From contig JBOHNX010000001.1 in NCBI GenBank assembly GCA_050730875.1, positions 425,972-489,971 of the forward strand: a stretch of 64,000 nucleotides of DNA, read 5' to 3'. Position 1 is the stretch's first letter; each line of letters begins with the position of its first letter. Source of the stretch: Candidatus Saccharimonadales bacterium (GTDB lineage: Bacteria > Patescibacteriota > Saccharimonadia > Saccharimonadales > EFPC-124). This document shows positions 1 through 64,000 of the stretch, piece after piece. Below the pieces are notes generated by a model, which searched no databases, was not told the origin of the DNA, and saw only the letters and a list, made by a program, of their open reading frames with translations. Made by a program: the position numbers and the translations under genes.

Positions 1-191
<191 letters not shown>

Positions 192-274
192 TTACCCTAC
201 CTCTTTTTACGCTTTATGTTTATGCTTATCCCCACTTTACAAGCATCCGCCACGCAGTGCAACCAGTAGAATAA

Positions 275-303
275 TTGACTTATTTACAATATTATTTTAT
301 TAT
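275..303 (+). promoter_or_regulatory. Sigma70-like promoter of cassette A (TTGACT-17 nt-TATTAT)
   Basis: -35 TTGACT at 275-280, 17-nt spacer, -10 TATTAT at 298-303, in AT-rich DNA 44 nt upstream of the ATG at 347. Confidence 0.4.
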
Positions 304-346
304 TTTGCGAGAGGCAAGGTGCCTTGTTTTTGATTGGGAGGTAGAC

Positions 347-724
347 ATGACTGCTCCGACTACCAACGTCTTCACGATCACGCCGGCTAAGGTGATCGTG
401 GACATGGAGGGGTTGAAGAAGGCACTCCACCGTCACAACGCTCGAACTCTGTGCATGGATCTGGATGACAGAACCGACGCGAGCGGCGAACCCTTGTGGG
501 TGTCCGCAACCGTCAATGGCGACACTGCCTCGTACAGTCTGAGCCAGACCCACACCGGCCCCGATGGCACTGCTGACGTCTGGCTGTCGGGAGAGAAGTA
601 CTACCTTGTCGTGCGACTCGACCTCCTAGACCCTGTGGTTCAGGCGGTCGGCGAAATGCACAATGAGAACGCTTCCGACTGGGAGGACCTCCTCCATGCG
701 CTGCGCGCCCACTACTACAAGTAG
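347..724 (+). CDS. Hypothetical protein, high-G+C cassette A (125 aa)
   Basis: ORF track 275..724. I start at ATG 347, preceded by GGGAGG at 337-342. Spot count 37/60 G+C at 481-540. No family recognised. Confidence 0.6.
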   Translation: MTAPTTNVFTITPAKVIVDMEGLKKALHRHNARTLCMDLDDRTDASGEPLWVSATVNGDTASYSLSQTHTGPDGTADVWLSGEKYYLVVRLDLLDPVVQAVGEMHNENASDWEDLLHALRAHYYK

Positions 725-733
725 TGCAACCTC

Positions 734-768
734 GGCAGGGGTCGAGAACTTCGAGTTCTCCCCCTGCC
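734..768 (+). terminator. GC-rich nested hairpin after cassette A ORF (no U-tract)
   Basis: GGCAGGGG (734-741) pairs with CCCCTGCC (761-768). Inner stem GAGAACT/AGTTCTC. Starts 10 nt after the TAG stop. Confidence 0.45.
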
Positions 769-904
769 GCGTATACGTCCATATCTGCACAGATATGCTG
801 ATGAGTCCAAAAGGACGAAACGTGTTTTGGTCGCTCGGCAACATTTGCTATACGGCAAATGCTCGCTCCGCCAAGCAAGGATTCCGTAAACTGCCACTGG
901 CAGT

Positions 905-1441
905 TTACGCGTATACTTTACTAAAGCGTTCGATGCACTCGTGGATGATTTTTTTGGCTTCTTCTGCATCGCCCCAGCCGAGTACTTTGGTGCTGCCTGG
1001 TTTTTTGAGGTCTTTGTAGTGGGTGAAGTGGTGCACAATTTGCTTTTTCCACTGCTCGCCGAGGTCGTCGAGTGTCTGGTAGCGGTCGCCTGAGTGGCGG
1101 TCGTCGGCTGGCACAACGACTACCTTGTGGTCCATTTCGCCGTCGTCTTCGAATTGCAGTACGCCGAGTACGCGCGCTTCTAGGAACACGCCGGTCGCAA
1201 GTGGTTCTGGGCAGACAACCAGTGTGTCGAGTTCATCACCGTCGTCATCCAATGTTTGCGGAATAAAACCGTAATTCACGGGTTTTGCAAAGATTTTAGG
1301 CTCAACGCGGTCCAGCTGAAAACCCGCTAGTTTGCGGTTCCATTCAACCTTAAGGCAAGAGCCTTCAGGAATTTCGATAACAGTATTGATAACGCCGCCG
1401 TCTACATCGCCGGGCGTCAGCACTTGGTTAAAATCGGGCAT
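905..1441 (-). CDS. ppa: Inorganic pyrophosphatase (family I)
   Basis: 178 aa. VIEIPEGS..K.E, DGDELD and VVPADD motifs are typical of soluble PPase. Confidence 0.92.
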   Translation of the reverse strand: MPDFNQVLTPGDVDGGVINTVIEIPEGSCLKVEWNRKLAGFQLDRVEPKIFAKPVNYGFIPQTLDDDGDELDTLVVCPEPLATGVFLEARVLGVLQFEDDGEMDHKVVVVPADDRHSGDRYQTLDDLGEQWKKQIVHHFTHYKDLKKPGSTKVLGWGDAEEAKKIIHECIERFSKVYA

Positions 1442-1504
1442 ATAAAGTCCTTTCGCTCACTTTTCTCGAGTTAAGTGTAGCACAAGATACGCTACAATGA
1501 TGAT

Positions 1505-2224
1505 ATGCAGATTATTGGCCACCGCGGAGCTGCCGGCCTCGCCCCCGAAAACACGCTTGCAAGTATACACGCCGCCCTAGAAGCAGGTGTAGATTGGATT
1601 GAGTTTGACGTGCATGCCACAAAAGACGGCCATGTTGTGTTGGTCCATGACCCGCACACCCTTAGAGTTGGGCCGCATTTGCGCTTTATTTCGCGAACGA
1701 CACGCGCCCAACTGCAGTCGCTTAAAACATATAGTAAGCAGCCAATAATGACGCTAGAAGACGCCATGGATGCGGTTATCGATAAAGCTAAGATAAATAT
1801 TGAGATCAAAAGTCGTAGTTGTGCCGAGAAAGTGGTTAAAAATATCGGGCGTTTGGTAAAAAAAGGCTATTCCTACGACCGCTTTTTCATATCGTCATTC
1901 CAACCAGCAATTTTGCGCAGAGTTCAGCAGCTTAATCCAAACATCCCTCTCGCCTTATTGCACGCAAGTATGCCACTACGGTTTATGGTCGAGCGGGATC
2001 TTAACTTAAGTGCCGTAGGGTTCTACCATCGTTTACTCTCACCCGCCCTTGTCAAGCGAGCCCGAAAGCGTGGTTTGTTGGTATATGCGTATACCGTAAA
2101 TAGCAAGAGTCGCGCAGCCACCCTTGCTAGGTGGGGCGTGCAAGCAATCGTTACCAACTATCCTAATTATTTCAACTTTAGCAAAAAAGAGAGGGTGTTA
2201 TCGAACGTCGAAATGTCTTCTTAG
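1505..2224 (+). CDS. Glycerophosphodiester phosphodiesterase family protein
   Basis: N-terminus IIGHRGAAGLAPENTL...IEFDVHATKDGHVVLVHD matches the GDPD catalytic motif. Confidence 0.85.
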   Translation: MQIIGHRGAAGLAPENTLASIHAALEAGVDWIEFDVHATKDGHVVLVHDPHTLRVGPHLRFISRTTRAQLQSLKTYSKQPIMTLEDAMDAVIDKAKINIEIKSRSCAEKVVKNIGRLVKKGYSYDRFFISSFQPAILRRVQQLNPNIPLALLHASMPLRFMVERDLNLSAVGFYHRLLSPALVKRARKRGLLVYAYTVNSKSRAATLARWGVQAIVTNYPNYFNFSKKERVLSNVEMSS

Positions 2225-2342
2225 GTATTTTGGTGCTGGTGGTGATTATTCTGATCTTGCTTGCTGCTGTCACGTTGCTTACGAGACCGCCAGCCGAGCA
2301 AGTACCCGAGCAACGGGGCGGTACTCGTCTTCAGTTTCTTTC

Positions 2343-3332
2343 CTAAACCGTTTCAGCAACCGGTGTTGCGTGAGCGCGTTCTTGAAGTTCAAGATATTCG
2401 CGCATCTTGAGCGCGGCAGTCGCGCCTTCGCCAACAGCGCTGGCAATTTGCATGGTTGCGCCGCTACGAACATCTCCGGCACAAAAGACACCATGTAGGT
2501 TGGTTTGGAGGTTGGCGTCGGTCAGCACAAAACCCATCTCATCCAACATGACCTCAGACTTCTTGAGGAAATCGGTGTTTGGAAGAAGACCAATAAAGAT
2601 AAACACGCCATCGGTTTTAAATTCTATGGTCTTATCTTTTTGCGTGGCGATAACTTTTGAAACCTTGCCATCTTTGCCATCAGCGATCTCCTTGGTTTCG
2701 ACTCCAAGGTGGAGGGTAATTTTGCCGGCTTTAACAGCTTTGTCCAGTTCGTGCTGCAAAATTTCGGACGCTTTAACGGTGCTACGCACCAGCATATCGA
2801 TGTGGGTCGCGAATTTTGTCAAAAACAGCGCTTCTTGAACGGCTGAATTACCACCGCCTACGACAACTAGCTTTTTGTCGCGGTAGAACGCACCGTCACA
2901 GGTGGCACAGTAGTGGACACCACGGCCGTAGTATTCATCTTCGCCCGGTACGTTCAACTTCCGATAAGAAGAACCGGTAGCAATAAGTACGGCTTTTGCC
3001 CACACCGGGCCGTCGGTTGTTTCGACGCGCTTTAAATGCCCTTCGTCAACAACATTGGTTACTTCGCCAAATCGAATCATGGCGCCAAAGCGTTCAGCTT
3101 GCGCCTGAAGTTCCCCGGCAAGGTTAAGACCACTGATACCCTTTGCGAAACCCGGGTAGTTATCGACCCAATCGGTAATAGCGGCCAAGCCGCCAATGAC
3201 ACCCTTTTCGTAAATAACGGTGTCGATATCTTCACGCGTGGTGTACACGGCTGCGGCTAGCGCCGATGGGCCGGCGCCAATCATAATAACGTCGCGAACT
3301 TCGTGCTCTGCTTGTGGTTTCGTCTCTACCAT
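2343..3332 (-). CDS. trxB: Thioredoxin-disulfide reductase
   Basis: GAGPSALAAAVY FAD motif, redox-active CATCDG, VVGGGNSA NADPH motif. GGAGG SD upstream. Confidence 0.92.
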   Translation of the reverse strand: MVETKPQAEHEVRDVIMIGAGPSALAAAVYTTREDIDTVIYEKGVIGGLAAITDWVDNYPGFAKGISGLNLAGELQAQAERFGAMIRFGEVTNVVDEGHLKRVETTDGPVWAKAVLIATGSSYRKLNVPGEDEYYGRGVHYCATCDGAFYRDKKLVVVGGGNSAVQEALFLTKFATHIDMLVRSTVKASEILQHELDKAVKAGKITLHLGVETKEIADGKDGKVSKVIATQKDKTIEFKTDGVFIFIGLLPNTDFLKKSEVMLDEMGFVLTDANLQTNLHGVFCAGDVRSGATMQIASAVGEGATAALKMREYLELQERAHATPVAETV

Positions 3333-3344
3333 ACTAACCTCCGC

Positions 3345-3605
3345 TTAGGCGGCCATGCCTTGTACTGCACTTGCTAGCTTGCCTGGGTTCCAGCCAACGG
3401 TAATATCCTTACTGCCAGCTTCGTCCTCGACAACAGTTACAGGTACGGTCATTGCGCCACTCATAGTAATAACTTCTTGGCGTAACTCGGGTTGCTCGTC
3501 GAGGTTAACTTCGCTGTAAGGCAGTCCCTTGCCAGTCAGCCATTTTTTGACCATAACGCAATAGGCGCAGGTATTTGTCGTATAAATTGTGATTGTTTTT
3601 GCCAT
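3345..3605 (-). CDS. Glutaredoxin/NrdH-like small redoxin
   Basis: 86 aa, CAYC active site near N-terminus, TVP cis-Pro motif. Lies directly upstream of trxB in the transcription direction (minus strand). Confidence 0.8.
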   Translation of the reverse strand: MAKTITIYTTNTCAYCVMVKKWLTGKGLPYSEVNLDEQPELRQEVITMSGAMTVPVTVVEDEAGSKDITVGWNPGKLASAVQGMAA

Positions 3606-3692
3606 GTTGGTTACCCCGAATTTTAGACACTGCTATTAGTATATATAGTGTAGCGATGCATAAGCAATACGCTATATGTTGTACTTTAGACG

Positions 3693-4217
3693 CTACTCAG
3701 CTGGATTTATCGCGATGAGTTCGACCTCAAACACAAGATCGCTATTGGCTGGAATACCGGGCAATTCTTGCTGACCGTAAGCTTTGTCGGAAGGCACGAT
3801 AAGCCGTCTTTTACCGCCAACTTTCATGCCTGGAACTCCTTCGCTCCAGCCAGCGATAACTTCGTTAAGCCCAAATGTGATTGGTTCACCTCGGTCGTAG
3901 CTGCTATCAAATTTGACGCCGGTTTGCGCGACGGTGCCCTTGTAGTGTACTCGCACTTGATCGCCCGGTTTCACTTCTTCGCCCGTACCGACAACTAGAT
4001 CTACTTTTTGTAATTCGGTTACGTCACCACTTACTTTATAGGCACTTGAATCAACCTGATATTTGTCGGCTTGTTGCTGTTGAAGATTATCTACCGCCTG
4101 CTGTTGTTCGTTGTTTTGCATGATGATAATGAAGTATGAGCCAATAAACCCGATAGTCATGGTCACAGCAATTATCCAAATAATAATGCGCTGCGACGTT
4201 TTGGTATGTGACTCCAC
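3693..4217 (-). CDS. FKBP-type peptidyl-prolyl cis-trans isomerase, membrane-anchored
   Basis: N-terminal TM helix. C-terminal VHYKGT..G..FDSSYDRG.P..F.L..VI.GW.EG..GM..GG.R.L.IP is the FKBP signature. Confidence 0.88.
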   Translation of the reverse strand: MESHTKTSQRIIIWIIAVTMTIGFIGSYFIIIMQNNEQQQAVDNLQQQQADKYQVDSSAYKVSGDVTELQKVDLVVGTGEEVKPGDQVRVHYKGTVAQTGVKFDSSYDRGEPITFGLNEVIAGWSEGVPGMKVGGKRRLIVPSDKAYGQQELPGIPANSDLVFEVELIAINPAE

Positions 4218-4283
4218 TTAAGACCCCTCCAATAAGTATTAATGGCTGCGCTGCAGCACTTTGCAAACAGTATAACAGAATTT

Positions 4284-6068
4284 TTAAGCTTGGACGATTT
4301 CGAACTCTTTGAGTTTCTTCTTGGCGGCTTCGGTCGCACCAAGCTGCAAATCGAGCAGTTGGGCGTAAATCCCACCAGTTTTTGCCAAGCGGTGCGGCGG
4401 GCCGACTTCGTGCACGGTGCCGCCCTTGATGGTTACAATTTCGTCTACATGCGCAATAGTGCTCAGGCGGTGGGCAATAATGAGCGTGGTGCGGCCTTTC
4501 ATTAACACTTCCAGTGCCTCTTGCACCTGTGCTTCGGCTTTGCTGTCGAGTGAGCTGGTTGCCTCGTCGAGGATTAAGATTGGCGCGTCTTTTAACAGTG
4601 CACGTGCAATAGCGATACGCTGTTTTTGGCCGCCGCTTAATTTGACGCCTCGTTCACCGACTTCGGTATCGTAGCCTTTTGGTAACTTGCTGATAAATTC
4701 GTCGGCATTGGCAGCTTTTGCAGCGGCCACAATTTCTTTTTTGGTGGCGCCGCGTTTGGCGTAGGCGATGTTTTCTTTAATGGTGCCACTAAACAAGGCG
4801 GGGTCCTGGAACACGACCGCAGTTTGCTCGCGCAAGCTCCGCTGCGAAACCGTGGCGATGTCGGCACCATCAAGTAAAATCGCGCCCTTCTTCGGTTCGT
4901 ACAAGCGAAGCAACAAGTTAGTGATGGTCGTCTTACCTTCACCGCTCTCACCCACAATTGCCACCTTTTCGCCCGGTTTTACCGCAAAATTGATGTCGGT
5001 CAGCACTTTTTCCTTCGAGTCGTAACTAAAGGAAACATCTTTATATTCGATTTTGCCTTTTGCAACTTTAAGCGCCTGCGCGTCCGGCTTGTCGGTAATA
5101 GCAGGCTTCAGTTCCATGACCTTAAAGTAGTCTTTACTGCCCGCAATAGCGTGCTGCGTTTGGTCGACGATAAAACTCATACTAAAGAGTGGTAGGCGCA
5201 TCAGCAGCGCAAATTGGATGAGCAGGAACATTTCACCCACGCTAAACCGCCCAGCAATCGCCTGCCAAAACACAAAACCAATAATCAGGAAGAAAATAAA
5301 GTTGAGCACCAAACGGCGCAAAATGTCCATGTTATGCCATTTGCGTGACTGCTCGCGAGTGATATCGATAGTTTTTTGGTAGTGGCCACCAAAATAGTCG
5401 AGCTCTCGTTTTTCTTGGATGAACGATTTCACAACCTTCATCTGCGACACGGCCTCGGCAAAACGCCCGCTGGCGATATCAGTGTGCTCGTTCTTTTTTT
5501 GCTGGTGCGCTTGCCATTCCTTGCTGGTAAGCGCTGTTAACCATAGGAAAATTGGGTAGATAATAAACAGCAATATTGCAACTTCCCAGCTGTAGTAGGC
5601 CACAACCACCAGTGTGAAGATCATGGTTAGGATCATCTGGAAGAAGTTGTTCGCAAAGAAGTTCATAAAGTTGGTCAGCTCAAAAATGGTACGGTTGAGC
5701 CGGTTGATGATGGTACCAGTGAGCTCTTGGTCGTAATAACTTTGCGGCAAGCTAAACAGGTGTTGGTAATAGCGTTCACTCAGCTGCTTCTTAAGCTTGG
5801 CGGCCATTATGTCGCCGTAGTAACCGCCCCAGTTGCTAAACAGCGTCACCGCGACATCGCTCGCTAGGAAGGCCGTTGCCAGCCAAAAGCCCAGCCAATA
5901 GTCTGGCGGTTGGCCGCTAATAATGCCGACTACGATATCGGCCGCACCCTTTACAACGAAGGGCGTTACCTGATTTGCTAGTGCCAGCAACACCGAAAAG
6001 ACCGTAATAACAGCGTAGTACGGCCACAAATTGCTGGCATAGCGGAGCACTTTAACTAATTGACGCAT
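4284..6068 (-). CDS. ABC transporter, fused permease/ATPase (MsbA-like exporter)
   Basis: 594 aa. N-terminal 6-TM domain, Walker A GESGEGKTT, signature LSGGQKQR, Walker B ILILDEATS. Confidence 0.9.
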   Translation of the reverse strand: MRQLVKVLRYASNLWPYYAVITVFSVLLALANQVTPFVVKGAADIVVGIISGQPPDYWLGFWLATAFLASDVAVTLFSNWGGYYGDIMAAKLKKQLSERYYQHLFSLPQSYYDQELTGTIINRLNRTIFELTNFMNFFANNFFQMILTMIFTLVVVAYYSWEVAILLFIIYPIFLWLTALTSKEWQAHQQKKNEHTDIASGRFAEAVSQMKVVKSFIQEKRELDYFGGHYQKTIDITREQSRKWHNMDILRRLVLNFIFFLIIGFVFWQAIAGRFSVGEMFLLIQFALLMRLPLFSMSFIVDQTQHAIAGSKDYFKVMELKPAITDKPDAQALKVAKGKIEYKDVSFSYDSKEKVLTDINFAVKPGEKVAIVGESGEGKTTITNLLLRLYEPKKGAILLDGADIATVSQRSLREQTAVVFQDPALFSGTIKENIAYAKRGATKKEIVAAAKAANADEFISKLPKGYDTEVGERGVKLSGGQKQRIAIARALLKDAPILILDEATSSLDSKAEAQVQEALEVLMKGRTTLIIAHRLSTIAHVDEIVTIKGGTVHEVGPPHRLAKTGGIYAQLLDLQLGATEAAKKKLKEFEIVQA

Positions 6069-6098
6069 TGGTTTTATTCTATCAAAAAATTACCCCGC

Positions 6099-6908
6099 TC
6101 AGGTAAGCTCAATATACGAAGCTCGCACTGACGAACCGTAAAATTCGCTCGCATGGCGGTTAAAATCATCTATCCTGGTGCTAAAAAATGTACGTCCGCT
6201 AGTTTTGGCTAATCGAGCCTCTATTTCTGGATGACGACCGAGGTAATCGGCCAACTTTTCTGCCACGATTGGTCCTTCCGATAGTATTTGGATATCGTTG
6301 CCTGCCGCTTCGGCGATGTCGTCCGCGATTAGCCCGTAGTGTGTGCAGCCCAAAATAAGCGTGTCTATGCCTGCACTTTTGAGCGGGTTGATGTATTCGT
6401 AGAGCGCGGCGCGCAACATTGGTGAATGGTGCTCGCCGGCTTCTATGAGTGGCACCAGGCCGGGGCACGCTTGTTGAACTACTGTAATGTCTGAGCGTAG
6501 TTTTTGCAGCTCTTCTACAAAACTGCCGGATTCTACGGTGCCGTCGGTAGCCATGACGCCCACGCGCTGGTTTTTAGTGAGCTCTACCGCGACTTCGGCC
6601 GCCGGAACGATAACACCGAGCACTCGTTTAGCTGGATCGATTTGCGGCAAGCGTTCTTGCTGGATGAATCGGAGCGCTTGGCAGGTGGCGGTATTGCAGG
6701 CCAAAATTATGAGTTCGCACCCTTGTTCGAACAAAAATTCTACAGCTTGTTCAGCGTAACGCCTTACATCTAATCGGTTCAGTGGTCCATAGGGACCGCG
6801 GGCAGTATCGCCTAGGTAAATATAATTGTACTGTGGCAACTTTTTGACGACATCGCGCATGATCGCCAAGCCGCCAAAACCAGAATCGAAAAAACCAATT
6901 TTACCCAT
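6099..6908 (-). CDS. murI: Glutamate racemase
   Basis: GFFDSGFGGL, ILACNTA and LGCTHY catalytic Cys motifs. Confidence 0.92.
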   Translation of the reverse strand: MGKIGFFDSGFGGLAIMRDVVKKLPQYNYIYLGDTARGPYGPLNRLDVRRYAEQAVEFLFEQGCELIILACNTATCQALRFIQQERLPQIDPAKRVLGVIVPAAEVAVELTKNQRVGVMATDGTVESGSFVEELQKLRSDITVVQQACPGLVPLIEAGEHHSPMLRAALYEYINPLKSAGIDTLILGCTHYGLIADDIAEAAGNDIQILSEGPIVAEKLADYLGRHPEIEARLAKTSGRTFFSTRIDDFNRHASEFYGSSVRASYIELT

Positions 6909-6921
6909 CTGTATTTTCTAC

Positions 6922-6950
6922 TTTACAACATGACAATAATTACCTATAGT
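6922..6950 (+). promoter_or_regulatory. Sigma70-like promoter of cassette B (TTTACA-17 nt-TATAGT)
   Basis: -35 at 6922-6927, 17-nt spacer, -10 at 6945-6950. 65 nt upstream of GTG 7015. Confidence 0.4.
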
Positions 6951-7014
6951 ACGCAAGCATAAGGCCTGGGAAAACTTTTCGGGTCTTTTGTTTTTACCAC
7001 AGGGGAGGAACGCT

Positions 7015-7332
7015 GTGAGCGTCATCTGTACCGAAGGAAAAATCACGCTTCGTTTCGATCAGCCCATCCTGGAAGACGAGGAGTTCCTGGCTCAGCCGCC
7101 GTCAGCCGTTCTACTGGTTGACGGCCGCAAAGCGAATGTTCCGGTCAACACGACCGACGAGGCCTATGGTCAGCTCATCCAGATGCTGCTGGGACTCGGG
7201 CGCGACAAGGTCGATCGGATCATCGTTCACGTCGGCTCAATCGAGGTCTTCAAACAGCCGGGTGCAAACCCTCTGCTCAACGAGCTGATCGAAGCCCACG
7301 TCCACAACCTCTACGAGAGCCTGGCCGCCTGA
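7015..7332 (+). CDS. Hypothetical protein, high-G+C cassette B (105 aa)
   Basis: ORF track 6988..7332. I prefer GTG 7015, which lies 5 nt after GGGGAGGA. Spot count 38/60 G+C at 7141-7200. No family recognised. Confidence 0.6.
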   Translation: MSVICTEGKITLRFDQPILEDEEFLAQPPSAVLLVDGRKANVPVNTTDEAYGQLIQMLLGLGRDKVDRIIVHVGSIEVFKQPGANPLLNELIEAHVHNLYESLAA

Positions 7333-7346
7333 AACGCACGTTGCGA

Positions 7347-7371
7347 AGGGTGGCTCCCTGCGAGCCACTCT
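7347..7371 (+). terminator. GC-rich hairpin after cassette B ORF (no U-tract)
   Basis: AGGGTGGCTC cctgc GAGCCACTCT, 15 nt after the TGA stop. Confidence 0.4.
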
Positions 7372-7389
7372 CCAACACTCCCCTGTGGT

Positions 7390-7428
7390 CTCTTCCAAAG
7401 TTCTAAAAACTTTAGAGTTTTGAAAGAG
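7390..7428 (-). terminator. Imperfect 39-nt palindrome immediately after pheT stop
   Basis: CTCTTCCAAAGTTCTAAAAACTTTAGAGTTTTGAAAGAG. Stems CTCTT/AAGAG, CAAA/TTTG, TCTAA/TTAGA. T-rich. Confidence 0.45.
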
Positions 7429-9939
7429 TTAGATTCTTACAGCGCCGGCTGCTTTATGCACGGCTGCAACCATTGTTTCTAACAGCTTGTTCACTTCGGC
7501 TGTAGTGAGCGTTCGGTCTTGGTGTTGCAACGTAACACGGAAAGTAACCTGCTTGTGCTCGGTATCGTCTTTACGCTGATAAATATCCAGCGGGGCAACA
7601 GTGACACGCAGGAATTCATCTTTTGAAAGCGCTGTTTCTACGAGCTGTTTCAACTCTGCGTACGGCACGTCGGCTTTTACTTTAAAGCAGACATCTTGGT
7701 CGGTTGCTGGAAAGCGCAGGAGTGGTTGGTAACGATTCTTGATTTGAGAAATAAACAGGCCGCCAAGCCCTAGCTCAAAACCAGCGCAAGTTGCTGGTAG
7801 TTTCAGCTCTTTGCGGACTTTCGCTTGGTACTCGCCCACGACACCGACGATTTCGCCGTTTATTTGGATGTAAGCTGAGCGCTTTGGCTCGAACGGCGCC
7901 AGCACTGCGTAATGCGATTTTTCGCGCATTGGCAGTAGTTTGTAGGCAACGTTCAAGTGGCCCAACAGGTAATCGAGATACTTGGCAGCATGGTAATAAG
8001 ACGCCCCGGTGCTTTTTTCGTCTTTAGCTAGCACCAACGCTAGGCTTTCAAATTCTTCTGGCACGCCTTCGTTATTGAGGTGTTTTTTATTGTGGATTTT
8101 GTTGAGTTCGAACAGTGCAAATTCACCAAAACCAGCTTTAACATTCGGATGAACTTTTTCGAGCAAGCTTGGCGTTAAGCTGAGGCGGTAGTATTGCAAG
8201 TCTGGACTGAGCGCGTTGGTTAATTTAAACGCCTGCTTGGCGTCCTGACCCGCCTTATCCAGAAGATTCGAGTGCACGAAGCTGTAAGTTAAGGCTTCGT
8301 TCGCGCCGGCTTTTGCCAAAACTGTACGTACACGCGACTTAAGCCCCAGCATTGCGTCTTGTGGCGTTGGGGTAATATCGCGCTTTGGTAGTTCCAGCGG
8401 CAAGTGGTCGTAGCCATACAAACGGCCGACTTCTTCTACTACATCTTCAGCGATTTCAATATCGGTTCGCCAGAATGGCGCGGTTACTTTAATGCCGTCT
8501 TTAACCGCACGAGCATCGAACTCGACATTGGTAAGCAAACGAATAATAGCTTCTGTTTTGAGCTTGAGACCCAGGCGGTCGTTAATGAATTCTGCCGAAA
8601 CTACAACTGGCTCGTGCAACGAATTTCGCTCCAACACATCTTTATCAAGGTGTTTATTATCGTGAAGCGGACCGGCTACTTTACCGCCAGCAAGCGTGCG
8701 GACTTCGTGCACTGCTTTAGCAATAACGCGCTGGTTTTGCAGTGGACTTTGGCCTTTTGTAAACCGAGTTACGGCATCGCTGAAAATACCGTGCTCCATG
8801 CTGGTGCGGCGCATGGTGTACATGTCCCAGGTGGCGGCTTCGAGGATGATGTTTTTGGTGTTTTCATCCACTTCGCTATTGGCGCCGCCCATGGCACCAC
8901 CGACACAAAGCAGCTCTTTATCGCTCGCCACCATCATGGCATCGGGGCGCGGCGTAATAGTTTTGCCGTTTAGCAGGATGATTTGCTCGCCTTTTTTGGG
9001 ATGTCGAACGACGAGGGTTGGGGCGCCTTCTTCGCTTAAGTCTTTTACTTTGTCGTAATCGTAGGCGTGAAGCGGCTGGCCAGTTAGGTACATCACGAAG
9101 TTGGTAATATCAACGATGTTGTTAACCGGGCGCATACCAGCGCGCATGAGTTCGACTTGTAGCCAAACCGGGCTTGGTTTAACCGTAATGCCGCTCATAG
9201 CAATGGCGGTAAAGCGCGGTACGAGCTTTGGCAGTTCGTTGACGACTTTAAGCGGTAGCAAGGCGCTGTCTTCGACATCGAGCGAATACTTGCCACCCTT
9301 ACTGTACCAATCTGGACCTTCAAACGCTTTGTGCTGAATACCGGCAATCTCGCGGTACAAGCCCAGTACGCCAAAACCATCTGGACGGTGGGTGAGCATT
9401 TTGTTTTCGATATCGATAATGTAGTCGTTTAGGTGGTACACGTCGGCAAATGGCGTGCCCGGCGCTGCTTCTTCGTCTATTTCTAAAATGCCTTCGTGGT
9501 AATCGCTAATACCGAGTTCTTTGGGGCTGGCCAACATGCCGTGGCTCATTTGGCCGCGGAGTTTGCGTGATTCGAGCACAAACGGAGCGCTATCGAACGT
9601 TTCAGGCACGGTAGTCCCCGGTGGTAACCAAGCAACAAGCATGCCGACTTTAACATTTGGCGCACCGCAAACAACTTGCACATAGCCATGCTCGTCGCGC
9701 GGGACATCCTTAACAACTCCGCCATCATCGATTTTGCATACGTGCAGACGGCTGGCGTCTGGGTGGTCATCGCAGTGCATAACTTTGGCAACTATGACAC
9801 CTTTGTAGCGGGCGCCAAGATCAATCACTTCTTCGATCTCGCCAAGCTGCGCACCAATCTTAGCAACAAGCTCGTCTATAGTTTTGGGATCGAGCTTTAA
9901 ATTTGTGTAATATTTTGCGAGTGCCAGCGTTAGTTTCAT
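7429..9939 (-). CDS. pheT: Phenylalanine--tRNA ligase beta subunit
   Basis: 836 aa. N-terminal tRNA-binding (OB) domain, B3/4, B5 and C-terminal FDX-ACB-like domain. Overlaps pheS by 4 nt. Confidence 0.92.
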   Translation of the reverse strand: MKLTLALAKYYTNLKLDPKTIDELVAKIGAQLGEIEEVIDLGARYKGVIVAKVMHCDDHPDASRLHVCKIDDGGVVKDVPRDEHGYVQVVCGAPNVKVGMLVAWLPPGTTVPETFDSAPFVLESRKLRGQMSHGMLASPKELGISDYHEGILEIDEEAAPGTPFADVYHLNDYIIDIENKMLTHRPDGFGVLGLYREIAGIQHKAFEGPDWYSKGGKYSLDVEDSALLPLKVVNELPKLVPRFTAIAMSGITVKPSPVWLQVELMRAGMRPVNNIVDITNFVMYLTGQPLHAYDYDKVKDLSEEGAPTLVVRHPKKGEQIILLNGKTITPRPDAMMVASDKELLCVGGAMGGANSEVDENTKNIILEAATWDMYTMRRTSMEHGIFSDAVTRFTKGQSPLQNQRVIAKAVHEVRTLAGGKVAGPLHDNKHLDKDVLERNSLHEPVVVSAEFINDRLGLKLKTEAIIRLLTNVEFDARAVKDGIKVTAPFWRTDIEIAEDVVEEVGRLYGYDHLPLELPKRDITPTPQDAMLGLKSRVRTVLAKAGANEALTYSFVHSNLLDKAGQDAKQAFKLTNALSPDLQYYRLSLTPSLLEKVHPNVKAGFGEFALFELNKIHNKKHLNNEGVPEEFESLALVLAKDEKSTGASYYHAAKYLDYLLGHLNVAYKLLPMREKSHYAVLAPFEPKRSAYIQINGEIVGVVGEYQAKVRKELKLPATCAGFELGLGGLFISQIKNRYQPLLRFPATDQDVCFKVKADVPYAELKQLVETALSKDEFLRVTVAPLDIYQRKDDTEHKQVTFRVTLQHQDRTLTTAEVNKLLETMVAAVHKAAGAVRI

Positions 9940-10985
9940 GCAAATTGCCTCAGAAATTCTAGCTTGCCGCTTTCGAAATGGCGAATGTCCTCAATGCCGT
10001 ATTTAATCATCACCATGCGCATAAAGCCCACACCCCATGCAAAACCAGTGTATTCGGTTGGGTCGATACCAGCCATCTTGAGCACGTTAGGGTGGATCAT
10101 GCCGCAGCCGAGTAGCTCAATCCAACCAGAGTAACTACACACATGGCAGCCTTTTTTGTCGCAGAACGGGCAGCTCTGGGCAAATTCGAATGACGGCTCG
10201 GTGAACGGGAAATAAAACGGCTGCGTTTTGACGTCTAATTCTTTTTGGTAATACTCCTGCATGAACGCCTTGAGTGTTGCGATCAGGTGGCCGGCATTGA
10301 CACCTTTATCGACATAAATACCTTCCAGTTGATAAAAGGTGTGTTCGTGGCGAGCGTCGACATCTTCGTTGCGGAATACTCGACCCGGGACAACCACTGC
10401 AATTGGCTTGCCAGCTTCCAGCTGCTTTTTTCCAGCTTTTAACACGCGGTTCTGCATCGTGCTAGTGTGGGCAGGGGCAACAAACGGCACATCATTGGCA
10501 TCCGTTTCGGCTAACGTGAATGTATCAAAATCGTCACGCGCTGGATGACCTTCGGGGAAGTTGAGACTGCTAAACATGTGGTAATCGTCGTCAATTTGGC
10601 GCGATTCAACGGCGGCAAATCCCATGCGATAAAAAATATTGAGCATGATATCGAGCTCGGTCATCAGTGGGTGTGCGCTACCTTTGCTGGCATCCAACAG
10701 TTTTGGTCGGTCGGCTGGAGCGACATTTACATCGAATGGCGCAGTGACGTCGATTGGCGTAATTGCTTCCGATTCCTGCGCGACCTCGTAGCCTTCGACC
10801 AGTGCTTCAAGCTCTTGTTTGAGATCGTTGATAGCCTGTCCAAACTCCTTGCGCTCTTCTACTGGTAGCTTTGGAATTTGAGCGTAGAGATTTTTCAGTT
10901 CGGGAGCTTTTAAGACATCACGCTTTTGCTCAAGCGTCTCGAACTGTTTCTTTAGCTTTGCAGCTACCTTGGCAATATCTTGCAT
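9936..10985 (-). CDS. pheS: Phenylalanine--tRNA ligase alpha subunit
   Basis: 349 aa. Class II motifs (FRNEDVDARHEHTFYQLEG, GWIELLGCGMIHPNVL, AWGVGFMRMVM). Confidence 0.93.
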   Translation of the reverse strand: MQDIAKVAAKLKKQFETLEQKRDVLKAPELKNLYAQIPKLPVEERKEFGQAINDLKQELEALVEGYEVAQESEAITPIDVTAPFDVNVAPADRPKLLDASKGSAHPLMTELDIMLNIFYRMGFAAVESRQIDDDYHMFSSLNFPEGHPARDDFDTFTLAETDANDVPFVAPAHTSTMQNRVLKAGKKQLEAGKPIAVVVPGRVFRNEDVDARHEHTFYQLEGIYVDKGVNAGHLIATLKAFMQEYYQKELDVKTQPFYFPFTEPSFEFAQSCPFCDKKGCHVCSYSGWIELLGCGMIHPNVLKMAGIDPTEYTGFAWGVGFMRMVMIKYGIEDIRHFESGKLEFLRQFA

Positions 10986-11102
10986 AATCGTTGTTACTTT
11001 TTACTATAATAGCTCATTGTTCAAAATCCTAGTGGAAATACTCTGTTAAACGCTTGTTAATGGGATTAAGCTTTTCAAAACCACTTTTTTATGTCAAAAC
11101 TA

Positions 11103-11130
11103 TTGAAATTTAATTTTAATATGCTATAGT
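11103..11130 (+). promoter_or_regulatory. Sigma70-like promoter of cassette C (TTGAAA-16 nt-TATAGT)
   Basis: -35 at 11103-11108, 16-nt spacer, -10 at 11125-11130. About 100 nt upstream of GTG 11230. Confidence 0.4.
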
Positions 11131-11150
11131 TTGCTCTTGTACGACGACGA

Positions 11151-11199
11151 AAGCTCGAGCGAACATTCTGTCATTTGTTTCCAGCTCGAGTTTTTGTTT
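11151..11199 (+). promoter_or_regulatory. Leader stem-loop followed by T-run (terminator/attenuator-like) in cassette C 5' region
   Basis: AAGCTCGAGC (11151-11160) pairs with GCTCGAGTTT (11184-11193) around a 23-nt loop, then TTTTTGTTT. Confidence 0.3.
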
Positions 11200-11229
11200 G
11201 ACCCGCACCTACACAGAAAGAGGTACAAC

Positions 11230-11970
11230 GTGTGCCCGAACCACTCTCAGCCCGACCCGACCCAGCAGTACGAGCACCACGAGCTGCCGGCGTCTCCCAC
11301 CCAGTGGGGGCCGCCACCGCAGCCGGCCCCGCCAGCCAAGTCCCGTGTGGGGCTGATCCTGGGGCTCGTGGGAGGTTTCCTCGCGCTGTTACTCGTCGTC
11401 AGTGGCGGTGTCGCCTTCGCCCTGAGTGGCGGAGACGAGCCGAAGCCGCCCGTCGGTCCGTCGGCCCAGCCGCCGAGCGAGACGCCCAGCGCCTCGCCGA
11501 CGCCGTCCGAGTCACCGACCATGAGCCCGGCGGAACGCGCCGACAGCTACATGAACTCGTGGCTCGACGCGGCCGGCCTCTCCGGCACTCCGGTGGTCCT
11601 CGTGACCACCGACCAGGAGTACACGTGCGGTGACGCCGTCAAGTACAACGGTGACGACGAGAACGCTCGACCTGTCGACCAGTGCGGCGGGAAGTTCTAC
11701 GTCATGGAGGCAGCCTTCTTCGCGAAGGACCTCGCCGGTGTGGACGCCGTGACCACGATGGAGATGTCCTACTACATCCTGGCCAAGAACGGCCTCGACA
11801 TCACCGACGCGACCGCGTCCTGCTTGTCAGGCGCGACCGTGGCCGATGCCGAGGAGCAGTTCCTCTCCCACGAAGACGCAGTCAAGGTGGGCGCGGAGTA
11901 CAACAAGTCGGGTCTCCTGGAGACCTTCGCGCACGGCTACAAGAACGGCGCGAAGTCCTGCTTCGAGTAA
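11230..11970 (+). CDS. Hypothetical membrane-anchored protein, high-G+C cassette C (246 aa): Pro-rich N-terminus, one TM, Cys-containing C-terminal domain
   Basis: ORF track 11131..11970. I prefer GTG 11230 after AGAAAGAGG. Features: PPPQPAPPAK, TM LILGLVGGFLALLLVVSGGVAFAL, PS-rich linker. Spot count 48/60 G+C at 11281-11340. Confidence 0.65.
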   Translation: MCPNHSQPDPTQQYEHHELPASPTQWGPPPQPAPPAKSRVGLILGLVGGFLALLLVVSGGVAFALSGGDEPKPPVGPSAQPPSETPSASPTPSESPTMSPAERADSYMNSWLDAAGLSGTPVVLVTTDQEYTCGDAVKYNGDDENARPVDQCGGKFYVMEAAFFAKDLAGVDAVTTMEMSYYILAKNGLDITDATASCLSGATVADAEEQFLSHEDAVKVGAEYNKSGLLETFAHGYKNGAKSCFE

Positions 11971-11977
11971 CCGACGT

Positions 11978-12006
11978 GAGGGTGGGGGCCCCGCGCCCCC
12001 ACCCTC
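11978..12006 (+). terminator. Perfect 12-bp GC hairpin after cassette C ORF (no U-tract)
   Basis: GAGGGTGGGGGC (11978-11989), loop CCCGC, GCCCCCACCCTC (11995-12006). Starts 8 nt after TAA. Confidence 0.5.
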
Positions 12007-12043
12007 GCACAAACAAAGTCGTCGTACGACTTTCCAAGAATTT

Positions 12044-12082
12044 AAAAGACGCATCTTTTACGGATGCGTCTTCTTTTATTTT
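12044..12082. terminator. Bidirectional intrinsic terminator
   Basis: AAGACGCATC (12046-12055) / GATGCGTCTT (12063-12072), flanked by an A-run and CTTTTATTTT. Downstream of the minus-strand gene ending at 12094. Confidence 0.65.
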
Positions 12083-12093
12083 CTAGCTAAGAC

Positions 12094-12357
12094 TTAAATA
12101 CCTTCAAAAATAAAAAGTACAAATAGCACCAAAGCGATAACCACCATGGTTACAACGCCAACCCAAAAGAGTGAACGGCCGGTGGCTTCTTGTGATTCTT
12201 CTAGCATAACTGGTTTTTGCTCCTCTCCATAGCCTGGGCCGCGGTCTTTCAGGCGCTCGGCAAGATCGGCCGCTACCTTGCTCTGCAGCTGGCTACGCTG
12301 TTCGTTTTGTTTTAAGAATAATGCCATACGAAATCTAGTGTACCATGCATTTTGCAT
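12094..12357 (-). CDS. Hypothetical small protein with C-terminal TM helix
   Basis: 87-aa ORF. C-terminal LFWVGVVTMVVIALVLFVLFIF. Start uncertain (alternative ATG at 12327). Confidence 0.5.
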   Translation of the reverse strand: MQNAWYTRFRMALFLKQNEQRSQLQSKVAADLAERLKDRGPGYGEEQKPVMLEESQEATGRSLFWVGVVTMVVIALVLFVLFIFEGI

Positions 12358-12382
12358 GGATTTTGTTGCGTTTTTTTCGTTT

Positions 12383-13159
12383 TTATTCGTGGATAGCTTG
12401 CGCCTCTAGTACCTCGTGAAGTGAGACTGTCGTGAACGCAACAAGCACAACCGCTACGAGCAACACGAGCGTTTGCCAGTTAGCTAAGCGTGCACTCTCT
12501 TTCTGGTGAATGGTCGGAATAATGTCGGCCGCGGCAATGTAAATAAAGAAGCCAGCAACCAGCGCCAACATGACATCGACCGGTAATTGCAACGCTTCAC
12601 CAAAGCCAAATACCAAGCTTGCACCAATAACTGTTACAGCTGCGCTCGCTATGTTTACGAGCAAGACTTTCTTGCGTTTCATACCTTTGCTTAACAGCAA
12701 TCCAAAGTCGCCGATTTCTTGTGGGATTTCGTGCGCCGCAATGGCGAGCGTTGCCACAATACCAGTTGCGGGGTTCACCAAAAAGGCCGCACCTATTGCC
12801 AAACCATCAATAAAGTTGTGCAAGGTATCGCCAATGACAATCAGCGAGCGGTTGGCTTGGTCCTGACCACTCTCGTGTTCGTGATGGTGATGGAACCAAC
12901 GCAGGAATCGCTCCGAGGCGAAAAAGAACAAAAAGCCGACAAGCGTCCATTGCAGGATGGTACGGACTTCTCCTTCTTCGAAAGCTTCTGGCAGCAAATC
13001 GAAGAAGCTCGCCGCAAGCAGCGCCCCTGCCGCAAACGGCACAGCAATCTTTTGTAGCAGCATTGCCCCGCGCTTACCGTAAAGCAGGTAAATGCCGCCG
13101 ATTAATGAAAAAACACTGCCAATTAAGGCAAAAAATATAACGTGAAACCATGTACTCAT
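12383..13159 (-). CDS. ZIP family metal cation transporter
   Basis: 258 aa, about 8 TM. His-rich loop HHHHEHESG. HNFIDGLAIG and AHEIPQEIGDF motifs. Confidence 0.88.
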   Translation of the reverse strand: MSTWFHVIFFALIGSVFSLIGGIYLLYGKRGAMLLQKIAVPFAAGALLAASFFDLLPEAFEEGEVRTILQWTLVGFLFFFASERFLRWFHHHHEHESGQDQANRSLIVIGDTLHNFIDGLAIGAAFLVNPATGIVATLAIAAHEIPQEIGDFGLLLSKGMKRKKVLLVNIASAAVTVIGASLVFGFGEALQLPVDVMLALVAGFFIYIAAADIIPTIHQKESARLANWQTLVLLVAVVLVAFTTVSLHEVLEAQAIHE

Positions 13160-13209
13160 AGATGTATTTTTACTCCCACAACTAGTAAAAATGCAAATTT
13201 ATCGCAATT

Positions 13210-13647
13210 TCAGGTCTTTTTGCGATGTTCGCCGCGGAGTTTTGCCAGATATTTCTGATGGTAGTCTTCGGCTTCATGGAATTTCGTTGCGGGCACAAGT
13301 ACAGTGGTAGAGTTTGGATCTGCGTATTCGGCCATCGCTGCTTCGGCAAGTTGCCGCTGGGTTTCATCCACGTAAAAGATGATCGACGCAAAGCGTTCAG
13401 CATGTTCGGCCGTGTGGTCGTGCTGTTGCCAAAAGTGTTCTAGCAGCTCTTCGTAACTTATGACATGCGGGTCAAACTCAATCCTAATGGCTTCGATGTG
13501 GTCGCCAAGTGTATGATACGTCGGATCGCTGCTTGTCCCGTTTGTATAGCCGACGCTCGTGTGCGTCACACCAGGGAGCCGCGCAAATGTATCCTCGGCT
13601 TCCCAAAAGCTCCCCATGCCAAATATGGCAATTTCTGCGGTGTCCAT
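13210..13647 (-). CDS. msrA: MsrA-like protein lacking the catalytic cysteine
   Basis: IAIFGMGSFWEAE aligns to the MsrA GCFWG motif but has Ser (AGC). GDHIEAIRIEFDP and EDYHQKYL are conserved. The protein has no Cys at all. Confidence 0.8.
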   Translation of the reverse strand: MDTAEIAIFGMGSFWEAEDTFARLPGVTHTSVGYTNGTSSDPTYHTLGDHIEAIRIEFDPHVISYEELLEHFWQQHDHTAEHAERFASIIFYVDETQRQLAEAAMAEYADPNSTTVLVPATKFHEAEDYHQKYLAKLRGEHRKKT

Positions 13648-13770
13648 TTATACGACTATTGTGCCACAGGTTGGCAAGTTTGGCACTGGCCCGTCTGGCG
13701 TGAAAACATATTGGCTATTCAAAGCATAACCACCCATGTTATACTTCGCCCATAAAGAAGGAGGGGTTAC

Positions 13771-14529
13771 ATGGCAAAAGCAAAGTCAACTAAAACTGCC
13801 AAGACAACCACAGCTAAAAGTAAGTCAGCGGCCACTACCGTTCGTCGCAAAACTACTGCAAACACATCATTGGTTAAGCGATTAGTGACGAGCGAGCTTC
13901 GGCTTGGCGCACTATTTGCAGAGCTGATTGGTGTATTTGTACTAACAGTTGCAGTACTCAACACCGGCGGTAACGTCATTGTCGCTGCACTAGCTGTACT
14001 GGTACTTGTTTTGGCACTCAGCAAGCTTTCAGGCGGTCACGTCAACCCGGTTGTGACCTTAAGCCTGCTGGCAACTCGCCAAATGTCACCATGGCGCGCG
14101 GTTGGCTACTTGGTAGCTCAAACACTTGGCGCAATGCTAGCGCTGATTGTTGTCACGCAGTTTGTTCTGAGCGGCACAACGCAGCTTGGCGCTGAAGTAT
14201 TTAAGGTGCAAGAACTCACCGGCGACTGGAAGCCATTCTTCGCAGAAGCACTTGGTGGTCTTGTATTCGGCTTTGGCGTAGCAGCTGCTTTCCTTGGCCG
14301 CAAAGAAGGTTACGACGCAGCCTTTACAATCGGTGGCGCGCTACTGCTTGCGCTGCTCGTTGCAACCCTTGGTTCAGCGGCAATCGTCAACCCAGCTGTC
14401 GCACTTGGCCTCAGCGCTTACACTGGCAACCTATGGTCAGTTGCGGCATACGCACTCGGCCCAGTTGTGGGTGGTATCGCTGGCGCATGGCTGTACAAGC
14501 TTTTGCAACGCGACGTCGAGAACGCGTAA
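13771..14529 (+). CDS. MIP/aquaporin family channel
   Basis: SGGHVNPVVT (NPV) and AAIVNPAVALG (NPA) half-helix motifs, 6 TM. Lys/Thr-rich N-terminal tail. Confidence 0.88.
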   Translation: MAKAKSTKTAKTTTAKSKSAATTVRRKTTANTSLVKRLVTSELRLGALFAELIGVFVLTVAVLNTGGNVIVAALAVLVLVLALSKLSGGHVNPVVTLSLLATRQMSPWRAVGYLVAQTLGAMLALIVVTQFVLSGTTQLGAEVFKVQELTGDWKPFFAEALGGLVFGFGVAAAFLGRKEGYDAAFTIGGALLLALLVATLGSAAIVNPAVALGLSAYTGNLWSVAAYALGPVVGGIAGAWLYKLLQRDVENA

Positions 14530-14548
14530 GTTTAATCTACGCTATAAA

Positions 14549-14577
14549 AGAACCGGTCCAAGTGGCCGGTTTTTTTA
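14549..14577 (+). terminator. Intrinsic terminator after aquaporin gene
   Basis: AACCGG tccaagtgg CCGGTT followed by TTTTTT. Confidence 0.6.
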
Positions 14578-14597
14578 AGTGGAGCTTTGCCTGAGAG

Positions 14598-14704
14598 CGC
14601 TCGCCATCTTTGGCTGAAGAGGGTAAAGCTTAGTGCAGCCCGAGTCTTTTTGCGGAGCAAAAAGCCCGGCGTGTAACGCCCTCTTCAGACAATTATGGCG
14701 AATA
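14598..14704. repeat. Long imperfect palindrome between convergent genes
   Basis: Outer arms CGCCAT..CTGAAGAGGG (to 14623) / CCCTCTTCAG..ATGGCG (from 14679). Inner hairpin CTTTTTGC gga GCAAAAAG (14646-14664). Confidence 0.5.
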
Positions 14705-14717
14705 GCGGAATGAGGGA

Positions 14718-15824
14718 CTACTCTTCCAGCTGAGGCTTTTCTACAATCACCGGCTCGATTGCCGCTGATGTGTCGGCGATCTTCATGATATCGCGGTCGA
14801 CTTTTTTGAGCTCTTTGTGGGCATTGTTGAAGTGGTTCACGGTTGTACCAAGGCTGCTGCCCAACTTCTGCATAAACGTATCATAGACCTCCAGGTGGCG
14901 CTGCAGCTGCCCAACTCGCACCTGAATTTCTTTAGCTTGCTCTTCAATCTGCAGACTGCGCAGACCCTGTAAAACAGTCTGCAAATAGGCCATAAACGAC
15001 GTTGGTGACACGATAATCACGTGTCGCTCGCGAAATGCGTATTCAATAAGATCGCGCGTGTTCGATTGCAACGCCCCAACTTTGTTAATCAGCAAGTCGT
15101 AATACACCGCCTCGCTTGGAATAAACATAAAAGCAAAATCCATGGTACCGTCTTTAGGGCGAATGTACTTGGCGGTTTCATCGATGCGATTCTTTAGGTC
15201 GATTTTAATCGCCTTAACCAGCGCATCGCGGCGAATTTTATCCCCTTCATCAACCAGGCGGTTGTAGTTTTCAAGGCTAAACTTCGAGTCAATCGGCAAT
15301 ATCTTACCTTTGTCGAGTATCACAACCGCATCGCAAATAAGGTCTTTGCCGTCGTCATCCTTACCAAGCCGGTGCTGTAGCTTGAATCGGTCCGGCGGCA
15401 ACACATTCTCGAGCACGGACTGCAAAAAATACTCGCCAAGCACACCACGCTGCTTTGGATTTTGCAGCACGTTTTGCAGGGTTTTTAGTTCGGTCGCGAC
15501 ATCGACAACTCGCCGGTTGGTTTCATCAAGCTTTGTTAGGCGCTGCGTGACATCAGCAATGATCTTAGAGCTCTCGGTAAACTGCTTCATGATCGACTGG
15601 CGCATAAGCTCCTGGTTTTTATCCAGACGGTCGGTTAAATGGCTTTGCAGGCCGTCTTTGAGCGCGCTCATGCCTTCGCTGAGCGTTTGCATGTCTTGCT
15701 TCAACAGTGTAGCCGTAGCATCGCTCTTAAGGTCGTTAAGGCGTTGGTTAAGCAAGTAGATGACAAAGGCAAAGCCCACCACCACAATAATCAGCAGCGC
15801 GATTAAAATATACGTCATATCCAC
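14718..15824 (-). CDS. rmuC: DNA recombination protein RmuC
   Basis: 368 aa. N-terminal TM, coiled coil, C-terminal RmuC nuclease-like region (FMFIPSEAVY, VSPTSFMAYLQ). Confidence 0.85.
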   Translation of the reverse strand: MDMTYILIALLIIVVVGFAFVIYLLNQRLNDLKSDATATLLKQDMQTLSEGMSALKDGLQSHLTDRLDKNQELMRQSIMKQFTESSKIIADVTQRLTKLDETNRRVVDVATELKTLQNVLQNPKQRGVLGEYFLQSVLENVLPPDRFKLQHRLGKDDDGKDLICDAVVILDKGKILPIDSKFSLENYNRLVDEGDKIRRDALVKAIKIDLKNRIDETAKYIRPKDGTMDFAFMFIPSEAVYYDLLINKVGALQSNTRDLIEYAFRERHVIIVSPTSFMAYLQTVLQGLRSLQIEEQAKEIQVRVGQLQRHLEVYDTFMQKLGSSLGTTVNHFNNAHKELKKVDRDIMKIADTSAAIEPVIVEKPQLEE

Positions 15825-15839
15825 CCTAGTATAACCTGT

Positions 15840-16355
15840 TTAGACCAAGAGCGCCCAGCGGATCAATACCACTGCTACCAGTGCCAGCACCACGCTGAGG
15901 GCAAAATTACGAAAACGGACAAGCAGGTAGAACAGCAGGTAGCCTAAACCGTAGAGGACTACCGAGAAAGCATAGTATTCGAGCCAGCTGCCAGCGGTAA
16001 GCGGGTCGACATATTTTTTAAGTCCCCACAGGGCAGCCGTAACGCCCAGTACAACTAGCAATGGACGAAAGACGCCCCAGTTTGCAAGCAACGCTACGGC
16101 CCCAATTGCCACAAGCACGCTAGCAATATAGTAGCCAACTAGGCCACCCGAGCCACAGATTGCAAAATTGTCAGTCGATTGGCAGAAAACGGGCTCAATA
16201 AAGTAATTCGAAATTACTACCCCTAGTAGCGGAATAAGAATTCCGGCAATCGCTCCCAGCAAACCAATCTTTAGAAGTTCGGTACGTTCAATTTCATAGA
16301 AACTCTTCGGCGCCGGAGCTTGCTCCACCGCCACTGTTTTTTGATTCGCCGCCAT
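15840..16355 (-). CDS. Hypothetical integral membrane protein
   Basis: 171 aa, 4-5 predicted TM helices. No family recognised. Confidence 0.6.
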   Translation of the reverse strand: MAANQKTVAVEQAPAPKSFYEIERTELLKIGLLGAIAGILIPLLGVVISNYFIEPVFCQSTDNFAICGSGGLVGYYIASVLVAIGAVALLANWGVFRPLLVVLGVTAALWGLKKYVDPLTAGSWLEYYAFSVVLYGLGYLLFYLLVRFRNFALSVVLALVAVVLIRWALLV

Positions 16356-16402
16356 AGTCCCCTCCTATAAATAAGCCAATCTTTTTGCTCATTTTAGCAA
16401 AT

Positions 16403-16930
16403 TTATCGTAAAGTGAATATCTTTCGTCCATAAACAAGCAGTACCGCGGCTACTGCACAGGCAAAACCACCGAGTACATCGATAGGCGTATGCACCAGTG
16501 CAACAACCCTGCCGGTGGCCACCAAAACACTTAGACCAAGCAGTGTTAATGCGAGTGGCCGATTTTTGGTACTCGCCCACACAATGGCTGTAATCGTAAA
16601 AACAAGCAGCGCGTGATCGGACGGAAAGCCGGGGTTATTAAGATAAGCGGCCCTGGGCGCTTCACCAAGCTCCTGGAACGGCCGTTCGCCCTGATACAGC
16701 AAACTAATAAGCTTTGCCAAGAAGAGGGCAACTAGGCCAGCAAAAACGCCTCGCGCGATGCGCTCATAGCGGACCGTGGATGGCAACAAAAGCATTGCAA
16801 CGCCGCCAATCAATACAATTGGTATTACCAACCAGTCGGCGAGGATACGAATAAGTACGTCTTCGAACATGACTATATAAAGCATACCGCTGCCAGCCCG
16901 CTTTGCAAACGGGTATAGCATTCCTGCCAC
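16403..16930 (-). CDS. PAP2 family phosphatase
   Basis: Motifs YQGERPF, FPSDH, GRVVALVHTPIDVLGG. The start is GTG 16930 or ATG 16921, and both lie inside a palindrome arm. Confidence 0.8.
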   Translation of the reverse strand: MAGMLYPFAKRAGSGMLYIVMFEDVLIRILADWLVIPIVLIGGVAMLLLPSTVRYERIARGVFAGLVALFLAKLISLLYQGERPFQELGEAPRAAYLNNPGFPSDHALLVFTITAIVWASTKNRPLALTLLGLSVLVATGRVVALVHTPIDVLGGFACAVAAVLLVYGRKIFTLR

Positions 16931-17070
16931 AAAACATGTCTTTTGGGTGATGAACCGGACGAGTAAGAATAGGTCAGACTGAGTGAAGCATATCTGGATA
17001 CGGTGAACGAAGGCTGGCTTATTCTGGCCGTCCGGGCGCAGCCAAAAGGGCGTGTTTTGTGGCAGGAATG
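16919..17070. repeat. About 150-bp imperfect palindrome spanning the divergent PAP2/LssY-like gene starts
   Basis: Perfect 18-bp arms CATTCCTGCCACAAAACA (16919-16936) / TGTTTTGTGGCAGGAATG (17053-17070). Pairing continues inward (TTTTGG/CCAAAA, CCGGACG..AGAATA / TATTCT..CGTCCGG). Confidence 0.7.
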
Positions 17071-17077
17071 CTATATA

Positions 17078-17959
17078 ATGGCTACGATGCTTCCTTATGT
17101 CTGGGTACAGCTTAAGCGACTGCTGATTTTTGCGCTTGGCATCATACTCGCTTGGTTCACCGCTTTTGGATTTTTCCCTGCAGTCGATAAACGTCTGCCA
17201 TTTTTGGTAGCTTTGTTAGTGACCTATTGTTTTTTGGCGTACGTTGGCATTCCGGCGCTGCTGCGTATTCGGCATCTCACCCATCCGCCGCGCCATGTCC
17301 CAACACGAGCAATAACCCGCGACGGTTGGGCGCTGGACCCAATTAATCTGGCAGTTTTGGCTAAAAACGAAAAAGAATTTATCTGGGCGATGGAGAAAGC
17401 TGGTTGGCGTGTGGCCGACCCGCCAACCCTCTTTAATACAATTCACTTTTGCTGGGCATTTGTGCTTAATCGTCCCTACCCGACTGCACCTTTTAGCAGC
17501 TTGTATGTTTTTGGCCGCAAGCAAGACATAGGGTTTCAGATCCCGCTTGCTGATAGCCCGCGCCATCGCCACCATGTTCGTTTTTGGCGTGTTGGCTCAA
17601 CAGTGCTCGAGGACGAACACGAACACCAGAACTTTTGGCGCAAGCTACTAAAAAAATTCTTACGAAAAGAAAAACAAGTTTGGGTGGGCGCTGCCATTTT
17701 AGACCACGGCATTAACGTGCGGCGTCGTAATTTGCAAATTACGCATCGGGTGCATGGCAATACCGTGCTCGAACGCGACTACGTTGTTGAGTCGCTACAA
17801 AAAGCAAACGTCTTAAAAGACACCGCGACTATAAAAGCTGGCGAACCGCTACGCTCGCGACACCAAAGTTTTGGCGAAACCATAATTTCGGATGGCAACG
17901 TAAAGCTCTGCGAGCTTAAGCGCCAGTTTTTGCCACCAATCCACCCGTTAGAAGACTAA
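17078..17959 (+). CDS. Membrane protein, LssY C-terminal-like domain (tentative)
   Basis: ORF track 17003..17959. I prefer ATG 17078. Two N-terminal TM helices, then a soluble domain with SPRHRHHVRFW. Family call from memory only. Confidence 0.5.
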   Translation: MATMLPYVWVQLKRLLIFALGIILAWFTAFGFFPAVDKRLPFLVALLVTYCFLAYVGIPALLRIRHLTHPPRHVPTRAITRDGWALDPINLAVLAKNEKEFIWAMEKAGWRVADPPTLFNTIHFCWAFVLNRPYPTAPFSSLYVFGRKQDIGFQIPLADSPRHRHHVRFWRVGSTVLEDEHEHQNFWRKLLKKFLRKEKQVWVGAAILDHGINVRRRNLQITHRVHGNTVLERDYVVESLQKANVLKDTATIKAGEPLRSRHQSFGETIISDGNVKLCELKRQFLPPIHPLED

Positions 17960-17960
17960 A

Positions 17961-18404
17961 TTATTTGTCGCCTGCTTTTGCGATTTGAGTCAAAACTCGC
18001 AAGTAGGTAACGATATCGTCGTTAGTAACTGCTGTACGAATCCAGCCTGAAGCCTTTTTACGAAGATCTTTTTCGATTTCGGCAACCTTTGGTTGAAAGT
18101 CGTCTGTCAGGCGCACTAGTTTTGCGCGGTTGTCGTGCGCGTGGCTGTCACGCTTCACAAAGCCTTTAGCCTCTAAAACATTAATAGAGGTTGTGATAAA
18201 TGCTAACGAAGTATCGAGTTCGTGCGCAATGTCAGAAATGCGAATGCCCTGTGGGCCTGCCTGGTGCACAAAGCCGATAATCGACCATTGCATCATTGTA
18301 AGTCCGTGATCCCTCAGGAAATACGAGATTTTTGTTTTGAGTACTCGGTGGGCGCGTGCCTGAATTACAGCCGCTTGGTAAGTGGTCATCTGTGTTACGT
18401 CCAT
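17961..18404 (-). CDS. MarR family transcriptional regulator
   Basis: Winged-helix pattern LTMMQWSIIGFV..GIRISDIAHELDTSLAFITTSINVLEAKGFVKR. The N-terminal part of the track ORF is probably not coding (start at ATG 18404 or 18389). Confidence 0.8.
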   Translation of the reverse strand: MDVTQMTTYQAAVIQARAHRVLKTKISYFLRDHGLTMMQWSIIGFVHQAGPQGIRISDIAHELDTSLAFITTSINVLEAKGFVKRDSHAHDNRAKLVRLTDDFQPKVAEIEKDLRKKASGWIRTAVTNDDIVTYLRVLTQIAKAGDK

Positions 18405-18498
18405 ATGTTCGAACACTATAGAACAAAACAACAATTTTAGCAATATGTCTAACCCCCTAAATTTACATTCGGAGTACAATAAGAAAGGGGGTGTTGTA

Positions 18499-18951
18499 AT
18501 GCAATTAACAAGTCCAACGTTCGAACCAAATCAACAAATTCCAGAGATATACACGTGCAAAGGGGCGAATTATAGCCCGCCGTTCACCATAGAAAACGTG
18601 CCAAGTGAGGCAAAAAGTTTAGCACTTATCATGCACGACCCGACTGCCCCTGGGGGCGATTTTGTCCATTGGACAATGTGGAATATCGACCCGCAGACGC
18701 CGCAGATAGCCGAAGGCACAACTCCGGACAGGGCAGTTGAAGGAGTAACAAACTTTGGCCCTCCCGGCTACGGCGGCCCGTGCCCACCCAAAGGCAGCGG
18801 GACACACCAGTATGTCTTTGAACTGTATGCGCTGAATGTAGAAGAGCTAGATTTGCCAGTCACAACCACCGCAGCCGAGCTAACGGGCAGCATGCAAGAA
18901 TATGTCGTTGATACCGCCCAACTAACCGGACTCTTTAGCGCCGAAGCTTAA
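18499..18951 (+). CDS. YbhB/YbcL (PEBP/Raf kinase inhibitor-like) family protein
   Basis: ATG 18499 after AAAGGGGG. Motifs SPPFTIENVP, HDPTAP, FVHW, GYGGPCPP.G.HQY.F.LYAL. Confidence 0.85.
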   Translation: MQLTSPTFEPNQQIPEIYTCKGANYSPPFTIENVPSEAKSLALIMHDPTAPGGDFVHWTMWNIDPQTPQIAEGTTPDRAVEGVTNFGPPGYGGPCPPKGSGTHQYVFELYALNVEELDLPVTTTAAELTGSMQEYVVDTAQLTGLFSAEA

Positions 18952-19844
18952 GCGTACAGCAAATCGGTCAGCGTAGCTGGCTTTGCGTAGTGGAACGTGA
19001 CTTGTTCGATCGCGTGAACGAGTAAATATTTTCTGGTATTCACTTTACGGCTGAGCTCGTACAGCGTTACCAAACCCTCGCTTTTAATGTGTTCGTCGGC
19101 AATTCCTTCGGCCAGTGATTTACCGATTCGATAGTTAAATGACTCTTCGCTAAAACCGGTGGCCATTAGATCGCCAAGACCCGCAAGGCTCTCGGCCGTT
19201 CGTGGGTCAGCGCCTAAATCTGTTAGCAGTTGCTTCATTTCGGCTATGGCCATAGTGCCGAGTCTGCCTTTGGCGTTCACGCCAGCGTGCAGGCCATCGA
19301 GCATACCAAAGCCGATTGCGTAGACGTTTTTCAGCACCGAACAAAGCGCCGCGCCGTGCATGTCGCCGGTGGTTTCTATGTATATTTTAGATTCGCTAAA
19401 CAAGGTGCGCAGCGACGTGTACCATTTGTGGTTAGACAACGCCAGAACGCCAGCGCCGCCCCGACCACGATCGATCTCTTCAGCAATCAGCGGTCCGTAC
19501 ACCACGCCAAAGTCGTAGTTTTTCGGAAGTCGTTTCCCAAGCACTTCATCCATGGTCACAAAGCCGGGTTCAACTCCCTTCGAGAACGACAGCACAAGCC
19601 GTGGTTCAGTCGGATGAGCTACTTCCCGGATCTGTTTTGCGACTTCTTTAACCTCCCAGGACGGCACACATAACAGCAAAGTTGGACAGGTGCGGATAAT
19701 ATCTTCGAGACTAGCGGTTGTCGTGCGCGCCGGATCTTTGTCGTAGTACAACACCTGTACTCGATTTTTTGTAAATGCACCGCCAAGAGCTTGCCCAAGC
19801 TCGCCAGCACCGATAATACCTACTTGAGTGATTTGCTTTTCCAT
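18948..19844 (-). CDS. gpsA: NAD(P)H-dependent glycerol-3-phosphate dehydrogenase
   Basis: Start at MEKQITQVGIIGAGELGQALG (Rossmann). C-terminal GpsA-like helices (NVYAIGFGMLDG, GLGDLMATG). Confidence 0.8.
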   Translation of the reverse strand: MEKQITQVGIIGAGELGQALGGAFTKNRVQVLYYDKDPARTTTASLEDIIRTCPTLLLCVPSWEVKEVAKQIREVAHPTEPRLVLSFSKGVEPGFVTMDEVLGKRLPKNYDFGVVYGPLIAEEIDRGRGGAGVLALSNHKWYTSLRTLFSESKIYIETTGDMHGAALCSVLKNVYAIGFGMLDGLHAGVNAKGRLGTMAIAEMKQLLTDLGADPRTAESLAGLGDLMATGFSEESFNYRIGKSLAEGIADEHIKSEGLVTLYELSRKVNTRKYLLVHAIEQVTFHYAKPATLTDLLYA

Positions 19845-19916
19845 GAAATGTTTGTTCTTTAGGTTATTTTCCCCATTGTAGCAGAGGTCTGGCGCCAAGC
19901 GGCTCTTTTAAGCAAC

Positions 19917-20585
19917 CTATTTGCAATTAATGAAGCCGCCGGGGTAGTACCAGTCACCAGCGACGATGTCCTTTACTGTAGCTGCCGCTGGAACGTCGAA
20001 GATAATTGGGTTTGCCATACCTTGATTGGCACAAATGTCAGGCGTTGTTTCGTTGAGGATGGTTTCTTTGATGTACTGGTCATAGGTGGCAATTTGGAAG
20101 TCTTTTGCATCGGCTCGGTAGGCGTACACAATATGCTTGCCGGGTTTCACCGTTAATTCGTAGCCAACACCAGTTTTGAACTCGTTACTTTTAATTTGCT
20201 CCTTTGTGCAGACAGTTGCACCTAAAGCAATATTATGTGCACACACAGTCATGTCGGCTGGAATACCTTCCGATGGAAACGTCATCGGCCCGCGAATTTT
20301 ACTGGCCACGCTTATGGGTTTGTCGGCGTCAGATGTCGCATCGGCGGCATTTTGCGCCTCTTGCAGTTGCTGGTTTAGTTCGCGAGTCCTTTGCACTTCA
20401 TCGGCCAAATTGCGCTCCAGCTGTGACACGCGCTGGTTTTTCCAAAACCAAACACCTGCGCCAACGGCTGCCAGCAGCACAAGCACCAGCACAATCCAGA
20501 GAATTTTCTTCCATTTGGGACGTTGCTCCCGAATTTTCAGCGGCGTCGCATTAGGACTGCCGCCCTGGCTATATTGCTCGTACAT
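19917..20585 (-). CDS. Hypothetical membrane-anchored protein
   Basis: 222 aa. One TM (ILWIVLVLVLLAAVGAGVWFW), a coiled-coil stretch, and a Cys-containing C-terminal domain. Confidence 0.6.
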   Translation of the reverse strand: MYEQYSQGGSPNATPLKIREQRPKWKKILWIVLVLVLLAAVGAGVWFWKNQRVSQLERNLADEVQRTRELNQQLQEAQNAADATSDADKPISVASKIRGPMTFPSEGIPADMTVCAHNIALGATVCTKEQIKSNEFKTGVGYELTVKPGKHIVYAYRADAKDFQIATYDQYIKETILNETTPDICANQGMANPIIFDVPAAATVKDIVAGDWYYPGGFINCK

Positions 20586-20631
20586 GCTGCCCTCCCATTT
20601 TTAGCTTATGGTTTCATTGTACACCAAGCTT

Positions 20632-21063
20632 TTAAGAACAATCTGCCTCTAAATGAAACTCGCCTTCCTGCAGGGTTACCTGGACACTGCCACCACCAGG
20701 GAATTCATGCACATAGCCCTCCCCTTGCAGCTCTTCGGGCGACACAGTGGTCAGTTCGCCTTTTTCGTTTCTCACAAAAAGATCATCTTCTTTTTCAGGA
20801 GGAATTTTCACTCGTAACTCATGGGTAGATGCGCGTTCGGTTACTCCCAGAATAAATGCCGCAACTTGCCCGCCACTGCGAACGTACTCCTTACGTGCAA
20901 TAGCGTTAGGGTCAGCAGAACAGTCGGCGATAACTCGCTCGTAATTATCCGTGGGGTTATCGTTCTCCTGCATTTGGCAGCCTGCGGCAAGCAGCGCAAA
21001 GCAAGAAAGAGCGGCAATACGCCGTTTGATAAAGAATTCCGAAGAAGCGCGTAATCTGTTCAT
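20632..21063 (-). CDS. Putative lipoprotein
   Basis: Signal peptide with lipobox LLAAGC. 143 aa. Confidence 0.6.
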   Translation of the reverse strand: MNRLRASSEFFIKRRIAALSCFALLAAGCQMQENDNPTDNYERVIADCSADPNAIARKEYVRSGGQVAAFILGVTERASTHELRVKIPPEKEDDLFVRNEKGELTTVSPEELQGEGYVHEFPGGGSVQVTLQEGEFHLEADCS

Positions 21064-21086
21064 TAGTTACGCCATTATAGAATGAT

Positions 21087-21305
21087 TTAATTTTTTTGCA
21101 AGATAGCCAGGCCTTCGATGTGCGGCGTAGCTGGGAAGAAGTTAAATAGTTTCAGCTCTTTCAACTGGTACGCTGTCTTCAAAAGTGAGGTGTCGCGCGC
21201 TTGGGTGCTTACGTTACAAGAAAGGTAAATGACTGTTTCCGGCCGTACTTCGAGGATGCGATCGACTACTTTTTGGGCTTGGCTTCGTCTGCCAGCAGGT
21301 CGATG
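21087..21305 (-). pseudogene. 3'-terminal remnant of an rlmD/rumA-type RNA (uracil-5)-methyltransferase
   Basis: Encodes only ..RPAG...VIYLSCNVSTQARDTSLLKTAYQLKELKLFNFFPATPHIEGLAILQKN, the last roughly 65 residues of the TrmA/RumA family. The upstream part is replaced by, and overlaps, the 3' end of the GH63-like gene. Confidence 0.65.
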
Positions 21306-22600
21306 GTCAGTGCGGCAGTCCACGAAAATGCCGGTGCGCCCGCAGCCTTACCAGTAAGCGGCGAGAAGTATTCGCTCATGCCGCCTTTTTCTACCAATTC
21401 TAGGGTTTTTTGACGCAATTTTTCGGCTTCGACAGCTTCACCGTTGCGGCGCAGACCATCACGAATAAGCCAGTTCATATTAATCCAGGTTGGACCCTGC
21501 CAGTAACAATGTGGCTTAAAGTAGGACGAATCGAGCGGAGTACTGGGAATTGGATAGTCAGCACCGAATGTCTCTGGATTGTGTAGGTGCTCGAGCAGTT
21601 TTTTGACGCGCGCTTTCGGCAGTTTCATGGCGTACAGAGGCATAAAGGTTGCGATGCTCGATACTTTAATGAGCTCACCACTTACGAAGTCGCGGCTGTA
21701 GTACTGCCCAGTCTCTTCATCCCATAATGTTTCAAGTGCTTTGGGTGCTTTTTTCATTGCCTGGGTGATGACCTTTGGCAGCTGCTGGCCAAGTTCGTCG
21801 GCGATGTGTGCCAAATGATCGTTAGCACGAATCAGAATACTGTTAAACACGGCGTCGACAATTAGTAGTTTTTGTTTGCGCATAATAACGCTGTCGTTGT
21901 AGTGATGGTCCCGTAGGCGCTTGAGCAAATCGTAGACCGCATAGAGATCGATGGTCGAAATGCGTTCCTCGGCGGGCACAAGTGCGGTATCTCTACGAAA
22001 GCGTTTTACAAAGCGTTCCATTTTGAGGTTCTTCATGAGCCAAACGCGAGTTGAAACGGCGTATTTATGGAGTAGTTCCATCCAGGGCGGCGTGTTGTCG
22101 AGGCCAGATTCCCAGGGGTGTACTAACACGACCAGACCTTCGTCGTGCGGATCACGTTCACGATAGAGCCATTCATGGTAATGAACAAGTTCAGGATGAA
22201 TTTCTTTGTACCAAGCTAGGCGTTCCTTAGGCGAAAGCATTTCGCCAATGCGCACCACTGCCTCGGCCACCATTGGCGGCTGCGAAATACCAGTTGTATC
22301 AACGTTTTTTGGCGCATGAGCACTCACGCGTGATTGCCACAATGTTGGTCCTGCATGGTAGCCGTTAGCTTCAGAAAAAATAACATGCGGCAACATACCA
22401 CTCCGCCACTGGCCTTTAAAAAGCGCACGTACTTCCTCTTTGGCTCGTTCGACATCAATATGACGCTTACCAATTGCAATAAAACAGCTATCCCATAGCC
22501 ACTGGTGCGGATAAAGTCCTTCGGTCGGTCGAGTCCAACCGCCCAAGTCATTTTTTGTTAAAACTTCTTTTGCTTTTTGAGTAAGGTGTGCGGTATTCAT
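21266..22600 (-). CDS. GH63-like glycoside hydrolase (glucosylglycerate/mannosylglycerate hydrolase-like)
   Basis: 444 aa. N-terminal YPHQWLWDSCF and later WESGLDN, YWQGPTWINMNW resemble (alpha/alpha)6 GH63/MGH-type enzymes. Assigned from memory. Confidence 0.6.
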   Translation of the reverse strand: MNTAHLTQKAKEVLTKNDLGGWTRPTEGLYPHQWLWDSCFIAIGKRHIDVERAKEEVRALFKGQWRSGMLPHVIFSEANGYHAGPTLWQSRVSAHAPKNVDTTGISQPPMVAEAVVRIGEMLSPKERLAWYKEIHPELVHYHEWLYRERDPHDEGLVVLVHPWESGLDNTPPWMELLHKYAVSTRVWLMKNLKMERFVKRFRRDTALVPAEERISTIDLYAVYDLLKRLRDHHYNDSVIMRKQKLLIVDAVFNSILIRANDHLAHIADELGQQLPKVITQAMKKAPKALETLWDEETGQYYSRDFVSGELIKVSSIATFMPLYAMKLPKARVKKLLEHLHNPETFGADYPIPSTPLDSSYFKPHCYWQGPTWINMNWLIRDGLRRNGEAVEAEKLRQKTLELVEKGGMSEYFSPLTGKAAGAPAFSWTAALTIDLLADEAKPKK

Positions 22601-22646
22601 GCCACGTAGCCTACCAAAAAAGCTACGCCAATGCTACATACATTTT

Positions 22647-23795
22647 CTAAGCCTTTTTACCGCTCTTTGCATGCAGCGCTTGGCCTGCCACAATGAGCAA
22701 CCCTCCCATTCCCCACAGAAGGGCTAGAAGCATCGCCACACCACCCAACACTGGCAGTAGCGACACAAGCAACAGCACAGCTAAGCCAAGTGCTAGCGCC
22801 ACGACATCAGACATCTGCCGTGAGCCGACTTGCCTTTGCATAATAAACGTTCCCAGCGCGTGACTGCTAAAGACAAAGCTAGTTAAAATCGCACTTACCC
22901 ACAATGCAAGTAAAATGACTGCGAGCGGAATACCCAATAGCGTCATACAGAGAATGAGCACCACTACCGGCGTCACAATGAGGCCAACCAAGCCAGCGCC
23001 AATTGTCCACCAAGGTTGTGTTCGGATTGCCGTGCTGGCACCACCAAAGAGTTTTGGTGCGCCAAAGAGTGCTACAAGTCCAAGGAGCAACAGCGCCCCG
23101 AACCAGTACAGCGCGCTCATAACGCGCGATACCCACGTATCTTGCTGACGCGTCTTTTCTTTGGGAGGATCTTTGCGCTCAGTTTTTCCTTGCACAATTG
23201 CTCCCTGTGCAACTGTAGCGTCATGGCGGCTTGTGTAAGTTACGTTGCCGGTAACTCGAGTGCTACTCTCTACCTGTACTGTTTCGGCAAACAGGTTGGC
23301 GTTGCGGCCAACGACACCTGCAAGAATGAAGGTTTCGGCTGCACCGGTTACATCGCGGGCAGTACTACCAGCTACGCGCACACTGCTTCCGAATGCGCTT
23401 AAATCGCGGCCAACCGCGGCTGCATCTTCGATTGCTACACTTTGACCCGCGGCAGTAGCGCTGCCATCCACTCTTCCGCCAACTTCAACCACTTGGCCAG
23501 CCACACGAACATCGCCATTAACAGTGCCCTTTACCTTAACTGTCTGGGCAGCGCAAAGTACGTCGCCTTCTACCGTGCCGCTGACCACTACCGTTTGTCC
23601 GGCGCAAAATACGTCGCCGCGCACGGTGCCGGCGATAGTAACGGTTGAACCAGCCATGTAAACGCTCGATTCAACTACTTCGTCTTTGGCAACACCAACC
23701 GCATTGCCTGATTTAAAGTTTCCAGCCTGGGCTGCCCCGACCCAAAGTACGCTTACTGCAGCAACCAATCCCATAAAGGTGAAGAATTTCTTCAT
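22647..23795 (-). CDS. Secreted beta-helix (bactofilin-like repeat) domain fused to multi-pass membrane domain
   Basis: Signal peptide, about 9 repeats of the form G.V.GDV...G..V.V.G, then KDPPKEK linker and about 5 TM helices. Confidence 0.6.
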   Translation of the reverse strand: MKKFFTFMGLVAAVSVLWVGAAQAGNFKSGNAVGVAKDEVVESSVYMAGSTVTIAGTVRGDVFCAGQTVVVSGTVEGDVLCAAQTVKVKGTVNGDVRVAGQVVEVGGRVDGSATAAGQSVAIEDAAAVGRDLSAFGSSVRVAGSTARDVTGAAETFILAGVVGRNANLFAETVQVESSTRVTGNVTYTSRHDATVAQGAIVQGKTERKDPPKEKTRQQDTWVSRVMSALYWFGALLLLGLVALFGAPKLFGGASTAIRTQPWWTIGAGLVGLIVTPVVVLILCMTLLGIPLAVILLALWVSAILTSFVFSSHALGTFIMQRQVGSRQMSDVVALALGLAVLLLVSLLPVLGGVAMLLALLWGMGGLLIVAGQALHAKSGKKA

Positions 23796-23848
23796 CGCCG
23801 CCCTCCTTGCTTTAATATGCTGTTTTTATTGTAAAACAAACTGTAAGC

Positions 23849-24331
23849 TTATGCGATTGCTTGGATGGTGAGTTCTTTTTTGTTGTGTGCAAGCGTGACG
23901 GTTTGGCCCACTTTTGCGCCAAGTAGCGCTGCTGCGAGCGGTGAAACACAGCTTACAACCATTGCGCCATCTTCAACTTCGCCGACGCGCGGCGACCAGT
24001 GGCCCACAATTGCATAGGTATGAATTTTTGCACCGCTTTGTACGGTAACTTTTGAACCGATACCAATAAGGTTTGCCTTGGGGTTCGGCACCGATACATG
24101 TGCTTTAAATAATATTGCTTTCAGCGATTGTTGCTCGGCTACCAACAGAGCTTGCTTGTCGCGCAGCGCATCGAAGGGCGCGTTGTCGTGCCATGTTTCT
24201 GTTGACTGGTTTAAGGCAATATGAAATTCTGGCCCGAGTTCTAAAATCTCGCGCTCTAATTGGTCAATTCTGGCTCGTGCCCATGCTTTATCGGCTTCGA
24301 GCACATAAATTTTCTCGCTAACCTCTTTCAC
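23849..24331 (-). CDS. GreA/GreB family transcription elongation factor
   Basis: 160 aa. N-terminal coiled coil with ETWHDNAPFDA and C-terminal GSKV.V......Y.IVG...A......S..SPLAAALLG..VG motif. Confidence 0.8.
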   Translation of the reverse strand: MKEVSEKIYVLEADKAWARARIDQLEREILELGPEFHIALNQSTETWHDNAPFDALRDKQALLVAEQQSLKAILFKAHVSVPNPKANLIGIGSKVTVQSGAKIHTYAIVGHWSPRVGEVEDGAMVVSCVSPLAAALLGAKVGQTVTLAHNKKELTIQAIA

Positions 24332-24390
24332 AGTTAGCCTATTATACCGTCAAGTTTTGTTAAAACAAGATACACCTGATAGGCGTATAT

Positions 24391-25764
24391 CTAACCTTTG
24401 TGCAGCGAGAATCGCTCGTAATGAACTTGGGCTGCGGGCACACCAAGCTGCTTTAATGCTGCAACTACTCCCGCCATCATTGGTGGTGGACCACACAAAA
24501 AGATATCTCTTTCTGTTATATCGGGGACTAAACGGGCAATTTTATCTTTATCAACATAACCCTTTTCGCCAGAATACTCTGACTCTTCGCTCACAACATT
24601 GTGCACTGGCATGCTAATTTTGTGGCCCAGCTGCGTGAGCTCATTCAGAAATATCGTGTCAGTCACGCTGCGGTTTCCGTAGAGTAAAATGGCATCGCCG
24701 CCGCTTTGCTTTGCTCGCTCTTCAATCATCGCTCGGATTGGCGTAATGCCCACACCGCCGGCAATATAGAGTACTTTCTGCTGGCGCTGCTGTTCGTGCG
24801 TAAAGGCACCGTACGGGCCACTGACCATTACGGGAGTGCCGGGTTTAATAAACGGCACCTGGTTTGTGAAGTCGCCAAGCTGGCGAATCGTCAGGCGAAG
24901 GTGCTGGCTATTGGGCACCATCGAAAGCGAAAATGGATGCTCTTGCCAACCAAGTTCTTTCGTAAAGAATCGCACCATGACAAACTGGCCCGCTTTGGCT
25001 GGAAAACGGTCCATATGCTTGCCCGTAATGTACACCGAGGTCGCGGTATCGGTTTCCTTCACGACTTTTTCAACCATAAAGCGATGCCGCCAAAAACTGT
25101 AAAGCGGCTTGCCAAAGCGCCAAATCAGCATATTGGCTGCTATAAACAAATAGAGACCTATCCAATATGCACTAAATTCGCGGCTTCCCTGTAGCTCTGC
25201 ACCATTCGCCAATTGGTGCCACACTACCGAAACGATTGCGATGTAGCTAATAAGATGCACAGCGTACCAGGTTTCGAATTTGAAATGTTTGCGCACAATA
25301 TAAATAGATGTGACAACCGAGGTCACAAACAAAATCTCGGCCAGCAGAGCAAACGGCACAAATGGCGATTGAAGCGTTTGTAAATACTGCGTGACCCAAT
25401 CGTTACCGCTGAGCAACGCATAGCCATTCACGATGAGAAGCGGATGCGCAATAATCAGCGCGAGCGCCGCGACACCGTTACGACGATGAAAAATGGCGAT
25501 TTTATCGAGCCCGAAGATCGGCTCTAGCCAACCAACTCGTCCCATCAAAACAAATTGTGTAACCACACTGAAAGTTGCCAAAAGCCCGGCTAGGCGTCCA
25601 AGAGAAATGAGCGCGCTTCCCAGGTCTTCACTAAACAGTAGCGGGCCTGAATTCACCGCCCACACGGCAGTAATGACGCCGCCATTTGCCGCCCAAAATA
25701 ACCAAGCTAGCGTCTTTTTTAGTATTCGTTTTTGTGTGACGGTCATGCAATTAGTTTTACTCAA
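24391..25764 (-). CDS. Ferric-reductase-like transmembrane protein with FAD/NAD(P)H-binding domains
   Basis: 457 aa. 6 TM with paired His (HRRNG, HPLL, VHLISY, WHQL), then RLTIRQLG (FAD) and YIAGGVGITP (NAD) motifs. Confidence 0.8.
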   Translation of the reverse strand: MSKTNCMTVTQKRILKKTLAWLFWAANGGVITAVWAVNSGPLLFSEDLGSALISLGRLAGLLATFSVVTQFVLMGRVGWLEPIFGLDKIAIFHRRNGVAALALIIAHPLLIVNGYALLSGNDWVTQYLQTLQSPFVPFALLAEILFVTSVVTSIYIVRKHFKFETWYAVHLISYIAIVSVVWHQLANGAELQGSREFSAYWIGLYLFIAANMLIWRFGKPLYSFWRHRFMVEKVVKETDTATSVYITGKHMDRFPAKAGQFVMVRFFTKELGWQEHPFSLSMVPNSQHLRLTIRQLGDFTNQVPFIKPGTPVMVSGPYGAFTHEQQRQQKVLYIAGGVGITPIRAMIEERAKQSGGDAILLYGNRSVTDTIFLNELTQLGHKISMPVHNVVSEESEYSGEKGYVDKDKIARLVPDITERDIFLCGPPPMMAGVVAALKQLGVPAAQVHYERFSLHKG

Positions 25765-26203
25765 CTACCTCAATCGTGCCGGTCATATTTGGATGCGGCG
25801 TACAGTGGTACCGAAATGTTCCCACAGTATCAAAGACGAATTCGAAGCTCTCGCCCTGCTGCAAGATCGCTGCAGTTTTTGGTGGCCCACCAGCTGGTGC
25901 ATCGGCATCAGACACCACGTTATGGCCCACGCTATCTTCGTTTGTCCAAACGACCTTCGTACCCTTTTTAACTGTCATCTTTGCCGGAGTAAAAGCAAAA
26001 CTTACTATGCTTATCGATTGCTGCTCCTGCGGCTGACTGGTTGGCGTGGTACTTTCGGTCTGCTTTTGCTGCTGCGGAGTAGTCTGCTTATTTGATTCGG
26101 CCGGCTGCTGCGTTTTGGTTTGCGCAAGCAAAAGCCACACCATACCAAGCCCAAGCAATACCAGCAGGATGAGTCCAATTGTTAGTAGCGTTGATCGTTT
26201 CAT
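25757..26203 (-). CDS. Membrane-anchored cupredoxin (plastocyanin/amicyanin-like)
   Basis: N-terminal TM, Q/T/P-rich linker, type-1 Cu ligand pattern GHNV ... YHCTPHPNM. Overlaps the downstream reductase gene by 8 nt. Confidence 0.8.
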   Translation of the reverse strand: MKRSTLLTIGLILLVLLGLGMVWLLLAQTKTQQPAESNKQTTPQQQKQTESTTPTSQPQEQQSISIVSFAFTPAKMTVKKGTKVVWTNEDSVGHNVVSDADAPAGGPPKTAAILQQGESFEFVFDTVGTFRYHCTPHPNMTGTIEVVE

Positions 26204-26266
26204 AGTGAATAACCCCCACTTCTCTTATACGCCACAATGGCTAGGCAGCACAAGCGTTTTAGGGCG

Positions 26267-27682
26267 CTAAGCCGTTGCAAATTCTTGGGCGCGGACGCCA
26301 ATGTCGATTGGATAGACGCCGTTAAAGCAAGATGTCGAAAGCTGGTCTGCAGGTAAGCCAGTTGCTTTTATCATGCCGTCGTACGATAAGTAGCCGAGCG
26401 AATCGGCGCCAAGATGCGCGCGGATTTCTTCGGTCGACATGCGCGCAGCAATTAAATCTTCCTGGCGCGGTGTGTTAATACCGTAAAAGTCGGGATATTT
26501 AACAGGCGGTGAACTAATAAGAATGTGAACTTCTTTTGCGCCAGCGCCGTAAATCATATCGACAATTTTCTGCGTGGTTGTGCCCCGGACAATCGAGTCG
26601 TCGATTACAATGACGCGGCGATCTTTGAGGCTCTCGACAACCGGATTTAACTTCATTTTTAAATCGCGCTCGCGCAGCTCGGACGTGGGACGAATAAAGG
26701 TACGGTGAATGTAACGATTTTTGATGAGTCCCATTTCGAACGGAACGCCACTCTGGTTGGCATAGCCAAGAGCTGCGGGAATTGCCGAATCTGGCACAGG
26801 TATCACCACGTCGGCTTCAATAGGAAACTCTTTTGCGAGCTCTCTGCCAAGCGCTTTGCGTACGTCGTTGACGCGCTTGCCGAGCAGCAGGCTATCTGGC
26901 CTTGCAAAATACACAAACTCAAAAATGTCCAACTTTTGGCGCCCCGGCACAAGTTGTTGTGAGCGTAGCCCATGTTCATCTATGACAACTAGCTCGCCTG
27001 GTTTTACATCGCGCACAAATATTGCGCCAATGGTGTCAAACGCGCAGGTTTCGGATGCTACTACAAAACCATCATCTAGTTTACCGATCGAAAGTGGGCG
27101 TATGCCACATTCGTCCCGAAATGCTATGAGTGTTTTTGCATCCATGGCAACAACCGAAAACGCACCTTGCAGGAGCGGATATGTATGCTCGATAGCGCTA
27201 GCTAAATCGTCGCCATCATCAAGGCGGCAAGCTATGGCTTCAGTCATGAGCGCAGAGTCGCTGAGGCCATCGGTAGCAATACCGCGCGCGCTCAGAAATG
27301 TTATGAGCTTAGTGGTGATTGGTAAATTGCCGTTATGTGCTAGAGCAAAGCGATGGTCGCGTTTTAGAAATGGCTGACAGTGACGGTCGTCTGTACCGCC
27401 AGATGTCGAGTAGCGATTGTGGCCGATGGCAATATGGCCGGGCAGCTGCTCGATATCTTCTTCGTGGTAGACGTTAGCCACCAGGCCAGGGCCGACGTGA
27501 CGATGAAGTTGCTCACCATCCGAACTTACAATGCCTGAACTTTCCTGCCCTCGGTGCTGCAATGCCCACAAGCCATAAAACGTCAGGCGTGCTGCTTCCA
27601 GGCCCTGCCCATACACTCCAAAAACAGCGCACTTTTCAGCAAGCTCGGGCGTTTCGGCAACGGAAATTCGGCGGCTTTTCAC
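26267..27682 (-). CDS. purF: Amidophosphoribosyltransferase
   Basis: Propeptide then CAVFGV Ntn nucleophile. PRTase loop VIVIDDSIVRGTT. Confidence 0.92.
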   Translation of the reverse strand: MKSRRISVAETPELAEKCAVFGVYGQGLEAARLTFYGLWALQHRGQESSGIVSSDGEQLHRHVGPGLVANVYHEEDIEQLPGHIAIGHNRYSTSGGTDDRHCQPFLKRDHRFALAHNGNLPITTKLITFLSARGIATDGLSDSALMTEAIACRLDDGDDLASAIEHTYPLLQGAFSVVAMDAKTLIAFRDECGIRPLSIGKLDDGFVVASETCAFDTIGAIFVRDVKPGELVVIDEHGLRSQQLVPGRQKLDIFEFVYFARPDSLLLGKRVNDVRKALGRELAKEFPIEADVVIPVPDSAIPAALGYANQSGVPFEMGLIKNRYIHRTFIRPTSELRERDLKMKLNPVVESLKDRRVIVIDDSIVRGTTTQKIVDMIYGAGAKEVHILISSPPVKYPDFYGINTPRQEDLIAARMSTEEIRAHLGADSLGYLSYDGMIKATGLPADQLSTSCFNGVYPIDIGVRAQEFATA

Positions 27683-27724
27683 TTGCGTATATCGTAACTG
27701 CTTATGCCATGCTGGACAAGAGAA

Positions 27725-29071
27725 TTATTGCAGAAGGTTCTCAATCGACGTACCTTCGTCGTACAAAAGCAAATCGTCCGAGTGCATACTCCATGTATGC
27801 TGGATTGGTGCGATAATTTTCCAGGCCGCCAGCACTTCATCGTTCGATGTAAACAGGCTGTGATCCGAGCGAATAGCATCGAGCAACACTTGTTCGTACG
27901 CATCGGGCAAGGCAGTAAAGTGGTCTTCGTAGGTAAAGCGGAGCGGCACGTGTTCGAGCTGTCGTTCGTAACCTGGACGTTTTGCCCACAGCGCGACTTC
28001 TACGCCTTCGCGCGGTTGCACACGCAGTACTAGTTGGTTGGCTTCGCGGGCGTCTTCTTGTTTGTAATGAATACGAATTTCGGTCGATTTTTCTTTGAGT
28101 GCTTTGCCGGTTGCAAGTCGAAATTGCACACCTTCCCAGCGTGGATCGCGCGATTCTAACGTTAGGGCTGTGAAGGTTTCGGTAGTTGAGCCAGGATTTT
28201 GTACCTCTTCACTATAGCCACGATATTGCCCACGGCGGGCATCGCCAGCCAATTGCAAACTACGCAGGGCGGCAGCTCGTTTTTTTGGTACATTTGTCCA
28301 GTCACCGTACGCAGGCATCTCCATGAGCGTTAATGCCGCGAGCTGCAGCAAGTGGCTTTGCACAATGTCACGCAATGCACCTGTTTGCTCGTAAAAAACG
28401 GCACGACCTTCGATACCGATTTTTTCACTCGCAATAATATCTATCCGGTCAATAAAGTCTTTGTTCCAAGTGTGCCGGAACAGCGAATTGCTGCTACGAA
28501 ATACCAAAATGTTTTGCGCCATTTCTTTGGCGAGGTAATGGTCGATTCGGTACACCTGTTCTTCGTCGAAAAACTTTTTGGTATGGTCCACTAGGTCTTC
28601 GGCCGATGCTAAATCGGTGCCAAACGGCTTTTCAAGCAAAAGTTTAGTTTGGGTGCCACGCGCCCGCTCAGCGTTGCCCATGTTCTCGATGATTGGCTGC
28701 GAAACTTGCGGCGGCACAGAAAGATAAAACAGACGCTGAGCGGCAGCGCTGAAGTTCGACTCCAGATCACCAAGATACGCAGCTAATTTCTTATAATCAG
28801 CAGGATCCGCAAGATCCATCTGATACATTTTTAAGCACTGTGCCAGTTCACTACCTTTATCCAGAACATCACTTGCCTTAAGCTCACGTCGGGTTACGCC
28901 GACAATGCGAAAATCCTCTGGCAGCTCACCCGCCTTGGCAATCGCCTGGATAGCCGGCAGCAATTTGCGCCGCGCTAAATCACCAGAAATACCCACAATA
29001 ACTAAGATGGTTGGCTGACTACCGCTCGCCATAGCCTTACTGTAGTTGCTACTTGCTCGGTTGTCGAGCAC
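27725..29071 (-). CDS. zwf: Glucose-6-phosphate dehydrogenase
   Basis: GISGDLARRKLLPA, EKPFGTDLASA, RIDHYLAKE motifs. True start may be ATG 29032. Confidence 0.9.
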   Translation of the reverse strand: MLDNRASSNYSKAMASGSQPTILVIVGISGDLARRKLLPAIQAIAKAGELPEDFRIVGVTRRELKASDVLDKGSELAQCLKMYQMDLADPADYKKLAAYLGDLESNFSAAAQRLFYLSVPPQVSQPIIENMGNAERARGTQTKLLLEKPFGTDLASAEDLVDHTKKFFDEEQVYRIDHYLAKEMAQNILVFRSSNSLFRHTWNKDFIDRIDIIASEKIGIEGRAVFYEQTGALRDIVQSHLLQLAALTLMEMPAYGDWTNVPKKRAAALRSLQLAGDARRGQYRGYSEEVQNPGSTTETFTALTLESRDPRWEGVQFRLATGKALKEKSTEIRIHYKQEDAREANQLVLRVQPREGVEVALWAKRPGYERQLEHVPLRFTYEDHFTALPDAYEQVLLDAIRSDHSLFTSNDEVLAAWKIIAPIQHTWSMHSDDLLLYDEGTSIENLLQ

Positions 29072-29190
29072 GTAAAGTTAGGTTTTATGAGCAATAAAGA
29101 GGATAATAAATAATAAGAGTGGGGAAAGGGTTATTTTATGGCACAAAAAGATAGAGGCAAAAAAGAAAAGCGGAAGCCGAAGGTGAAGCA

Positions 29191-29433
29191 ATGATGCCAA
29201 TGACTGAAGAAGAAATTGTAAGGGCTCTCGAGGATATGGAAAGAGACCCCAATTTCGTTACCAATGCAGCTTTTACCACCAACATAGCCGTTTGGCCTGA
29301 CAACCAGATGCCATTTGTGCAGCATCACCTTCACTACCTGAAGACTCATAAGTTAACTCACCCTCGGGGTTACTTATCGAACTTACGGCTCATGTTAAGG
29401 GTATCCGACGGCAAAGCCAGTCGCACTACTTAA
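29191..29433 (+). CDS. Hypothetical small protein (80 aa)
   Basis: ORF track. Its start overlaps (ATGA) the stop of an unlisted 18-codon basic micro-ORF at 29138-29194. No family recognised. Confidence 0.4.
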   Translation: MMPMTEEEIVRALEDMERDPNFVTNAAFTTNIAVWPDNQMPFVQHHLHYLKTHKLTHPRGYLSNLRLMLRVSDGKASRTT

Positions 29434-29454
29434 CCAAACTGCTACAATACAAGA

Positions 29455-30738
29455 ATGAACGCGGCTTCGCGCAAGATTCAACGCACTTATCTGACGCTCC
29501 TGCTGTTTAATACACTGGCGGCTTCGCTAATTTGGGGTATTAATACTCTGTTCTTGCTGGATGCTGGTCTTAGCAACTTGGAGGCCTTTGCGGCGAACGC
29601 TTTCTTTACGGCTGGTTTAGTACTTTTTGAGATACCAACTGGCGTGATTGCGGATTTGCGCGGTCGGCGGGCTTCCTATCTGCTCGGATCGCTCACTTTG
29701 GCTATTTCGACCGCATTGTACTTGTGGATGTGGTATGTGTCGGCACCGTTTTGGGCATGGGCGGTTTCGTCGGCTTTTTTGGGGCTTGGATTCACCTTTT
29801 TCTCGGGCGCGGTGGAAGCTTGGCTGGTAGATGCTCTGACCGCTAGTGGTTTTAAAGGCAAGTTAGAATCTGTTTTCGCAAAAGGGCAAATAACTCAGGG
29901 CGTAACCATGCTCACCGGCTCGGTTTTGGGCGGTTTCATTGCGCAAGTAACCGACCTTGGCGTTCCTTACATTTTGCGAGCAGCCATTCTGGTCATTACG
30001 TTTGGTTTGGCATTTTGGCTCATGCATGACCTTGGCTTTAAGCCCGATCGCGGCAAAAAACCAATGAAAGAGATTAAAACAATTCTGGCAGGTTCCATGG
30101 AGCACGGCCTGCGAAATCCACCCGTGAGATGGGTTATGCTGGCTGCACCGTTTACGATGGGCGTAACTTTTTACGCGTTTTATGCAATGCAGCCTTATTT
30201 GCTCGAACTATACGGCGACAAAGAAGCATACGGAATTGCCGGATTAGCTGCGGCGATTGTTGCTTGTGCGCAAATTGCTGGCGGACTACTCGTGCCGTAC
30301 ATTGGCAAGCTATTTAAACGACGAACTTCAGTGTTAATAGCGGGCGTCATATTTAGTACGTTGGCGCTTGCGACTATAGGCTTAGTACAAAACTTTTGGC
30401 TTGCGGTTTCCCTGTTGGTTGTATGGGGGCTTACCTTTGCGGCAGTTACGCCGGTTCGCCAGGCTTACATTAATGCGCTCATTCCGTCTAAGCAGCGTGC
30501 AACCGTATTGTCGTTCGATTCGCTTCTTGGCTCAACTGGCGGCGTCGGTATTCAGCCAGTTCTGGGTAAAGTTGCAGATGCATGGAACTACCCAACTTCC
30601 TACATCGTTGGCGCAGCCTTCCAAGCAATTGCCTTGCCGTTCACCCTACTTGCGCGTCGCGAAAAGAACGGCGCCGATGCAATAAGAGTCGAGGCGCTTC
30701 AACCAGTCCCCGTTCCAGAAAAACCGCTTCAGAAGTAG
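29455..30738 (+). CDS. MFS transporter
   Basis: 427 aa, 12 TM, loop 2-3 motif GVIADLRGRR. Confidence 0.85.
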   Translation: MNAASRKIQRTYLTLLLFNTLAASLIWGINTLFLLDAGLSNLEAFAANAFFTAGLVLFEIPTGVIADLRGRRASYLLGSLTLAISTALYLWMWYVSAPFWAWAVSSAFLGLGFTFFSGAVEAWLVDALTASGFKGKLESVFAKGQITQGVTMLTGSVLGGFIAQVTDLGVPYILRAAILVITFGLAFWLMHDLGFKPDRGKKPMKEIKTILAGSMEHGLRNPPVRWVMLAAPFTMGVTFYAFYAMQPYLLELYGDKEAYGIAGLAAAIVACAQIAGGLLVPYIGKLFKRRTSVLIAGVIFSTLALATIGLVQNFWLAVSLLVVWGLTFAAVTPVRQAYINALIPSKQRATVLSFDSLLGSTGGVGIQPVLGKVADAWNYPTSYIVGAAFQAIALPFTLLARREKNGADAIRVEALQPVPVPEKPLQK

Positions 30739-30739
30739 C

Positions 30740-30946
30740 TTATTCGTTGTAGTCCTCTTTAGGTTTTTCTAATTCGCCCTTTTCCTGCTGAGTTTTCAAA
30801 AGCTCCATCAGGTTTTCTTTGGCTGATTTTTTGCCAGCATGCTTAATATCTTCTGTTTCACCCGCCGCTTCAAGATGATCTTCGACAATATTATTGTGAT
30901 CGCCGTGGTCGTCATACGGCAACTTACAACCGCACGTGTAGCACAT
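30740..30946 (-). CDS. Small Cys/His-rich protein, putative metal-binding
   Basis: 68 aa. N-terminus MCYTCGCKLPYDDHGDHNNIVEDH, acidic/Lys-rich tail. AGGAGG SD 6 nt upstream. Confidence 0.65.
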   Translation of the reverse strand: MCYTCGCKLPYDDHGDHNNIVEDHLEAAGETEDIKHAGKKSAKENLMELLKTQQEKGELEKPKEDYNE

Positions 30947-31077
30947 GAGTGTACCTCCTAAGATTCAAATGTAGTCGTGCGTAGACCTGGTGGCTGTTAA
31001 GAATTTCACAATCCTTCACGTTCGTCCCTTTAAAAGTATGAACTTTTTAGGTATAATCTGCCCTGTTACTAAAGTGA

Positions 31078-31152
31078 TGGCGAGTGGCCAAGCGGTAAGG
31101 CGCCTGACTCTGGATCAGGAGATCGTAGGTTCGAATCCTACCTCGCCAGCCA
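31078..31152 (+). tRNA. tRNA-Gln (anticodon CTG)
   Basis: Hand fold: acceptor TGGCGAG/CTCGCCA, anticodon stem CCTGA/TCAGG with loop CTCTGGA, T arm GTAGG-TTCGAAT-CCTAC, encoded CCA. Confidence 0.88.
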
Positions 31153-31171
31153 AGTTTAGATAACAGACACG

Positions 31172-31203
31172 AAGTCGTCCATTTTTGGGCGACTTTTGTT
31201 TTG
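31172..31203 (+). terminator. Intrinsic terminator after tRNA-Gln
   Basis: AAGTCGTCCA ttttt TGGGCGACTT (one mismatch) followed by TTGTTTTGG. Confidence 0.6.
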
Positions 31204-31226
31204 GTCTGAATTTTGATCTGTTGCAC

Positions 31227-31239
31227 GGGTTCGAATCCC
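31227..31239 (+). other. tRNA T-arm-like fragment (GGGTTCGAATCCC), not part of a foldable tRNA
   Basis: The 13-mer has T-loop consensus TTCGAAT flanked by GGG/CCC. I could not fold the flanks into acceptor or anticodon arms. Confidence 0.35.
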
Positions 31240-31308
31240 TCCTATATGCACATGCCTGAAAAAGTTGAAGAAAACCTTAAAAGCCACGAATTCTCTTAAG
31301 AAGTGGAG

Positions 31309-31336
31309 AGGCCCCCGGCTGTGTAGCCGGGGGCCT
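31309..31336 (-). terminator. Perfect 12-bp GC hairpin downstream of cassette D ORF
   Basis: AGGCCCCCGGCT gtgt AGCCGGGGGCCT. A second hairpin CAGACGC/GCGTCTG lies at 31374-31392, nearer the stop. Confidence 0.5.
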
Positions 31337-31403
31337 GGTAGTAGTGGATGAGCACTCGGGCCCAGGGGTTGGTCAGACGCTCAGGGCGTCTGGCGGCGGC
31401 GGG

Positions 31404-31712
31404 TCACTTCCACTGGATGTAGGACGCCGTGGCCCGGGAGCTGCTGTTGCAGAACCGGGTATCCCACCACGAGACGTAGCGGGGGAACCACGGCCCATAC
31501 ACCGTGTACGTGAAGTGGGAACCGATCACCTTGCACTGGACGGCGAGACGGGTCTCGCGGCCTTCGTAACTGCAACCGCCACCACCGGAGTTCCAGTAGA
31601 CCTCGGCCCGACAGGTATGAGCCTGGGCCGGCGTAGCGCCGAAGGCCATGGTACCACCCACGAGAGCGAATGACATCAGGGCGGTGGCGACGAACTTCTT
31701 GGTGCGTCTCAC
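31404..31712 (-). CDS. Small secreted Cys-containing protein, high-G+C cassette D (102 aa)
   Basis: Track ORF 31404..31775. I prefer GTG 31710-31712 after GGAAGGGA. Signal peptide RRTKKFVATALMSFALVGGTMAFGATPAQA|HT. Mature part has 4 Cys and is Trp/Tyr-rich. Spot count 38/60 G+C at 31501-31560. Confidence 0.65.
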   Translation of the reverse strand: MRRTKKFVATALMSFALVGGTMAFGATPAQAHTCRAEVYWNSGGGGCSYEGRETRLAVQCKVIGSHFTYTVYGPWFPRYVSWWDTRFCNSSSRATASYIQWK

Positions 31713-31782
31713 AGGAGTTCCCTTCCACTGGGGGGTTGCATGGGTATGGCCAGCGCGCAGCCGACGTACGCCCATGCAAATT

Positions 31783-31798
31783 AGCGACGATCGTCGCT
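31783..31798. promoter_or_regulatory. Perfect 16-bp palindrome in cassette D leader (operator-like)
   Basis: AGCGACGATCGTCGCT lies 11-26 nt downstream of the predicted -10 on the minus strand. Confidence 0.3.
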
Positions 31799-31808
31799 CG
31801 TGCAGTCA

Positions 31809-31837
31809 AATATATGTATTAAAAGGAATGATGTCAA
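31809..31837 (-). promoter_or_regulatory. Sigma70-like promoter of cassette D (TTGACA-17 nt-TATATT)
   Basis: Minus strand: -35 TTGACA (31832-31837), 17-nt spacer, -10 TATATT (31809-31814). Confidence 0.4.
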
Positions 31838-31845
31838 TACTAATA

Positions 31846-32556
31846 TTATGCACTCTCTTTCGAGTCGGCCGCTAACAACCATGTGTCATTATCCGCTAAG
31901 CGCCACAAACGAAGTGCCGCAGGCAGACTACCCAGTATAAACAGAACATTCACCAGGCCGAAGCCAACCCACCCGAATTGCGGAAAAATACCGTTTAACG
32001 GAAAGGTAAGGATTGTTATTGGACTCGTGAGGCCAATTGCCCAAGCCGCCCAGCCGGGCACCACCCGTGCTCGTCCCATAGCCCATGCGAGAATTACCAT
32101 GGCAACCAGATGTACAAGGGCATAGAAAATAAGGTAAAAGCTCATCAGGCCACTAGCATTAAATCTATCCCATAGAACAGCATATTGTTGACCTCCACCT
32201 AGTCCTGCCATCTCGGTCGTTAATGCTTCTTGGGCGATAAGAGCCAACCATGGCATCCATCCCACAAACCCCAAGAGACCACCAATCGTCGCCAGCCAAG
32301 GCTTGCGCTGATACGCAAGAACCGCAAAGCCTATCGCGCCTATTGGCAACAGAAAGCCTGTAATAATACCTAAAACTAAATGTGCTGCATTGACAGACGA
32401 GTTAACAGACAGATAGGCTGTAATCATTTCTTGTCCAGTTCCCCGCAGTAGTGGGTTGAGAAGTACGTAACCCGCAAACGTAATAGGTGCAATGACTACA
32501 GCTAATGCCAGCACGCGGTATATAAACGCACGAGTACTTTTGTTTTTCTTTATCAT
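31846..32556 (-). CDS. Hypothetical integral membrane protein
   Basis: 236 aa, about 6-7 TM. No family recognised. Confidence 0.6.
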   Translation of the reverse strand: MIKKNKSTRAFIYRVLALAVVIAPITFAGYVLLNPLLRGTGQEMITAYLSVNSSVNAAHLVLGIITGFLLPIGAIGFAVLAYQRKPWLATIGGLLGFVGWMPWLALIAQEALTTEMAGLGGGQQYAVLWDRFNASGLMSFYLIFYALVHLVAMVILAWAMGRARVVPGWAAWAIGLTSPITILTFPLNGIFPQFGWVGFGLVNVLFILGSLPAALRLWRLADNDTWLLAADSKESA

Positions 32557-32643
32557 GCTTATCCTTACTATAAGATATGGCTAAGGCATTATGATAGTAT
32601 ATTTTGCACTTTAATAGAATGTGTGTGCTTATAGCGTGTAGAC

Positions 32644-33495
32644 TCACCCGTTTACAATGTCGCCACCATTCACGTGTATGGTTTGGCCGGTAATGTAAGA
32701 AGAATCGTCGCTGGCGAGGAATAGAAATGCCATGGCCACTTCTTCGGGCTCGCCCGCACGGCCAAGCGGTGTATCTTTGCCAAAATCTTCAACTCTTGGT
32801 GGTGGGAAGGTCGAAGGAATGAGCGGCGTCCAAATCGGGCCAGGTGCCACGGCGTTGACGCGAATCTTTGGTGCGAGCTGCAAGGCTAATGAGCGCGTAA
32901 AGGCTATAATCGCCCCTTTCGTAGCAGCATAATCGAGCAAAGCTGGGTGCCCCTTGTACGCAACCACCGAGGCATTGTTAATAATGGTGCTCCCCTCTTT
33001 CAAATGCGGGAGTGCTGCTTTTACCAAATAAAACATGGCAAAAATGTTGGTCCGAAAGGTGCGTTCGAGCTGCTCGGCAGAAATTTTTTCGATCGTATTT
33101 TGTGGGTGCTGCTCGCCAGCATTGTTTATTAGAATATCGAGTCGCCCGTACTCCTTGATCGTCTGTTCGACCAGCGTGCAGCAGACGCTCTCGCTGCCGA
33201 TGTCGCCAGCTATGGCCGTGCATCGGCTGCCTTCTTTTTCAACAAGTTTGCGGGTTTTGGCTGCATCCTCGTGCTCATCGAGATAGCTAATTAAAATGTC
33301 GGCCCCCTCTTTTGCAAAAGCAATCGCTACCGCCCGGCCAATGCCGCTATCTCCGCCAGTTATAAGCGCCACCTTGTCACGCAGCTTGCCGCTCCCTTTA
33401 TGTGTAGATTTTTCCGATTGCGGTTTTTGCGCCATTTCCGACTGGTGCCCCGGGCGGTCGCTGAGCTGTTCGGGTGCTTGCCCTCCGCGTTTCAT
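32644..33495 (-). CDS. SDR family oxidoreductase (YhdF/general-stress-protein-39-like)
   Basis: Start ATG 33495 after AAAGGAGG. ITGGDSGIGRA, NNAG, Y..TKGA motifs. Confidence 0.85.
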   Translation of the reverse strand: MKRGGQAPEQLSDRPGHQSEMAQKPQSEKSTHKGSGKLRDKVALITGGDSGIGRAVAIAFAKEGADILISYLDEHEDAAKTRKLVEKEGSRCTAIAGDIGSESVCCTLVEQTIKEYGRLDILINNAGEQHPQNTIEKISAEQLERTFRTNIFAMFYLVKAALPHLKEGSTIINNASVVAYKGHPALLDYAATKGAIIAFTRSLALQLAPKIRVNAVAPGPIWTPLIPSTFPPPRVEDFGKDTPLGRAGEPEEVAMAFLFLASDDSSYITGQTIHVNGGDIVNG

Positions 33496-33570
33496 GCTCA
33501 CCTCCTTTGAATTACCCCAAACTATGGCGTGGTTAGTTGGCGGGTGCAGTGAAAAATTTGGCAGCAAAGT

Positions 33571-34047
33571 TTACTGGAAGCGGAATGCTTTTGGACCGCG
33601 GAGAATAAGAAAGCTCACCACCCCTAGTGTGGCAAGCGCGATGCCTTCGAAAACGGTAAGCCAGCCGAGTGGCTGTGTCAGGAAATCGCCAAAAAAACCA
33701 ACATTAGCTACACTAAAACCGCGTAGCATCGCCTGCCCCATGGTGAAGAGCCAGAAAAACGGTAAGGTTAGCGCAAACAAAGCACTAAACCAGCGCGCCA
33801 ACGGACTTAGCGGCAGCCGTAGCAAAAATGGAATCGCAAAGACTCCGATGCCAATAAAGCGAATAGTCGCAATCGCCGCCCAGGGGTCAGACTGGTCGAT
33901 ATTGAGATACGAAGCGTTCACAACTATGAACTCTTCAAACGACATGAGCTGCGCGAGCGCCATGACACTCACAAGCAGTGCATAAGCGTACACGATAACA
34001 AGAAGCCGAGTGTTCTTTACTTTTGGAGCTGGGGTTGCGGTAATCAT
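33571..34047 (-). CDS. Hypothetical integral membrane protein (4 TM), co-oriented with sodN-sodX
   Basis: 158 aa. 4-nt overlap with the sodX stop. Confidence 0.55.
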   Translation of the reverse strand: MITATPAPKVKNTRLLVIVYAYALLVSVMALAQLMSFEEFIVVNASYLNIDQSDPWAAIATIRFIGIGVFAIPFLLRLPLSPLARWFSALFALTLPFFWLFTMGQAMLRGFSVANVGFFGDFLTQPLGWLTVFEGIALATLGVVSFLILRGPKAFRFQ

Positions 34048-34337
34048 GAGCGGCCTCCTATAACAACGCCTTTAATTGTGCCGATTGGCAGCCAGCCGAA
34101 ATGTCGGCTATCTGTGCTGAGCGCAGGGTTGTCGCCCAGTAGGTAGATTGCGCCTTTGCGGATATCGCTGACTCTTTTTATGAGTTCTTTGCCGTCATGC
34201 CTTGCAATAACGACGTCGCCAATTCGCGGACGCTTAAGGCGCCAGGCAACTACAACTTTACCGTGCGCTAAAGCCGGCAGCATACTCTTTCCTACAATGC
34301 GCCGAATAACAATCATGCTATTTCTTTGACGCAGCAA
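34044..34337 (-). CDS. sodX: NiSOD maturation protease (S26 signal-peptidase-like)
   Basis: GKSMLPAL (Ser nucleophile), LIKRV (Lys), GDN...S.DSRHFG. Overlaps sodN by 20 nt. Confidence 0.8.
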   Translation of the reverse strand: MLRQRNSMIVIRRIVGKSMLPALAHGKVVVAWRLKRPRIGDVVIARHDGKELIKRVSDIRKGAIYLLGDNPALSTDSRHFGWLPIGTIKGVVIGGRS

Positions 34338-34731
34338 ACATATCGGCCACTTTGGCGACCATTTCTACAAGTGCCTGGGCGTCTTCTTTGCTTATTGTTT
34401 GCTTAACTTTGCTGCACTGTTTGACGGCTTGCCAAATGGCATCGTGCAAGTTTGGAAACTTCTCCAGATGTTCGGGCTTAAAGTAGTCACTCCATAAAAT
34501 GTAGAGCTGATCTTTGCACAGCTGGGCATGCTTTTCCTTGACCATGACCATGCGGATGAAGTTATTGTGTTCGTCCGTCTTTTCACCTTTTACATCGCCT
34601 AAGTCTTCAATTTTCTCGATCATGCGAACGCATGTGTCTGCCCCGTGCCGCATGGTATCAACTTCATAAATACCACAGGGAATGTCGCAGTGAGCATAGA
34701 CTGGTTTTATAAATTTCTCGATTAATCGCAT
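34318..34731 (-). CDS. sodN: Nickel superoxide dismutase precursor
   Basis: Start ATG 34731 (GAGGA SD). Propeptide MRLIEKFIKPVYA, then the Ni-hook HCDIPCGIY. Confidence 0.88.
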   Translation of the reverse strand: MRLIEKFIKPVYAHCDIPCGIYEVDTMRHGADTCVRMIEKIEDLGDVKGEKTDEHNNFIRMVMVKEKHAQLCKDQLYILWSDYFKPEHLEKFPNLHDAIWQAVKQCSKVKQTISKEDAQALVEMVAKVADMFAASKK

Positions 34732-35004
34732 ACTGAATCCTCGCTTAATGTTACGTTGTAATTTTATTACAAAAGGCTTGTGCTTTACTACAATACCAAG
34801 TACCATTATCTCAAGCGAGACCCACAAACAAAAACTTTTATTAAAAACAAAAGACGTGGTTCGCTTGCATCACACACCACAACAACTCTTTTCTCGTTGC
34901 CACGGCTGGCGGTGCAAATCTCCGCGTCTTATGATTTGACCACTGCCGTGGCGTTTAACGGCAAACGAAAAAGACGTTCCCAAAATTCAGGAACGTCTTT
35001 TTTC

Positions 35005-35652
35005 TTAAGCTTTTTTAGACTGCTGCTTGCGCCAGGTTTCGATTTGCGCGTGATTGCCCGTCAGCAGAACATCTGGTACTTTCATACCCTCAAACTCTGC
35101 GGGGCGCGTGTATTGCGGGAACTCAAGCGTTTCGCCATCGCTAAAGCTTTCGATTTCGGCCGATGTTTCGCCGCCTAGCACACCCGGCATGAGGCGTACA
35201 ACGCTGTCGATTACTATCATGGCGGGCAGTTCACCGCCCGTTAGCACGTAATCGCCAACCGAGATTTGCAGGTCTACAAGGCCCGTTATGCGTTCATCGT
35301 AACCTTCGTAACGCGCGCAGATAAAAATGAGCCCACGTGGCTCCTGAGCCAGCCTACGGGCACTCGCTTGTACCCAGCGCTCACCGCGTGGCGTCATGAG
35401 GACTACCAACGCATCAGGGTCGTTCGCCTTGGCAGTTTCTACAGCCTTGAACAACGGCTCCGGCTTCAACAGCATGCCGTCTCCGCCGCCATATGGCGTG
35501 TCGTCTACCTGCTTGCGCGGTCCAATACCAAAATCACGCAAATTAATATGCGTAAATTCAACGACCTTGCGGTCCTGCGCCTTCCACATCATGCTCTGGT
35601 TTAGCACTTCGAACATTTGCGGAAATAGTGAGATGGTTTGGATTTTTCTCAT
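35005..35652 (-). CDS. trmD: tRNA (guanine37-N1)-methyltransferase
   Basis: Track ORF to 35679. The family start MRKIQTISLFPQMF suggests ATG 35652. YGGGDGMLLKPEP and RYEGYDERI motifs. Confidence 0.9.
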   Translation of the reverse strand: MRKIQTISLFPQMFEVLNQSMMWKAQDRKVVEFTHINLRDFGIGPRKQVDDTPYGGGDGMLLKPEPLFKAVETAKANDPDALVVLMTPRGERWVQASARRLAQEPRGLIFICARYEGYDERITGLVDLQISVGDYVLTGGELPAMIVIDSVVRLMPGVLGGETSAEIESFSDGETLEFPQYTRPAEFEGMKVPDVLLTGNHAQIETWRKQQSKKA

Positions 35653-35672
35653 CTGTTCTATCTTATAGCGCA

Positions 35673-35701
35673 TTGACATTTTTGTCCATAGATGTTATTA
35701 T
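35673..35701 (+). promoter_or_regulatory. Sigma70-like promoter of cassette E (TTGACA-17 nt-TATTAT)
   Basis: -35 at 35673-35678, 17-nt spacer, -10 at 35696-35701. 61 nt upstream of ATG 35762. Confidence 0.4.
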
Positions 35702-35735
35702 AACGCAACTCTATTGCAGCAGAGCAAAGAGCGAA

Positions 35736-36058
35736 GTTTCCGTCTATCCGGGGAGTGCCGAATGGGTGAGATCGACCGCAAGATCCTTGAGACCATTGAC
35801 GAGCTCAGTGAAGTATACGTTTTCGCCTGGGAGGGTTACACACTCGAAGAGGTTCGCGTGAACATCGTCGAGCAGACCAAGTGGTTGCTCAGCGAAGAGG
35901 CCATCTCGCCGACACGTGCATTGCCGGGCGCTGTCCGCCTGCGCGTGAACGTCAAGGCAGTCGCCTTGGCGCGCAGCGTCGTGAGGCATCACAACATCCG
36001 CTACCTTACTCTACAGGTCGAGAAGCGGCTGGGGTACGCAGCCTGACAAGACGGAAAC
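35736..36058. repeat. 10-bp inverted repeat bracketing cassette E ORF
   Basis: GTTTCCGTCT at 35736-35745 and exact reverse complement AGACGGAAAC at 36049-36058, starting 3 nt after the stop. Confidence 0.65.
35762..36046 (+). CDS. Hypothetical protein, high-G+C cassette E (94 aa)
   Basis: Track ORF 35714..36046. I prefer ATG 35762 after GGGGAG. Spot count 40/60 G+C at 35881-35940 versus 30/60 in trmD (35041-35100). Opposite strand to the surrounding operon. Confidence 0.6.
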   Translation: MGEIDRKILETIDELSEVYVFAWEGYTLEEVRVNIVEQTKWLLSEEAISPTRALPGAVRLRVNVKAVALARSVVRHHNIRYLTLQVEKRLGYAA

Positions 36059-36091
36059 GGCGTGGGTTCTGGTTCTTACCAGGCCCACGCC
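36059..36091 (+). terminator. GC-rich hairpin after cassette E ORF
   Basis: GGCGTGGG..CTGG ttctta CCAG..CCCACGCC followed by ATTTTC. Confidence 0.45.
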
Positions 36092-36108
36092 ATTTTCAAT
36101 TGCAAACA

Positions 36109-36136
36109 AAACGACCGGCACCAAGGCCGGTCGTTT
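36109..36136 (-). terminator. Intrinsic terminator downstream of KH-domain gene
   Basis: AAACGACCGGC / GCCGGTCGTTT 11-bp stem. The minus-strand reading is followed by TGTTTGC. Confidence 0.6.
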
Positions 36137-36221
36137 CGCCACATAAAGCTCTCAAACTTCTGTTTGCTCGCACGAGCTTTTGATTTTTTGTTTTTCGTTC
36201 GTTCTTCGAACCTGGTATTGA

Positions 36222-36641
36222 TTATATGTCGAGGTCGTCGAGTTCTGCAAGCTCTTTTCGGGTACGCGTAGCTACAGATTCGCGTTCTTCCACAGGCTTA
36301 TCTGTTGCCTTGTCCACAGTTTCCCCATCTATATCGGCAACGGCTGCTACAACTGCTGCTGCAGAAGGTGCAGTGTTTGCTTCGCTGGCAGGTTTGTCGA
36401 CATCAACAATCTTTAAGTTATATCGGGCGTCGTTTTTGGTACCGAGCGCTCTAAGAAGCGTTCGAATGCTCTGCGCAGTTGCACCACGTTTTCCGATGAC
36501 ACGCCCAAGGTCTTCGGGGTCTACCGTAAGCTCCAACAGCACACCTTTTTCATCGATGCGGCGTTCAAGTTTGACGGCTTCAGGTTTGCTGACAAGTGAC
36601 TTGACAATAAACTCCACAAACTGCTGATCGATACTCGTCAT
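36222..36641 (-). CDS. KH domain RNA-binding protein (YlqC-like) with long acidic/Ala-rich C-terminal extension
   Basis: VIGKRGATAQSIRTLL is the KH GXXG motif. 139 aa. Confidence 0.85.
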   Translation of the reverse strand: MTSIDQQFVEFIVKSLVSKPEAVKLERRIDEKGVLLELTVDPEDLGRVIGKRGATAQSIRTLLRALGTKNDARYNLKIVDVDKPASEANTAPSAAAVVAAVADIDGETVDKATDKPVEERESVATRTRKELAELDDLDI

Positions 36642-36772
36642 GAACAGTCTCCCTTACATTACTGGTCGACCTTTATTGTACCGTAGCTTCACTATGTGAA
36701 GCAAATTTAAATACGGTGCTCTGGTACAAAATACAACAATTTTCACAGATGTACAACTTTATATGAAAATAA

Positions 36773-36796
36773 AAAACGCCCGTTTCAGGGCGTTTT
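36773..36796 (-). terminator. Intrinsic terminator after rpsP
   Basis: AAAACGCCC gtttca GGGCGTTTT, flanked by A/T runs on both sides. Confidence 0.7.
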
Positions 36797-36814
36797 CTTT
36801 TTCACGAAAACCGA

Positions 36815-37222
36815 TTATTCGGCTTTTGATTCGGTCGATTCAGCCTCGGTTTCGGCTGGTGCTGCCTCAGCTTCTGCGGCTGGTTCTTCAGCTACCGGCG
36901 CTTCCTTTGGCTGGTTTTTGCGAAGTTTTTCCGGATTGCGAGTCTTAGCAGTTTTGTCAGCGCTGGTTTTCTTTACCCATTCTGGCAAGGCAACCTTTTC
37001 ACTCTCGAGTACGCGTACGACGCGTGGTGTTGGCTGCGCACCATTCTTGAGATAGAACTCAACTTTTTCTTTGTTGATGGTTACGGCTTTGGTGTGTGGG
37101 TTGTAAGTGCCAACATAAGCAACGACGCGACCACTCGATGGGTGGCGCTGTGCTTCCTGGACTGCCAAGCGGTAAACCGGCAGACCCTTACGACCTAAAC
37201 GTTGCATACGAATTGCAAGCAT
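36815..37222 (-). CDS. rpsP: 30S ribosomal protein S16 with Ala/Glu/Lys-rich C-terminal extension
   Basis: MLAIRMQRLGRKGLPVYRLAVQEA...YVGTYNP. Confidence 0.92.
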   Translation of the reverse strand: MLAIRMQRLGRKGLPVYRLAVQEAQRHPSSGRVVAYVGTYNPHTKAVTINKEKVEFYLKNGAQPTPRVVRVLESEKVALPEWVKKTSADKTAKTRNPEKLRKNQPKEAPVAEEPAAEAEAAPAETEAESTESKAE

Positions 37223-37290
37223 GAATTTAATAAATCCTCGTTATTTTAACTTAAAACTCTTGGCAATTTTACAGGGAAACACCTCTGATG

Positions 37291-38004
37291 TCAACGAGGT
37301 GATTTTTGTTCCTCATATTTAGCAAGTGCGGCCTTGGCTGCTTCTTGCTGGGCGGACTGCTTTGAGGGACCATTGCCTTTGCCTTTTAACTTGCCGCCGA
37401 TGAATACACCGAGGGTAAAGATTTTATCGTGGTCGGGGCCGATTTCTTCAAGCACCTTGTAAACCGGCGTTTGGCTATCAACGCTTTGCGCGACTTCTTG
37501 CAGGCGTGATTTGGGGTCGCGCCACGACCCACTGGCCAGAATTTCCTCGAGCGTGCTTAGGATATTTTTGTGGATGAATTCTTTGGCGACGTCGTAACCT
37601 TTATCGAGGTAAATCGCGCCAATCACCGCCTCGAAAGCGTTTGCCAAAATCTGTTGTTTAGCGCGTTCGCTCCCCTGTTTTTCGCCTCGGCTCAAACGAA
37701 TAAGTTCATCTAGGCCCAGGCGAGCACCTGCCGCGCTAATAGATTCGGTGCGCACTAGTGCAGCACGCCAGTTGGTCAAAATACCTTCTGGCTCGCTGTA
37801 GTTTAGGTACAAGTATTCGGTTACGACCAACTCGAGCACCGCATCACCTAAGAATTCTAGGCGTTCGTTGTGCTCTTTGGCGCTCTTTTTGTGCTCGTTC
37901 ATGTACGAGCGGTGTGTGAGCGCCGTTATAAATACTTCGGGGTTGTCGAACGTAAAATCGAAACGAGCTAATGCAAAAGCTTGGAACTTACTATAATCCT
38001 GCAT
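37291..38004 (-). CDS. rnc: Ribonuclease III
   Basis: ERLEFLGDAVLELV catalytic signature. C-terminal dsRBD. Confidence 0.92.
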   Translation of the reverse strand: MQDYSKFQAFALARFDFTFDNPEVFITALTHRSYMNEHKKSAKEHNERLEFLGDAVLELVVTEYLYLNYSEPEGILTNWRAALVRTESISAAGARLGLDELIRLSRGEKQGSERAKQQILANAFEAVIGAIYLDKGYDVAKEFIHKNILSTLEEILASGSWRDPKSRLQEVAQSVDSQTPVYKVLEEIGPDHDKIFTLGVFIGGKLKGKGNGPSKQSAQQEAAKAALAKYEEQKSPR

Positions 38005-38488
38005 GACGAATCTTCTTCATTGCAACAAGCACTAATTTTGATATGTCTTCGTATTCGATCATATCAAGTGCGTCGTGGACTTTAAACCAGCCAATGCCGT
38101 TCATCCAATCTTCTTTGTTGAGTTTGTTGGTGTCGCCCAGCGCCCGGATAAGGTAAATTTGCGTGGTCATAAGCACCAAACTTTGTTGGCGACGGTAGCG
38201 GAAGTGAATTTTGCCAAGCCAGTTCATGACGTCCATCTTTTGGAGGCCGGTTTCTTCGCGGACTTCGCGTTCGGCGGTTTCTTTCGCGGTTTCGCCTTCT
38301 TCGATGTGCCCTTTGGGAATTGTCCAGCGGTCTTTGGCGTCTTGCGTTAGGAGGATCTCTAGGTCTTTCGTCTTTTCGTTACGACGAAAAACTATCCCGC
38401 CAGCGGTCTGCTCGCGGATTACCTCTTGGATTGCTGGCTTCTTACGAGAAAAATATTTCTTAAAATGATCAAACCTTGGTACCTGCAT
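37991..38488 (-). CDS. NUDIX hydrolase
   Basis: Start ATG 38488 (MQVPRFD...). Nudix box GHIEEGETAKETAEREVREETG. The track ORF N-terminal extension overlaps nusB and is probably not coding. Confidence 0.85.
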   Translation of the reverse strand: MQVPRFDHFKKYFSRKKPAIQEVIREQTAGGIVFRRNEKTKDLEILLTQDAKDRWTIPKGHIEEGETAKETAEREVREETGLQKMDVMNWLGKIHFRYRRQQSLVLMTTQIYLIRALGDTNKLNKEDWMNGIGWFKVHDALDMIEYEDISKLVLVAMKKIRHAGL

Positions 38489-38930
38489 CGGCTGGTTTTC
38501 CTTCGATAAGCGTGCGGTAGGCCGTGCCCAGCACGCCGTTGACAAATTTCGATGAGTTGTCTGAGCCAAATGCTTTGGCGAGTTCAACGGCTTCGTTAAT
38601 CGCAACCTTTGGCGGCACTTTATCTTGCATCTTGGTGAGCTCGAAAAGCGCCATACGCAAGATTGTGCGGTCAACACGAGCGATTTGCTCTAGCGGCCAC
38701 TCTGGGGCAATTGGCTGAATTGTAGCATCAAGCTTCGCAGCGTCACCTTCTACACCGCGAACTAATTGTTCTACAAAAGCGGTATCTTCTATAGTGTCGC
38801 TATACCGCTCGAGATTCCGTTTTAGGATTTCTTCGAGATCAGCGCTTGCATCGGCACACGCACGGCGGAATTCAAATTCATACAGTGTTTGCAGTGCAAT
38901 AATGCGACCAAGGTGACGATTTGATGCCAT
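38469..38930 (-). CDS. nusB: Transcription antitermination factor NusB
   Basis: 153 aa. R..ALQ.LY..E and AINEAVELAK..G......FVNGVL motifs. Confidence 0.9.
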   Translation of the reverse strand: MASNRHLGRIIALQTLYEFEFRRACADASADLEEILKRNLERYSDTIEDTAFVEQLVRGVEGDAAKLDATIQPIAPEWPLEQIARVDRTILRMALFELTKMQDKVPPKVAINEAVELAKAFGSDNSSKFVNGVLGTAYRTLIEGKPADAGTKV

Positions 38931-38973
38931 AGACAGTTGAAATTTGTTAAAGATTAATAAAAATTAAAGGCTT

Positions 38974-39126
38974 TTAGGCAGCCTTGACCTTTTTGCCACT
39001 CTCGCGCTTGGTGGTGCGCACCTTAACAGGCGACTTGGCATTTACAGCACGCGCAAGTTTAAGCACAAGGTGACTTCGACGCAACCCCGTCTTACGAGGT
39101 GATGTCTGCTTTTTTGGTTTACCCAT
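38974..39126 (-). CDS. rpmF: 50S ribosomal protein L32
   Basis: Own translation (too short for ORF track): MGKPKKQTSPRKTGLRRSHLVLKLARAVNAKSPVKVRTTKRESGKKVKAA. AAGGAGG SD. The K.K.S..R...RRSH pattern is L32-like. Confidence 0.75.
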   Translation of the reverse strand: MGKPKKQTSPRKTGLRRSHLVLKLARAVNAKSPVKVRTTKRESGKKVKAA

Positions 39127-39231
39127 AGTAAGGAAACCTCCTTCAGTCTTAGCAATGATATAACTTAGGTCAAATTATACGGCAAAAACAGGTATCCAGC
39201 AAGGAAACGTCTCAGCTATACTCTATACATA

Positions 39232-39798
39232 ATGCGACAAGCTACAGATAAGCATTGGAGCGATTACTACGACCAGGGCAAAGATTTTGCCCTGGTCACT
39301 TCTAGCGCGATAACTAAGTTTCTTGACTTCATAGACCCTACCTTACCTAAAACCTGCCTAGATATTGGTTGTGGGACTGGGCAGTTGACCCGCGAATTGG
39401 CACATCGGGGCTACACATGCCTTGGCATCGATGCGTCATCGAGCGCAGTTAAAATCGCAAAGTCACTTACCGTAGGGCCGAAATTACAGTATTTCCACTT
39501 CGATATTGAAAATGACGGCATAGGTGCGCTGCCAGATCAACCCTATTCTCTCATTACATGCAAACTTGTGTATGCATTCATAAAGGACAAGGCCGCTTTT
39601 TTGCAAAAAGTATCAACGCTACTGGCTAGCGGAGGGACATTTATCATAATTACACCGCTTAAGCTAGATGTGCCGCTAGAAAAAACTGGCATCGCAGTTG
39701 ATTACGACACGACGCTTGCTGAGTTAAAAGACACGTTTGCCCCAGCCAAAACATACTCCTACCAAGGCATGGCATATTTTATTTGTAAAAAACGCTAA
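39232..39798 (+). CDS. Class I SAM-dependent methyltransferase
   Basis: LDIGCGTGQLT motif I. 188 aa. Confidence 0.8.
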   Translation: MRQATDKHWSDYYDQGKDFALVTSSAITKFLDFIDPTLPKTCLDIGCGTGQLTRELAHRGYTCLGIDASSSAVKIAKSLTVGPKLQYFHFDIENDGIGALPDQPYSLITCKLVYAFIKDKAAFLQKVSTLLASGGTFIIITPLKLDVPLEKTGIAVDYDTTLAELKDTFAPAKTYSYQGMAYFICKKR

Positions 39799-42692
39799 AC
39801 AACGAAGTTAACCAGCCGGCCGGGGACATAGATAACTTTTTTTGGCTCGCTGCTTAAGAATTGCTGCACTTTTTCGTCAGCTTTGGCGGCTTGCTCTACT
39901 TCTTCTTGAGTCGCGTCTGGCGAAAGTTGCAGGTTTGCACGGACTTTACCGTTTACTTGTACGACTATGGTTACAAGGTCGCGCTTCAGCGCGACTTCGT
40001 CCCACTCTGGCCAGCCGCTAATGTGCACTGACGTTTCTTCGCCCATGCGTTGCCACAATTCTTCGGCTGCATGCGGTGCAAACGGTGCTAGCAGCTGCAC
40101 CAATGTTTTTAGTGTCTGCTTCCAGGATTCAGCCGCTTCGGTAAACGGAACTTCTTTTTTGAGCTTGTAGAGTGTATTCGTGAATTCCATCAACGATGCA
40201 ATGGCGGTGTTAAAGCCCATTTCATGCAGATCTTGGCTTACCTTTTTAATCGCAGCATTTGTGGTAGTGGAAAGTTCGGCAGTAGCTATACCGCTTGTGT
40301 CGGCGACTGCGAACGCTTCTGTTTCGGCGGCTTCTTGCACTAACGTCCAAGCTCGGCTTAAGAAACGGTAGGTGCCAGCAACGCTCTCTGAGCTCCACGG
40401 TGTTGTTTGGTCGTACGGTGCAAGAAATGCAATGGCCAGACGAAGCGCGTCTGCGCCGTAGCCAGCATCGATAATATCGTTCGGATTTACGACATTACCT
40501 TTGCTTTTACTCATTTTTGAGCCGTCTTCGGCCAGAATAATACCCTGGCCGCGGCGCGCTTTGTATGGCTCTGGTGTTGGCACTAGATCTTGGTCGTACA
40601 AAAACTGGTGCCAAAAACGCGAATACAGCAAGTGCAGAGTGGTGTGCTCCATGCCTCCCAGGTACAGGTCGACTTCGCCCCAGTAGTCTAACTTTTTGCT
40701 CTCAGCAAAGGCTTTGTCGTTGTGTGCGTCGTAATAACGGAGGTAATACCAAGACGAGCCTGCCCAGTTTGGCATGGTGTCGGTTTCGCGCTTGGCGGGG
40801 CTGCCACATTTTGGACAGGTCGTACTGACCCACTCTTCAATCGCGGCAAGCGGGCTTTCGCCTGTGTCGGTTGGTTCGTAGTGCTCAACCGGCGGCAGTT
40901 CAACCGGTAATTGGTCGTTGGGCACGGCAACAGCGCCATCTTTTGGACAGTGGATGATTGGGATTGGCTCGCCCCAGTAGTGCTGGCGGCTGAAAATCCA
41001 GTCGTGCAAGCGGTAGTTTACGTGCTCTTTGGCGACACCTTTTTTGGTAAGATCGGCAACGATTTTTTCGCGCGCTTCGCTAGAGGCCATGCCATCGTAG
41101 ATGCCCGAATTCACCATCAAACCTTCTTTGCAATACACTTCGCCCAACATTAGGTAGCGATAAAACGCTTCGTGTATGCCGTCGTCAAGCATTGCGGCGA
41201 CTTTGTCGACTGGCTGCCAAGTTACTTTAAACTTGTCTTTTTCGCCGTCGTCCAGGTTGGTGTCGACTCTTTCTTCGTCAATTAATTCGTACAGCAAACC
41301 CTTGCCGGTGACGTGCATATTTTTGTGCTTGGTATTCGAATAAAAGTAGCCATGGCCCATAAAGTCTGCCTCGCGGACAAACTTAAAGTTTTTGTAGCCA
41401 GTTTCTTCGATGATTTCACGCTGCGCGGCCGCCTGGAAACTTTCGTCGCCTTCCAGACCTCCGCCAATCAGCATTTTGCCGCCAAAGCGCTCTTGGCGTG
41501 GACCCCAATCAAGTACAATCACCTTGTTAGTTTTTGGATTGTGCAGAATAATAAACGCTGCTTTTTTGTGCGTTTCGTCGCCCTGGGCATTGCCGAAGGT
41601 CGGTTCTATAACAATCTGTATTGGCAGATCGAACTTGGCGGCAAATTCGAAGTCACGTTGGTCATGTGCTGGCACGGCCATAATGGCACCTGTACCGTAG
41701 CCCATTAGTACGTAGTCGGCAATCCAGATTGGAATTTGTTCGCCGCCGGCTGGGTTCACTGCATAGGCGCCCGTAAAAACACCAGTTTTTTCGCCGCTTG
41801 TATCCATGCGGTCAATTTCTGATTTGCGGCCCGCCTCGGCAACGTAGGTTTCGACTGCTGTGCGCTGTTCATCGGTGGTGATAGTTTTTACCAGCGGATG
41901 TTCTGGCGCCAGTACCATAAAGGTTGCGCCAAACAGCGTGTCGGGGCGGGTTGTGAAAATGGTAATTTTTTTATCTGCATGGGCAACTTTAAAATCGACT
42001 TCGGCACCACGGCTTCGGCCAATCCAGTTAATCTGTTGGTCGGCGATGCGGCTGGGGTAATCAACCGCTTCCAAACCATCAATCAAGCGGTCGGCGTATT
42101 TGGTAATTTTAAGCAGCCACTGCTTCAGCAGCTTCTTTTCGACAGGGGTGTCACAGCGTTCGTGGCGACCGTTTACAACTTCTTCGTTTGCGAGGCCTGT
42201 TTTGCATTTAGGGCACCAGTTAATAGCAATCTCTTCCTGATAGGCCAAGCCTTTTTTGAAGAATTGCAAGAATAGCCACTGAGTCCATTTGTAGTATTTG
42301 GGGTCGTCGGTGCGGATGCTTCGATCCCAATCGACACTCACGCCCAAGGCATCGAACTGTTTTTGGAAATTGCCAATGTTACGGTCGCTCGCCACTTGCG
42401 GGGCGATTTTGTTTTTAATGGCAAAGTTTTCGGTCGGCAAGCCAAAGGCGTCGTACCCCATGGGGTAGAGCACATTGTAGCCGCTCATGCGTTTCCAGCG
42501 CGCCAAAATATCGCCAAGCGTATATTCGCGTACGTGGCCCAGATGCAGCCCATCGCCCGAAGCATAGGGGAATTCGGTTAGCATCACATATTTGGTGTGT
42601 GTTTCGTCAAAGTCTTTGGCCGCGTATAGCTTGGTGTCGGCCCAAATTTTTTGCCATTTTGGCTCGATTTCAGATGGATTGTATCGTTTCAT
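39795..42692 (-). CDS. leuS: Leucine--tRNA ligase carrying an internal Nudix-domain insertion
   Basis: 965 aa. HLGH, CP1 editing domain (TTRPDT, AVPAHDQRDFEFA), KMSKSKGN. About aa 375-518 are extra and contain GGLEGDESFQAAAQREIIEETGY. Confidence 0.93.
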   Translation of the reverse strand: MKRYNPSEIEPKWQKIWADTKLYAAKDFDETHTKYVMLTEFPYASGDGLHLGHVREYTLGDILARWKRMSGYNVLYPMGYDAFGLPTENFAIKNKIAPQVASDRNIGNFQKQFDALGVSVDWDRSIRTDDPKYYKWTQWLFLQFFKKGLAYQEEIAINWCPKCKTGLANEEVVNGRHERCDTPVEKKLLKQWLLKITKYADRLIDGLEAVDYPSRIADQQINWIGRSRGAEVDFKVAHADKKITIFTTRPDTLFGATFMVLAPEHPLVKTITTDEQRTAVETYVAEAGRKSEIDRMDTSGEKTGVFTGAYAVNPAGGEQIPIWIADYVLMGYGTGAIMAVPAHDQRDFEFAAKFDLPIQIVIEPTFGNAQGDETHKKAAFIILHNPKTNKVIVLDWGPRQERFGGKMLIGGGLEGDESFQAAAQREIIEETGYKNFKFVREADFMGHGYFYSNTKHKNMHVTGKGLLYELIDEERVDTNLDDGEKDKFKVTWQPVDKVAAMLDDGIHEAFYRYLMLGEVYCKEGLMVNSGIYDGMASSEAREKIVADLTKKGVAKEHVNYRLHDWIFSRQHYWGEPIPIIHCPKDGAVAVPNDQLPVELPPVEHYEPTDTGESPLAAIEEWVSTTCPKCGSPAKRETDTMPNWAGSSWYYLRYYDAHNDKAFAESKKLDYWGEVDLYLGGMEHTTLHLLYSRFWHQFLYDQDLVPTPEPYKARRGQGIILAEDGSKMSKSKGNVVNPNDIIDAGYGADALRLAIAFLAPYDQTTPWSSESVAGTYRFLSRAWTLVQEAAETEAFAVADTSGIATAELSTTTNAAIKKVSQDLHEMGFNTAIASLMEFTNTLYKLKKEVPFTEAAESWKQTLKTLVQLLAPFAPHAAEELWQRMGEETSVHISGWPEWDEVALKRDLVTIVVQVNGKVRANLQLSPDATQEEVEQAAKADEKVQQFLSSEPKKVIYVPGRLVNFVV

Positions 42693-42815
42693 TCAGAAAA
42701 TTCCTCTTGATATGGTTATTTTTTATGCGAAAAGAGCTACATCCCCCTAGGGGAGGAGCGTGACCATACCAAAAAATGAATCGCGAGTACTCATACTTGA
42801 GGTTAGTATAACAGA

Positions 42816-43067
42816 TTATTCTTGAGTATCGCCAGAAATGCTGGTCGGACTTACCAGTGAAAAACGCGGCATTTTGTTGCCGTCGGCGTCTTCGACTTGC
42901 TCTTCCCACATTTTGAGCGGGCGCGCCCAAACTTGACTGGCGTCGTTACTATATAGCGCCACATACACCACGAGCGGTTCTAGCGTTTCACTATGTCGTG
43001 CGAGCGCCAACACTAAGTAGTCGGTTTTCTTTTTGTAGTGTCTGTAAATTGCGCCGACCTGGACCAT
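42816..43067 (-). CDS. DUF1653 family protein
   Basis: Start ATG 43067 (MVQVGAIYRHYKKK.DY.V...A.HSET.E.LVVY..LY). The track ORF N-extension overlaps murF. Confidence 0.7.
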   Translation of the reverse strand: MVQVGAIYRHYKKKTDYLVLALARHSETLEPLVVYVALYSNDASQVWARPLKMWEEQVEDADGNKMPRFSLVSPTSISGDTQE

Positions 43068-43069
43068 GT

Positions 43070-44365
43070 TTACTCGTTTTCGGCAGCTGCCTGGAACTTG
43101 CCAAATTGTTTTTGTTTGATAGCAAGCCAATCGGAGGTTTGGCGTACCAACTGTTTTTCTTCCTCGGTGTTATGGAGCAAAATTTTGAGCGCTTCTTCAG
43201 CGAATACGCCGTTTTGAGAACCTTTGGCCAGTACGACTGCTTCATTTTGCAACACTTTATGGGCAAAGGCGCCAGCGTCGTACGGGCTGCTGAAGCTACG
43301 AACCTGACAACCTTTACCGCGCGCTACCGGTGCTAAGTAATTTTCGGCGTCGCTGCCGATAGTAATTACCCAATCAAGCAGCGCCGGGTCGCAGGCTTGA
43401 CCAACTTGCTCGTGAGCTTCTTTCGAAAAACCACCTAGCTCATTCATTGAGCCTAAAATAGCAATCCGCTGTTTTGCCGGAAACAGATACAGTGTTTGCA
43501 AGGCAGCGATGGCTGCAATCGGGCTTGAGTTGTAGGTATCGTCAATAAGTGTGCTGCCGAGCAAACCTTTTAACAGGTTCATACGGCCATGGACAGGACG
43601 GATTTGCTGCATGCCGGCCGTAACTTGTTCGGCGCTTAAGCCTAATTTTATGGCCACCGCACCTCCAGCGACAGCTGCGCGAATGTTGTGTTCGCCAACC
43701 AATTGTAGCGATACCGGCAGTTCGCCAAATTCGGGTGATACAAATTTGCCGCTAAACCCTTTACCTGCCGTGAAGTTTTCGGCCAAGTAGTGGTATTCGG
43801 CAATGCCGCTCGTGCCATAGGTGCCGAGCGAATCTGAATGGACGTACTTTGCAAATTCAGCATCTATATCGTCGCGGTTAATTAAATTGAACTTCGAAAA
43901 GTTTGCGATAGAAAGCTCTTCTTTGGCGACTGCTTCGAGCGAACCAAAGTACGCCATGTGCTCCGCAGCAACAGCCGTCACAACTGACACATCGGGCCTT
44001 ATGTAGCGGCTAAAGTAGTCAATTTCGCCAGGGTGGTCGGTGCCAAGCTCTAACACCAGCACGTCATATGGATATGGGCTGTGTAGCTGTTTTTCCATTT
44101 GCCACAAAATTTTTAGCCACGACAGTGGATGCCGCAAACGGAGCGGAATGTGCAAGTTAAAGATAGCCATGGGCACAGCAATGTGCGTGTTATAGCTGCC
44201 GTAATGGGCTAAAACTCGGTATTTCTGGCTCAGCACCGTGGCGACTGCAAGCTTTGTGCTGGTTTTACCAACACTTCCCGTAACCGCCACAATTTTAGGC
44301 GCATTCTTTTTGAGTAATCGCCTAGCTTGAAGTTCAACTAAAAATGTAATGAATCGTTTCAGCAT
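43070..44365 (-). CDS. murF: Mur ligase family protein, probable UDP-MurNAc-tripeptide--D-Ala-D-Ala ligase
   Basis: VTGSVGKTSTK P-loop. Mur ligase middle and C-terminal domain pattern. 431 aa. Confidence 0.75.
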   Translation of the reverse strand: MLKRFITFLVELQARRLLKKNAPKIVAVTGSVGKTSTKLAVATVLSQKYRVLAHYGSYNTHIAVPMAIFNLHIPLRLRHPLSWLKILWQMEKQLHSPYPYDVLVLELGTDHPGEIDYFSRYIRPDVSVVTAVAAEHMAYFGSLEAVAKEELSIANFSKFNLINRDDIDAEFAKYVHSDSLGTYGTSGIAEYHYLAENFTAGKGFSGKFVSPEFGELPVSLQLVGEHNIRAAVAGGAVAIKLGLSAEQVTAGMQQIRPVHGRMNLLKGLLGSTLIDDTYNSSPIAAIAALQTLYLFPAKQRIAILGSMNELGGFSKEAHEQVGQACDPALLDWVITIGSDAENYLAPVARGKGCQVRSFSSPYDAGAFAHKVLQNEAVVLAKGSQNGVFAEEALKILLHNTEEEKQLVRQTSDWLAIKQKQFGKFQAAAENE

Positions 44366-44414
44366 GCCTTAGGTTGTAGTATACCGGAAATAGCCAGCCG
44401 ACTCAGCTTAAAGA

Positions 44415-45482
44415 TTAAATCCGGTTGGAGCGTCTAAATTGTTCTGGCTGTGTGTAGAGGGGGCCGAGGAAGGTTGTGAGGAGTTCGCTCATTGGCTTTG
44501 CGCCCTCAGGCTTTTCTAGTTTTTCGAGTTTTGGTAGTTCGGTAGCCATTGTGAGCGTCAGCGCGGATTCGCTGCCTTTTTCGGTGCTAGTCACTTTTAC
44601 TTGTTTGAGCTTGGGCTCGCCCCGTGTTACCCATACTTCCAGGCTGCCGTCCTCAAGGGTTTCGGACTCTTTTTTAGCATCTTCAATGTCTGCATCGGTA
44701 ACCTTAATTGACTTCAAGTTGGCTGCCTTGAGATCTTGCAGGAAGGCGACCAGCTGGTTGCGGTCTAGTCGGATACTAAAGTGGGCAGTGTTTACACCCT
44801 CGATCGCTTCGTCGCTAAAGGTTTTGTCGGCTCGCAGGAATGGATGGCGTTGGTAGATCTCCCAGACTTTCTTCATTTCTTCGGGTGTCGGTGCGTCAGT
44901 TACTTCATCGCGACCACTGCTTTTTGCTAGGTCCTCGAACTCTTCTTTAGTCATAAAGAACCAAACACCGTCGATGCGCTTTAATGCCGCTGCGAATTCT
45001 GGTGTGTTATATGTTTCCGCCGCATCTGCCGAAAACGTGCTGACTAATCGCTGGAAGTTATCCAGGCTGCCAGCGCGAGTATATAGACTGCCGTCAATCA
45101 CCCGAGCCATAAGACTTACTCGGCTGTCGCCCGTGCCAACACCAACGACGACCTCGCCGTTCTGCTTGTTTGCTTCGTCGGCACGCACGGCAACATCGCC
45201 ACTTATGGTCATGCCGTTGGCTTCGGTGCCACTCAGGAGCTTAAATTTCGCTGCGGCAGCGCTTTGCTTGCCAAGGTTCTCGATTGATTTATTTAAAAGA
45301 TAGTCAGGCGTATTTGTAATATAGGCATACACGCCGAATGCCGCTATACCAGCGACTACGAGCGCAATAATGCCGCCGATCATCCACCATTTCTTTTTAT
45401 TACCGCCAGTTCTTACCGGCAGGCTCGCAGGTGGCGATGGCTGCGGTGAGACAGGCACCTGCTGTTTTTGTACATCGTCCAT
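44415..45482 (-). CDS. Hypothetical membrane-anchored protein
   Basis: Start probably ATG 45482 (MDDVQKQQ...). Pro-rich segment, one TM, large extracytoplasmic domain. Confidence 0.6.
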   Translation of the reverse strand: MDDVQKQQVPVSPQPSPPASLPVRTGGNKKKWWMIGGIIALVVAGIAAFGVYAYITNTPDYLLNKSIENLGKQSAAAAKFKLLSGTEANGMTISGDVAVRADEANKQNGEVVVGVGTGDSRVSLMARVIDGSLYTRAGSLDNFQRLVSTFSADAAETYNTPEFAAALKRIDGVWFFMTKEEFEDLAKSSGRDEVTDAPTPEEMKKVWEIYQRHPFLRADKTFSDEAIEGVNTAHFSIRLDRNQLVAFLQDLKAANLKSIKVTDADIEDAKKESETLEDGSLEVWVTRGEPKLKQVKVTSTEKGSESALTLTMATELPKLEKLEKPEGAKPMSELLTTFLGPLYTQPEQFRRSNRI

Positions 45483-45653
45483 AGTTGCGAAATCCTTGCT
45501 TATGCTTACCTTAAGCATACTTTTTTGTGGCAAAATGGACAATATGGGCGCAAATGCCAAGCAGTGGTTTACGAATTGCTTATGGTACTGTATAAGTTGT
45601 TATAAATATTACATTTGAATCTTACTTGACACAAAAGCGAAAGGCGCCGGTGT

Positions 45654-46739
45654 ATGGATGCACTCACCAAAATTAAAGTAAAAGACTTTTTTAAGACATC
45701 GCGCGTACCGATTGTCGCCAGCGTGGTGGTCGCCGCAGCGGTTATGACCGCTGGCTATGCGCTTTATGGGGCTATTGCTAGCCAGTTTTTCGCTTCACTT
45801 GAAGCAGACCAAGGTACAATTAGCGGCAATGCCGAAGCTGTCAGTGATGCAAATGCCTCCGGCGGCAAAGCACTGCTATTTAAAGCCGGCGCTCCAACTC
45901 CTCCGCCCGCGAGTTGGTGGAAACCAACACCCGATAAACCAATAGCCTTGCACTGGGTACTGGGCGATGCGCTAAATGTAAACGACCCAGTCCAGATGGG
46001 CGTTCGAGACTTTACCGGTAAAACTCTACCCGAGCCAGATGTTTACGATATCGACGGCGAGTACAACACAAAAGCAACCGTCGACTATCTTCACAATAAG
46101 GGCAAGAAGGTCATTTGCTACTTCGACGCTGGCGTATACGAGACCTACCGCAGCGACGCATATAAATTTAAAGCACTTTCGCCACAAATTTGGGGCAAAG
46201 CCGATGTAGGCTGGGACAACTCATACTGGCTGGATATCCGCCGTGTTAGCGAACTCGAGCCCATCATGAAAACCCGCATGCAAATGTGTAAAGATAAAGG
46301 CTTCGATGCGATCGAACCAGATGAAATCGATGGCTGGGAAAACGACAGCGGCTTCGCGCTTACCTACCAAGACCAGCTCAACTACAACAAAGCACTTGCC
46401 CGCTGGGCGCACGAAATGGGCATGTCGATTGGCCAAAAAGGCGATCTTATTCAGGTGCGCGATTTAGTAGGTGATTTCGATTGGACATTAAACGAAGAAT
46501 GCTACCAATACAACGAGTGCACCAGTGTTTACGATCCAGTGCTCAATAAAAACTTCCCTGGCCTACAGTTGTACGTTCAGGCCAATAAGGCCGTCTTCAT
46601 TGCCGAGTACAAAGCGTTTGATGCAACAAAATGGAATTCAATTTGCGCTAATTCTGCAACCAACCACTTCAACACAACTCGCTTCAAATTAGGCTTGCCC
46701 AATAATGGCGGCCGCATGCCTTGCACCGGTACGTGGTAG
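45654..46739 (+). CDS. GH114-like endo-alpha-1,4-polygalactosaminidase, membrane-anchored
   Basis: N-terminal TM. CYFDAG..E.YR, WLDIR, GFDAIEPDEIDGW and NEEC motifs resemble glycoside hydrolase family 114. Assigned from memory. Confidence 0.65.
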   Translation: MDALTKIKVKDFFKTSRVPIVASVVVAAAVMTAGYALYGAIASQFFASLEADQGTISGNAEAVSDANASGGKALLFKAGAPTPPPASWWKPTPDKPIALHWVLGDALNVNDPVQMGVRDFTGKTLPEPDVYDIDGEYNTKATVDYLHNKGKKVICYFDAGVYETYRSDAYKFKALSPQIWGKADVGWDNSYWLDIRRVSELEPIMKTRMQMCKDKGFDAIEPDEIDGWENDSGFALTYQDQLNYNKALARWAHEMGMSIGQKGDLIQVRDLVGDFDWTLNEECYQYNECTSVYDPVLNKNFPGLQLYVQANKAVFIAEYKAFDATKWNSICANSATNHFNTTRFKLGLPNNGGRMPCTGTW

Positions 46740-46740
46740 A

Positions 46741-47139
46741 CTACTGGCTTGCTGGCGTGTAGTCACTCATAATGAGCTTATTTTCTTTAAACTGAACACG
46801 AACCGTAGCATTCAATTTGCTGCCACCCTCGCTGTAGTCACACACTACAGTTGTTAATTCTCGGCATTCACCCTGAATACCTAGCGCACCCATAATCTGG
46901 TCCACTTCTTCTTTCGTCATACCACGCTTAAGCTGCTGTTGGGCTTCTCGCAAGTTCTTCGGTGGCCCTGTTGGCTCCTGCGCTTGCTGCTGGGTTTGTT
47001 CGTTAGGCGTACTGATAGGTTGTTGATTTTGGTTTGTATTGCTACCTCCGTTGGCGATCAACAGAACAATCACTATAACTAACACGACTGCGGCTATAAC
47101 GCCACCGATAATAAGGTATTGTCTTTGCTTGTTCTCCAT
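46741..47139 (-). CDS. Hypothetical membrane-anchored protein
   Basis: 132 aa. One TM, Gln/Thr-rich linker, small C-terminal domain. Confidence 0.55.
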   Translation of the reverse strand: MENKQRQYLIIGGVIAAVVLVIVIVLLIANGGSNTNQNQQPISTPNEQTQQQAQEPTGPPKNLREAQQQLKRGMTKEEVDQIMGALGIQGECRELTTVVCDYSEGGSKLNATVRVQFKENKLIMSDYTPASQ

Positions 47140-47295
47140 AGTCCCCTCTTTTTTACACGCATTTTTTATCTTAAAACATAAGCAGAATTAAGTAAAGTCT
47201 CTTAAGGAGTATCCGCGCCAGTCCCTACGCAGGCTCTCTGCGGCATCGAAGAGGCCCAGCGTCAGAAGGTTGGGTACGCTAATTTCGATAACCCA

Positions 47296-47784
47296 CTACT
47301 CACTGAAGCATTCGTTGCGCTCTGCTAGCAATGAGGCCATACCTCGCTGAACGGCGAGTGGGATAGACCCGAGATGTTCCTGAATCTCCTCGAAGGAGGC
47401 AAACTGCGCTACGCTGCGTCTAGAACGAAACTCGGTAGCTCTTTCAACGAGGGCGTGTATGCAGACGATGTCTTCCTTGGTTCCGGATGTGTCATCCACG
47501 AAGCTGTAGTGCACGATCGTTTGTCTCACTAGCTCGCGGTAACTGCGCAGCGCGAGGCCATACGAGTGCAGCCACCTCACGAGCTGGAGCGCGACATCGC
47601 TCGATTCATCAAGCTCTATGCATGGTACGTAGTAAAACTCCTCGCTGTAGCCGTTGTTCTCCTCGTCATTGTCGACTGAGCATAGCAGCAAGAACCTTCC
47701 AGCATCGAGCTTCATGTGCTCCTCGACTAAAAGATAGGCTATGGTGCGCTTTGGCGCGAATGGCTGCGTGAGATTCTTCTTCAC
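47296..47784 (-). CDS. Hypothetical protein in elevated-G+C island F
   Basis: 162-aa ORF (GTG start per track). Spot count 37/60 G+C at 47521-47580. No family recognised. Confidence 0.55.
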   Translation of the reverse strand: MKKNLTQPFAPKRTIAYLLVEEHMKLDAGRFLLLCSVDNDEENNGYSEEFYYVPCIELDESSDVALQLVRWLHSYGLALRSYRELVRQTIVHYSFVDDTSGTKEDIVCIHALVERATEFRSRRSVAQFASFEEIQEHLGSIPLAVQRGMASLLAERNECFSE

Positions 47785-47961
47785 AATGGCTTAATTGTAA
47801 TACGACATCGCACAACGAGCTAGATTACGGAGCGTAGCACAAGTCTGCTGCAGCTTACGAGCCTGGTCCGCTGTATCTGAAGCGTTCCTTTTACATGCTG
47901 TGCCCATACCGGGGCCGTAGTGGTTGTGGTTCTCATGCTGTTTAAAAATGGCGAGGTTGGC

Positions 47962-48690
47962 CTATTTCCCAGCCGCGGCTTCATCCACGAGCCATGTCAC
48001 ACGACCGCCCGCATCCTCGACCGTCTTGACAGCCTGGGCAATTGGCAACGCGCTGTCACTATTAAGCGCACGCCGAAGGGCCTCAGCCTTGCCAGCCCCC
48101 GCCGCCAAGACAAGACAGCTAGCCGCACCTTCAAGCGCTCGCAGGGTCAAGCTGATACGGTCCGGTGGGGGTTTTGGTGAGTTATGCACTGGCACAACCA
48201 AGCGTTGGGACGGCTCTGCGTCCGGATGATTAGGGAAGAGTGACAACGTATGACCATCTTCGCCTACACCGAGCCACACATGGTCAAGCCGGGGGCGGCC
48301 ATGCTTGTTGTGAGGAAGCCTTTCGAGTAGTGATTCGTAGTGCTCGGCTGCTTCCTCTGCACTAACGCCGCCCTTCGGTTCAAGACGTCCGGCCGCAGAA
48401 AGGTCGAGGTGTCGAAGAAGCACCTCGCTTGCTTGTCGCCAGTTAAAGTCGGGATTGTCAGAGAGGACGCATCGTTCATCGCCCATAAGCACGCGGACGT
48501 GTTGCCAATCCACGTCGTTCCGATATTCTTGGGTAATCACTCGATAAGCCGCGCCCGGTGACGTACCGCCCGCCAGTACCCATGTCGCGCTGCCGTTCGC
48601 GCGTATCGCAGCTTGCAGTTCAGCGATTGCCGTCTTCGCTGCCGCCCGAGCCACTGCTTCAACGTCCTTCAGTACTCGTACTTCAGCCAC
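47962..48690 (-). CDS. pgl: 6-phosphogluconolactonase
   Basis: LAGGTSP, MGDERCV, LGVGEDGHTLSLFP motifs. GTG start after GGAGGAAA. Confidence 0.88.
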   Translation of the reverse strand: MAEVRVLKDVEAVARAAAKTAIAELQAAIRANGSATWVLAGGTSPGAAYRVITQEYRNDVDWQHVRVLMGDERCVLSDNPDFNWRQASEVLLRHLDLSAAGRLEPKGGVSAEEAAEHYESLLERLPHNKHGRPRLDHVWLGVGEDGHTLSLFPNHPDAEPSQRLVVPVHNSPKPPPDRISLTLRALEGAASCLVLAAGAGKAEALRRALNSDSALPIAQAVKTVEDAGGRVTWLVDEAAAGK

Positions 48691-48759
48691 AAAGCTTTCC
48701 TCCTATCATTTAATGGTTACTATAACATCAAAGCGCCATTCGGCGAACACGCGCATCCT

Positions 48760-48951
48760 TCACTGTCCAAGGTCTGCGCCATAATACTGCTCTTTGCGCC
48801 GCCCCTCCTTCATCTCATGTTCCGCCTCTAGGCGAGCGATGTCCACGAAGGTCGTTATCGCAGGGGGCAGAATGGTCTCGGAGGAGACCAACGGGCGTCG
48901 ATCCACACCGTCCCAGGTGTTCGTGGGGACGTTCGGTAACGACGGGAACAA
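48760..48951 (-). CDS. Possible small ORF or 3' fragment of a truncated gene upstream of pgl
   Basis: High-G+C open frame ...VDRRPLVSSETILPPAITTFVDIARLEAEHEMKEGRRKEQYYGADLGQ. No ATG; the only candidate starts are a TTG at 48949-48951 and an internal GTG. The track extends it through tRNA-Ala, which is spurious. Confidence 0.3.
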   Translation of the reverse strand: MFPSLPNVPTNTWDGVDRRPLVSSETILPPAITTFVDIARLEAEHEMKEGRRKEQYYGADLGQ

Positions 48952-48962
48952 GATCCAAAAGC

Positions 48963-48990
48963 AAACCACGCCCGCTTCCGGGCGTGGTTT
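48963..48990 (-). terminator. Perfect 12-bp hairpin downstream of tRNA-Ala
   Basis: AAACCACGCCCG cttc CGGGCGTGGTTT. The minus-strand reading is followed by GCTTTTGG. Confidence 0.6.
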
Positions 48991-49004
48991 GAATGAGTGC
49001 GGTT

Positions 49005-49081
49005 TGGTGGAGCATATCGGATTCGAACCGATGACCTCTTCCATGCCATGGAAGCGCGCTAGCCAACTGCGCCAATGCCCC
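49005..49081 (-). tRNA. tRNA-Ala (anticodon GGC)
   Basis: Hand fold: acceptor GGGGCAT/ATGCTCC with G3:U70, D stem GCGC/GCGC, anticodon stem CTTCC/GGAAG with loop ATGGCAT, T arm ATCGG-TTCGAAT-CCGAT, encoded CCA. Confidence 0.88.
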
Positions 49082-49123
49082 GTCAACCTAGACATTTATA
49101 CCATTTCCCACCTCTCAAAGCAA

Positions 49124-49153
49124 TAAAAACTGCCGCGTTCTGTAGCGACAGTT
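49124..49153 (-). terminator. Intrinsic terminator after ligA
   Basis: Minus strand AACTGTCGC tacagaac GCGGCAGTT followed by TTTATTGCTTT. Confidence 0.55.
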
Positions 49154-49279
49154 CTTATGCGCTGTTGCGCGCCCACCCGGGCTCTTTTTGTGTTTTGGCA
49201 GTTTTTGTTTCGATGGTGCACACGCGAAGAGCCTGAAGCGCACCAGCTTGCTCTTAACTATGGCACAAATGCGCTTATG

Positions 49280-51304
49280 CTACAAGTCCTGCTTAAGCAA
49301 CTCTTCAAGGGCTTTTTCGTCGATTATTTTCGTGCCGAGTTTTTCAGCTTTGGTGACTTTGCTCTGCCCAGGATTCTCACCAAGAACCAAGTAAGTAGTC
49401 GTTTTGCCGACGCTGGTTTGGAAGGTGCCGCCGAGCTGGCGGATTTTTTCGGCTGCTTCTTCGCGGTCCACACCTTCCAGTGTTCCAGAAATAACAAAGT
49501 TCTTACCTTTTAGCGGGCCACCAGTTTTGGTAACTTTTTGTGGCACAACTCCGGCGTTGGTAAATTTAGCAAGCAGCTGCTGATTTTGTTCGTTCGCAAA
49601 CCATGTCATGATGCTTTCCGCTACAACTTCTCCAACCCCTTCAACCTGTTGGAGCTCGTCAACTGTAGCCTCGCGAAGTTTTTCGAGCGAACCAAAATGG
49701 TTTGCCAAATCAATAGCGGTCTGTGAACCCACGTGACGGATCCCGAGGCCGTAAATGAAATGCGGCAGCGAAGGATTTTTCTTTTCTTGGATTGCTTTTA
49801 TGAGCTTCGAGGCCGAGATTTCTGCAAAACGGTCGAGGTTAAGCAATTGTTCTTTTGTGAGCATGTAAAGATCGGCCGCGTCTTTAATAAGTTTGGCATC
49901 GAGCAGTGTTAATACGTTTTTTTCACCCATGCCTTCAATATCGAGCGCTGTCTTGCTGGCGTAGTGCTGAATTTGGTTATGCAGGCGCGCCGGGCAAGCA
50001 TTGTTTGGACAGCGCCACACCGCTTCTTCGGCCTTCGCTTTTACGAGTTTGGTGCCGCATTCGGGGCAGTGCGTTGGCATTTTAAATTCTTCTTCTTTGC
50101 CGGTGCGCAGCGTTTTGAGCACCTCCACGACTTCGGGAATAATATCGCCGGCTTTGTGCACAATAATCGTATCACCTACCCGCACATCTTTACGTCGGAC
50201 TTCCCCCTCGTTGTGCAGCGTCGCCATTTGCACGGTGCTGCCAGCCACAACCACTGGTTCGAGCACGGCTACTGGCGTTGCCGCACCTGTACGGCCAATG
50301 CTTACAAAAATATCCTTCACTTTTGTGGTTGCTTGCTCGGCAGGATATTTATAGGCAACGGCGCCACGCGGCGCTTTGCCCACCACACCTAGCCGGCCGT
50401 ACAATTGGCGATCGTTCACTTTTACGACTAAGCCGTCCGTATTGAATGGCAATTTGTGGCGTCGTTCTTCCCAGTAGTGAGCAAACTTCATAATTGCCGG
50501 GATGTCTGTCAGCACCTTTGCATGGGCACTTGCGTGCAAGCCTAATTCGCGCAGCATTTTATAGGCAAATTCGTGTGTCGGTACTTCCTTGGGATCGTCG
50601 CGCATGAGCTCCCACGCTACAAAGTTAAGCGGTCGAGCCACAACGAGCTTTGGGTCGAGCTGACGAACAGTCCCGGCTGCCAAGTTGCGCGGATTCGCAA
50701 ATAGTGGCAGCCCTTTTTCTTCGCGCGCTTTGTTAAGGCGTTCGAAATCTTCCTTGTGCATGACGATCTCGCCGCGGACTTCGGTCCTCCCGCGTAGGAA
50801 TGGTTCGCTTTCTTTAGTGCGGCGTAGGCGTAGCGGCACCGATTCGATAGTCCGCACGTTTTGGGTAACATCTTCGCCAACCGTGCCATTGCCTCTAGTT
50901 ATACCGCACACCAACACACCATCTTCATAAACTAAGGCACAGGCCAAGCCATCCATTTTTGTATCCGCAAAATATTCAAACTTAGCTTCGGGGGCAAGTT
51001 TTTTAATGCGCGCTGCCCAGGCGGCAAGCTCGGTTTCGTCAAATACATCGTTCAAGCTAAGCATTGGCCGCGAATGCGCAGCCGAAACAAATTGCGGCAG
51101 CGGTTCGCCAGCGACGCGCTGCGTTGGTGAATCTGGTGTAACTAAATCAGGATGTTGCGCTTCGAGCTCGGAAAGCTCGTGTTTTAAACCATCGGCCGCA
51201 GCTTCGCTCATGATAGAGCGGTTATTCACGTGGTATTCATACCGGTATTCGCTAATGAGCTCGCGAAGTTTCGCAATCCGCTCTTTAGCCTGCTGCTTGC
51301 TCAT
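49280..51304 (-). CDS. ligA: NAD-dependent DNA ligase
   Basis: KMDG adenylation motif, Zn-finger CPECGTKL..CPNNACPA, HhH and BRCT regions. 674 aa. Confidence 0.93.
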   Translation of the reverse strand: MSKQQAKERIAKLRELISEYRYEYHVNNRSIMSEAAADGLKHELSELEAQHPDLVTPDSPTQRVAGEPLPQFVSAAHSRPMLSLNDVFDETELAAWAARIKKLAPEAKFEYFADTKMDGLACALVYEDGVLVCGITRGNGTVGEDVTQNVRTIESVPLRLRRTKESEPFLRGRTEVRGEIVMHKEDFERLNKAREEKGLPLFANPRNLAAGTVRQLDPKLVVARPLNFVAWELMRDDPKEVPTHEFAYKMLRELGLHASAHAKVLTDIPAIMKFAHYWEERRHKLPFNTDGLVVKVNDRQLYGRLGVVGKAPRGAVAYKYPAEQATTKVKDIFVSIGRTGAATPVAVLEPVVVAGSTVQMATLHNEGEVRRKDVRVGDTIIVHKAGDIIPEVVEVLKTLRTGKEEEFKMPTHCPECGTKLVKAKAEEAVWRCPNNACPARLHNQIQHYASKTALDIEGMGEKNVLTLLDAKLIKDAADLYMLTKEQLLNLDRFAEISASKLIKAIQEKKNPSLPHFIYGLGIRHVGSQTAIDLANHFGSLEKLREATVDELQQVEGVGEVVAESIMTWFANEQNQQLLAKFTNAGVVPQKVTKTGGPLKGKNFVISGTLEGVDREEAAEKIRQLGGTFQTSVGKTTTYLVLGENPGQSKVTKAEKLGTKIIDEKALEELLKQDL

Positions 51305-52299
51305 AGTAAACTGCGGTACAACTTATATACGTAGACTGAAGTAAAGGTCAACGTAACAGCTGTTAGCACCTGCGCAATAACAGGCACGAATGGCAACCAA
51401 TCAAAGTGAAGCCAGTTGTCGATAAACAAGGTAGGAATAAAGACGACTGCCCAGCCAATAAAGGTAACGACAACCAAAGCTGCAATGTGCAGCGCCAATC
51501 GCCAGCGTTGCCCAATAACTAGTTCGCTTGCAGCGACCAATGCGCGCCACGGGTACATGTTGGGGAGTGTGACGATAACCATGGCGAGCAGTGTAGCGGT
51601 GATCCAGTAGATAGATAGCAGGGTCAGCAGTGTTGCCACACCGGCAAACACCATCGATTCAACCCCATTCAGCCAACCGCCACTCTGCGAAACCATGAAT
51701 ACAAAAATACCAAGTGCAGCCGGTACAACCTGGATACAAAGTACTACCAGAAGGACGAATGTTGCGATTATCGGCGCACCAGAATTGTATAGCGCGTCGC
51801 GGATCTTGACTGCCTGGTTCGCTAACCTCATACGAGCAGCCCATACTATTGCTAGCCAAAATATAAATGTCATTAAGCCGCCGAGGAATTGCTGCAGTTC
51901 GGTAGATTCTGGATCGATCGAGCCAGTAATTGTAGAACCAAATAGGGTCACTGCCGTACCAAATGCATCCAAATTACCGCCGAATACCTCTGTAGTCGCT
52001 TCGCGTAGCGCAATAAAGTCGAACTGCGAAATGCCACCGGCAATAAAGTACATTGCGAGCCCGTACAACACCGCCAGGCCAAGCATCAGTTTTTTCTCGC
52101 TCCAAATAAATCGTGCGGTGGTGCTCAATAGTTTAAAGACCGATGGTACTGGCTGGCCTCCCAGCTTTTGCCTGGGTCGTGACGTTAGTCGGAAACTACG
52201 GTGTGGACGCTTAGCTACGTAAGTCTGCCAGCGTTTTCGGAGCGATTTTTTTACTGCTTCTAACCGTTCGCGGATACTTTGTTTTTTTGTTTTGCTCAT
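51301..52299 (-). CDS. Hypothetical integral membrane protein
   Basis: 332 aa. Basic N-terminus, then about 6 TM. 4-nt overlap with ligA. Confidence 0.6.
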   Translation of the reverse strand: MSKTKKQSIRERLEAVKKSLRKRWQTYVAKRPHRSFRLTSRPRQKLGGQPVPSVFKLLSTTARFIWSEKKLMLGLAVLYGLAMYFIAGGISQFDFIALREATTEVFGGNLDAFGTAVTLFGSTITGSIDPESTELQQFLGGLMTFIFWLAIVWAARMRLANQAVKIRDALYNSGAPIIATFVLLVVLCIQVVPAALGIFVFMVSQSGGWLNGVESMVFAGVATLLTLLSIYWITATLLAMVIVTLPNMYPWRALVAASELVIGQRWRLALHIAALVVVTFIGWAVVFIPTLFIDNWLHFDWLPFVPVIAQVLTAVTLTFTSVYVYKLYRSLL

Positions 52300-52304
52300 A
52301 TGTG

Positions 52305-53183
52305 CTACAGTTTATCACCCATGGCACGCAAACGTGCAATTCGATCTTCCAGTGGTGGATGTGTGCTAAATAGTTTGGCAATGGCATTGCCTTTGAGCGG
52401 ATTGGCAAAGAATAAATGAGCGGTTGCAGTGTTTTGGCGGCGGAGTGCTGTGCCGTGATCGCGCAGTTTTTCGAGTGCACGGGCCAAGCCTTCAGGGTAA
52501 CGAGTTGTCAGTGCGCCGGTGCTATCGGCCAAATATTCGCGTCGACGTGAGACTGCCATCTGCACAAGCAGAGCAATAAATGGCGCCAAAATGGCCGCAG
52601 CAATACCAAGCACAATAAAAAGCGGGTTTGGTGCATTATCTTCGTCGCTGCCGCCCCACCACATCATGTGCAGGAGCATGTCGGCGATAAACCCAATGGC
52701 GCTGACTAGACCAAATACGATCATCATTACGCGAATATCATAGTTATTTACGTGACCCATTTCGTGCGCCATAACAGCTTCGAGCTCGTCATCGTCCATA
52801 ATTTCTAGCAGCCCAGTGGTCGCCGCAACTACTGAGTGCTTTGGATCACGACCAGTGGCAAAGGCGTTTGGTGCTGGGTCATCAATAACATACACTTTCG
52901 GCATTGGTGAGCCAGTGGCGATGCTCAAGTTCTCGACAGTCCGATACAGACGTGGCGCTTCTTTTTTAGTCACCTGTTTGGCGCCATTCATAGCAATGGC
53001 CAGCTTTGCCGCCAAAAAGTACTGAATCAGCGCATACACGCCACCAATAATCAGCGCTAGGTATAGAAAACTCGGGCGACCATACAGGTTGCTGGCAATC
53101 CAACCAAGTACACCAATTATGGCGATAAACAGCGCCATAATAAGCCAGGTTTTCCGTTTGTTACTTGCTACCTCGGTATACAT
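52305..53183 (-). CDS. htpX: Zinc metalloprotease HtpX (M48)
   Basis: HEMGH motif, 4 TM, C-terminal FSTHPP..RI..L. Confidence 0.9.
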   Translation of the reverse strand: MYTEVASNKRKTWLIMALFIAIIGVLGWIASNLYGRPSFLYLALIIGGVYALIQYFLAAKLAIAMNGAKQVTKKEAPRLYRTVENLSIATGSPMPKVYVIDDPAPNAFATGRDPKHSVVAATTGLLEIMDDDELEAVMAHEMGHVNNYDIRVMMIVFGLVSAIGFIADMLLHMMWWGGSDEDNAPNPLFIVLGIAAAILAPFIALLVQMAVSRRREYLADSTGALTTRYPEGLARALEKLRDHGTALRRQNTATAHLFFANPLKGNAIAKLFSTHPPLEDRIARLRAMGDKL

Positions 53184-53259
53184 AATTCCTCTTGCAGAAT
53201 CTGTTTATTTACACTCTAATTATACCTTTTTCAGGTATGAAGCGTAAGGGGTTCGACCC

Positions 53260-53817
53260 CTAAAACTGGACGTCAACCGGTTTTTCAACCGCAGCCATGT
53301 CTTCAACCTCAAAGAAGTCACGCTTCTTGAAGTTAAACAGAGCTGCAACGATATTGCTAGGGACGCTGTCGATCATAATATTAAGGTCGCGCGCGGCGCC
53401 GTTATAAAAGCGGCGGGCAGCCATAATTTTGTCTTCGGTGTCGGTTAGCTCTGCTTGCAGCTGTTGGAAGTTTTCGGTAGCGCGAAGTTGCGGGTAGTTT
53501 TCGGCAACGGCAAACAAACTTTTAAGCGCTTGTTCAAACTGATTCTCGGCCTCTGCAGTTTGCTTCACACCCTGTGCATTCAATGTGTTTGCACGTGCTT
53601 CAGTTACTTTTTCAAACACCTCTCGTTCATGTTTGGCGTAGCCTTTAACCGCGTTTACCAAGTTAGGAATGAGGTCGAGGCGACGCTTCAGCTGTACGGT
53701 TATGTCACTCCAAGCCTCGTCAACACGAATTTTCGTTTTTACCAAGCCGTTGTACATGAAAATCACGATCACAATCAGCAGTACGGCAACACCCAAGATA
53801 ATCCAAGTTAGTTCCAT
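53260..53817 (-). CDS. lemA: LemA family protein
   Basis: N-terminal TM, YN.L......V.EAWS.I.VQLKRR.DLIPNLV, RRFYN motifs. Confidence 0.9.
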   Translation of the reverse strand: MELTWIILGVAVLLIVIVIFMYNGLVKTKIRVDEAWSDITVQLKRRLDLIPNLVNAVKGYAKHEREVFEKVTEARANTLNAQGVKQTAEAENQFEQALKSLFAVAENYPQLRATENFQQLQAELTDTEDKIMAARRFYNGAARDLNIMIDSVPSNIVAALFNFKKRDFFEVEDMAAVEKPVDVQF

Positions 53818-53893
53818 TATTACTCCTTATAGCTTATGTGTTTATTGTAGCATGTGTACAAAAAAATGACCTCTAACAAGAAGTCATTTTGAC

Positions 53894-53979
53894 TGGTGCT
53901 CGGGGCGGGACTCGAACCCGCAAGCCTTGTGGGCACAGCATTTTAAGTGCTGCGTGTATACCTATTCCACCACCCGAGC
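53894..53979 (-). tRNA. tRNA-Leu (anticodon TAA), type II long variable arm
   Basis: Hand fold: acceptor GCTCGGG/CCCGAGC, anticodon stem CAGCA/TGCTG with loop CTTAAAA, T arm GCGGG-TTCGAGT-CCCGC, encoded ACCA. Closely resembles E. coli tRNA-Leu(UAA). Confidence 0.88.
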
Positions 53980-54462
53980 GTAACGTAATTTTACCTTCTT
54001 ATTTTTACCACGATGAGTCGGTTGAAGGCTATGGCAATTTGGGCAAAGTATTCGCAAATTTTCTAAACGATTGTCATGTTTATTACCATTTTCATGATCC
54101 AACTCTACCGGTACACGTCCATCTGCCGCCTGCTTTTGCCAACCGCAAAGTTCGCACTTTGGCTCTTTAAGACCCTCGCGAAAAAGTCTGTTTTTTAGTT
54201 TGAAACTTTGCACAAAACTTGTTTCGACTAGAAGCTCCTCTAACGCCTGGCGAGGTTTGAAGTCAATTTTTTCCCCTGCGTTCCATCTCTTGCCCGTAAA
54301 ATGGACTGTATCCAGTCCGAGCTCTTTTATCCTCTTCTTGATCTGGTCGTAATTTCCACCCGCTGGAATTAACCTTAGTGCAACAAGTACTGCTCTGTAA
54401 CTTTTTGCGACTTTTACAGCTTCCACCAACTGTTCATCGGTCCAGGAACGCTTTTTTGACAT
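53962..54462 (-). CDS. HNH endonuclease (free-standing, homing-endonuclease-like)
   Basis: Start ATG 54462 (MSKKRSWTDEQL...). C-terminal CELCGW...ELDHENGNKHDNRLENLRILCPNCH. The last 18 nt run into the 5' end of tRNA-Leu. The track N-extension covers tRNA-Cys and is spurious. Confidence 0.8.
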   Translation of the reverse strand: MSKKRSWTDEQLVEAVKVAKSYRAVLVALRLIPAGGNYDQIKKRIKELGLDTVHFTGKRWNAGEKIDFKPRQALEELLVETSFVQSFKLKNRLFREGLKEPKCELCGWQKQAADGRVPVELDHENGNKHDNRLENLRILCPNCHSLQPTHRGKNKKVKLRYARVVE

Positions 54463-54503
54463 GCGCAGATAGTAGCACACTTTGGTTCGCGTTCGGACAA
54501 ATT

Positions 54504-54577
54504 TGGAGGCGCCTACCAGAATCGAACTGGTCTTTGAGGTTTTGCAGACCTCCGCGTAACCACTCCGCCAAGGCGCC
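54504..54577 (-). tRNA. tRNA-Cys (anticodon GCA)
   Basis: Hand fold: acceptor GGCGCCT/AGGCGCC, anticodon stem GAGGT/ACCTC with loop CTGCAAA, T arm ACCAG-TTCGATT-CTGGT, encoded TCCA. Confidence 0.88.
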
Positions 54578-54637
54578 ATTCGTGCCAATTATACCAGTAA
54601 TTACTGATTCAGAATATAGTTATAACAGATTAGCAAC

Positions 54638-55180
54638 TCAGGACAATTCCTTGCTAAAACTCACCAATGTTTCATCTTTTCTATGGATAATGCCTTGTTC
54701 GGTATAACCGCACCGGGGTGGTACGCTGAGTGAGGCTTTATTTTCCGGATCTACCCTTATCAATGCACGCTTAACTCCCTTTTCGCGCATGAACGGTTCG
54801 AGCAATGTTACCGCTCTGGTCGCTAGTCCCCGGCCACGCCCAGCAGGATAAAGACTGTACGATACGTTTGCTTCGCCAGGTTCAAAATCGCCCGGCTTAT
54901 CGCTCTTTGTCTTAACTTCTACTTGCCCGATTTGTTGGTCATCTGCCACGGTGCGCACTGCAAAACTAAAAACCGGACCGCCTTCTACCCAAGATTTTTG
55001 ATTCCGAACAATCCAACTCTCAACTATTTGTTGCGTACTTTTATTGCCTTCACCGAGCCATTTTACTTGCTCTTCGTCCTCTCCCGCCAAATGCGCCGGG
55101 GCATCGGCTAGCTGGAAGGGTTTTAGCGAAACAACACCGTCGGTAAGTTCAATCTCTGGTAAATTTTCTAGATTTCTCAT
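54638..55180 (-). CDS. GNAT family N-acetyltransferase (RimJ/RimL-like)
   Basis: 180 aa. ..GRGRGLATRAV acetyl-CoA loop pattern. Confidence 0.75.
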   Translation of the reverse strand: MRNLENLPEIELTDGVVSLKPFQLADAPAHLAGEDEEQVKWLGEGNKSTQQIVESWIVRNQKSWVEGGPVFSFAVRTVADDQQIGQVEVKTKSDKPGDFEPGEANVSYSLYPAGRGRGLATRAVTLLEPFMREKGVKRALIRVDPENKASLSVPPRCGYTEQGIIHRKDETLVSFSKELS

Positions 55181-55995
55181 CAGTCTAAAATCCCTTTCTC
55201 GCGCCGTTGGCGGACGGCTTCGTAGAGCACTAATGTGGCGGAGGCTGCTGCGTTTAGGCTATCTGCCTGGCCGTACATGGGGATGAGCACCTTTTCGTCG
55301 GCGTTATCAATCCAGTAATCTGGGAGGCCGACTTGTTCTGTCCCAACAGCAAGCGCTACTTTTCCGGTCAAATCTACGTCTGTAAACATTTTGGTTGCCG
55401 ATGGCGTGGTGGCGATCAGCTTTACATCATTAGCCTTCTTCCACTCAAAAAATTCTTTGGTATCAGCATGGGCGATCGGCACCGTAAAGAGCGTGCCTAT
55501 GCTTGCGCGGACCACGTTCGGGTTGTACACATCCGTCCGGCCATCGCAAACAATAACACCTTCTACGCCTGCAGCGTCGGCGGTACGGAGCATGGTGCCT
55601 AAATTACCTGGCTTTTCAATCGCTTCGGCCACCAAGAATAACGAGTGGTCATTAACTGGAATTCCGCTTAATGAGTGATGGAACTGCGACGCAACGGCTA
55701 TGAGACCCTCTGGCCTATCCCTGTAAGCAACCTTGGCAAATACTTCAGGGGTCAACTGATACGCTTCGGCTCCGCCTTGTATAGCTCGCTCAACCAGGGC
55801 AGTTTCATTCGAGCCCAAGTACAGTTCGGGGCAGTAGTAAATCTCGTCCAGTTTAAACTTGTTGTCGAGTGCCAGCAGGATCGCTTTATACCCTTCAATT
55901 AAAATGACCTTTTCGTCATCTCTTTTTCGGCGATTTTTGAGCTTCACCAAGTTTTTTATACGTGGATTTTGCAGGCTAGTTATGAGCATAATCAT
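55180..55995 (-). CDS. TrmH/SpoU family RNA 2'-O-methyltransferase
   Basis: N-terminal SpoU substrate-binding region. C-terminal NLG...R.A.A.G, LA.G.E..GL and SLN motifs. Confidence 0.82.
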   Translation of the reverse strand: MIMLITSLQNPRIKNLVKLKNRRKRDDEKVILIEGYKAILLALDNKFKLDEIYYCPELYLGSNETALVERAIQGGAEAYQLTPEVFAKVAYRDRPEGLIAVASQFHHSLSGIPVNDHSLFLVAEAIEKPGNLGTMLRTADAAGVEGVIVCDGRTDVYNPNVVRASIGTLFTVPIAHADTKEFFEWKKANDVKLIATTPSATKMFTDVDLTGKVALAVGTEQVGLPDYWIDNADEKVLIPMYGQADSLNAAASATLVLYEAVRQRREKGILD

Positions 55996-56069
55996 AGGTA
56001 ACTATAGCAGAAAACGGCGCCGCCGACAGAAGTCGAGCAGCGCCTAGTGCTACAGTTCTACTCGAAGGC

Positions 56070-56567
56070 CTACTGGAGCAACTCTTCCAATCGGTCGATC
56101 GTTTGCTTGATGCCTTCTTCCATGCCCATTTCCAGGACTTTGGTAAGCTCGGCCTCGGTTGGGTAGGTAGTGACGTTTGTCATTTTGGTCTTGCCATCTA
56201 CCTCTTCAAACGCGACAGTGGCTTTTGCGGCTGGCATGCCTTCAGTGACCTTGCCGTTTTCATCGGTGAAGTAATCCGTGTATGTAAAGCTGGCTTGCGG
56301 GTCGATAGCTTCGTACTCCATCTTGCCCCAAGATTCTTGGCCATACCATTCGCCCTGGTTTTCATCCACGCACTTCATGCCGTAAAGCAGATAGCCGCCT
56401 GGGTTAAAGTCCATGTGCTTAACGGTTGTTTCCCAGCCGCGTGGACCCCACCATTTTGCAAATACATCTGGGTTCGTCCAGGCTTCCCATACCTTGTCCT
56501 TTGGCGCATTGATTGTCCGCTCCAGGGTTAATACGTTGCTGGTGTGAGTTAGTTTAGTTTGATTCAT
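56070..56567 (-). CDS. SRPBCC/AHSA1-domain protein
   Basis: 165 aa. R.I.AP...VW.AWT.P...A.WWGP.GW pattern. 4-nt overlap with the upstream ArsR gene. Confidence 0.75.
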   Translation of the reverse strand: MNQTKLTHTSNVLTLERTINAPKDKVWEAWTNPDVFAKWWGPRGWETTVKHMDFNPGGYLLYGMKCVDENQGEWYGQESWGKMEYEAIDPQASFTYTDYFTDENGKVTEGMPAAKATVAFEEVDGKTKMTNVTTYPTEAELTKVLEMGMEEGIKQTIDRLEELLQ

Positions 56568-56890
56568 CGTTCCTCCTTTAATAATTCTTCTAACTTATTG
56601 AACCGTTCGTGCCACATAATCTCGTACTGTTTTAAGTAGTCAGTGGCATCGGCAATTGTTTGCGGATTAGCGGCAACTACTTGAGTACGGCCCTGCTTTT
56701 TCTTGAGGATTAACGCCGCCGACTCAAGCACATTCAGATGTTTGGCAACCGCAGCAAAACTCATCGAATATTTTTGAGCAAGTTCGGTAATGGTTTTCTC
56801 GCCTTCAATAACACGCCGCAAAATATCCCGGCGCGTCTCATCAGCAAGAGCTTGGAACACATTGTCGTAGTTAACTGTATATTCAACCAT
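56564..56890 (-). CDS. ArsR/SmtB family transcriptional regulator
   Basis: VFQALADETRRDILR......TELA......S.AAVAKHLNVLE winged-HTH pattern. Confidence 0.82.
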   Translation of the reverse strand: MVEYTVNYDNVFQALADETRRDILRRVIEGEKTITELAQKYSMSFAAVAKHLNVLESAALILKKKQGRTQVVAANPQTIADATDYLKQYEIMWHERFNKLEELLKEER

Positions 56891-56972
56891 ATGGTTTAAT
56901 ATTATTGCACTTGTGTTTCTTTGTCAAATAAAAAAGCCCTTTCGGGCTTAAAATTTTCAAGTCCGTGGCACC

Positions 56973-57266
56973 CTAGTCGAAAATGCCAACAGCAAGTTCT
57001 ATCCAAATGAGGGCGAGGAGTGCTAAGAGTGTGAGGCCGATGGCGATTCGGTATTTGATGTTCTGTGTCTTCCGCGCGAGCAGCTCGTACGCTATGCCGG
57101 TGCCGAATAGGAGGGTGCCGGCGGCGATGAAGTCGCTGAGGGTCCAGTTCACTTCATCGGTAAACTGCATCGCTACTAAGGGAATCAGCAATATGAGCGC
57201 CGTCAAAAGTGCAAAGATAATAATGTTTTTGTTCCGCTTGAGGGTACTAGCGTCTATAGTTTTCAT
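56973..57266 (-). CDS. Hypothetical small membrane protein (3 TM)
   Basis: 97 aa. Hydrophobic segments throughout. Confidence 0.55.
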   Translation of the reverse strand: MKTIDASTLKRNKNIIIFALLTALILLIPLVAMQFTDEVNWTLSDFIAAGTLLFGTGIAYELLARKTQNIKYRIAIGLTLLALLALIWIELAVGIFD

Positions 57267-57278
57267 ATTGTAACTATA

Positions 57279-57905
57279 TCAATCTTGCTTGGCTCTGATG
57301 GGACCGACGTGCTCTATGTAATGCTCTCCACAAAGTGCGGCATACGATATGTCGCCCTCGCCGTCGATGGCGATTTGGTCACCTTCGGAAACAAATTCTT
57401 CGTTTTGGAGCCGGGCATTAAAGATGCCACGCCTGCTGCAACCGTCGCTATCGTTGCACATCGTGATAGATTCTCGTATGACATGCGCGATCTCTAGAAG
57501 TCTGCGGCTGCCTGGGAAGCCATGGGTCTGGAAATCTGTCCGCAGCCCATAGGCGAGTACGGGTATGGCACGCATGACTGCTAGGTTGAATAGTTGGTCG
57601 ACTTGCTCTGGCTGCAAGAACTGCGCTTCGTCTACTAGAAGCACGTTGATATCTTTGTTCAATTCTCGAGCCTTTTCGCGTCGAACCATGACCTTTTTTT
57701 CTACGTCCAAATCTGGAGTGGTTACGAAGTCCACTTCACGCTCCAAGCCGACCCTTGAAACAAGCCTATTGTCACCTTTCGTGTCGGCTGAGGGCTTGGT
57801 CAGTAAAGGTATTCTGCCAGTTTTTTCGTAGTCGTAGGCGGCAATCAACAGGTTGGCAGTCTTTTGAGCTCCCATTGCACCGTGTTCGAAATAAAGTTTT
57901 GCCAT
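57279..57905 (-). CDS. tdk: Thymidine kinase
   Basis: GAMGAQKT P-loop, LLVDEAQFL, Zn-ribbon C..C...........CGEHY. Confidence 0.88.
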   Translation of the reverse strand: MAKLYFEHGAMGAQKTANLLIAAYDYEKTGRIPLLTKPSADTKGDNRLVSRVGLEREVDFVTTPDLDVEKKVMVRREKARELNKDINVLLVDEAQFLQPEQVDQLFNLAVMRAIPVLAYGLRTDFQTHGFPGSRRLLEIAHVIRESITMCNDSDGCSRRGIFNARLQNEEFVSEGDQIAIDGEGDISYAALCGEHYIEHVGPIRAKQD

Positions 57906-57961
57906 ACTATTCCCTTAACCTCTTGGGTATACAGCATAGCAAATTTCGGTAAAATAAACTT

Positions 57962-58273
57962 ATGGCTAAGAAAGAAATTCCAGGCGGTACAGTGCACAAA
58001 ATGCCCGCAGATTTACGCAAGGCTCTAGTTTCTACCCCCGAAGCCCTAGCGGCGTGGGAGGATATTACGCCACTCGCGCGCAATGAATGGATTTGCTGGG
58101 TTGAGAACGCCAAGCAGATCGATACGAGAAATCGCCGGATCGAGCGGACGCGTACGGAACTTATAGAAGGCAAGCGCCGCCCTTGTTGTTGGATAGGCTG
58201 TATTCACCGCACGGACAAGGCGATAAGCCCGTCGGTGCAGTGGGTGCTCGATAAGCAATCTAAAGCTAAATAA
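57962..58273 (+). CDS. YdeI/OmpD-associated (bacteriocin-protection-like) family protein
   Basis: 103 aa. P.DL..AL......AAWE..TP.ARNEWI.WV..AK...TR..RI pattern. Confidence 0.6.
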   Translation: MAKKEIPGGTVHKMPADLRKALVSTPEALAAWEDITPLARNEWICWVENAKQIDTRNRRIERTRTELIEGKRRPCCWIGCIHRTDKAISPSVQWVLDKQSKAK

Positions 58274-58294
58274 TTCTGCCGGGCGTTAGCCGCC

Positions 58295-58888
58295 TTAAGC
58301 CCCAACAGTGCCTGTCTTAACTTCTCCCGCTCGCTTGTAATTGGCCATAATCACCCCGCTTGGCGTAACAGTACTCTCTAGTAGTGTAAATGCTGCCGGA
58401 ATCGTGCCGTCGCCAAACAACTTTTTCCCTTCACCAAGCGTCAACGGGTAAATTACGAGTCTGAGCTCGTCCACCAAATCATTCTCCAATAGCAGTTGGA
58501 TGAGCTTGCTGCTGCCCCACACCTGGAGGTCACGACCGTCTGAATTCTTGAGCTTTTCGATATCTGCCACGCTTGTAAGGAACTCTGTGTTCTTCCAATC
58601 CGACTTTTCCATTGTGTTGGACAGGACGTATTTGGTGCCATCATTGATACCCGGCCAATCGTCTGCGTGTTTAGGCCAGTAGCTAGCAAAAATTTCAAAT
58701 GTCTTTCTACCCAATAGATACTCTGCAGGCTGCATATTTTTTTGGAAGAACTCGCTCCCGTTGTCATCCGCATATGGCGCAGTCCAGCCGCCATATTTGA
58801 AACCACCCGACGTATCTTCCTCGGGCCCGCCAGGGGCCTGCATTACTCCATCTAAGGTAATCATTGTTATGACGATTATTTTTCTCAT
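58295..58888 (-). CDS. Dihydrofolate reductase family protein (RibD C-terminal-domain-like)
   Basis: ITLDGVMQAPGGPEED, LLGRKTFE, VWGSS.L...L...DLVDEL.L.I.P...G.GK.LF. Confidence 0.75.
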   Translation of the reverse strand: MRKIIVITMITLDGVMQAPGGPEEDTSGGFKYGGWTAPYADDNGSEFFQKNMQPAEYLLGRKTFEIFASYWPKHADDWPGINDGTKYVLSNTMEKSDWKNTEFLTSVADIEKLKNSDGRDLQVWGSSKLIQLLLENDLVDELRLVIYPLTLGEGKKLFGDGTIPAAFTLLESTVTPSGVIMANYKRAGEVKTGTVGA

Positions 58889-59132
58889 GGCCCACTTCCT
58901 TCGCTAAAATCGCATTCTCAAAAGGTTAATGTCTAAAACCACTTTATCATTAATTGTGTTTTGTCTGCGAAGCGCCACGGCGCTGTTCGACTGTCGTTGG
59001 TACAATACTTTGAGTTATTTTTACACGAAATTAGGGATGAGATAGCCAAATGGAGGATAATCCTGGCGGTCCCTTATCAAGAGCATCTTTTAGGTAAGTA
59101 AGGTGTGGGACTCACACAACGATTACGATGCG

Positions 59133-59930
59133 CTACCCCTCTGACGGAGTAACACGAATTTGTCTTTGCTCAAGGGAGTGCATATCAATACCGCTTATTA
59201 TAGTCTCAGTTTCGTTATATAGTCGGTCAAGTATGTTGATATTTTTCTTTATAGTGGACATGTGGACTTTTAAATAATTCGGCTCATATCTCACGCCATT
59301 AAAGTGCTTGTGAAAGAACTTAATCGCATCGTTATACTCAGCATTAATTGGTTTCTTTGTGGGTGTCTTTGTGAACTGACCAAGCAAATTGACTACGCCT
59401 GAATGCTTCTTTGTTTTTAACTCAACTAGCGGGCTTGTAGCTAGCCGTGCTTTCAGTAAGTTCTCCGCCGCAGTCGTAGCAAGTGCAAGTGTCGTTCGGC
59501 GCGAAGTCTTCTGAGTAATTTTAGCCTGGTCAAGAAACTCTTTGCCCAAGTCTTGATAACCTCTGGCAGTCTCTGCGCCGTAAATGAAGCTGAAACTTAT
59601 ACTCCACTTGTTTTCTCCTTGAGAGATAAGAGTAATATGCCCAAAATTTAGGTCGTCAGGGTCTCTTTCCGCCAAGTGTAAATCTTCAATATCATTGTAG
59701 GTTATGCTTTCCCCGATTTTAACGGCTCTTTTGTATCTACCAATAATCTTTCCCTTAACCTCACCGTTTAGCCTTACTTTATATGACCCGTCCATACCAA
59801 GTATCACCTGCGCAGCCCTTAGCACAACCGGCAATGTTACCTCACCTCGCTTATTGCGTTCTAGAATTTCTGGATGCACCCATATTTTCATCGTTTGGTC
59901 ATATACGGCTTGCGCCATTTCTTGGTTCAT
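59133..59930 (-). CDS. Hypothetical protein (265 aa), possible C-terminal HEPN-like helical domain
   Basis: AT-rich gene. The C-terminal half has AAENLLKARL...KKHSGVVNLL...FFHKHFNGVRYEPNY, reminiscent of HEPN helices with H and R..Y positions. Weak, by eye only. Confidence 0.55.
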   Translation of the reverse strand: MNQEMAQAVYDQTMKIWVHPEILERNKRGEVTLPVVLRAAQVILGMDGSYKVRLNGEVKGKIIGRYKRAVKIGESITYNDIEDLHLAERDPDDLNFGHITLISQGENKWSISFSFIYGAETARGYQDLGKEFLDQAKITQKTSRRTTLALATTAAENLLKARLATSPLVELKTKKHSGVVNLLGQFTKTPTKKPINAEYNDAIKFFHKHFNGVRYEPNYLKVHMSTIKKNINILDRLYNETETIISGIDMHSLEQRQIRVTPSEG

Positions 59931-60022
59931 AATCTCAATTTTAAATGACCTATCTATTAAGTAAAATGCTTATATTTTACAGGGGTGGTGATAATTGCAG
60001 TTAGCAAATATAATGGCGCTAT

Positions 60023-62260
60023 ATGGAAGACCAGAAAAACAGACGCTCTTTATTTGCGAAGCTAACATCGTGGGCTGATATGAAGCTTCTTTCTCTGCGC
60101 AATAAGATTAAATACCGTATAGTTGGCAAATTATCTTCAATACATATAGTTATCGCAATTTTTATTGGACTAACAGTGCTAATTATTGTGGCAAAACGGA
60201 GTTGGTTTGGTAATCCACAGTTGCCGTCTGATATTGCCGAGCTTTACTTTGGTGCCGGAGCGGTCACAGGCGCAATGCTAGCAATAGTCTTTGCATTTAG
60301 CTCGCAGCTTGTATCAAGGGCGTCAGAAGCCTTACCTGCTCGTTACTTTAATATATTTGCAAGGGATACGAGACTGGACACATTCTACATTATTCTAGGT
60401 CTAATTACGGTCCTTGAGTTCACACTTGGCGTGGTGTCGTTAAATAGTTCTGGGCAAATAAATACGCTGCTGTTACGGCTGGGAATTTGGCTTGTATTAG
60501 TAACAGTTATTTTATTGTATTTCTCTTATACACGGCTTATTACCCTTTTAAGTCATGAGCACCAAGTGGCATGGTTGGCAAAATATCACATGAGCCAAAT
60601 TAAGGAGCTGACTTACTTAACAAAGCGCATGGCGCGAGCATCGCAGAGAGGCTTCAAAAACTTAACTGATAATGAAAAGTTAATTATTGAGGGGAATATG
60701 TATGAGCCAATGCAGGCTCAGATAAAAACCATCAACGACAATCTGGATGGCGTAATTGAGCTTTACTTCACTTACAAAAATAAGGGCGATGATTATGCAG
60801 CTCATAATTACATACATGTAGCTTTTGGGATGGTAATGTCCTACACACTATCACGACAAAAGAACTCACTGTTAAAAATTAATCCAGAGGCTGGCTTAAC
60901 TCCTGAAAGCAGTCTTTCAGCATTCTTGCAAACTAGCTTTGAGAAATTAAAAATTATATGGGATAAGGCGCTCGCCGAAAACGATGTTTATGCTATAAGA
61001 AAGTATTTGCGGGATGTTCAGGGATTAGTAAGAGTAAGCTTGATGGTTGAGCATCCCCAATCATCTCATGAAAATCCTGCCTACTTCACTGCATACTACA
61101 ATTTTAGCCAGTTGATTAAAGAAAGTACAAAAGCCAAGAATGTTGATGCACTTTTTGAAATTGCATCCGTTTTAGAGCAAGTCACTGAAATCGCCGTTAC
61201 CAAAAAGCATAGAACCGATGCACTTGAAGCCGTACTAAAAGATATCCAGTCCATCTGTATTGCGACAGCAGGAGGCGATGATGACATGAGTTCGGTAACT
61301 CATAATGTAATTAAAAATATGTTAACGATTTGCAACCGGATACTTACACAAAATGAGATAGATGACCATCGTTTACGGACTATGCAACAGATTGTGCCAA
61401 TGTGTCTGGTGCTCTATATCTTAGGCACAAAAAACAGCCTTACTGATATTGCCGTCACACATTTCGGTGACAATATATTTGCGATGGCTACACATAATAT
61501 GGATGAGCCTCCTACGAAAAAACAAATTCGTAAAGTTATTCAAACATCTAAATTTGTTATTAGCATCCTTCAAAAGTTAGCTTCAATCGCTAACGGCAAT
61601 AGGTATGAAACGCAATCAATGAACCGGTCAATCATGATAATGGCTCATACGCTCACCAAAATTCTGAATGACGAACTTGCTACCGAGCAACAGGCACAAG
61701 ACATACGCTGGATATTAAATGACTTAGCACAACTGCCTGGTTCGTTTCCAGCCCCAGACAAGACTAAGAGCCTAAATGATATTGAAGATTTCATTGACCA
61801 GCTTATACAAGCTGGCGTTATTGCCGTACAAGCTAACCAAATAGATGTTGCTACTAAAATATTTGATGAAATCCATGATTATTTACATAAGATGTTGACT
61901 GACAAAAATAGTAATGTTGAGGTCCACGAAATCTTACACGCAGTAAATGACACAAAGTTAATTGGTGCGACAGCCAGAAAACTAAGAAAGCAAAAGTTAC
62001 AGCAGCATGTAGCGAATAGGATTAGGGAGTTTGAAACCGCATACCATGCAAAGTATTATCCAGGCTATCCCAAAGGATATGACCCCAAGGTAGGGTACAC
62101 TCCCTTACCTCAGATGCTCAGGCAAGAGCGGGATGACTATTCATTCGGCTATCACGGTAGCGGACTTCCAGAATACTTTCATGATGCTAAGGGTGTGTTT
62201 TTACAATCATACACACAGGATGACCTAGATAATTTTGAAGATTATATCTGGCAGCACTAA
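60023..62260 (+). CDS. Hypothetical large membrane protein (745 aa): 4 N-terminal TM helices plus about 560-aa alpha-helical cytoplasmic domain
   Basis: AT-rich (spot count 18/60 G+C at 60121-60180). TM segments around aa 40-57, 73-96, 121-141, 150-172. No catalytic motif recognised. Confidence 0.65.
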   Translation: MEDQKNRRSLFAKLTSWADMKLLSLRNKIKYRIVGKLSSIHIVIAIFIGLTVLIIVAKRSWFGNPQLPSDIAELYFGAGAVTGAMLAIVFAFSSQLVSRASEALPARYFNIFARDTRLDTFYIILGLITVLEFTLGVVSLNSSGQINTLLLRLGIWLVLVTVILLYFSYTRLITLLSHEHQVAWLAKYHMSQIKELTYLTKRMARASQRGFKNLTDNEKLIIEGNMYEPMQAQIKTINDNLDGVIELYFTYKNKGDDYAAHNYIHVAFGMVMSYTLSRQKNSLLKINPEAGLTPESSLSAFLQTSFEKLKIIWDKALAENDVYAIRKYLRDVQGLVRVSLMVEHPQSSHENPAYFTAYYNFSQLIKESTKAKNVDALFEIASVLEQVTEIAVTKKHRTDALEAVLKDIQSICIATAGGDDDMSSVTHNVIKNMLTICNRILTQNEIDDHRLRTMQQIVPMCLVLYILGTKNSLTDIAVTHFGDNIFAMATHNMDEPPTKKQIRKVIQTSKFVISILQKLASIANGNRYETQSMNRSIMIMAHTLTKILNDELATEQQAQDIRWILNDLAQLPGSFPAPDKTKSLNDIEDFIDQLIQAGVIAVQANQIDVATKIFDEIHDYLHKMLTDKNSNVEVHEILHAVNDTKLIGATARKLRKQKLQQHVANRIREFETAYHAKYYPGYPKGYDPKVGYTPLPQMLRQERDDYSFGYHGSGLPEYFHDAKGVFLQSYTQDDLDNFEDYIWQH

Positions 62261-62377
62261 CAATTTACTTTAAAGGCGGGGGTAGGATCTCAGGGTCTAA
62301 CCCTAAACAGAGAGATAAACTCCGATTCATGCTAGATTGAAAACATGCCATCACGCAATACCGTCCGTCAATACGGC

Positions 62378-62941
62378 TCAAACCAACTTTCTCTCTTCAA
62401 GTATTTCTAGTAGTTTAGGAAATTGCTTATACTCATCGCTTCGCTCTAAATTGAAATGACCTTCACCAGTGATAACAATCATCTCCGCGCCCGTCTTAGT
62501 CGCCACATACTGTGCTTGATTGAGTGGCACATAGGGATCATTGTCTGAATGTATAAATAGCAGCTTATTCACACCGTTCCGTATAGCGGTCCAGTCAAAT
62601 TGAACGTCAAAAAGGTTGTCATTTGGCTGCCACTGCAGTGAGTTATTGTGGAACACTGAGACATCTACTATTGCACCAATCTTTTCCATATTATTCTCTG
62701 CAAGAACCAGTGCGAGTATTGCACCGCTTGAATGTCCAACAATCAATGTTCCTTCGTTAATAGGAAACGGACATTGGTCCTTTATAAATAGTTGCCACTT
62801 TCTAAGGCTCGGTTTTTCCGCTTGTGGCAGTTGTGGCAACCATACAGTTAAGCCTTTCGCCTCAAGCTCTTTTTTTAGCCATTGAAACCAGTTACCGTCT
62901 GGTGAACCTAGTGTACCGTGGAGAATAATTGCAGTTTTCAT
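62378..62941 (-). CDS. Alpha/beta hydrolase, YdeN/RBBP9-like serine hydrolase
   Basis: 187 aa. ILHG..GSP..NWF.WL, nucleophile elbow GHSSG, late D..V and GHF. Confidence 0.65.
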   Translation of the reverse strand: MKTAIILHGTLGSPDGNWFQWLKKELEAKGLTVWLPQLPQAEKPSLRKWQLFIKDQCPFPINEGTLIVGHSSGAILALVLAENNMEKIGAIVDVSVFHNNSLQWQPNDNLFDVQFDWTAIRNGVNKLLFIHSDNDPYVPLNQAQYVATKTGAEMIVITGEGHFNLERSDEYKQFPKLLEILEERKLV

Positions 62942-63384
62942 AGACGCTCTACTTCACTTCCGCTGATTACCTCCCCTAAGCCCTCACCTGTAAGCGGTAA
63001 CTCAATTTCCTTTACTACTCCTGCGTTGAGCATTGCAGCATTGAAGTATGCAAGTTTATGTTCGGGCAGATGGGCTAGGAAAACTTGCTTTTCAAGTGCA
63101 ACAGCAACGCCAATTTCTGTTTGAACACCTACCGATGGCTTCTCGTCTAATAAAGCGACCAAGACATCGCTCTCCTCAATATGCTCCATATCTAAGCTGA
63201 ACGCCGAAGCAGGGTCAGCGTCATTGATTTTGTACTGGTCAGCTCGTAAGGCACAGAAAACTGTGTGTCCTAAGGCTTCAACTACACCAAGTGTATTTTC
63301 AAGCCATTCTTTGTATTCAGGAAAAACCTCGCCAGTATCGTAATTTACCTGGGATGAATAGGAAGCTGCAACGAAAACTTTCAT
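62938..63384 (-). CDS. Nucleoside 2-deoxyribosyltransferase-like protein
   Basis: Start ATG 63384 (MKVFVAASY...). D..I..SDVLVALL......GV.TEIG.A.AL.K.V pattern of the NDT-like flavodoxin fold. 4-nt overlap with the hydrolase gene. Confidence 0.55.
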   Translation of the reverse strand: MKVFVAASYSSQVNYDTGEVFPEYKEWLENTLGVVEALGHTVFCALRADQYKINDADPASAFSLDMEHIEESDVLVALLDEKPSVGVQTEIGVAVALEKQVFLAHLPEHKLAYFNAAMLNAGVVKEIELPLTGEGLGEVISGSEVERL

Positions 63385-63560
63385 AACCATATCATAACAG
63401 AGGTTAAAACCTATCCATAGCAGCATCACTATATCTGTTAAAAGCTAACTTTTCTAACTTTTTGAGTCTAATGTTGATACGCACAAACTCAACGACCTTG
63501 CCAATCAGTTTAATTTAGCTTCCGACCACTAGCTATTTAATAGCCGCGGTCAACTTCTGT

Positions 63561-63980
63561 TTAGAGTTCTTCTGCGAGACCAATCAAAATCTGTTCAGGA
63601 CCACGAATATAGCAAAGGCGATAAGAGTTCTCGTACTGAACTATTTCACCGACAAGCTCTGCGCCGTATTTTTGGAGCCTAGACACAGTATCGTCAAGAT
63701 CTTCTACGGTAAACATATTGCGTAGGTAGCCGAGAGCATTCACTGGGGCATTGCGATGATCAGCGATAACAGGCGGGTTGATAAAACGCGATAACTCGAG
63801 ACGGCTGTGTCCGTCGGGGGTGACCATCATAGCAATCTCTACACTTTGGTCACCCAACCCGGTGACACGTCCTGCCCATTTACCTTCAACCATTGCTCGC
63901 CCTTCAAGCTTTAAGCCCAGCTCAGTGAAAAAGGAAATCACTTCATCAAGTGATTCCACCACGATGCCGACGTTATCCAT
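63561..63980 (-). CDS. VOC (glyoxalase/bleomycin-resistance) family protein
   Basis: 139 aa. MDNVGIVVESLDEVISFF..LG..LEG ... paired beta-alpha-beta-beta-beta pattern. Confidence 0.75.
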   Translation of the reverse strand: MDNVGIVVESLDEVISFFTELGLKLEGRAMVEGKWAGRVTGLGDQSVEIAMMVTPDGHSRLELSRFINPPVIADHRNAPVNALGYLRNMFTVEDLDDTVSRLQKYGAELVGEIVQYENSYRLCYIRGPEQILIGLAEEL

Positions 63981-64000
63981 CCTTTTTAGATTAGATTCTT

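Follow-up and report, generated by a model that had tools for sequence, protein, structure and literature searches.

How did five single-gene units of high G+C content come to lie between the housekeeping genes of a soil Candidatus Saccharimonadales genome (MAG), and what might they do there? The window, that is, the whole stretch of 64,000 nucleotides that was analysed, carries unit A between gap and ppa, B between murI and pheT, C next to pheS, D next to tRNA-Gln, and E between trmD and the KH gene, and four of the five are antisense to two co-directional housekeeping neighbours. A preliminary description had reported these units among housekeeping genes and raised the possibility that the organism was a saccharibacterium, a very small bacterium living on other bacteria. 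Each of ORFs A to E was located where it had been reported, the flanking genes bear out the neighbourhoods, and the NCBI protein names are those of Candidatus Saccharimonadales.

The cassettes stand apart in composition. The GC3 of 34 native genes is 0.528 ± 0.034 (range 0.46-0.61), whereas that of cassettes A-E is 0.74-0.88 (z = 6.2 to 10.5), which places the ORFs, described earlier as high in G+C, 6-10 standard deviations over the native value. They are also two-layered, with a sharp contrast: a cargo of 0.59-0.68 GC, comprising the Shine-Dalgarno (SD) sequence, the ORF and a GC-only hairpin, sits in an AT-rich frame of promoter, leader and 3′ end signal, whose 5′ part has a GC of only 0.19-0.38. 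The five near-consensus sigma70-type promoters quoted previously score 10-11 out of 12 with spacers of 16-17 nt, and account for five of the roughly nine sites of this level in 40 kb, directly upstream of the cassettes. Leaders of 43-99 nt follow. Three of the five cassettes (B, C and D) indeed start with GTG, and A and E with ATG. The GC hairpins, of 9-12 bp and 90-100% complementary, are likewise present, but their description as lacking a U-tract was slightly too strong for E, because a weak T run follows its hairpin. Compared with each other, the five proteins are as dissimilar as had been claimed; none has a Pfam, PHROG or PADLOC family, and an IMG/VR search with A, D and E returned no relatives.

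This anatomy recalls the “morons” of phages, since each cassette consists of one gene, equipped with a strong sigma70-type promoter and a 3′ hairpin of its own, in a variable intergenic slot. We lean, if only slightly, towards regarding the five loci as long-lived, exchangeable, moron-like accessory expression cassettes with RNA-level processing and control. The AT-rich frame would process, stabilise or translationally gate the mRNA: end-pairing could protect both mRNA ends or mask the SD, and a ribozyme or a native terminator would fix the 3′ end and block read-through into a convergent neighbour. Framed cassettes would then persist for long and pass between Saccharibacteria as whole units, likely through natural transformation with homologous or illegitimate recombination. 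The promoters, transcript ends, ribozyme cleavage and end-pairing considered below are predictions from the sequence; features lie on the plus strand unless otherwise indicated.

Cassette A carries a candidate element for RNA processing. Its promoter (TTGACT-17-TATTAT, 275..303, 10/12), one of the top-scoring sites in 1-20 kb, lies in DNA of 0.32 GC adjoining the gap start codon at 191. A terminator scan found a terminator-like leader hairpin followed by GTTTTTG (311..325), a possible attenuator; equivalent features are present in B and C. The ORF (347..724, 125 aa, ATG, GC3 0.76, z=6.9), preceded by the SD GGGAGG at 336-341, encodes a protein that forms a singleton cluster and ends before the GC hairpin CGGCAGGGG / CCCCTGCCG (733..769, 9 bp, 100% complementary). 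Directly after this hairpin comes a type III hammerhead ribozyme (770..827), overlooked in the preliminary description, as were the 5′/3′ inverted repeats treated below. It matches Rfam RF00008 over its full length with 44.3 bits (gathering score 48.5) and E=2e-6, and a purpose-built model with 79.7 bits. Stem I (780-797), the core CUGAUGAG (798-805), stem II (806-815) and GAAA (817-820) can all be placed, with a predicted cleavage site after C779 (GUC/C); a cut at 779/780 would leave the transcript with a defined 3′ end that bears a cyclic phosphate. In 2.2 Mb of sequence from relatives the motif occurs seven times, in six cases directly after an ORF and hairpin, and in L027 the locus stops before any ORF for the upstream copy. 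Within this family (n=7), pairing is kept in 98% of cells, and compensatory changes are seen at 10 of the 16 pairs. The hammerhead occupies the ppa-gap slot in four genomes; of about 160 genomes sampled, only 5 carry it.

A different kind of RNA element brackets B, C and E, where 10-12 nt of the 5′ UTR are predicted to pair with the 3′ UTR, the 3′ arm lying just past the ORF or hairpin. Three of the five cassettes have such complements of 10 nt or more, against 1 of 64 ordinary genes, and further cassettes bracketed in this way were found in L005, L006, L007, L021, L027 and L030. Such a helix does not belong to every cassette: a search of A and D gave no convincing 5′/3′ complement, and none is present in most of the E-site cassettes of relatives. 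In cassette B (promoter TTTACA-17-TATAGT, 6922..6950, 10/12), a terminator-like leader hairpin of 12 pairs with a T-tract (6961..6987) precedes the left arm ACCACAGGGGAG (6996..7007), which includes the SD and is a perfect 12-nt complement of the right, anti-SD arm CTCCCCTGTGGT (7378..7389). No shuffle out of 1000 reached this complementarity, and in the MFE fold the two arms are paired with each other, so that the helix would cover the SD. Between them lie the ORF (7015..7332, 105 aa, GTG, GC3 0.74, z=6.2) and the GC hairpin (7347..7371, 10 bp, 90% complementary). An AT-rich 17-bp hairpin follows in the MFE fold, ahead of the pheT stop codon (7390..7428). The AF2 model of the protein has a pLDDT of 70, and its fold comparison gave no significant match.

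Covariation supports the helix of cassette C, whose promoter (TTGAAA-16-TATAGT with TG, 11103..11130, 10/12) is followed by the left arm GTACGACGAC (11139..11148), covering approximately +2 to +11 of the predicted transcript. The helix would therefore begin at about the first transcribed base. This arm is a perfect complement of the right arm GTCGTCGTAC (12018..12027), a match found in 8 of 1000 shuffles. The helix recurs in L005, L006, L085 and L087, and across these five genomes, the window included, 91% of it is paired, 7 of 14 pairs show compensatory changes and 0 of 500 shuffles reach its covariation score; its G-U pairs favour RNA over DNA as the level of pairing. Inside the arms come a leader hairpin followed by TTTTTGTTT (11147..11197, 14-nt arms, 86% complementary), the ORF (11230..11970, 246 aa, GTG, GC3 0.88, z=10.5), and the GC hairpin GAGGGTGGGGGC / GCCCCCACCCTC (11978..12006, 12 bp, 100% complementary), which resembles hairpins at the equivalent place in L005, L006 and L085; a native intrinsic terminator (11-pair stem and T-tract, 12046..12082) lies downstream. 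The protein combines a Pro-rich N-terminus, a TM helix, a PS-rich linker and a 4-Cys domain. It sits in the slot and frame that elsewhere hold a family of 303-309 aa, confined to Saccharimonadales and constant in synteny, to which hhalign links it with E=0.01-0.02 on DLAG and CLSG motifs, a level at which homology is unproven.

Cassette E lies in a variable slot. Its promoter (TTGACA-17-TATTAT, 35673..35701, 11/12) stands back-to-back with a trmD promoter of the leaderless type (TGGACA-17-TAAGAT, 35688-35660, minus strand), and the divergent promoter is orthologous, at the equivalent position, in about 20 metagenomic relatives. The left arm GTTTCCGTCT (35736..35745) is a perfect complement of the right arm AGACGGAAAC (36049..36058; 8/1000 shuffles), and encloses the SD GGGGAG (35750-35755) and the ORF (35762..36046, 94 aa, ATG, GC3 0.76, z=6.8). 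A GC hairpin with 12-nt arms, 92% complementary (36055..36095), and a native bidirectional terminator with 11-nt perfect arms (36109..36136), which is recognised as a terminator in the minus-strand scan and is common to E and the KH gene, complete the unit. The protein has no homologue in 80 trmD loci, and its AF2 model (pLDDT 54) is uninformative. More than 25 antisense ORFs, none related to another, occupy this position upstream of trmD in relatives; empty sites carry equivalent terminators, and in L093, where the site is empty, the divergent promoter is retained with the terminator directly after it.

One alternative, raised in the preliminary description, is that the cassettes are genes derived from an actinobacterial host, and it is partly supported. 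Their actinobacterial look is real: pooled codon usage correlates at r=0.96 with that of genes on an actinobacterial contig of 68% GC, against r=0.44 with native genes. On the minus strand, cassette D comprises a promoter (TTGACA-17-TATATT, 31809..31837, 11/12), a leader with two hairpins, AGCGACGATCGTCGCT and TTGCATGGG...CCCATGCAA (31713..31802, sequence reading and fold), an ORF (31404..31712, 102 aa, GTG, GC3 0.82) and a terminal GC hairpin AGGCCCCCGGCT / AGCCGGGGGCCT (31309..31336, 12 bp, 100% complementary). Its protein, with a Sec-type signal peptide ending in AQA and a 4-Cys mature part, has a homologue of 77% identity (P0008) on an actinobacterial contig, 68% in GC, and another of 72% (P0009) on a 1.13-Mb contig of 54% GC. 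The match to the actinobacterial homologue extends at 80% DNA identity over 473 nt, spanning leader and 3′ hairpin, and an FBP-domain protein on the same contig matches only Actinobacteria plasmids. The leader is 69% identical to L002, whose taxon we infer, and likewise to the actinobacterial L004; both keep the terminal hairpin, and the promoter is homologous to the one in front of the L002 copy, with 69% across the promoter block. At least some cargo, then, came from high-GC Actinobacteria, the probable hosts, as is demonstrated for D alone. C and D would be membrane or secreted proteins, so an interaction with the host surface is plausible; A, B and E look like small cytoplasmic ORFans.

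As a general account, however, host derivation is not supported. B has no real homologue in a full HMMER search of 1.8 billion cluster representatives, nor C among 5.8 billion clusters. The C-slot family keeps a GC3 of 0.82-0.90 despite about 75% randomised synonymous sites, which recent transfer alone, still un-ameliorated, cannot explain; a GC3 persisting near 0.9 is also outside what the moron-like model explains. Moreover, in the pheT/murI junction cassette B forms an insertion of 520 nt whose ends are AT-rich, AT-rich hairpin included; it is missing from L005 and L006, in which 4 nt separate the pheT stop from the murI start. Another small genome, which is not actinobacterial, carries at a different locus a copy with the promoter and leader of D. 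Complete framed cassettes therefore seem to move between Saccharibacteria rather than being grabbed anew each time, and L005 and L006, a filled/empty cassette pair, point to such whole-unit movement as well.

A cassette-capture mechanism of some other kind could also be at work, as the same slots in relatives are filled with unrelated cargo, but neither a recombinase nor a recombination site common to the slots was found; the reported absence of integrases and transposases holds for the roughly 30 window proteins scanned. An assembly or engineering artefact is ruled out by an independent Logan assembly spanning the C junctions and by the same architecture in unrelated metagenomes. Further high-GC genes, passed over in the preliminary description, lie at 47.3-48.7 kb.

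Saccharibacteria live as obligate epibionts and have minimal genomes, and the ways in which genes for interaction with the host are acquired and expressed in them are little understood. Re-reading of the window bore out the five high-GC single-gene cassettes (A to E) of the preliminary description, with their loci, starts, promoters, hairpins and neighbours: cassette A lies between gap and ppa (ORF at 347-724, + strand), B between murI and pheT (7015-7332, +), C beside pheS (11230-11970, +), D beside a tRNA-Gln gene (31712-31404, - strand) and E between trmD and a KH gene (35762-36046, +), the ORFs of B, C and D opening with GTG. The guess that the genome is that of a Saccharibacterium was also correct, as the proteins of A, B, C and E are exact look-up matches (tags ACREGJ_02360 onward, 556,385-bp contig) in a MAG deposited as Candidatus Saccharimonadales bacterium. 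Their deviant composition proved significant: against a native GC3 of 0.528 ± 0.034 (34 genes), the cassettes show values of 0.74-0.88 (z = 6.2-10.5), and the G+C content of the cargo (SD, ORF and GC-only hairpin) is 0.59-0.68, versus 0.19-0.38 on the promoter side of the AT-rich frame that surrounds it (promoter, leader and 3′ end signal). Pooled relative codon usage of the five genes correlates with that of the genes on L004, a 68% GC actinobacterial contig (r=0.96), far better than with that of native genes (r=0.44), as illustrated by AAG (0.88 in the cassettes and 0.33 in native genes), CAG (0.98 and 0.47) and GTC (0.52 and 0.21). Translational selection is an unlikely source of this bias, since rpsP, a native ribosomal protein gene, has a GC3 of only 0.45, which argues that native selection of this kind does not push towards high GC3.

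On sequence evidence, all five cassettes surround a single gene with its own consensus-level promoter and a 3′ hairpin of 9-12 bp. The promoters score 10-11 out of 12, and they are five of about nine sites that good within 40 kb. In four of the five cases, the two neighbouring genes are co-directional and read antisense to the cassette. Terminator-like hairpins followed by U-tracts occur between promoter and SD in the leaders of A (311-325), B (6961-6987) and C (11147-11197), and could work as transcription attenuators. The encoded products, of 94-246 aa, bear no similarity to one another and match no Pfam, PHROG or PADLOC family; C and D are membrane or secreted proteins with four cysteines, and the ORFans A, B and E are small and soluble. 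Structure predictions were unusable for both B (AF2-type, pLDDT of 70 in only one of five models, best PDB match at E=0.03) and E (pLDDT 54).

Cassette A carries, past its ORF, a motif of a different nature. Positions 798-821 of the window read, by eye, CUGAUGAG-UCC-AAAA-GGA-CGAAAC, and the conserved hammerhead core, CUGANGA ... GAAA plus an NUH cleavage triplet, is present, with CUGAUGAG at 798-805, GAAA at 817-820, and the cleavage triplet GUC together with the C beyond the cut at 777-780. The Rfam model Hammerhead_3 (RF00008) matches 772-826 over its full length with 44.3 bits (E=2e-6), which is just below the gathering score of 48.5, and the hammerheads of relatives likewise fall under the Rfam gathering threshold. 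A covariance model of our own, built from four hammerhead copies, recovered seven hammerheads in 1.58 Mb (the window plus the pheT loci), and another 608 kb, from the trmD loci, yielded none. These seven are the one in the window (770-827, + strand) and, among contigs of relatives, two in L027 (95-155 and 1007-1066), one in L009 (22340-22281), two in L021 (20940-20883 and 20304-20239) and one in L030 (19993-19928). Across the seven sequences, 98.2% of the alignment cells pair in three helices around the core, of which I and II are closed by loops and III is open, 10 of the 16 pairs have changed on both sides, and the covariation score was reached by none of 500 shuffles. A type III hammerhead structure in cassette A is thus strongly supported, and its self-cleavage is predicted. 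Even a copy that departs from the core, L021 20940-20883 (- strand), does so by a compensatory change, with UUGACAAG in place of CUGAUGAG giving a U3/A8 version of the C3-G8 core pair, and it keeps all three stems intact and a model score of 54 bits.

Six of the seven hammerheads directly follow an ORF and its GC hairpin, and for the remaining one, the upstream copy of L027, the locus ends before any ORF. Four genomes (the window, L030, L021 and L009) hold hammerheads in the slot between ppa and gap, each with different cargo, which amounts to two ORFs in L030 and to two cassettes in L021. The window has a single hammerhead, that of cassette A. In L027, two hammerheads about 90% identical and in direct orientation bracket one cassette, and L021 has a tandem array of cassette, hammerhead, cassette and hammerhead, where one cassette likewise lies between two directly oriented hammerheads.

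This arrangement recalls the prophage hammerheads described by Perreault et al. 2011 (PMC3088659), which flank variable single genes, some of them in tandem on both sides, and for which processing to single-gene mRNAs or to circular RNA was proposed. The likeness lies in their adjoining individual genes of inconstant identity. The hammerheads reported here differ in that they are of type III, belong to Saccharibacteria and have no prophage or integrase context, in that six of seven come directly after the GC hairpin behind an ORF of foreign composition, and in that four genomes keep them at a single place in the chromosome, the ppa-gap slot. No link between hammerheads and Saccharibacteria was found in the searchable literature, and as far as that literature shows, this would be the first hammerhead family tied to these bacteria. 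Bacterial hammerheads would hereby gain a specific role, open to testing, at the 3′ end of genes that look foreign. A second likeness is to the eukaryotic retrozymes and other hammerhead-bounded circular-RNA units, given that the L027 and L021 units, of 0.6-0.9 kb, are bounded by two direct type III hammerheads and that terminal complementarity could join the ends of a unit. Retrozymes differ from these bacterial units, which have an SD and an ORF and in which no LTR, PBS, PPT or RT was found; moreover, the two hammerheads of a retrozyme are present in L027 and L021, whereas cassette A has one.

Three cassettes are bracketed by complementary arms of 10-12 nt in the 5′ and 3′ UTRs, all on the + strand: ACCACAGGGGAG (6996-7007, including the SD) and CTCCCCTGTGGT (7378-7389) in B, GTACGACGAC (11139-11148) and GTCGTCGTAC (12018-12027) in C, and GTTTCCGTCT (35736-35745) and AGACGGAAAC (36049-36058) in E. 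Arms of these lengths were reached in 0 (B), 8 (C) and 8 (E) per 1000 shuffles, a 10-nt complement between 5′ and 3′ ends occurs in one of 64 ordinary genes, and minimum-energy folding of the complete transcripts pairs the arms of B, C and E. Cassettes A and D lack such a complement. The repeat was rejected as a universal cassette feature, being also missing in most E-site cassettes of relatives, and the idea that the repeats are split arms of a pre-existing terminator was discarded too, as the terminator of E is intact.

The helix of C has comparative support. All DNA copies of the C-slot gene family of relatives (see below) are bracketed by the helix of window C with compensatory changes, the arms in the window and relatives being GTACGACGAC, GTACGACGATCTG, GTACGGCGG(A)TTTG, GTACGGCGAGTTTG and TTGTACGGCAGTTTA. 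In the concatenated-arm alignment of five genomes, 91% of the cells pair, 7 of the 14 pairs have changed on both sides, and the covariation score was reached by 0 of 500 shuffles. G-U pairs occur as well, which speaks for a helix formed by the sense-strand RNA, and since only a few bases separate the start of the left arm from the -10 box, this arm would lie at the 5′ end of the message. In B (12 nt) and in loci L007, L030 and L097 of relatives, the end-pairing helix covers the SD.

Pairing of its ends silences the translation of hok mRNA, and 5′-terminal base-pairing guards bacterial mRNAs from 5′-end-dependent decay. The fold-back of hok/sok (fbi/tac) resembles the C helix as a long-range, covariation-backed pairing that joins the two ends of an mRNA, and coverage of the SD in B, L007, L030 and L097 would likewise keep the full-length message inactive until 3′ processing. 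The hok/sok system differs, however, in making a 50-aa membrane toxin, whereas the cassettes make soluble, secreted or lipoproteins of 94-309 aa, those of the window bearing no likeness to type I toxins. Around the cassettes, no antisense RNA gene, antisense promoter-terminator unit, mok-like leader ORF, plasmid or toxin-antitoxin context was noted.

To place the cassettes among relatives, 80 Saccharimonadales loci around pheT and 80 metagenomic trmD loci were fetched. At the site of cassette B, the pheT stop and the murI start are only 4 nt apart in L005 and L006, the closest pheT loci (PheT identity of 61% and 59%), and the whole 520 nt at B is therefore an insertion, which includes the AT-rich promoter and an AT-rich 3′ hairpin. 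Between pheS and yajQ, a high-GC cassette of 89-95 aa occurs in L005, L085 and L087 and is missing in L006 and one further contig, which makes L005 and L006 a clean filled and empty pair. The ppa-gap spacer was rejected as a general cassette hot spot, for it holds ordinary co-directional genes in most relatives; the window, L030 and L064 have antisense high-GC cassettes at this place, as do L021 and L009 judging by synteny.

The slot of cassette E lies between KH and trmD. The spacer measures 139-300 nt in about 14 of the 80 trmD loci, and in the others it is occupied by an ORF that runs antisense to trmD and opens at a distance of 60-120 nt from the ATG of trmD. These ORFs are of more than 25 kinds, mostly mutually unrelated singletons, and their GC3 runs continuously from native (0.38-0.5) to very high (0.81-0.86); the E and D genes themselves are in none of the 80 loci. 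The promoter of the slot, in turn, is orthologous across loci, back-to-back with a leaderless-type trmD promoter, and in the empty site of L093 it runs straight into a bidirectional terminator. Given the orthologous promoter, the empty site and the unrelated ORFs, at least the E slot is a promoter-terminator frame that was already in place and into which different genomes have set genes of their own.

Other features of these intergenic regions deserve a description of their own. At 35660-35701 of the window, the two divergent promoters overlap, an arrangement conserved in relatives, and as the -10 box of trmD ends 7 nt before the ATG, a leaderless trmD mRNA is implied. Just downstream of the KH gene (about 36139-36180) there is a hairpin-forming element, CACATAAAGCTCTCAAC...GTTGCTCGCAyGAGCTT, also found in the KH-trmD spacers of L093, L122, L124, L139, L145 and others; it matches no Rfam family, is kept, with empty and with filled slots alike, in almost all of the Saccharimonadales sampled, and may be an operon-internal regulatory or processing RNA. 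The same spacer holds, in L130, L137 and L142, inserts of 75-150 nt at the same spot upstream of trmD, which share the terminal inverted repeats (GT)CCCGTTAGAG and look like a MITE family of low-GC Saccharibacteria. Directly downstream of trmD in the window, a nickel superoxide dismutase gene, sodN (34318-34827, - strand; TIGR02753, E=2e-43), with a native GC3 of 0.51, may be an older, ameliorated acquisition.

At the B slot, eight loci show GC-rich islands of 290-780 nt with few ORFs directly after pheT (L084 12556-13340, L082 8033-8636, L066 12667-13197, L027 12799-13261, L011 12810-13265, L020 12755-13309, L021 13010-13299 and L042 12685-13058). The islands of at least L084, L082 and L066 end in 10-nt inverted repeats of the ACAGGTGT type, which have an ACAGG core in common with the arm ACCACAGGGGAG of window B. 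That they are RNase P, tmRNA or another known RNA was rejected, as the islands have no Rfam match and are not conserved among loci; that of L084 has no Rfam family and no blastn similarity to the other islands. They could be decayed cassettes or RNAs of a kind not yet known.

At the slot of C, L005 and L006 carry, divergent from pheS, a lipoprotein gene of 306-309 aa with a GC3 of 0.88-0.90. A search with this lipoprotein returned 11 proteins, none of them annotated as actinobacterial, and all members whose context was retrieved have the same synteny: pheT and pheS, a small high-GC ORF, yajQ, the gene of 303-309 aa, m72-87, and then MIP, PMSR and RmuC. Window C (246 aa) and this family have a common four-cysteine layout, with DLAG and CLSG motifs, and the GC hairpin past the stop codon looks homologous between them; attempts to link the two by homology failed, with no match in BLASTP and an E of 0.01-0.02 at a probability of 2-4% in hhalign, and a PDB profile search returned nothing either. 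Window C is either a very diverged orthologue of the family or a replacement of cargo inside a conserved frame. As a separate observation, the C slot of L023 (8173-8686, - strand) holds an unrelated 170-aa ORF, divergent from pheS and with its own promoter, of a G+C roughly native by eye, so the slot is variable beyond the high-GC family.

The C-slot cassette is a real coding sequence, judging by a dN/dS of 0.49 between L005 and L006. At identical amino acids, members of the family use the same codon in 0.61-0.72 of cases, versus 0.50-0.57 expected at full randomisation given the codon usage of the gene itself; the retained synonymous signal, of about 0.2-0.35, is similar to that of pheT, pheS and yajQ (0.13-0.35), and the synonymous sites of the family have therefore turned over about as much as those of the flanking genes. 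The GC3 of the family is nonetheless 0.82-0.90, in genomes of 49-56% GC, and amelioration towards the composition of the recipient is not seen in it. Simple amelioration after one old transfer, which predicts decay, is contradicted by this conserved GC3, near 0.9 despite the synonymous turnover, and a recent transfer of the family is contradicted by its synteny, its covarying frame and the absence of a donor. As far as these comparisons go, the high GC3 of the family is maintained and not merely recent, which suggests that these genes, and no others, are subject to selection or to a biased process. A host-like composition that does not ameliorate is an unexpected property.

A clue to where cargo comes from is given by cassette D, which has three relatives: its own copy in a Logan assembly, P0008 (77%) and P0009 (72%). 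P0008 lies on L004, whose FBP-domain protein matches only plasmids of Actinobacteria (19 of 26 from Streptomyces), and its DNA is 80% identical to D over 473 nt, through leader, ORF and terminal hairpin. P0009 lies on L002 (1.13 Mb, 54% GC), flanked by different genes than D. The MetRS of L002 is no nearer to mycobacterial than to Aquifex or Thermus enzymes; hence, L002 would not be an actinobacterium, and it is probably another small-genome epibiont. Window D and the L002 copy have the promoter and the first leader hairpin in common, and L004 lacks both. Read from these alignments, D is a case of exchange with Actinobacteria as well as of a complete framed cassette moved between two non-actinobacterial genomes. 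For the other cassettes, no real homologue was found for B (1.8 billion representatives, HMMER), none for C (5.8 billion clusters), and A, D and E have no relatives in IMG/VR, the searches for A and E having covered IMG/VR, Pfam, PHROGs and PADLOC; D had no match among plasmids, and a metagenome scan with its alignment retrieved nothing.

The suggestion of the preliminary description that these are host-derived genes thus stands in part: the codon usage is of actinobacterial type and D has its homologue on L004, whereas a closest homologue in the donor clade is shown for D only, and B and C are without any. In its plainest form, with each cassette a direct and recent acquisition from the actinobacterial host, not yet ameliorated, and with promoters, hairpins and repeats as incidental, host origin would account for the codon correlation of 0.96, for the GTG starts and GC-only hairpins, for the identity of D with actinobacterial DNA even in the UTRs and hairpin, and for the fact that no sampled relative carries B, D or E. 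We nevertheless consider it unlikely. Billions of proteins hold no homologue of B or C, the C-slot family is found only in Saccharimonadales, in constant synteny and with its GC3 held while synonymous sites randomised like those of pheT and pheS, the insertion at B brings AT-rich ends, and the promoter and leader of D recur in another non-actinobacterial genome. Nor would incidental elements behave as these do, with a flanking helix that covaries, and is hence under selection, and hammerheads that recur at cassette ends. Host-to-epibiont transfer as generally known in Saccharibacteria and other CPR bacteria offers the same picture of high-GC, Actinobacteria-like genes in a reduced epibiont genome, with the homologue of D as an instance, but it differs in that here one family has held its composition over deep divergence, most cargo has no detectable donor and the units move with a native frame.

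Unrelated cargo in identical slots of different genomes, clean filled and empty sites, the hammerhead pair of L027 and the array of L021 could all suggest a dedicated system for capture and mobility. It would be either RNA-mediated, with hammerhead-bounded RNA excised, perhaps circularised with its ends brought together by the terminal complements, and copied to DNA, or recombinase-mediated, by recognition of structured ends in the manner of integrons. This reading strikes us as quite improbable: among the approximately 30 window proteins scanned there is no integrase, transposase, recombinase or reverse transcriptase, no shared recombination site or attC-like core was found among the cassettes, no target-site duplication exists at the L005/L006 or B junctions, the repeats vary by cassette and many cassettes lack them, the window has one hammerhead and no pair, and hammerheads are rare, with none in the 608 kb of trmD loci. 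A transposon or MITE explanation fails as well, with arms that differ in every cassette and no target-site duplication. The parallel with integron cassettes is real, as both consist of small units, mostly of one gene, whose functions are unrelated and which have a structured 3′ element, and the content of a fixed slot varies between relatives. Integron cassettes, however, are promoterless and sit in one array with their repeats together at the 3′ end, whereas these have their own promoters, lie in scattered slots 4-20 kb apart and have repeats that bracket the ORF; their 3′ hairpins and repeats vary in sequence and layout without a shared attC-like site, and no IntI (proteins scanned), attI or Pc was found.

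Phage morons of the Hendrix type are closer: a single gene with its own sigma70 promoter and terminator hairpin, placed between conserved genes, off its neighbours in base composition, as here with z = 6.2-10.5, and present or absent among relatives. Morons sit in prophages, though, and the cassettes are chromosomal, among gap, ppa, murI, pheST, trmD, KH and rpsP, with no PHROG matches and, for A, D and E, no IMG/VR relatives; unlike morons, many are antisense to the flanking operon, and they bear helices that pair the 5′ and 3′ ends and, in some, a hammerhead. We would best file the cassettes as a variant of two known themes, moron-like accessory cassettes and hammerhead-flanked variable genes, neither of which had been described in this lineage and chromosomal context.

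Each unit consists of a native AT-rich frame with a consensus promoter and of GC-rich cargo, and several frames also provide a selected long-range helix joining the mRNA ends. Under this preferred reading, the 3′ end would be set by a hammerhead or by a native terminator. From what is known of 5′-end protection, a helix of the C type, starting at +1, would stabilise the message, and following the hok precedent, that of B, L007, L030 and L097 would keep the SD covered as long as the 3′ end has not been processed. The ribozyme would free a message with a cyclic-phosphate end and stop antisense read-through into the convergent neighbour. For movement, natural transformation followed by homologous or illegitimate recombination is the economical assumption. 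The window and its relatives display a recurrent manner of housing accessory genes, with fixed intergenic slots behind strong promoters that are in part bidirectional, a turnover of cargo from genome to genome, and an RNA framing by end-pairing helices and type III hammerheads.

A bolder extension is that the cassettes form a dedicated class of Saccharibacterial genes, written in the codon usage of the host and expressed as nuclease-resistant messages through ribozyme-cut 3′ ends, panhandles and possibly circular mRNAs between two hammerheads, to which we give a slim chance. If true, cassette RNA or DNA would act in the actinobacterial host, or an RNA-based route would move cassettes between slots and genomes. 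The two-hammerhead units of relatives leave some room for that route or for circular mRNAs, and the maintained host-type codons for a role directed to the host, both taken jointly being distinctly unlikely.

That the genes are host-directed, with host-type codons kept because the DNA, the mRNA or its translation is meant for the actinobacterial cell, in analogy to T-DNA genes carrying the expression signals of their recipient, would explain a GC3 held in a Saccharimonadales-only family despite synonymous turnover and not favoured by native translational selection, as well as start codons, SD, signal peptides and U-less hairpins of actinobacterial style, and RNA devices that would make a nuclease-resistant message. 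Its probability is very slim, since nucleic-acid export from Saccharibacteria to their hosts is not known, the promoters are native and that of E orthologous, the continuous GC3 of the E slot suggests amelioration in at least some cases, and GC3 could also be held high by other forces, for instance the structure of the mRNA or a gene conversion bias where recombination has its hot spots.

Finally, an artefact, be it a chimera of the assembly, a contaminated bin or an engineered construct, which the abrupt change of composition at the junctions and a tidy, 'designed'-looking layout of promoter and ribozyme might evoke, can be practically dismissed: the proteins of A, B, C and E are not only in the NCBI proteins of the MAG but also in an independent Logan assembly of run SRR27067773, a 99% homologue of D was found on a Logan contig, the C junction region is covered with the cassette in place by a Logan contig of 30 kb (pheT-pheS-C-m87-ZIP-PMSR-MIP-RmuC), and unrelated metagenomes show the same architecture, helix and ribozyme. 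The window is natural Saccharibacterium DNA.

Two further stretches of this DNA deviate from the native composition. Next to a tRNA (49008-49081), the segment 47296-48997 (- strand) holds two compositionally deviant genes downstream of that tRNA, with no integrase apparent in the ORF list: a gene of the 6-phosphogluconolactonase/Glucosamine_iso family (47962-48690, GC 0.60) and a 162-aa ORFan (47296-47784, GC3 0.67) with no family match. They may be further acquired genes. The region 59100-63600 is an outlier in the direction opposite to the cassettes, with a low GC of 0.33-0.42, and contains two ORFs, neither with a Pfam family, of 745 aa (60023-62260) and 265 aa (59133-59930).

Follow-up and report, generated by a model that had tools for sequence, protein, structure and literature searches.

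What are the short inverted repeats that bracket several small accessory genes in a Saccharimonadales (TM7) genome? The window analysed here, a stretch of 64,000 nucleotides, belongs to a metagenome-assembled genome (MAG), which was concordant with an independent Logan assembly over 10.7 kb. Five cassettes (A to E) lie antisense between housekeeping genes, and in three of them (B, C and E) a small GC-rich accessory gene is flanked by a perfect inverted repeat (IR) of 10-12 nt. The initial annotation had offered three possible meanings for these repeats, namely that they are the terminal inverted repeats of very small elements carrying cargo, that an insertion has separated the halves of a pre-existing host hairpin, or that they form a 5'/3' mRNA clamp occluding the Shine-Dalgarno sequence (SD).

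Cassettes B, C and E and their flanking repeats

The features of the three cassettes are as follows, with positions counted in the window.

6922-6950, plus strand: B promoter, sigma-70-like, TTTACA-17-TATAGT, 10/12 consensus matches, outside the 5' arm
6961-6995, plus strand: B leader hairpin with U-tract (terminator-like or 5' stabiliser), directly 5' of the B 5' arm
6996-7007, plus strand: B 5' arm ACCACAGGGGAG, overlapping the SD GGGGAGGA
7015-7332, plus strand: B ORF, GTG start, 105 aa, GC3 0.74, an ORFan identical to NCBI ACREGJ_02400
7348-7370, plus strand: B 3' GC-rich hairpin without U-tract, between stop codon and 3' arm
7378-7389, plus strand: B 3' arm CTCCCCTGTGGT, anti-SD, 12/12 match to the 5' arm
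11103-11130, plus strand: C promoter, TTGAAA-16-TATAGT with TG extension; the 5' arm starts 8 nt past the -10 hexamer, approximately at the predicted transcript start
11139-11148, plus strand: C 5' arm GTACGACGAC, kept with compensatory changes in two relatives (L001 and L002)
11230-11970, plus strand: C ORF, GTG start, 246 aa, GC3 0.88, diverged orthologue of the lipoprotein-like cargo of L001 and L002
11978-12006, plus strand: C 3' GC-rich hairpin without U-tract
12018-12027, plus strand: C 3' arm GTCGTCGTAC, 10/10 match to the 5' arm
12046-12072, plus strand: intrinsic terminator of the host type, past the C 3' arm
35673-35701, plus strand: E promoter, TTGACA-17-TATTAT, 11/12 consensus matches
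35736-35745, plus strand: E 5' arm GTTTCCGTCT, 4 nt 5' of the SD GGGGAG (35750-35755)
35762-36046, plus strand: E ORF, ATG start, 94 aa, GC3 0.76, antisense between a KH-domain gene and trmD
36049-36058, plus strand: E 3' arm AGACGGAAAC, 10/10 match to the 5' arm, 2 nt past the stop codon
36059-36128, no strand assigned: two hairpins that follow the E 3' arm; the host KH gene has its conserved terminator, which is intact, in the second (~36100-36128)

The repeats were found exactly where they had been annotated, and their placement upstream of the SD or leader and downstream of the stop codon or hairpin, with the B arm overlapping the SD, was as described. The 5' arm of B lies over the SD, 7 nt before the GTG start, and that of C at the start of the leader; in both cassettes the 3' arm follows the GC hairpin. 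The pairing breaks off abruptly at both sides of all arms, every arm sequence is found a single time on each strand of the 64-kb window, and the arms of B, C and E have no core in common. The earlier statement that each pair is different holds within the window, but relatives repeatedly have a purine-rich arm type with an SD (xxACAGxGxAGG) that the B arm resembles.

All of these are genuine coding genes, and their codon usage looks foreign (GC3 0.74-0.88 vs 0.52 in host genes). Two of the three cargo proteins (105, 246 and 94 aa) look soluble, and the C protein combines a TM anchor with a Pro-rich linker and an orphan domain at its C terminus. The five cargo proteins of the window gave nothing in Pfam and PHROGs, and the sole Pfam match among the relatives' cargo was a weak Zn_peptidase in L001. 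In homologue searches the B and C proteins matched only themselves, the cargo being unique among 5.8e9 and 1.84e9 proteins, and an exhaustive HMMER search with C returned only low-complexity N-terminal matches, so that an actinobacterial donor could not be shown. The region had no match in the E. coli genome, no Rfam family was found over the cassettes or over the related elements upstream of pheS described below, and a literature search for a described Saccharibacteria cassette system gave nothing relevant. Some cassettes are followed by a hammerhead ribozyme; that of cassette A is at 772-826.

The repeats might be chance matches chosen post hoc. Perfect IRs that are 10 nt or longer and spaced 100-2500 apart number 183 in the window, as many as expected at random, and thus only the position of the cassette IRs is informative. 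When generous 120-nt flanks of the five cassette ORFs were scanned, the longest IR was 5 nt in A, 12 nt in B, 10 nt in C, 6 nt in D and 10 nt in E; a mismatched control pair (D left flank vs E right flank) also gave 10 nt. With random placements the probability of an IR of at least 10 nt was 0.013 and that of three out of five cassettes 2.3e-5, in line with the earlier claim that three of five is not chance, for which the estimate of 1 in 600 had the right order. When the predicted UTRs set the limits of the windows, the B, C and E repeats had a joint probability of ~7e-9. Given that P is ~2e-5 even with generous windows and that the feature was replicated independently, with covariation, in other genomes (see below), a chance origin is scarcely credible and is as good as refuted by the covariation across genomes. 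Such repeats are not a universal feature, cassettes A and D and several cassettes in relatives being without them.

Conservation of pairing in related genomes

Three genomes have orthologous cargo at the syntenic site that is enclosed by arms of the C type, with the arm pairs GTACGACGAC/GTCGTCGTAC in the window, GTACGACGATCTG/CAGATCGTCGTAC in L001 and GTACGGCGG/CCGCCGTAC in L002, which differ by two A-T to G-C double (compensatory) changes. The cargo evolves fast: it is only 60% identical between L001 and L002 (pheS 95%) and barely alignable to the window protein, and the 5' arm begins 7-8 nt past the -10 hexamer in 3/3 genomes, that is, at the predicted RNA 5' end. The C cassette has been inherited vertically at one syntenic site in the three genomes. 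Metagenome and genome scans for closer relatives found none nearer than ~61-73% amino acid identity, and as a consequence B and E are without direct orthologues.

A larger family was found in the slot upstream of pheS, where arms of the form GACAGAG(T)AGG...CCT(A)CTCTGTC were kept in 8/8 loci: every locus with CTCTGTC ~122 nt upstream of pheS also has a perfect partner of 10-13 nt. The 5' arm covers the SD and the 3' arm is complementary to the SD region. In a covariation set of 9 sequences and 13 pairs, 94% of the cells were paired, as compared with 34-56% in slid controls, and 5 pairs had changed on both sides, which was reached in 0/500 shuffles. The cargo within the same arm core ranges from 57 to 166 aa, and small hydrophobic TM peptides (57-66 aa) were seen only in these pheS-slot relatives. 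We also considered that the GACAGAG elements might be structured ncRNAs (RNase P, T-box), a candidate that was dropped in view of the SD-linked ORFs with a coding GC3 pattern on the other strand.

In the E slot, relatives carry unrelated cargo with their own 10/10 IR that includes the SD (ACGGAGGAGC in L163 and GCAGAGGAGG in L167). One further genome (L003) also has a 3'-UTR segment complementary to its own SD region, and another (L026) has two different, staggered 3'-UTR segments complementary to one SD-bearing 5' segment. In a wider survey, such IRs were enriched in high-GC3 ORFs (7/148 vs 11/1309 native ORFs, p = 0.0012), and in 5/7 of the IR-bearing high-GC3 ORFs 2-7 nt separate the end of the arm from the start codon (p = 0.0017). 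The IRs are thus non-random in position, their complementarity is kept through compensatory substitutions in relatives and the 5' arm prefers the SD.

A candidate mRNA clamp and its alternatives

We consider a cis-acting clamp between the 5'UTR and the 3'UTR of the same mRNA to be the best reading of the B, C and E repeats, with a somewhat better than even prospect of being correct. Each IR would be the DNA image of a long-range helix in a single mRNA, in which a 5'UTR segment pairs with a 3'UTR segment of its own transcript and the message is closed into a loop. The 5' partner would be the SD itself in B, the bases just before the SD in E and the first bases of the transcript in C. Such a helix may mask the ribosome-binding site or the 5' end, and the masked accessory gene might then be translationally quiet, its mRNA shielded from end-dependent RNases, or both. 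Opening of the helix, whether through trimming of the 3' end, RNase III, ribosomes, temperature or a trans factor, would end this state.

The arrangement of the arms is compatible with this idea. The predicted promoters of B, C and E precede the 5' arms, the 5' arm mostly covers the SD (or, in C, the predicted transcript start) and the 3' arm comes after the stop codon and before the host terminator; the C 3' arm falls inside the predicted transcript since the host-type terminator is downstream of it. RNAfold put the arm-arm helix into the MFE structures of B, C and E and into their centroid structures as well. Of the three meanings proposed at the outset the clamp is accordingly the one best supported, by the compensatory changes, by the 5' arms lying preferentially on the SD and by the position of both arms in the predicted transcript. 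The 5' arm of C does not cover the SD. We infer from the sequences that both arms are probably co-transcribed, that the transcripts end as predicted and that the pairing represses translation or stabilises the RNA. The GC hairpin before the 3' arm in B and C, or the terminator-like hairpin between promoter and 5' arm in B, could however exclude an arm from most transcripts. For B and E the clamp is supported by analogy, direct orthologues being available for C only.

The helix might instead work in the host-sense RNA, given that an IR is strand-symmetric. Operon read-through (pheST to murI, rpsP-KH to trmD) would cross the cassette antisense, and the repeat would fold the antisense cassette into a closed domain, either so that RNase III can process it or as insulation for the host genes on both sides. 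Relatives that have no cassette show these host genes abutting or in the same orientation (pheT overlaps murI in L001, and 157 nt separate KH from trmD in L162), and the RNase III gene is in the same operon in relatives. The few extensions of the helices by G.U pairs favour neither strand, those of L105 and L111 being on the pheS-sense strand (antisense to the cassette) and those of L094 on the cassette-sense strand. Within the helices G.U pairs are almost absent (2/117 cells), and perfect, abruptly ended Watson-Crick duplexes are expected equally for a constraint at the DNA level and for one on RNA; a crude duplex-energy test (RNAduplex) gave no difference between sense and antisense, its energies being too permissive. 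What makes the host-sense reading unlikely is that the 5' arm is systematically placed on the cassette's own SD or transcript start, which is meaningless for an antisense RNA, that an intact host terminator stands between KH and cassette E, and that both anti-SD partners of L026 are in the 3' UTR of the cassette-sense strand.

Alternatively, the repeats could act in the DNA as recombination sites of an exchangeable cassette, either as terminal inverted repeats of a non-autonomous element or as recombinase sites at which cargo is swapped in fixed slots. The arms coincide with boundaries in GC content, they are perfect and end abruptly, and very different cargo is found within the same arm core of the pheS slot. 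Moreover, L083 has two cassettes in tandem, close relatives differ in the presence of cassettes (e.g. a small cassette in L001 vs L002, an indel compatible with insertion or deletion), and cassettes keep a GC3 near 0.9 across lineages, as would fit repeated re-acquisition. DNA alignment of cassette interiors across genomes was uninformative. We nevertheless regard recombination sites as quite unlikely. No target-site duplication was found at the arm flanks (TTTTT/CTCTT in B, CTCTT/GACTT in C, GCGAA/GGCGT in E), arms and cargo are single copy in the window, the cargo proteins are unique in the databases searched and the C cargo is orthologous and vertically inherited at its one syntenic site, which together speak against the tiny cargo-carrying elements first proposed. 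The arms differ between slots, with no common recombinase core besides the SD, and no recombinase was noticed. The 3' arm of the small L001 cassette straddles the indel boundary and is therefore partly host sequence, and the double partner in L026 is sensible for RNA but not for a DNA recombination site. An integron cassette carries an attC site with R''/R' cores (RYYYAAC/GTTRRRY) and has intI nearby; the B, C and E arm sequences do not fit these cores, and no array was seen except for the one tandem pair in L083.

Two further readings involve DNA. If the repeats flanked invertons, the segment with SD and ORF would flip relative to a fixed external promoter as an on/off switch. The promoters do lie outside the repeats in B, C and E, the length and perfection of the IRs are typical for invertons and homogenisation by recombination would also give seemingly compensatory changes. 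Nonetheless, among the genomes and assemblies the orientation was constant wherever it was readable (9/9 pheS-slot members, all with the start codon beside the pheS-proximal arm, 3/3 C-type members, and MAG and Logan assembly over their 10.7 kb), no invertase core is shared by the arms of B, C and E, and L026 has two staggered partners, which leaves an inverton very unlikely. MITE-like elements and invertons resemble the cassettes in having short perfect IRs around a few hundred bp, but no target-site duplication, multicopy family, orientation polymorphism or shared recombinase core is seen here, and the cassettes, unlike such elements, are syntenic and vertically inherited. The arms could also be the halves of a pre-existing host hairpin, e.g. 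a terminator, into whose loop a cassette was inserted. Several pheS-slot members have an A-rich run before the distal arm, and L018 has a plain terminator hairpin 46 nt upstream of pheS with ACAGAG...CTCTGT in its stem. This hairpin, considered as the empty form of the pheS slot, was judged compatible with chance, being a single 6-mer coincidence among ~100 loci. The empty B site in L001, where pheT and murI overlap, has no hairpin, nothing but the KH terminator is present at the empty E site of L162, a terminator that in the window still stands intact next to cassette E, and the flanks of the window arms lack the A-run/U-run layout of a terminator. A split hairpin is thus highly improbable, and this part of the earlier proposal is not supported.

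Known systems and biological significance

To our knowledge, only a handful of individually dissected cases of 5'UTR-3'UTR pairing within one bacterial mRNA are known. In the icaR mRNA of Staphylococcus aureus a 3'UTR UCCCCUG motif pairs with the SD region, for which repression of translation and RNase III cleavage were shown experimentally (PMC3868564). The mRNA clamp suggested for the cassettes would likewise use a C-rich anti-SD motif in the 3' UTR (CUCCCCUGUGGU in cassette B), in cis and over several hundred nt. A 3'-UTR complementary to the SD was found in B (12/12 over GGGGAG), L163, L167, the pheS-slot family, L003 and L026, whereas E only abuts the SD (4 nt away) and in C the 5' partner is the transcript start. 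Compensatory substitutions were found in the C-type arms (window, L001 and L002) and in the pheS-slot family. The cassettes differ from icaR in that the evidence is from sequence, that the helices are short (10-12 bp), perfect and sharply bounded, and that the arrangement recurs on many unrelated accessory genes of one lineage.

Type I toxins are small and hydrophobic, typically <60 aa. In their full-length mRNAs the 3' end is paired with the 5' end or the SD, as in hok (tac/fbi; PMC9841398) and Helicobacter aapA1 (PMC6733600), and this end-pairing, which is kept by covariation, silences a potentially harmful small gene (PMC9841398, PMC6733600). Likenesses to the present cassettes are the long-distance 5'-3' helix predicted in the MFE and centroid folds, the covariation in relatives and the small hydrophobic peptides of the pheS-slot relatives, which are of the type I toxin kind. 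The cargos of the window are larger and are not typical type I toxins, no antisense RNA antitoxin was noticed and no Rfam family matched, and the cassettes are not known to undergo 3' processing, though some have a hammerhead ribozyme behind them. Ribonuclease access to the hbs mRNA of Bacillus subtilis is modulated by pairing of its two UTRs, which was mapped biochemically (PMC5737220). This fits cassette C, in which the first bases of the predicted transcript would be paired, but hbs is a single housekeeping case as compared with multiple orphan genes.

It is conceivable, though we put this forward only tentatively and think it more apt to be wrong than right, that soil Saccharimonadales possess a class of fast-evolving, persistently high-GC3 accessory genes that lie antisense in housekeeping operons and are systematically locked by 5'-3' end-pairing, sometimes followed by a hammerhead ribozyme. 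The pairing might then serve the whole lineage as a post-transcriptional safety catch on genes for host interaction or on toxin-like ones, in a bacterium that has very few regulators. In a radical version of the same idea, the arms would double as DNA sites for the exchange of cargo in fixed slots, an integron-like system of the CPR. The analysis also sharpens a separate puzzle, namely that GC3 of these genes is held at 0.75-0.9 in genomes of 49-55% GC, also under vertical inheritance.

With many unrelated orphan genes and covariation support in an uncultivated, genome-reduced episymbiont lineage, UTR end-pairing looks like a recurrent design principle. If confirmed, it would come with a simple search signature (an SD-bearing arm and an anti-SD arm past the stop codon) and with natural compensatory variants ready for testing, and it would give a handle on how CPR bacteria silence accessory or potentially toxic genes without classical regulators.

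Flanking inverted repeats of the GC-rich cassettes

The host belongs to the Saccharimonadales (TM7, Patescibacteria), and the best relatives of its pheT (50-61% amino acid identity) are found in Saccharimonadales MAGs. The window sequence is real; the cassette B protein matches NCBI ACREGJ_02400 at 100% identity (annotated as a hypothetical protein of Candidatus Saccharimonadales, on a 556-kb contig) and the independent Logan assembly SRR27067773 shows 100% identity across 10.7 kb that include cassettes B and C. The accessory genes A to E occupy five islands of 0.4-0.9 kb with 58-67% GC in a host of 49% GC. Perfect inverted repeats had been reported around B, C and E in the initial annotation, and all three pairs were found on reading the window. 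The half that precedes the ORF is called the 5' arm and the half after the stop codon the 3' arm.

Cassettes and their arms, with promoters predicted by consensus scans
270-780, cassette A
6996-7389, cassette B; 5' arm ACCACAGGGGAG (6996-7007), 3' arm CTCCCCTGTGGT (7378-7389), 12/12 match; promoter TTTACA-17-TATAGT (6922-6950)
11139-12027, cassette C; 5' arm GTACGACGAC (11139-11148), 3' arm GTCGTCGTAC (12018-12027), 10/10 match; promoter TTGAAA-16-TATAGT (11103-11130)
about 31300-31800, minus strand, cassette D
35736-36058, cassette E; 5' arm GTTTCCGTCT (35736-35745), 3' arm AGACGGAAAC (36049-36058), 10/10 match; promoter TTGACA-17-TATTAT (35673-35701)

The five cassette ORFs have a clear coding signature and a foreign-looking codon usage (GC3 0.74-0.88, compared with 0.51-0.53 for pheS, pheT and murI). 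Cassettes A, B, C and E are antisense to the host genes, each placed in a gap that runs from the start of one minus-strand gene to the end of its neighbour; B is flanked by pheT and murI, C by pheS and a small TM gene, and E lies within the rpsP-KH-trmD operon. No Pfam or PHROG family was found for any of the five cargo proteins, the B and C proteins had only self matches among 5.8e9 proteins, and an exhaustive HMMER search of the C protein against 1.84e9 representatives returned nothing beyond low-complexity matches in its Pro-rich N-terminal part. Since the proteins are orphan, no donor was found. The missing amelioration towards the GC3 of about 0.52 of the genome's own genes is a puzzle. 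A tRNA-Gln (31078-31152) followed by a tRNA-3'-end-like fragment (gggttcgaatccc, about 31228), which may be an integration scar, adjoins cassette D, and a second GC-rich block (47200-49000, 55-60% GC) with a 6-phosphogluconolactonase-like ORF abuts tRNA-Ala (49005-49081).

Each arm occurs once in the window, and no pair gains a further base pair on extension in either direction. Perfect inverted repeats of at least 10 nt with a spacing of 100-2500 numbered 183 in the window, which is close to random expectation, and it is the placement of the B, C and E repeats that is unusual rather than long perfect repeats as such. Within 120-nt ORF flanks the longest repeats were 5, 12, 10, 6 and 10 nt for A to E, and 1.3% of randomly placed intervals attained 10 nt, giving P = 2.3e-5 for at least 10 nt in three of five cassettes; the earlier claim that the repeats exceed chance was thereby upheld. 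When the search windows were limited to predicted UTRs the joint probability was about 7e-9. By far the longest inverted repeat in the window is a perfect 23-nt pair (TATAGCATTCCTGCCACAAAACA, 16914-16936 and 17053-17075) whose arms are 116 nt apart and lie between two divergent genes.

A strong sigma-70-like promoter is predicted upstream of every 5' arm of B, C and E. In B, a terminator-like hairpin with a U-tract (6961-6995) precedes the 5' arm, which overlaps the SD (GGGGAGGA, 7 nt upstream of the GTG start), and a GC hairpin without U-tract precedes the 3' arm. The 5' arm of C starts where the transcript is predicted to begin, 8 nt past the -10 hexamer, and a GC hairpin is followed by the 3' arm and a canonical host terminator (12046-12072). 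In E the 5' arm ends 4 nt upstream of the SD and the 3' arm begins 2 nt past the stop codon, ahead of two hairpins. Folding of the sense strands with RNAfold, a check proposed in the initial annotation, yielded the arm-arm helix for all three predicted transcripts, in the MFE structure as well as in the centroid. Leader hairpins with a U-tract lie between predicted promoter and SD in A (about 305-335), B (6961-6995) and C (about 11153-11200) and look like intrinsic terminators or attenuators, or very short sRNAs.

Corresponding slots in related genomes

The closest genome (L001, pheT 61% identical) carries at the syntenic C slot, in the same antisense orientation, a lipoprotein-like ORF (309 aa, 67% GC, GC3 0.90) bracketed by GTACGACGATCTG ... 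CAGATCGTCGTAC, and the L002 orthologue (306 aa) is bracketed by GTACGGCGG ... CCGCCGTAC. C-type arms differ by two A-T to G-C double changes, with the first five positions constant, and the 5' arm starts 7-8 nt past the -10 hexamer in all three genomes. The L001 and L002 cargo proteins are 60% identical (pheS 95%, pheT 86%, yajQ 89%); the window C protein is weakly alignable to them via a common CLSG-containing C-terminal domain, and the interior DNA of the cassette was not alignable across these genomes. Comparison of arms and cargo indicates that the C cassette is old and vertically inherited, with a fast-evolving protein and flank complementarity kept. GC3 is about 0.9 in both orthologues even though the cassette has been inherited vertically while pheT diverged by about 40%. 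L002 (7352-7397), whose pheS protein is 95% identical, lacks an 89-aa high-GC3 cassette that L001 (3130-3539) carries together with an AT-rich promoter of its own; this is a recent gain or loss, and no target-site duplication was found at this indel.

E-slot loci were obtained via TrmD homologues. The slot is empty in L162 (157-nt spacer with the KH terminator only), and two others hold unrelated ORFs: an antisense one of 114 aa in L163, bracketed by ACGGAGGAGC ... GCTCCTCCGT, and one of 127 aa (GC3 0.77) in L167, bracketed by GCAGAGGAGG ... CCTCCTCTGC. L165 and L166 have other genes in the slot, around which such repeats were not found. The KH-trmD spacer is a hot spot with different content in each of six relative loci (five distinct genomes; L164 repeats L163), and in L163 (8090-12251) four antisense orphan ORFs alternate with almost all genes of the rpsP-KH-trmD operon. 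One Saccharimonadales-type TrmD (P0056, 78% identical to that of the window) is filed in NCBI under Streptomyces caniscabiei, and the size of its contig (958 kb) suggests that the genome of an epibiont was assembled together with that of its actinobacterial host or was mislabelled with the host's name.

The slot orthologous to cassette A in L026 holds a two-ORF cassette whose SD-bearing 5' segment (ACCGAGAGAGGG) has two different 3'-UTR partners, CTCTCTCGGT (3 nt past the stop) and CCCTCTCTCG, followed by a hammerhead ribozyme. In the window a type III hammerhead (772-826, plus strand) directly follows the terminal hairpin of cassette A and is about 80 nt away from where ppa ends, with a full catalytic core (CUGAUGAG...CGAAAC) and a predicted GUC cleavage site at about 779/780; it scored 44.3 bits against Rfam RF00008, below the gathering threshold of 48.5 (local E = 3e-8). 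Downstream of ppa in both L026 and L005 a cassette is likewise followed by a similar hammerhead, and others occur in L023 and L134.

Recurrence and covariation of the arms

Among 161 related loci and the window, a survey for perfect repeats (10 nt or longer) around a GC-rich interval (contrast >0.12 at both edges and overall) yielded 21 inverted repeats, compared with 5 for the direct-repeat control (p = 1e-4). Many shared the form GACAGAG(T/G/C)(A/G)GG ... CTCTGTC just upstream of pheS. When pheS loci were ascertained by position alone, from a CTCTGTC lying about 122 nt before the gene, all of those with sufficient sequence (8/8) also had a perfect partner of 10-13 nt. Over nine non-redundant members and 13 pairs, 94% of cells were paired and both sides had changed in five pairs (10 cells); none of 500 shuffles matched this, slid registers were 34-56% paired, and G.U pairs were nearly absent.

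Read antisense to pheS, the arm nearer that gene is (CTTC)GACAGAGTAGGAG and contains an SD, with the start codon 5-10 nt on; the 5' arm of B (ACCACAGGGGAGG) resembles this type. The ORFs, several with a coding GC3 pattern, are small and mostly hydrophobic (homologous TM peptides of 57-59 aa in L107 and L111; L094, L109 and L126 likewise TM) or larger orphans (L083a, L083b, L017). L083 has two tandem bracketed units upstream of pheS (336-681 and 835-1169). A palindrome, GTTCTA-N8-TAGAAC, is conserved in L105, L107, L111 (about 2595-2620) and L094, where it separates the pheS promoter from the SD-bearing arm of the divergent cassette; it resembles an operator for a protein that binds DNA as a dimer.

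Across ORFs generally, the start-codon region (-60 to +3) and the region after the stop codon (+1 to +120) shared a perfect repeat of 10 nt or more in 7/148 high-GC3 ORFs and 11/1309 native ORFs (Fisher's exact test, p = 0.0012). In five of these seven the 5' arm ended 2-7 nt before the start codon (p = 0.0017) and so covers the SD. The feature is not universal, being absent from cassettes A and D, three of four L163 cassettes and L165.

Proposed pairing of mRNA ends and its alternatives

We lean towards a helix between the 5' and 3' UTRs, in which the 5' arm of the cassette mRNA, at the SD or transcript start, would pair in cis with the 3' arm in the 3' UTR. This is the mRNA clamp occluding the SD of the initial annotation, favoured among its three proposals on account of complementarity that vertically inherited loci have kept through compensatory change, the preference of the 5' arm for the SD or transcript start and the double partner in L026, together with the position of the 3' arm between stop codon and host terminator and the constant orientation. 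Our confidence is held down by the near absence of G.U pairs, by strand tests that favoured neither strand and by the hairpins of B and C, at which transcripts might end or be blocked short of an arm. That the same helix acts instead in host-sense read-through RNA is unlikely. Less probable again are DNA-level cassette boundaries or exchange sites. They would account for arms that are perfect and sharply bounded where the GC content changes, and for the puzzle of why GC3 stays high; however, there were no target-site duplications, extra copies, common core or sign of mobility, and the cargo of C has orthologues in other genomes, so that the proposal of terminal inverted repeats was not sustained.

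Invertons are improbable, given a constant orientation in every readable member and the agreement of two assemblies. A host hairpin split by insertion, the remaining earlier proposal, is very improbable, as the empty sites have no arm-arm hairpin: pheT and murI overlap at the B site of L001, and the single hairpin at the E site of L162 is the conserved KH terminator, which is intact beside E. Chance is scarcely credible, being excluded by replication in other genomes.

The preferred cis pairing of mRNA ends belongs to a mechanism class that is already known but rare, with analogues in icaR (PMC3868564), hbs (PMC5737220) and, among toxin mRNAs, the end-pairing of hok (PMC9841398) and aapA1 (PMC6733600). 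What is new is that it recurs, supported by covariation, on a class of orphan accessory genes with high GC3 that are inserted antisense in a CPR lineage.

Follow-up and report, generated by a model that had tools for sequence, protein, structure and literature searches.

Bitopic membrane proteins with proline-rich cytoplasmic heads and Pro/Ser/Thr linkers exist in actinobacteria, where they are not a curated family. To our knowledge, the hosts of nearly all environmental Saccharibacteria are unknown, and their attachment molecules are poorly defined. Saccharibacteria are reported to live on Actinobacteria as obligate epibionts (PMC10973392), and those associated with mammals acquired an arginine deiminase system (PMC8764695). 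Among 43 CPR MAGs, 84 transfer events of 518-5,730 bp have been reported, with about half of the ORFs unannotated; these short transferred fragments (0.5-5.7 kb) carry mostly hypothetical genes (PMC10031880).

Here we examine a single gene in a Saccharimonadales genome (Saccharibacteria, CPR), analysed within a window of 64 kb, by which we mean the whole stretch of DNA under study. The explanation that we find best overall, and moderately probable, is a recent ~0.8-kb transfer from a high-G+C donor, the gene of which would now be read from a host promoter to produce a membrane-anchored interface protein.

Insertion of high-G+C DNA beside pheS

The genome has a G+C content of 49%, while an island of ~0.8 kb next to pheS reaches 62-75% in 200-nt windows. 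Its edges are sharp, with G+C moving from 0.32 (11000-11199) to 0.68-0.745 (11200-11599) and back to 0.405 (12000-12199), and it is the strongest such island in the window (maximum ~0.74 vs a mean of 0.492). The features of the locus are as follows.

9936..10985, minus strand: pheS, left host flank, divergent from the ORF
11103..11130, plus strand: predicted host-type sigma-70 promoter in AT-rich DNA, TTGAAA-16-TGcTATAGT, with a TG extended -10
11146..11198, plus strand: predicted 5' leader stem-loop, GACGAAAGCUCGAGCGAAC...GUUUCCAGCUCGAGUUUUUGUU (centroid structure), starting ~8 nt past the predicted transcript start
11201..12008, no strand: high-G+C island, taken as imported DNA from the G+C profile, with boundaries approximate to ~10 nt
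11217..11223, plus strand: Shine-Dalgarno AAAGAGG, 6 nt 5' of the GTG, read from the sequence
GTG 11230 to TAA 11968-11970, plus strand: CDS of 246 aa, from the ORF list, translation and composition
11976..12008, plus strand: GC-rich hairpin 3' of the stop, a putative donor-style terminator with a 14-bp stem, a 5-nt loop and no T-run
12015..12033, plus strand: small palindrome AAAGTCGTcgtACGACTTT
12046..12082, no strand: bidirectional intrinsic terminator of the host, with an 11-bp stem and T-runs on both strands (a terminator-like site at 12046-12072 plus CTTTTATTTT)
12094..12357, minus strand: gene for an 87-aa small membrane protein, right host flank, conserved next to pheS in the syntenic relative L087

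The first-pass annotation had GTG 11230 open a 246-aa ORF and counted 48 G+C in the 60 nt at 11281-11340; the ORF is present in the sequence, and our recount gave the same figure. Prodigal predicts the same 246-aa product in a second assembly, from Logan. In the NCBI annotation the product has 277 aa and begins at TTG 11137; we regard this as too long, since it would overlap the downstream edge of the promoter and the AT-rich leader. G+C in the ORF is 0.67 vs 0.46-0.53 in host genes, and GC3 is 0.88 vs 0.43-0.55 in eight host genes and ~0.53 in the neighbours. From base composition, we estimate the chance of a 246-codon open frame at ~1% per frame in DNA of ~70% G+C.

The flanks belong to the host. 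PheS shows 100% identity with a protein that NCBI names PheS, from a Candidatus Saccharimonadales MAG, and L087, the nearest relative (PheS 74% identical), is syntenic, with RmuC (86%), MIP (62%), MsrA (52%), ZIP (75%) and the small protein (66%; 87 aa in the window vs 78 aa in L087) followed by pheS and pheT. In a comparison of the region upstream of pheS in relatives, as the first-pass annotation had proposed, L087 keeps this gene order without the ORF. The spacer between the matching flanking genes measures 255 bp in L087 vs 1108 bp in the window; tblastn of the ORF against L087 gave no match even at E <= 10, and the gene is absent from 80 of 80 other Saccharibacteria pheS loci. Alignment of the two spacers scored the same as shuffled sequences, the intergenic DNA being not alignable. 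The ~0.8-kb island is an insertion, and that its gene is foreign is well supported; the import was probably recent. Foreign origin, as first proposed, is borne out by the unameliorated composition and by the lack of the gene in L087 and the 80 other loci, and zero hits came from close relatives of the host with common synteny.

No integrase, transposase or target-site duplication was found at the insertion, where the called neighbours are housekeeping genes, and no tRNA lies near the island. The flanks show only a weak inverted repeat of 10+8 nt, in which GTACGACGAC (11139-11148) recurs in reverse complement as GTCGTCGTAC (12018-12027), and TTTGTTTG (11193-11200) as CAAACAAA (12010-12017). We rejected the idea that these pairs are the ends of a transposon or the halves of a split palindrome, as 8 of 300 shuffles reached their score; the 1.1 kb contains three perfect 10-bp inverted repeats. 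Another inverted repeat, 11130-11158 / 27745-27773, was attributed to chance, as its second arm falls within the coding sequence of zwf. An integron gene cassette was likewise rejected: an integrase is absent among the called neighbours, and the 3' region consists of the terminator hairpin and the 19-nt palindrome, with no R''/L''-L'/R' architecture in an attC check by eye.

Expression signals and possible history of the gene

The predicted promoter matches the consensus at 10 of 12 positions in addition to the TG before the -10, and is the sole promoter-like site within 10900-12400. Over both strands of the window (128 kb), the pattern TTGAMA-N15-18-TATANT matches just two sites, this one and one upstream of a second high-GC island described below. 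For the leader as a whole, the folding energy is -26 kcal/mol, with a modest z of -2.0, and its stem-loop might serve as a stabiliser of the mRNA 5' end or as an attenuator. GGAG/GAGG-type sites are found in about half of the 23 called host genes, so the Shine-Dalgarno signal should be usable in the recipient. Behind the stop, the perfect 12-bp GC hairpin noted at first pass was confirmed as the inverted repeat 11978-11989 / 11995-12006; the stem extends to 14 bp, and the structure at 11976..12008 has a folding energy of -31.6 kcal/mol (z = -4.8). The bidirectional terminator that follows is common to the ORF and the minus-strand gene for the 87-aa protein. An Rfam scan of 10900-12400 gave sub-threshold matches only, among them Phe_leader on the minus strand at the terminator, which reached 25 bits where the gathering score is 55. 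An intact frame, retained signals and orientation to the promoter are no proof of selection.

High-G+C donor DNA of ~0.8 kb would have entered the divergent spacer that separates pheS from the string of small-protein, ZIP and msrA genes, bringing a complete gene together with a Shine-Dalgarno and GTG start of its own and a terminator hairpin rich in G+C. A host-type sigma-70 promoter ~100 nt upstream would now read this gene through the leader stem-loop, and transcription would stop at the donor hairpin and then at the bidirectional terminator of the host. The product would keep its 38-aa Pro/Gln-rich tail in the cytoplasm, cross the membrane once, and hold an acidic four-Cys domain of ~147 aa outside the cell on a Pro/Ser/Thr spacer of ~35 aa, long enough to cross the wall. 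If the protein has a role, the likeliest would be that of a host-derived envelope domain for attachment or recognition at the interface between epibiont and host.

The rival that survives best, rather unlikely in our view, is that a naturally DNA-scavenging epibiont recently captured environmental or host DNA by accident, and that the gene has no role and is decaying, its promoter being the pre-existing divergent region of the pheS spacer. This would fit a composition that is entirely unameliorated, a gene known from one genome only, the absence of a paralogue or conserved partner gene, and a product to which Pfam, NCBIfam, PDB and AlphaFold2 assign no function. The 246-codon frame is intact, however, the Shine-Dalgarno, start and terminator are all retained, and the gene is oriented behind a near-consensus promoter that is 1 of only 2 pattern matches in 128 kb. 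A stronger form of the interface explanation, in which a captured host envelope protein is displayed so as to bind the host wall or imitate it and, together with the second island, fingerprints the host of an uncultured soil-type Saccharimonadales, is one that we put forward tentatively and consider unlikely.

Predicted architecture of the product and the donor question

The product can be divided into four parts.

aa 1-38: Pro/Gln-rich head, predicted cytoplasmic, containing PPPQPAPPAK
aa 39-65: predicted TM helix, a single strong hydrophobic segment
aa 66-99: Pro/Ser/Thr/Glu linker, from composition
aa ~100-246: acidic 4-Cys C-terminal domain, from composition

All of the elements listed in the first-pass annotation, namely the PPPQPAPPAK head, one TM helix, a Pro/Ser/Thr linker and four Cys in named contexts, were recovered. 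The hydrophobic segment VGLILGLVGGFLALLLVVS has a Kyte-Doolittle 19-mer value of 2.64 at aa 40 and is preceded by K36 and R38 and followed by D69/E70. Counted over aa 67-100, the linker has 11 Pro and 7 Ser among 34 residues. The C-terminal Cys lie at 133, 152, 198 and 244, in the contexts YTCGD, QCGGKFY, SCLSG and KSCFE, and probably form two disulfides; aa 98-246 have a pI of 4.3 and a net charge of -14. A further Cys in the 246-aa product is Cys2. Neither a lipobox nor an LPXTG motif was found in the 246 aa. A lone TM-length segment that is preceded by positive charges is the pattern of a type II signal anchor, as judged by a hydropathy rule and not a trained predictor. Hydropathy and charge distribution support the TM and ectodomain arrangement, and the exposed surface protein proposed at first pass would be bitopic, N-in/C-out. 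For the C-terminal domain, AlphaFold2 supplied with no alignment reached a pLDDT of only 37 and a pTM of 0.27, too low for a usable model.

Cleavage behind the hydrophobic segment would instead release the acidic domain. Signal peptide cleavage follows a small-X-small rule, and V-A-F-A|L-S directly behind the hydrophobic core satisfies it, with cleavage after aa 65 (AFA|LS). We nevertheless consider a cleavable signal peptide quite unlikely, as the n-region would be 38 aa, unusually long and Pro-rich, the 27-aa hydrophobic stretch is of TM length and beyond that of signal peptides, and a twin-arginine motif is absent.

The anchored protein that we favour is an orphan. Searches of 5.8 bn clustered proteins returned self-hits only, and exhaustive phmmer against 1.84 bn representatives found no homologue, the two sets standing for ~15 billion predicted proteins. 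Phage genomes, IMG/VR viral contigs and plasmid DNA gave no match to the ORF, and neither did Pfam (E <= 10), NCBIfam, PHROGs or PADLOC give a family. Two phmmer matches, P0002 (a 6489-aa tandem-repeat protein) and P0003 (an 828-aa repeat protein), were rejected as homologues; both are short matches summed across 4-20 repeats. Against the PDB, phmmer gave a marginal match to the spidroin N-terminal domain, a five-helix bundle (E = 0.009, 19.5 bits, 99 residues), which is probably due to chance. The order of motifs CG...C...FY...F[TA]HG...C is one that we take to be YpfJ-like. A YpfJ-type putative neutral zinc metallopeptidase (PF04228) was rejected: there is no Pfam match at E <= 10, BLASTP against E. 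coli YpfJ gives E = 0.8 in the TM and linker region only, and the HExxH zinc-binding motif is absent from all 246 aa. Since a homologue is absent from every collection searched, phylogenetic placement of the ORF is impossible.

The first-pass annotation had read the product as an actinobacterial-style protein of foreign origin. The foreign part stands, while the actinobacterial part finds no homologue in any searched collection to support it. The donor is inferred, since the searches gave self-hits only and none from a donor lineage. Codon style, the epibiont lifestyle and a homologue of the second island in a Micromonospora-like contig are indirect indications that the donor was most probably an actinobacterium, plausibly the host of this Saccharimonadales epibiont. 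Other high-G+C phyla are also possible donors.

A second island, and comparison with known systems

31.3-31.8 kb: second high-GC island (island B), encoding a 102-aa secreted protein, beside tRNA-Gln

Island B offers a useful parallel to the island beside pheS (island C). A homologue with 77% protein and 80% DNA identity lies in a Micromonospora-like contig of 68% G+C, on which a neighbouring gene clusters with a Micromonospora protein at >=90% identity. A second homologue, 72% identical, occurs in another small mid-GC genome, where it is likewise a high-GC islet (GC3 0.87 vs 0.55), adjoins three HTH_17 genes, and has a homologous AT-rich promoter and a leader palindrome with compensatory changes. 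Islands B and C share the recipient genome and a high GC3 (0.77-0.88). In each, the AT-rich promoter is close to consensus, the leader holds a palindrome or hairpin, the terminator hairpin is rich in G+C, and the product is small, exported and Cys-containing; island B has homologues and a tRNA-Gln neighbour, whereas island C has neither. The MetRS of L084 is no nearer to mycobacterial MetRS than to that of Aquifex or Thermus, which suggests that L084 is probably not an actinobacterium.

This parallel raises the question of whether a phage or mobile element, and not the host chromosome directly, brought in a moron-like module of promoter, leader, gene and terminator. Such a layout of promoter, gene and terminator is present at the locus, the mid-GC copy of island B is a similar islet with a homologous promoter, and the upstream regions of C and B align with a score of 26 vs 15.8 +/- 2.2 for shuffles, reached by 1 of 500. 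We consider this improbable, however, given the housekeeping neighbours, the lack of an integrase, and the lack of a match in PHROGs, phage genomes, IMG/VR or plasmids. A shared promoter-leader module as a general element was rejected: the score of 26 also turned up a single time in a set of 21 unrelated upstream regions from the host, the region upstream of island C is dissimilar to the L084 version, the pattern is missing from 84 other loci, and 41 promoter-leader matches in metagenomes include none (0 of 41) with a rise in G+C downstream. A bolder version of the unlikely host-fingerprint idea would have exported proteins encoded on small promoter-leader-gene-terminator units that circulate between actinomycetes and their ultra-small epibionts.

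An assembly artefact, with actinobacterial reads misjoined into a Saccharibacteria contig, would fit a metagenome-assembled genome and an insert wholly unlike its surroundings in composition, but is very improbable: it needs two junctions, both falling exactly within one intergenic spacer and leaving the gene exactly framed by a promoter and a terminator of the host, and an independent assembler (Logan, SRR27067773) reproduced both, without a mismatch over 20,741 bp. The NCBI and Logan assemblies may share source reads. Barely credible is the notion that the 246-aa ORF is no gene and just an open frame that arose by chance in non-coding DNA rich in G+C; it has no homologue, and long shadow ORFs arise in high-G+C DNA (the two that the first-pass annotation saw overlapping it, at 11232-11633 and 11682-12086, both exist, with 133-134 aa), but strong three-base periodicity (GC1/GC2/GC3 = 0.64/0.49/0.88, the composition of the chosen frame) is restricted to the 246-codon frame, a Shine-Dalgarno stands at the correct distance from the GTG, and the product has a protein-like architecture, with a single TM helix and a linker of low complexity.

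With recent transfer from a high-G+C donor as the preferred explanation, an intact, unameliorated and promoter-equipped gene for a predicted exported protein is a lead toward a candidate interface protein, and its high-G+C origin is a compositional clue to the host lineage. That no relative appears among ~15 billion predicted proteins suggests that much of the diversity of fast-evolving envelope proteins is unsampled. Were the gene a neutral passenger, it would still record ongoing flow of DNA into a reduced CPR genome.

In layout, GTG start, GC3 near 0.9 and T-run-less GC-rich terminator hairpin, the ORF resembles the actinobacterial bitopic proteins, but no sequence homology was detected and the resemblance is one of style only. 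Like phage morons, it forms a self-contained expression unit with a G+C content unlike its surroundings; unlike them, it stands without prophage context or phage homologue. Gene transfer here is an ordinary process. The fragments described in CPR MAGs (PMC10031880) are similar in being sub- to few-kb foreign DNA in a reduced epibiont genome, with a hypothetical protein and a bacterial host as presumed source, but they were defined by matches to other genomes, and island C by composition and by the absence of the insert at this site in a syntenic relative. The arginine deiminase acquisition (PMC8764695) is likewise a gain of genes by transfer that shapes the relationship of epibiont and host; that system is a metabolic operon whose function is known and backed by experiment, whereas the present case is a single orphan envelope gene known from sequence.

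Insertion of a high-G+C gene beside pheS

An NCBI protein from a 'Candidatus Saccharimonadales bacterium' MAG matches the window's PheS (9936-10985, minus strand) at 100% identity. Among GTDB contigs sampled at one genome per species, the best matches of PheS all belong to Saccharibacteria and do not exceed 72% identity, and the best in a 5.8-billion-cluster protein set reach 77%. These taxonomies and identities, together with a mean G+C of 49% across the window, identify the source organism as an environmental member of the Saccharibacteria (CPR) without a close sequenced relative.

Divergent from pheS lies island C, the strongest G+C island within the window, whose edges are sharp: 200-nt G+C is 0.68-0.745 within it but 0.32 on the left and 0.405 on the right. 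The 246-aa ORF filling it runs from GTG 11230 to TAA 11970, as the first-pass annotation had proposed. GC1/GC2/GC3 values of 0.64/0.49/0.88 are found in the frame of this ORF only, which is therefore the true reading frame; GC3 in host genes is 0.43-0.55 (n=8 genes). The overlapping ORFs previously read as shadow frames (11232-11633 and 11682-12086) both exist, and a recount of 11281-11340 again gave 48/60 G+C.

Comparison of the region upstream of pheS with that of relatives, proposed earlier as a check, was decisive. L087, a Logan contig from a syntenic relative with a 74% identical PheS, retains the whole neighbourhood in the same gene order, with RmuC (86% identity), MIP (62%), MsrA (52%), ZIP (75%) and a small membrane protein (66%) followed by pheS and pheT, but it lacks the ORF: tblastn against this contig found no match even at E <= 10, and the spacer between the small-protein gene and pheS is 255 bp there versus 1108 bp in the window. 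No match to the gene was found in 80 other Saccharibacteria pheS loci either. On the strength of the L087 comparison, island C is an insertion. Since the intergenic DNA of the window and L087 has diverged beyond alignment, the island boundaries (about 11201 and 12008) were set from composition alone. Misassembly is unlikely because a second assembly (Logan, run SRR27067773), whose reads may be the same, is identical over 20,741 bp spanning both junctions. The small protein conserved beside pheS (87 aa, 12094-12357, minus strand) belongs to no Pfam family and has its TM helix at the C-terminus; it is a small conserved membrane protein of Saccharibacteria, its function unassigned.

Expression signals and predicted protein of island C

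A promoter, TTGAAA-16-TGcTATAGT, with 10/12 consensus matches and an extended -10, is predicted at 11103-11130 in AT-rich DNA just 5' of the island. The relaxed pattern TTGAMA-N15-18-TATANT has 2 matches on both strands of the window, each preceding one high-GC island. The predicted leader contains a long stem-loop (11146-11198, z = -2.0) and closes with AAAGAGG, 6 nt 5' of GTG 11230; about half of host genes have similar Shine-Dalgarno sites. NCBI annotates a 277-aa product (MGH7196600.1) starting at TTG 11137, within the AT-rich leader right after the -10 box, while Prodigal gives 246 aa. Since translation from TTG 11137 would cross the promoter edge and the AT-rich leader, the gene more credibly starts at GTG 11230, which has a Shine-Dalgarno site, and the 246-aa model is preferred. 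Following TAA are the GC-rich hairpin recognized earlier, with perfect 12-bp arms (11978-11989/11995-12006), a stem that extends to 14 bp (-31.6 kcal/mol) and no T-run, then a 19-nt palindrome, and then a classical hairpin with T-run (12046-12082) that also serves the convergent 87-aa gene.

An inverted repeat brackets the island, pairing GTACGACGAC (11139-11148) with GTCGTCGTAC (12018-12027) and, in a second block, TTTGTTTG (11193-11200) with CAAACAAA (12010-12017). The right-hand 18 nt, CAAACAAAGTCGTCGTAC, are the reverse complement of GTACGACGAC plus TTTGTTTG, left blocks that stand apart by a 44-nt leader hairpin. This repeat is only weakly above chance (8/300 shuffles scored as high) and is kept as an unexplained note; it may be coincidental, a split palindrome, or a means of 5'-3' pairing within the mRNA. 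Elsewhere, at 16914-16947/17042-17075, is the window's longest inverted repeat (34 nt, 88% complementary), with its arms placed symmetrically just upstream of a divergent PAP2 phosphatase (16403-16921, minus) and LssY_C protein (17078-17959, plus), and a MarR gene just downstream. Each arm holds GTGGCAGGAATGCTATA, reaching into the start codon, and the arms look like a mirrored promoter/operator pair.

The architecture given to the protein in the first-pass annotation was found element by element. The first 37 residues include 11 Pro and 5 Gln, and the one strongly hydrophobic segment (aa 39-65, Kyte-Doolittle 2.64), flanked by K36/R38 before and D69/E70 after, is followed by a linker with 11 Pro and 7 Ser per 34 residues. 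The C-terminal domain is acidic (pI 4.3, net charge -14) and has an even number of cysteines (Cys133, 152, 198 and 244, in the contexts YTCGD, QCGGKFY, SCLSG and KSCFE). By the positive-inside rule the protein is predicted to be bitopic, N-in/C-out, with the proline-rich spacer and acidic Cys domain outside, and we infer a surface protein. Given an AFA|L site directly after the hydrophobic helix, the acidic domain may instead be released.

A word-indexed search of 5.8 billion clusters matched the protein only to itself. An exhaustive phmmer search of 1.84 billion representatives with the C-terminal 151 aa as query recovered, besides the protein itself, two repeat proteins, rejected as homologues because their scores sum short matches across 4-20 repeats. 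No meaningful match was found in Pfam, NCBIfam, PHROGs or PADLOC. Nor did anything related turn up in the 50,697 phage and 72,556 plasmid records searched by tblastn, or in an IMG/VR scan. Among PDB sequences, only the N-terminal domain of a spider-silk protein matched, marginally (E = 0.009, 19.5 bits), and this was judged to be chance; a likeness to YpfJ-type metallopeptidases was negative in every test, Pfam included. An AlphaFold2 model built without an alignment had a pLDDT of 37, too low for comparing folds.

The second island and other compositional features

The second high-GC island (island B) comprises:
31290-31840, minus strand: the island, G+C 0.64, GC3 0.77
31404-31775, minus strand: its ORF, probable true start GTG 31712, 102 aa

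The 102-aa protein carries a signal peptide (…ATPAQA|HT), and its mature part contains 4 Cys. The island has its own near-consensus promoter (TTGACA-17-TATATT), a perfect 16-nt leader palindrome (AGCGACGATCGTCGCT) and a GC hairpin terminator. One homologue (P0126) is 77% identical at the protein level and 80% at the DNA level, leader and terminator included; it lies in a 68% G+C contig where a neighbouring gene falls into a >=90%-identity cluster with a Micromonospora protein. Another (P0127) is 72% identical. The homologue in L084 (ENA ERZ14708565, a 1.13-Mb contig of 53.6% G+C) is again in a high-GC islet (5880-6420; GC3 0.87 versus 0.55 in neighbours), adjoining three HTH_17 paralogues. Its AT-rich promoter and that of the second island are homologous (67% identity), and its leader palindrome occupies the same place with a different sequence (GAACGATGaaCATCGTTC), a change that looks compensatory. 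The L084 organism is probably not an actinobacterium, since mycobacterial MetRS is no nearer to its MetRS than those of Aquifex or Thermus.

The regions upstream of the two islands (11101-11150 and 31791-31839) are alike beyond the hexamers, as TATTGAMAT…TTTTAATA…TATAnT…TG[TC]ACGA(N)CGACGA, aligning from the -35 box to TG[TC]ACGA(N)CGACGA about 10 nt past the -10 (score 26 versus 15.8 +/- 2.2). This alignment, with the promoter and palindrome correspondence between the second island and L084, suggested a mobile expression module common to both islands. The lead was not upheld and is kept as an unexplained note: chance alone produced an equal score (26) among 21 upstream regions of host genes, island C has no similarity to the L084 upstream version, 84 other loci lack the pattern, and a metagenome scan with a generalised pattern gave 41 matches, none with a downstream G+C rise, and no further islands.

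A fragment resembling a tRNA T-arm (GCACGGGTTCGAATCCCTCC, 31218-31245, plus) lies between the second island and tRNA-Gln (31078-31152). It is not called as a tRNA by ARAGORN or Rfam and may be a relic of tRNA-targeted integration. At 48 kb, a 6-phosphogluconolactonase gene (PF01182, 47962-48690, minus) causes a G+C bump of 0.595, but its GC3 is just 0.56. Unlike the two islands, it is no recent import of high-GC DNA: the bump reflects either amino-acid composition or an acquisition long ago. The stretch 59000-62300 is low in G+C (0.385-0.41 versus a mean of 0.49), includes two ORFs without a Pfam match (59133-59930, minus, 265 aa; 60023-62260, plus, 745 aa), and may be another foreign segment of opposite compositional sign.

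Origin of the island C gene

The foreign origin claimed in the first-pass annotation is well supported by a composition unlike that of host genes and by the absence of the gene from L087 and the 80 other loci. This composition shows no amelioration whatever, so the transfer is recent. The searches gave no relative that would name a donor, and the actinobacterial label is only plausible. The case for it combines three indirect parts: gene style, epibiont lifestyle, and the homologue of the sister island. A GC3 of ~0.9, GTG start, GC hairpin terminator and Pro-rich bitopic layout are typical of actinobacteria, though not exclusive to them. Saccharibacteria are described as obligate epibionts of Actinobacteria (PMC10973392); CPR genomes are on record as containing short transferred fragments (PMC10031880), and acquired genes have been shown to matter in the host relationship of Saccharibacteria (PMC8764695). 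The gene might encode a captured host envelope protein acting at the epibiont-host interface, a reading we consider doubtful; if true, island C would fingerprint the epibiont's host.

As a small orphan gene gained by horizontal transfer into a reduced epibiont genome, the island C gene is of a kind already known.
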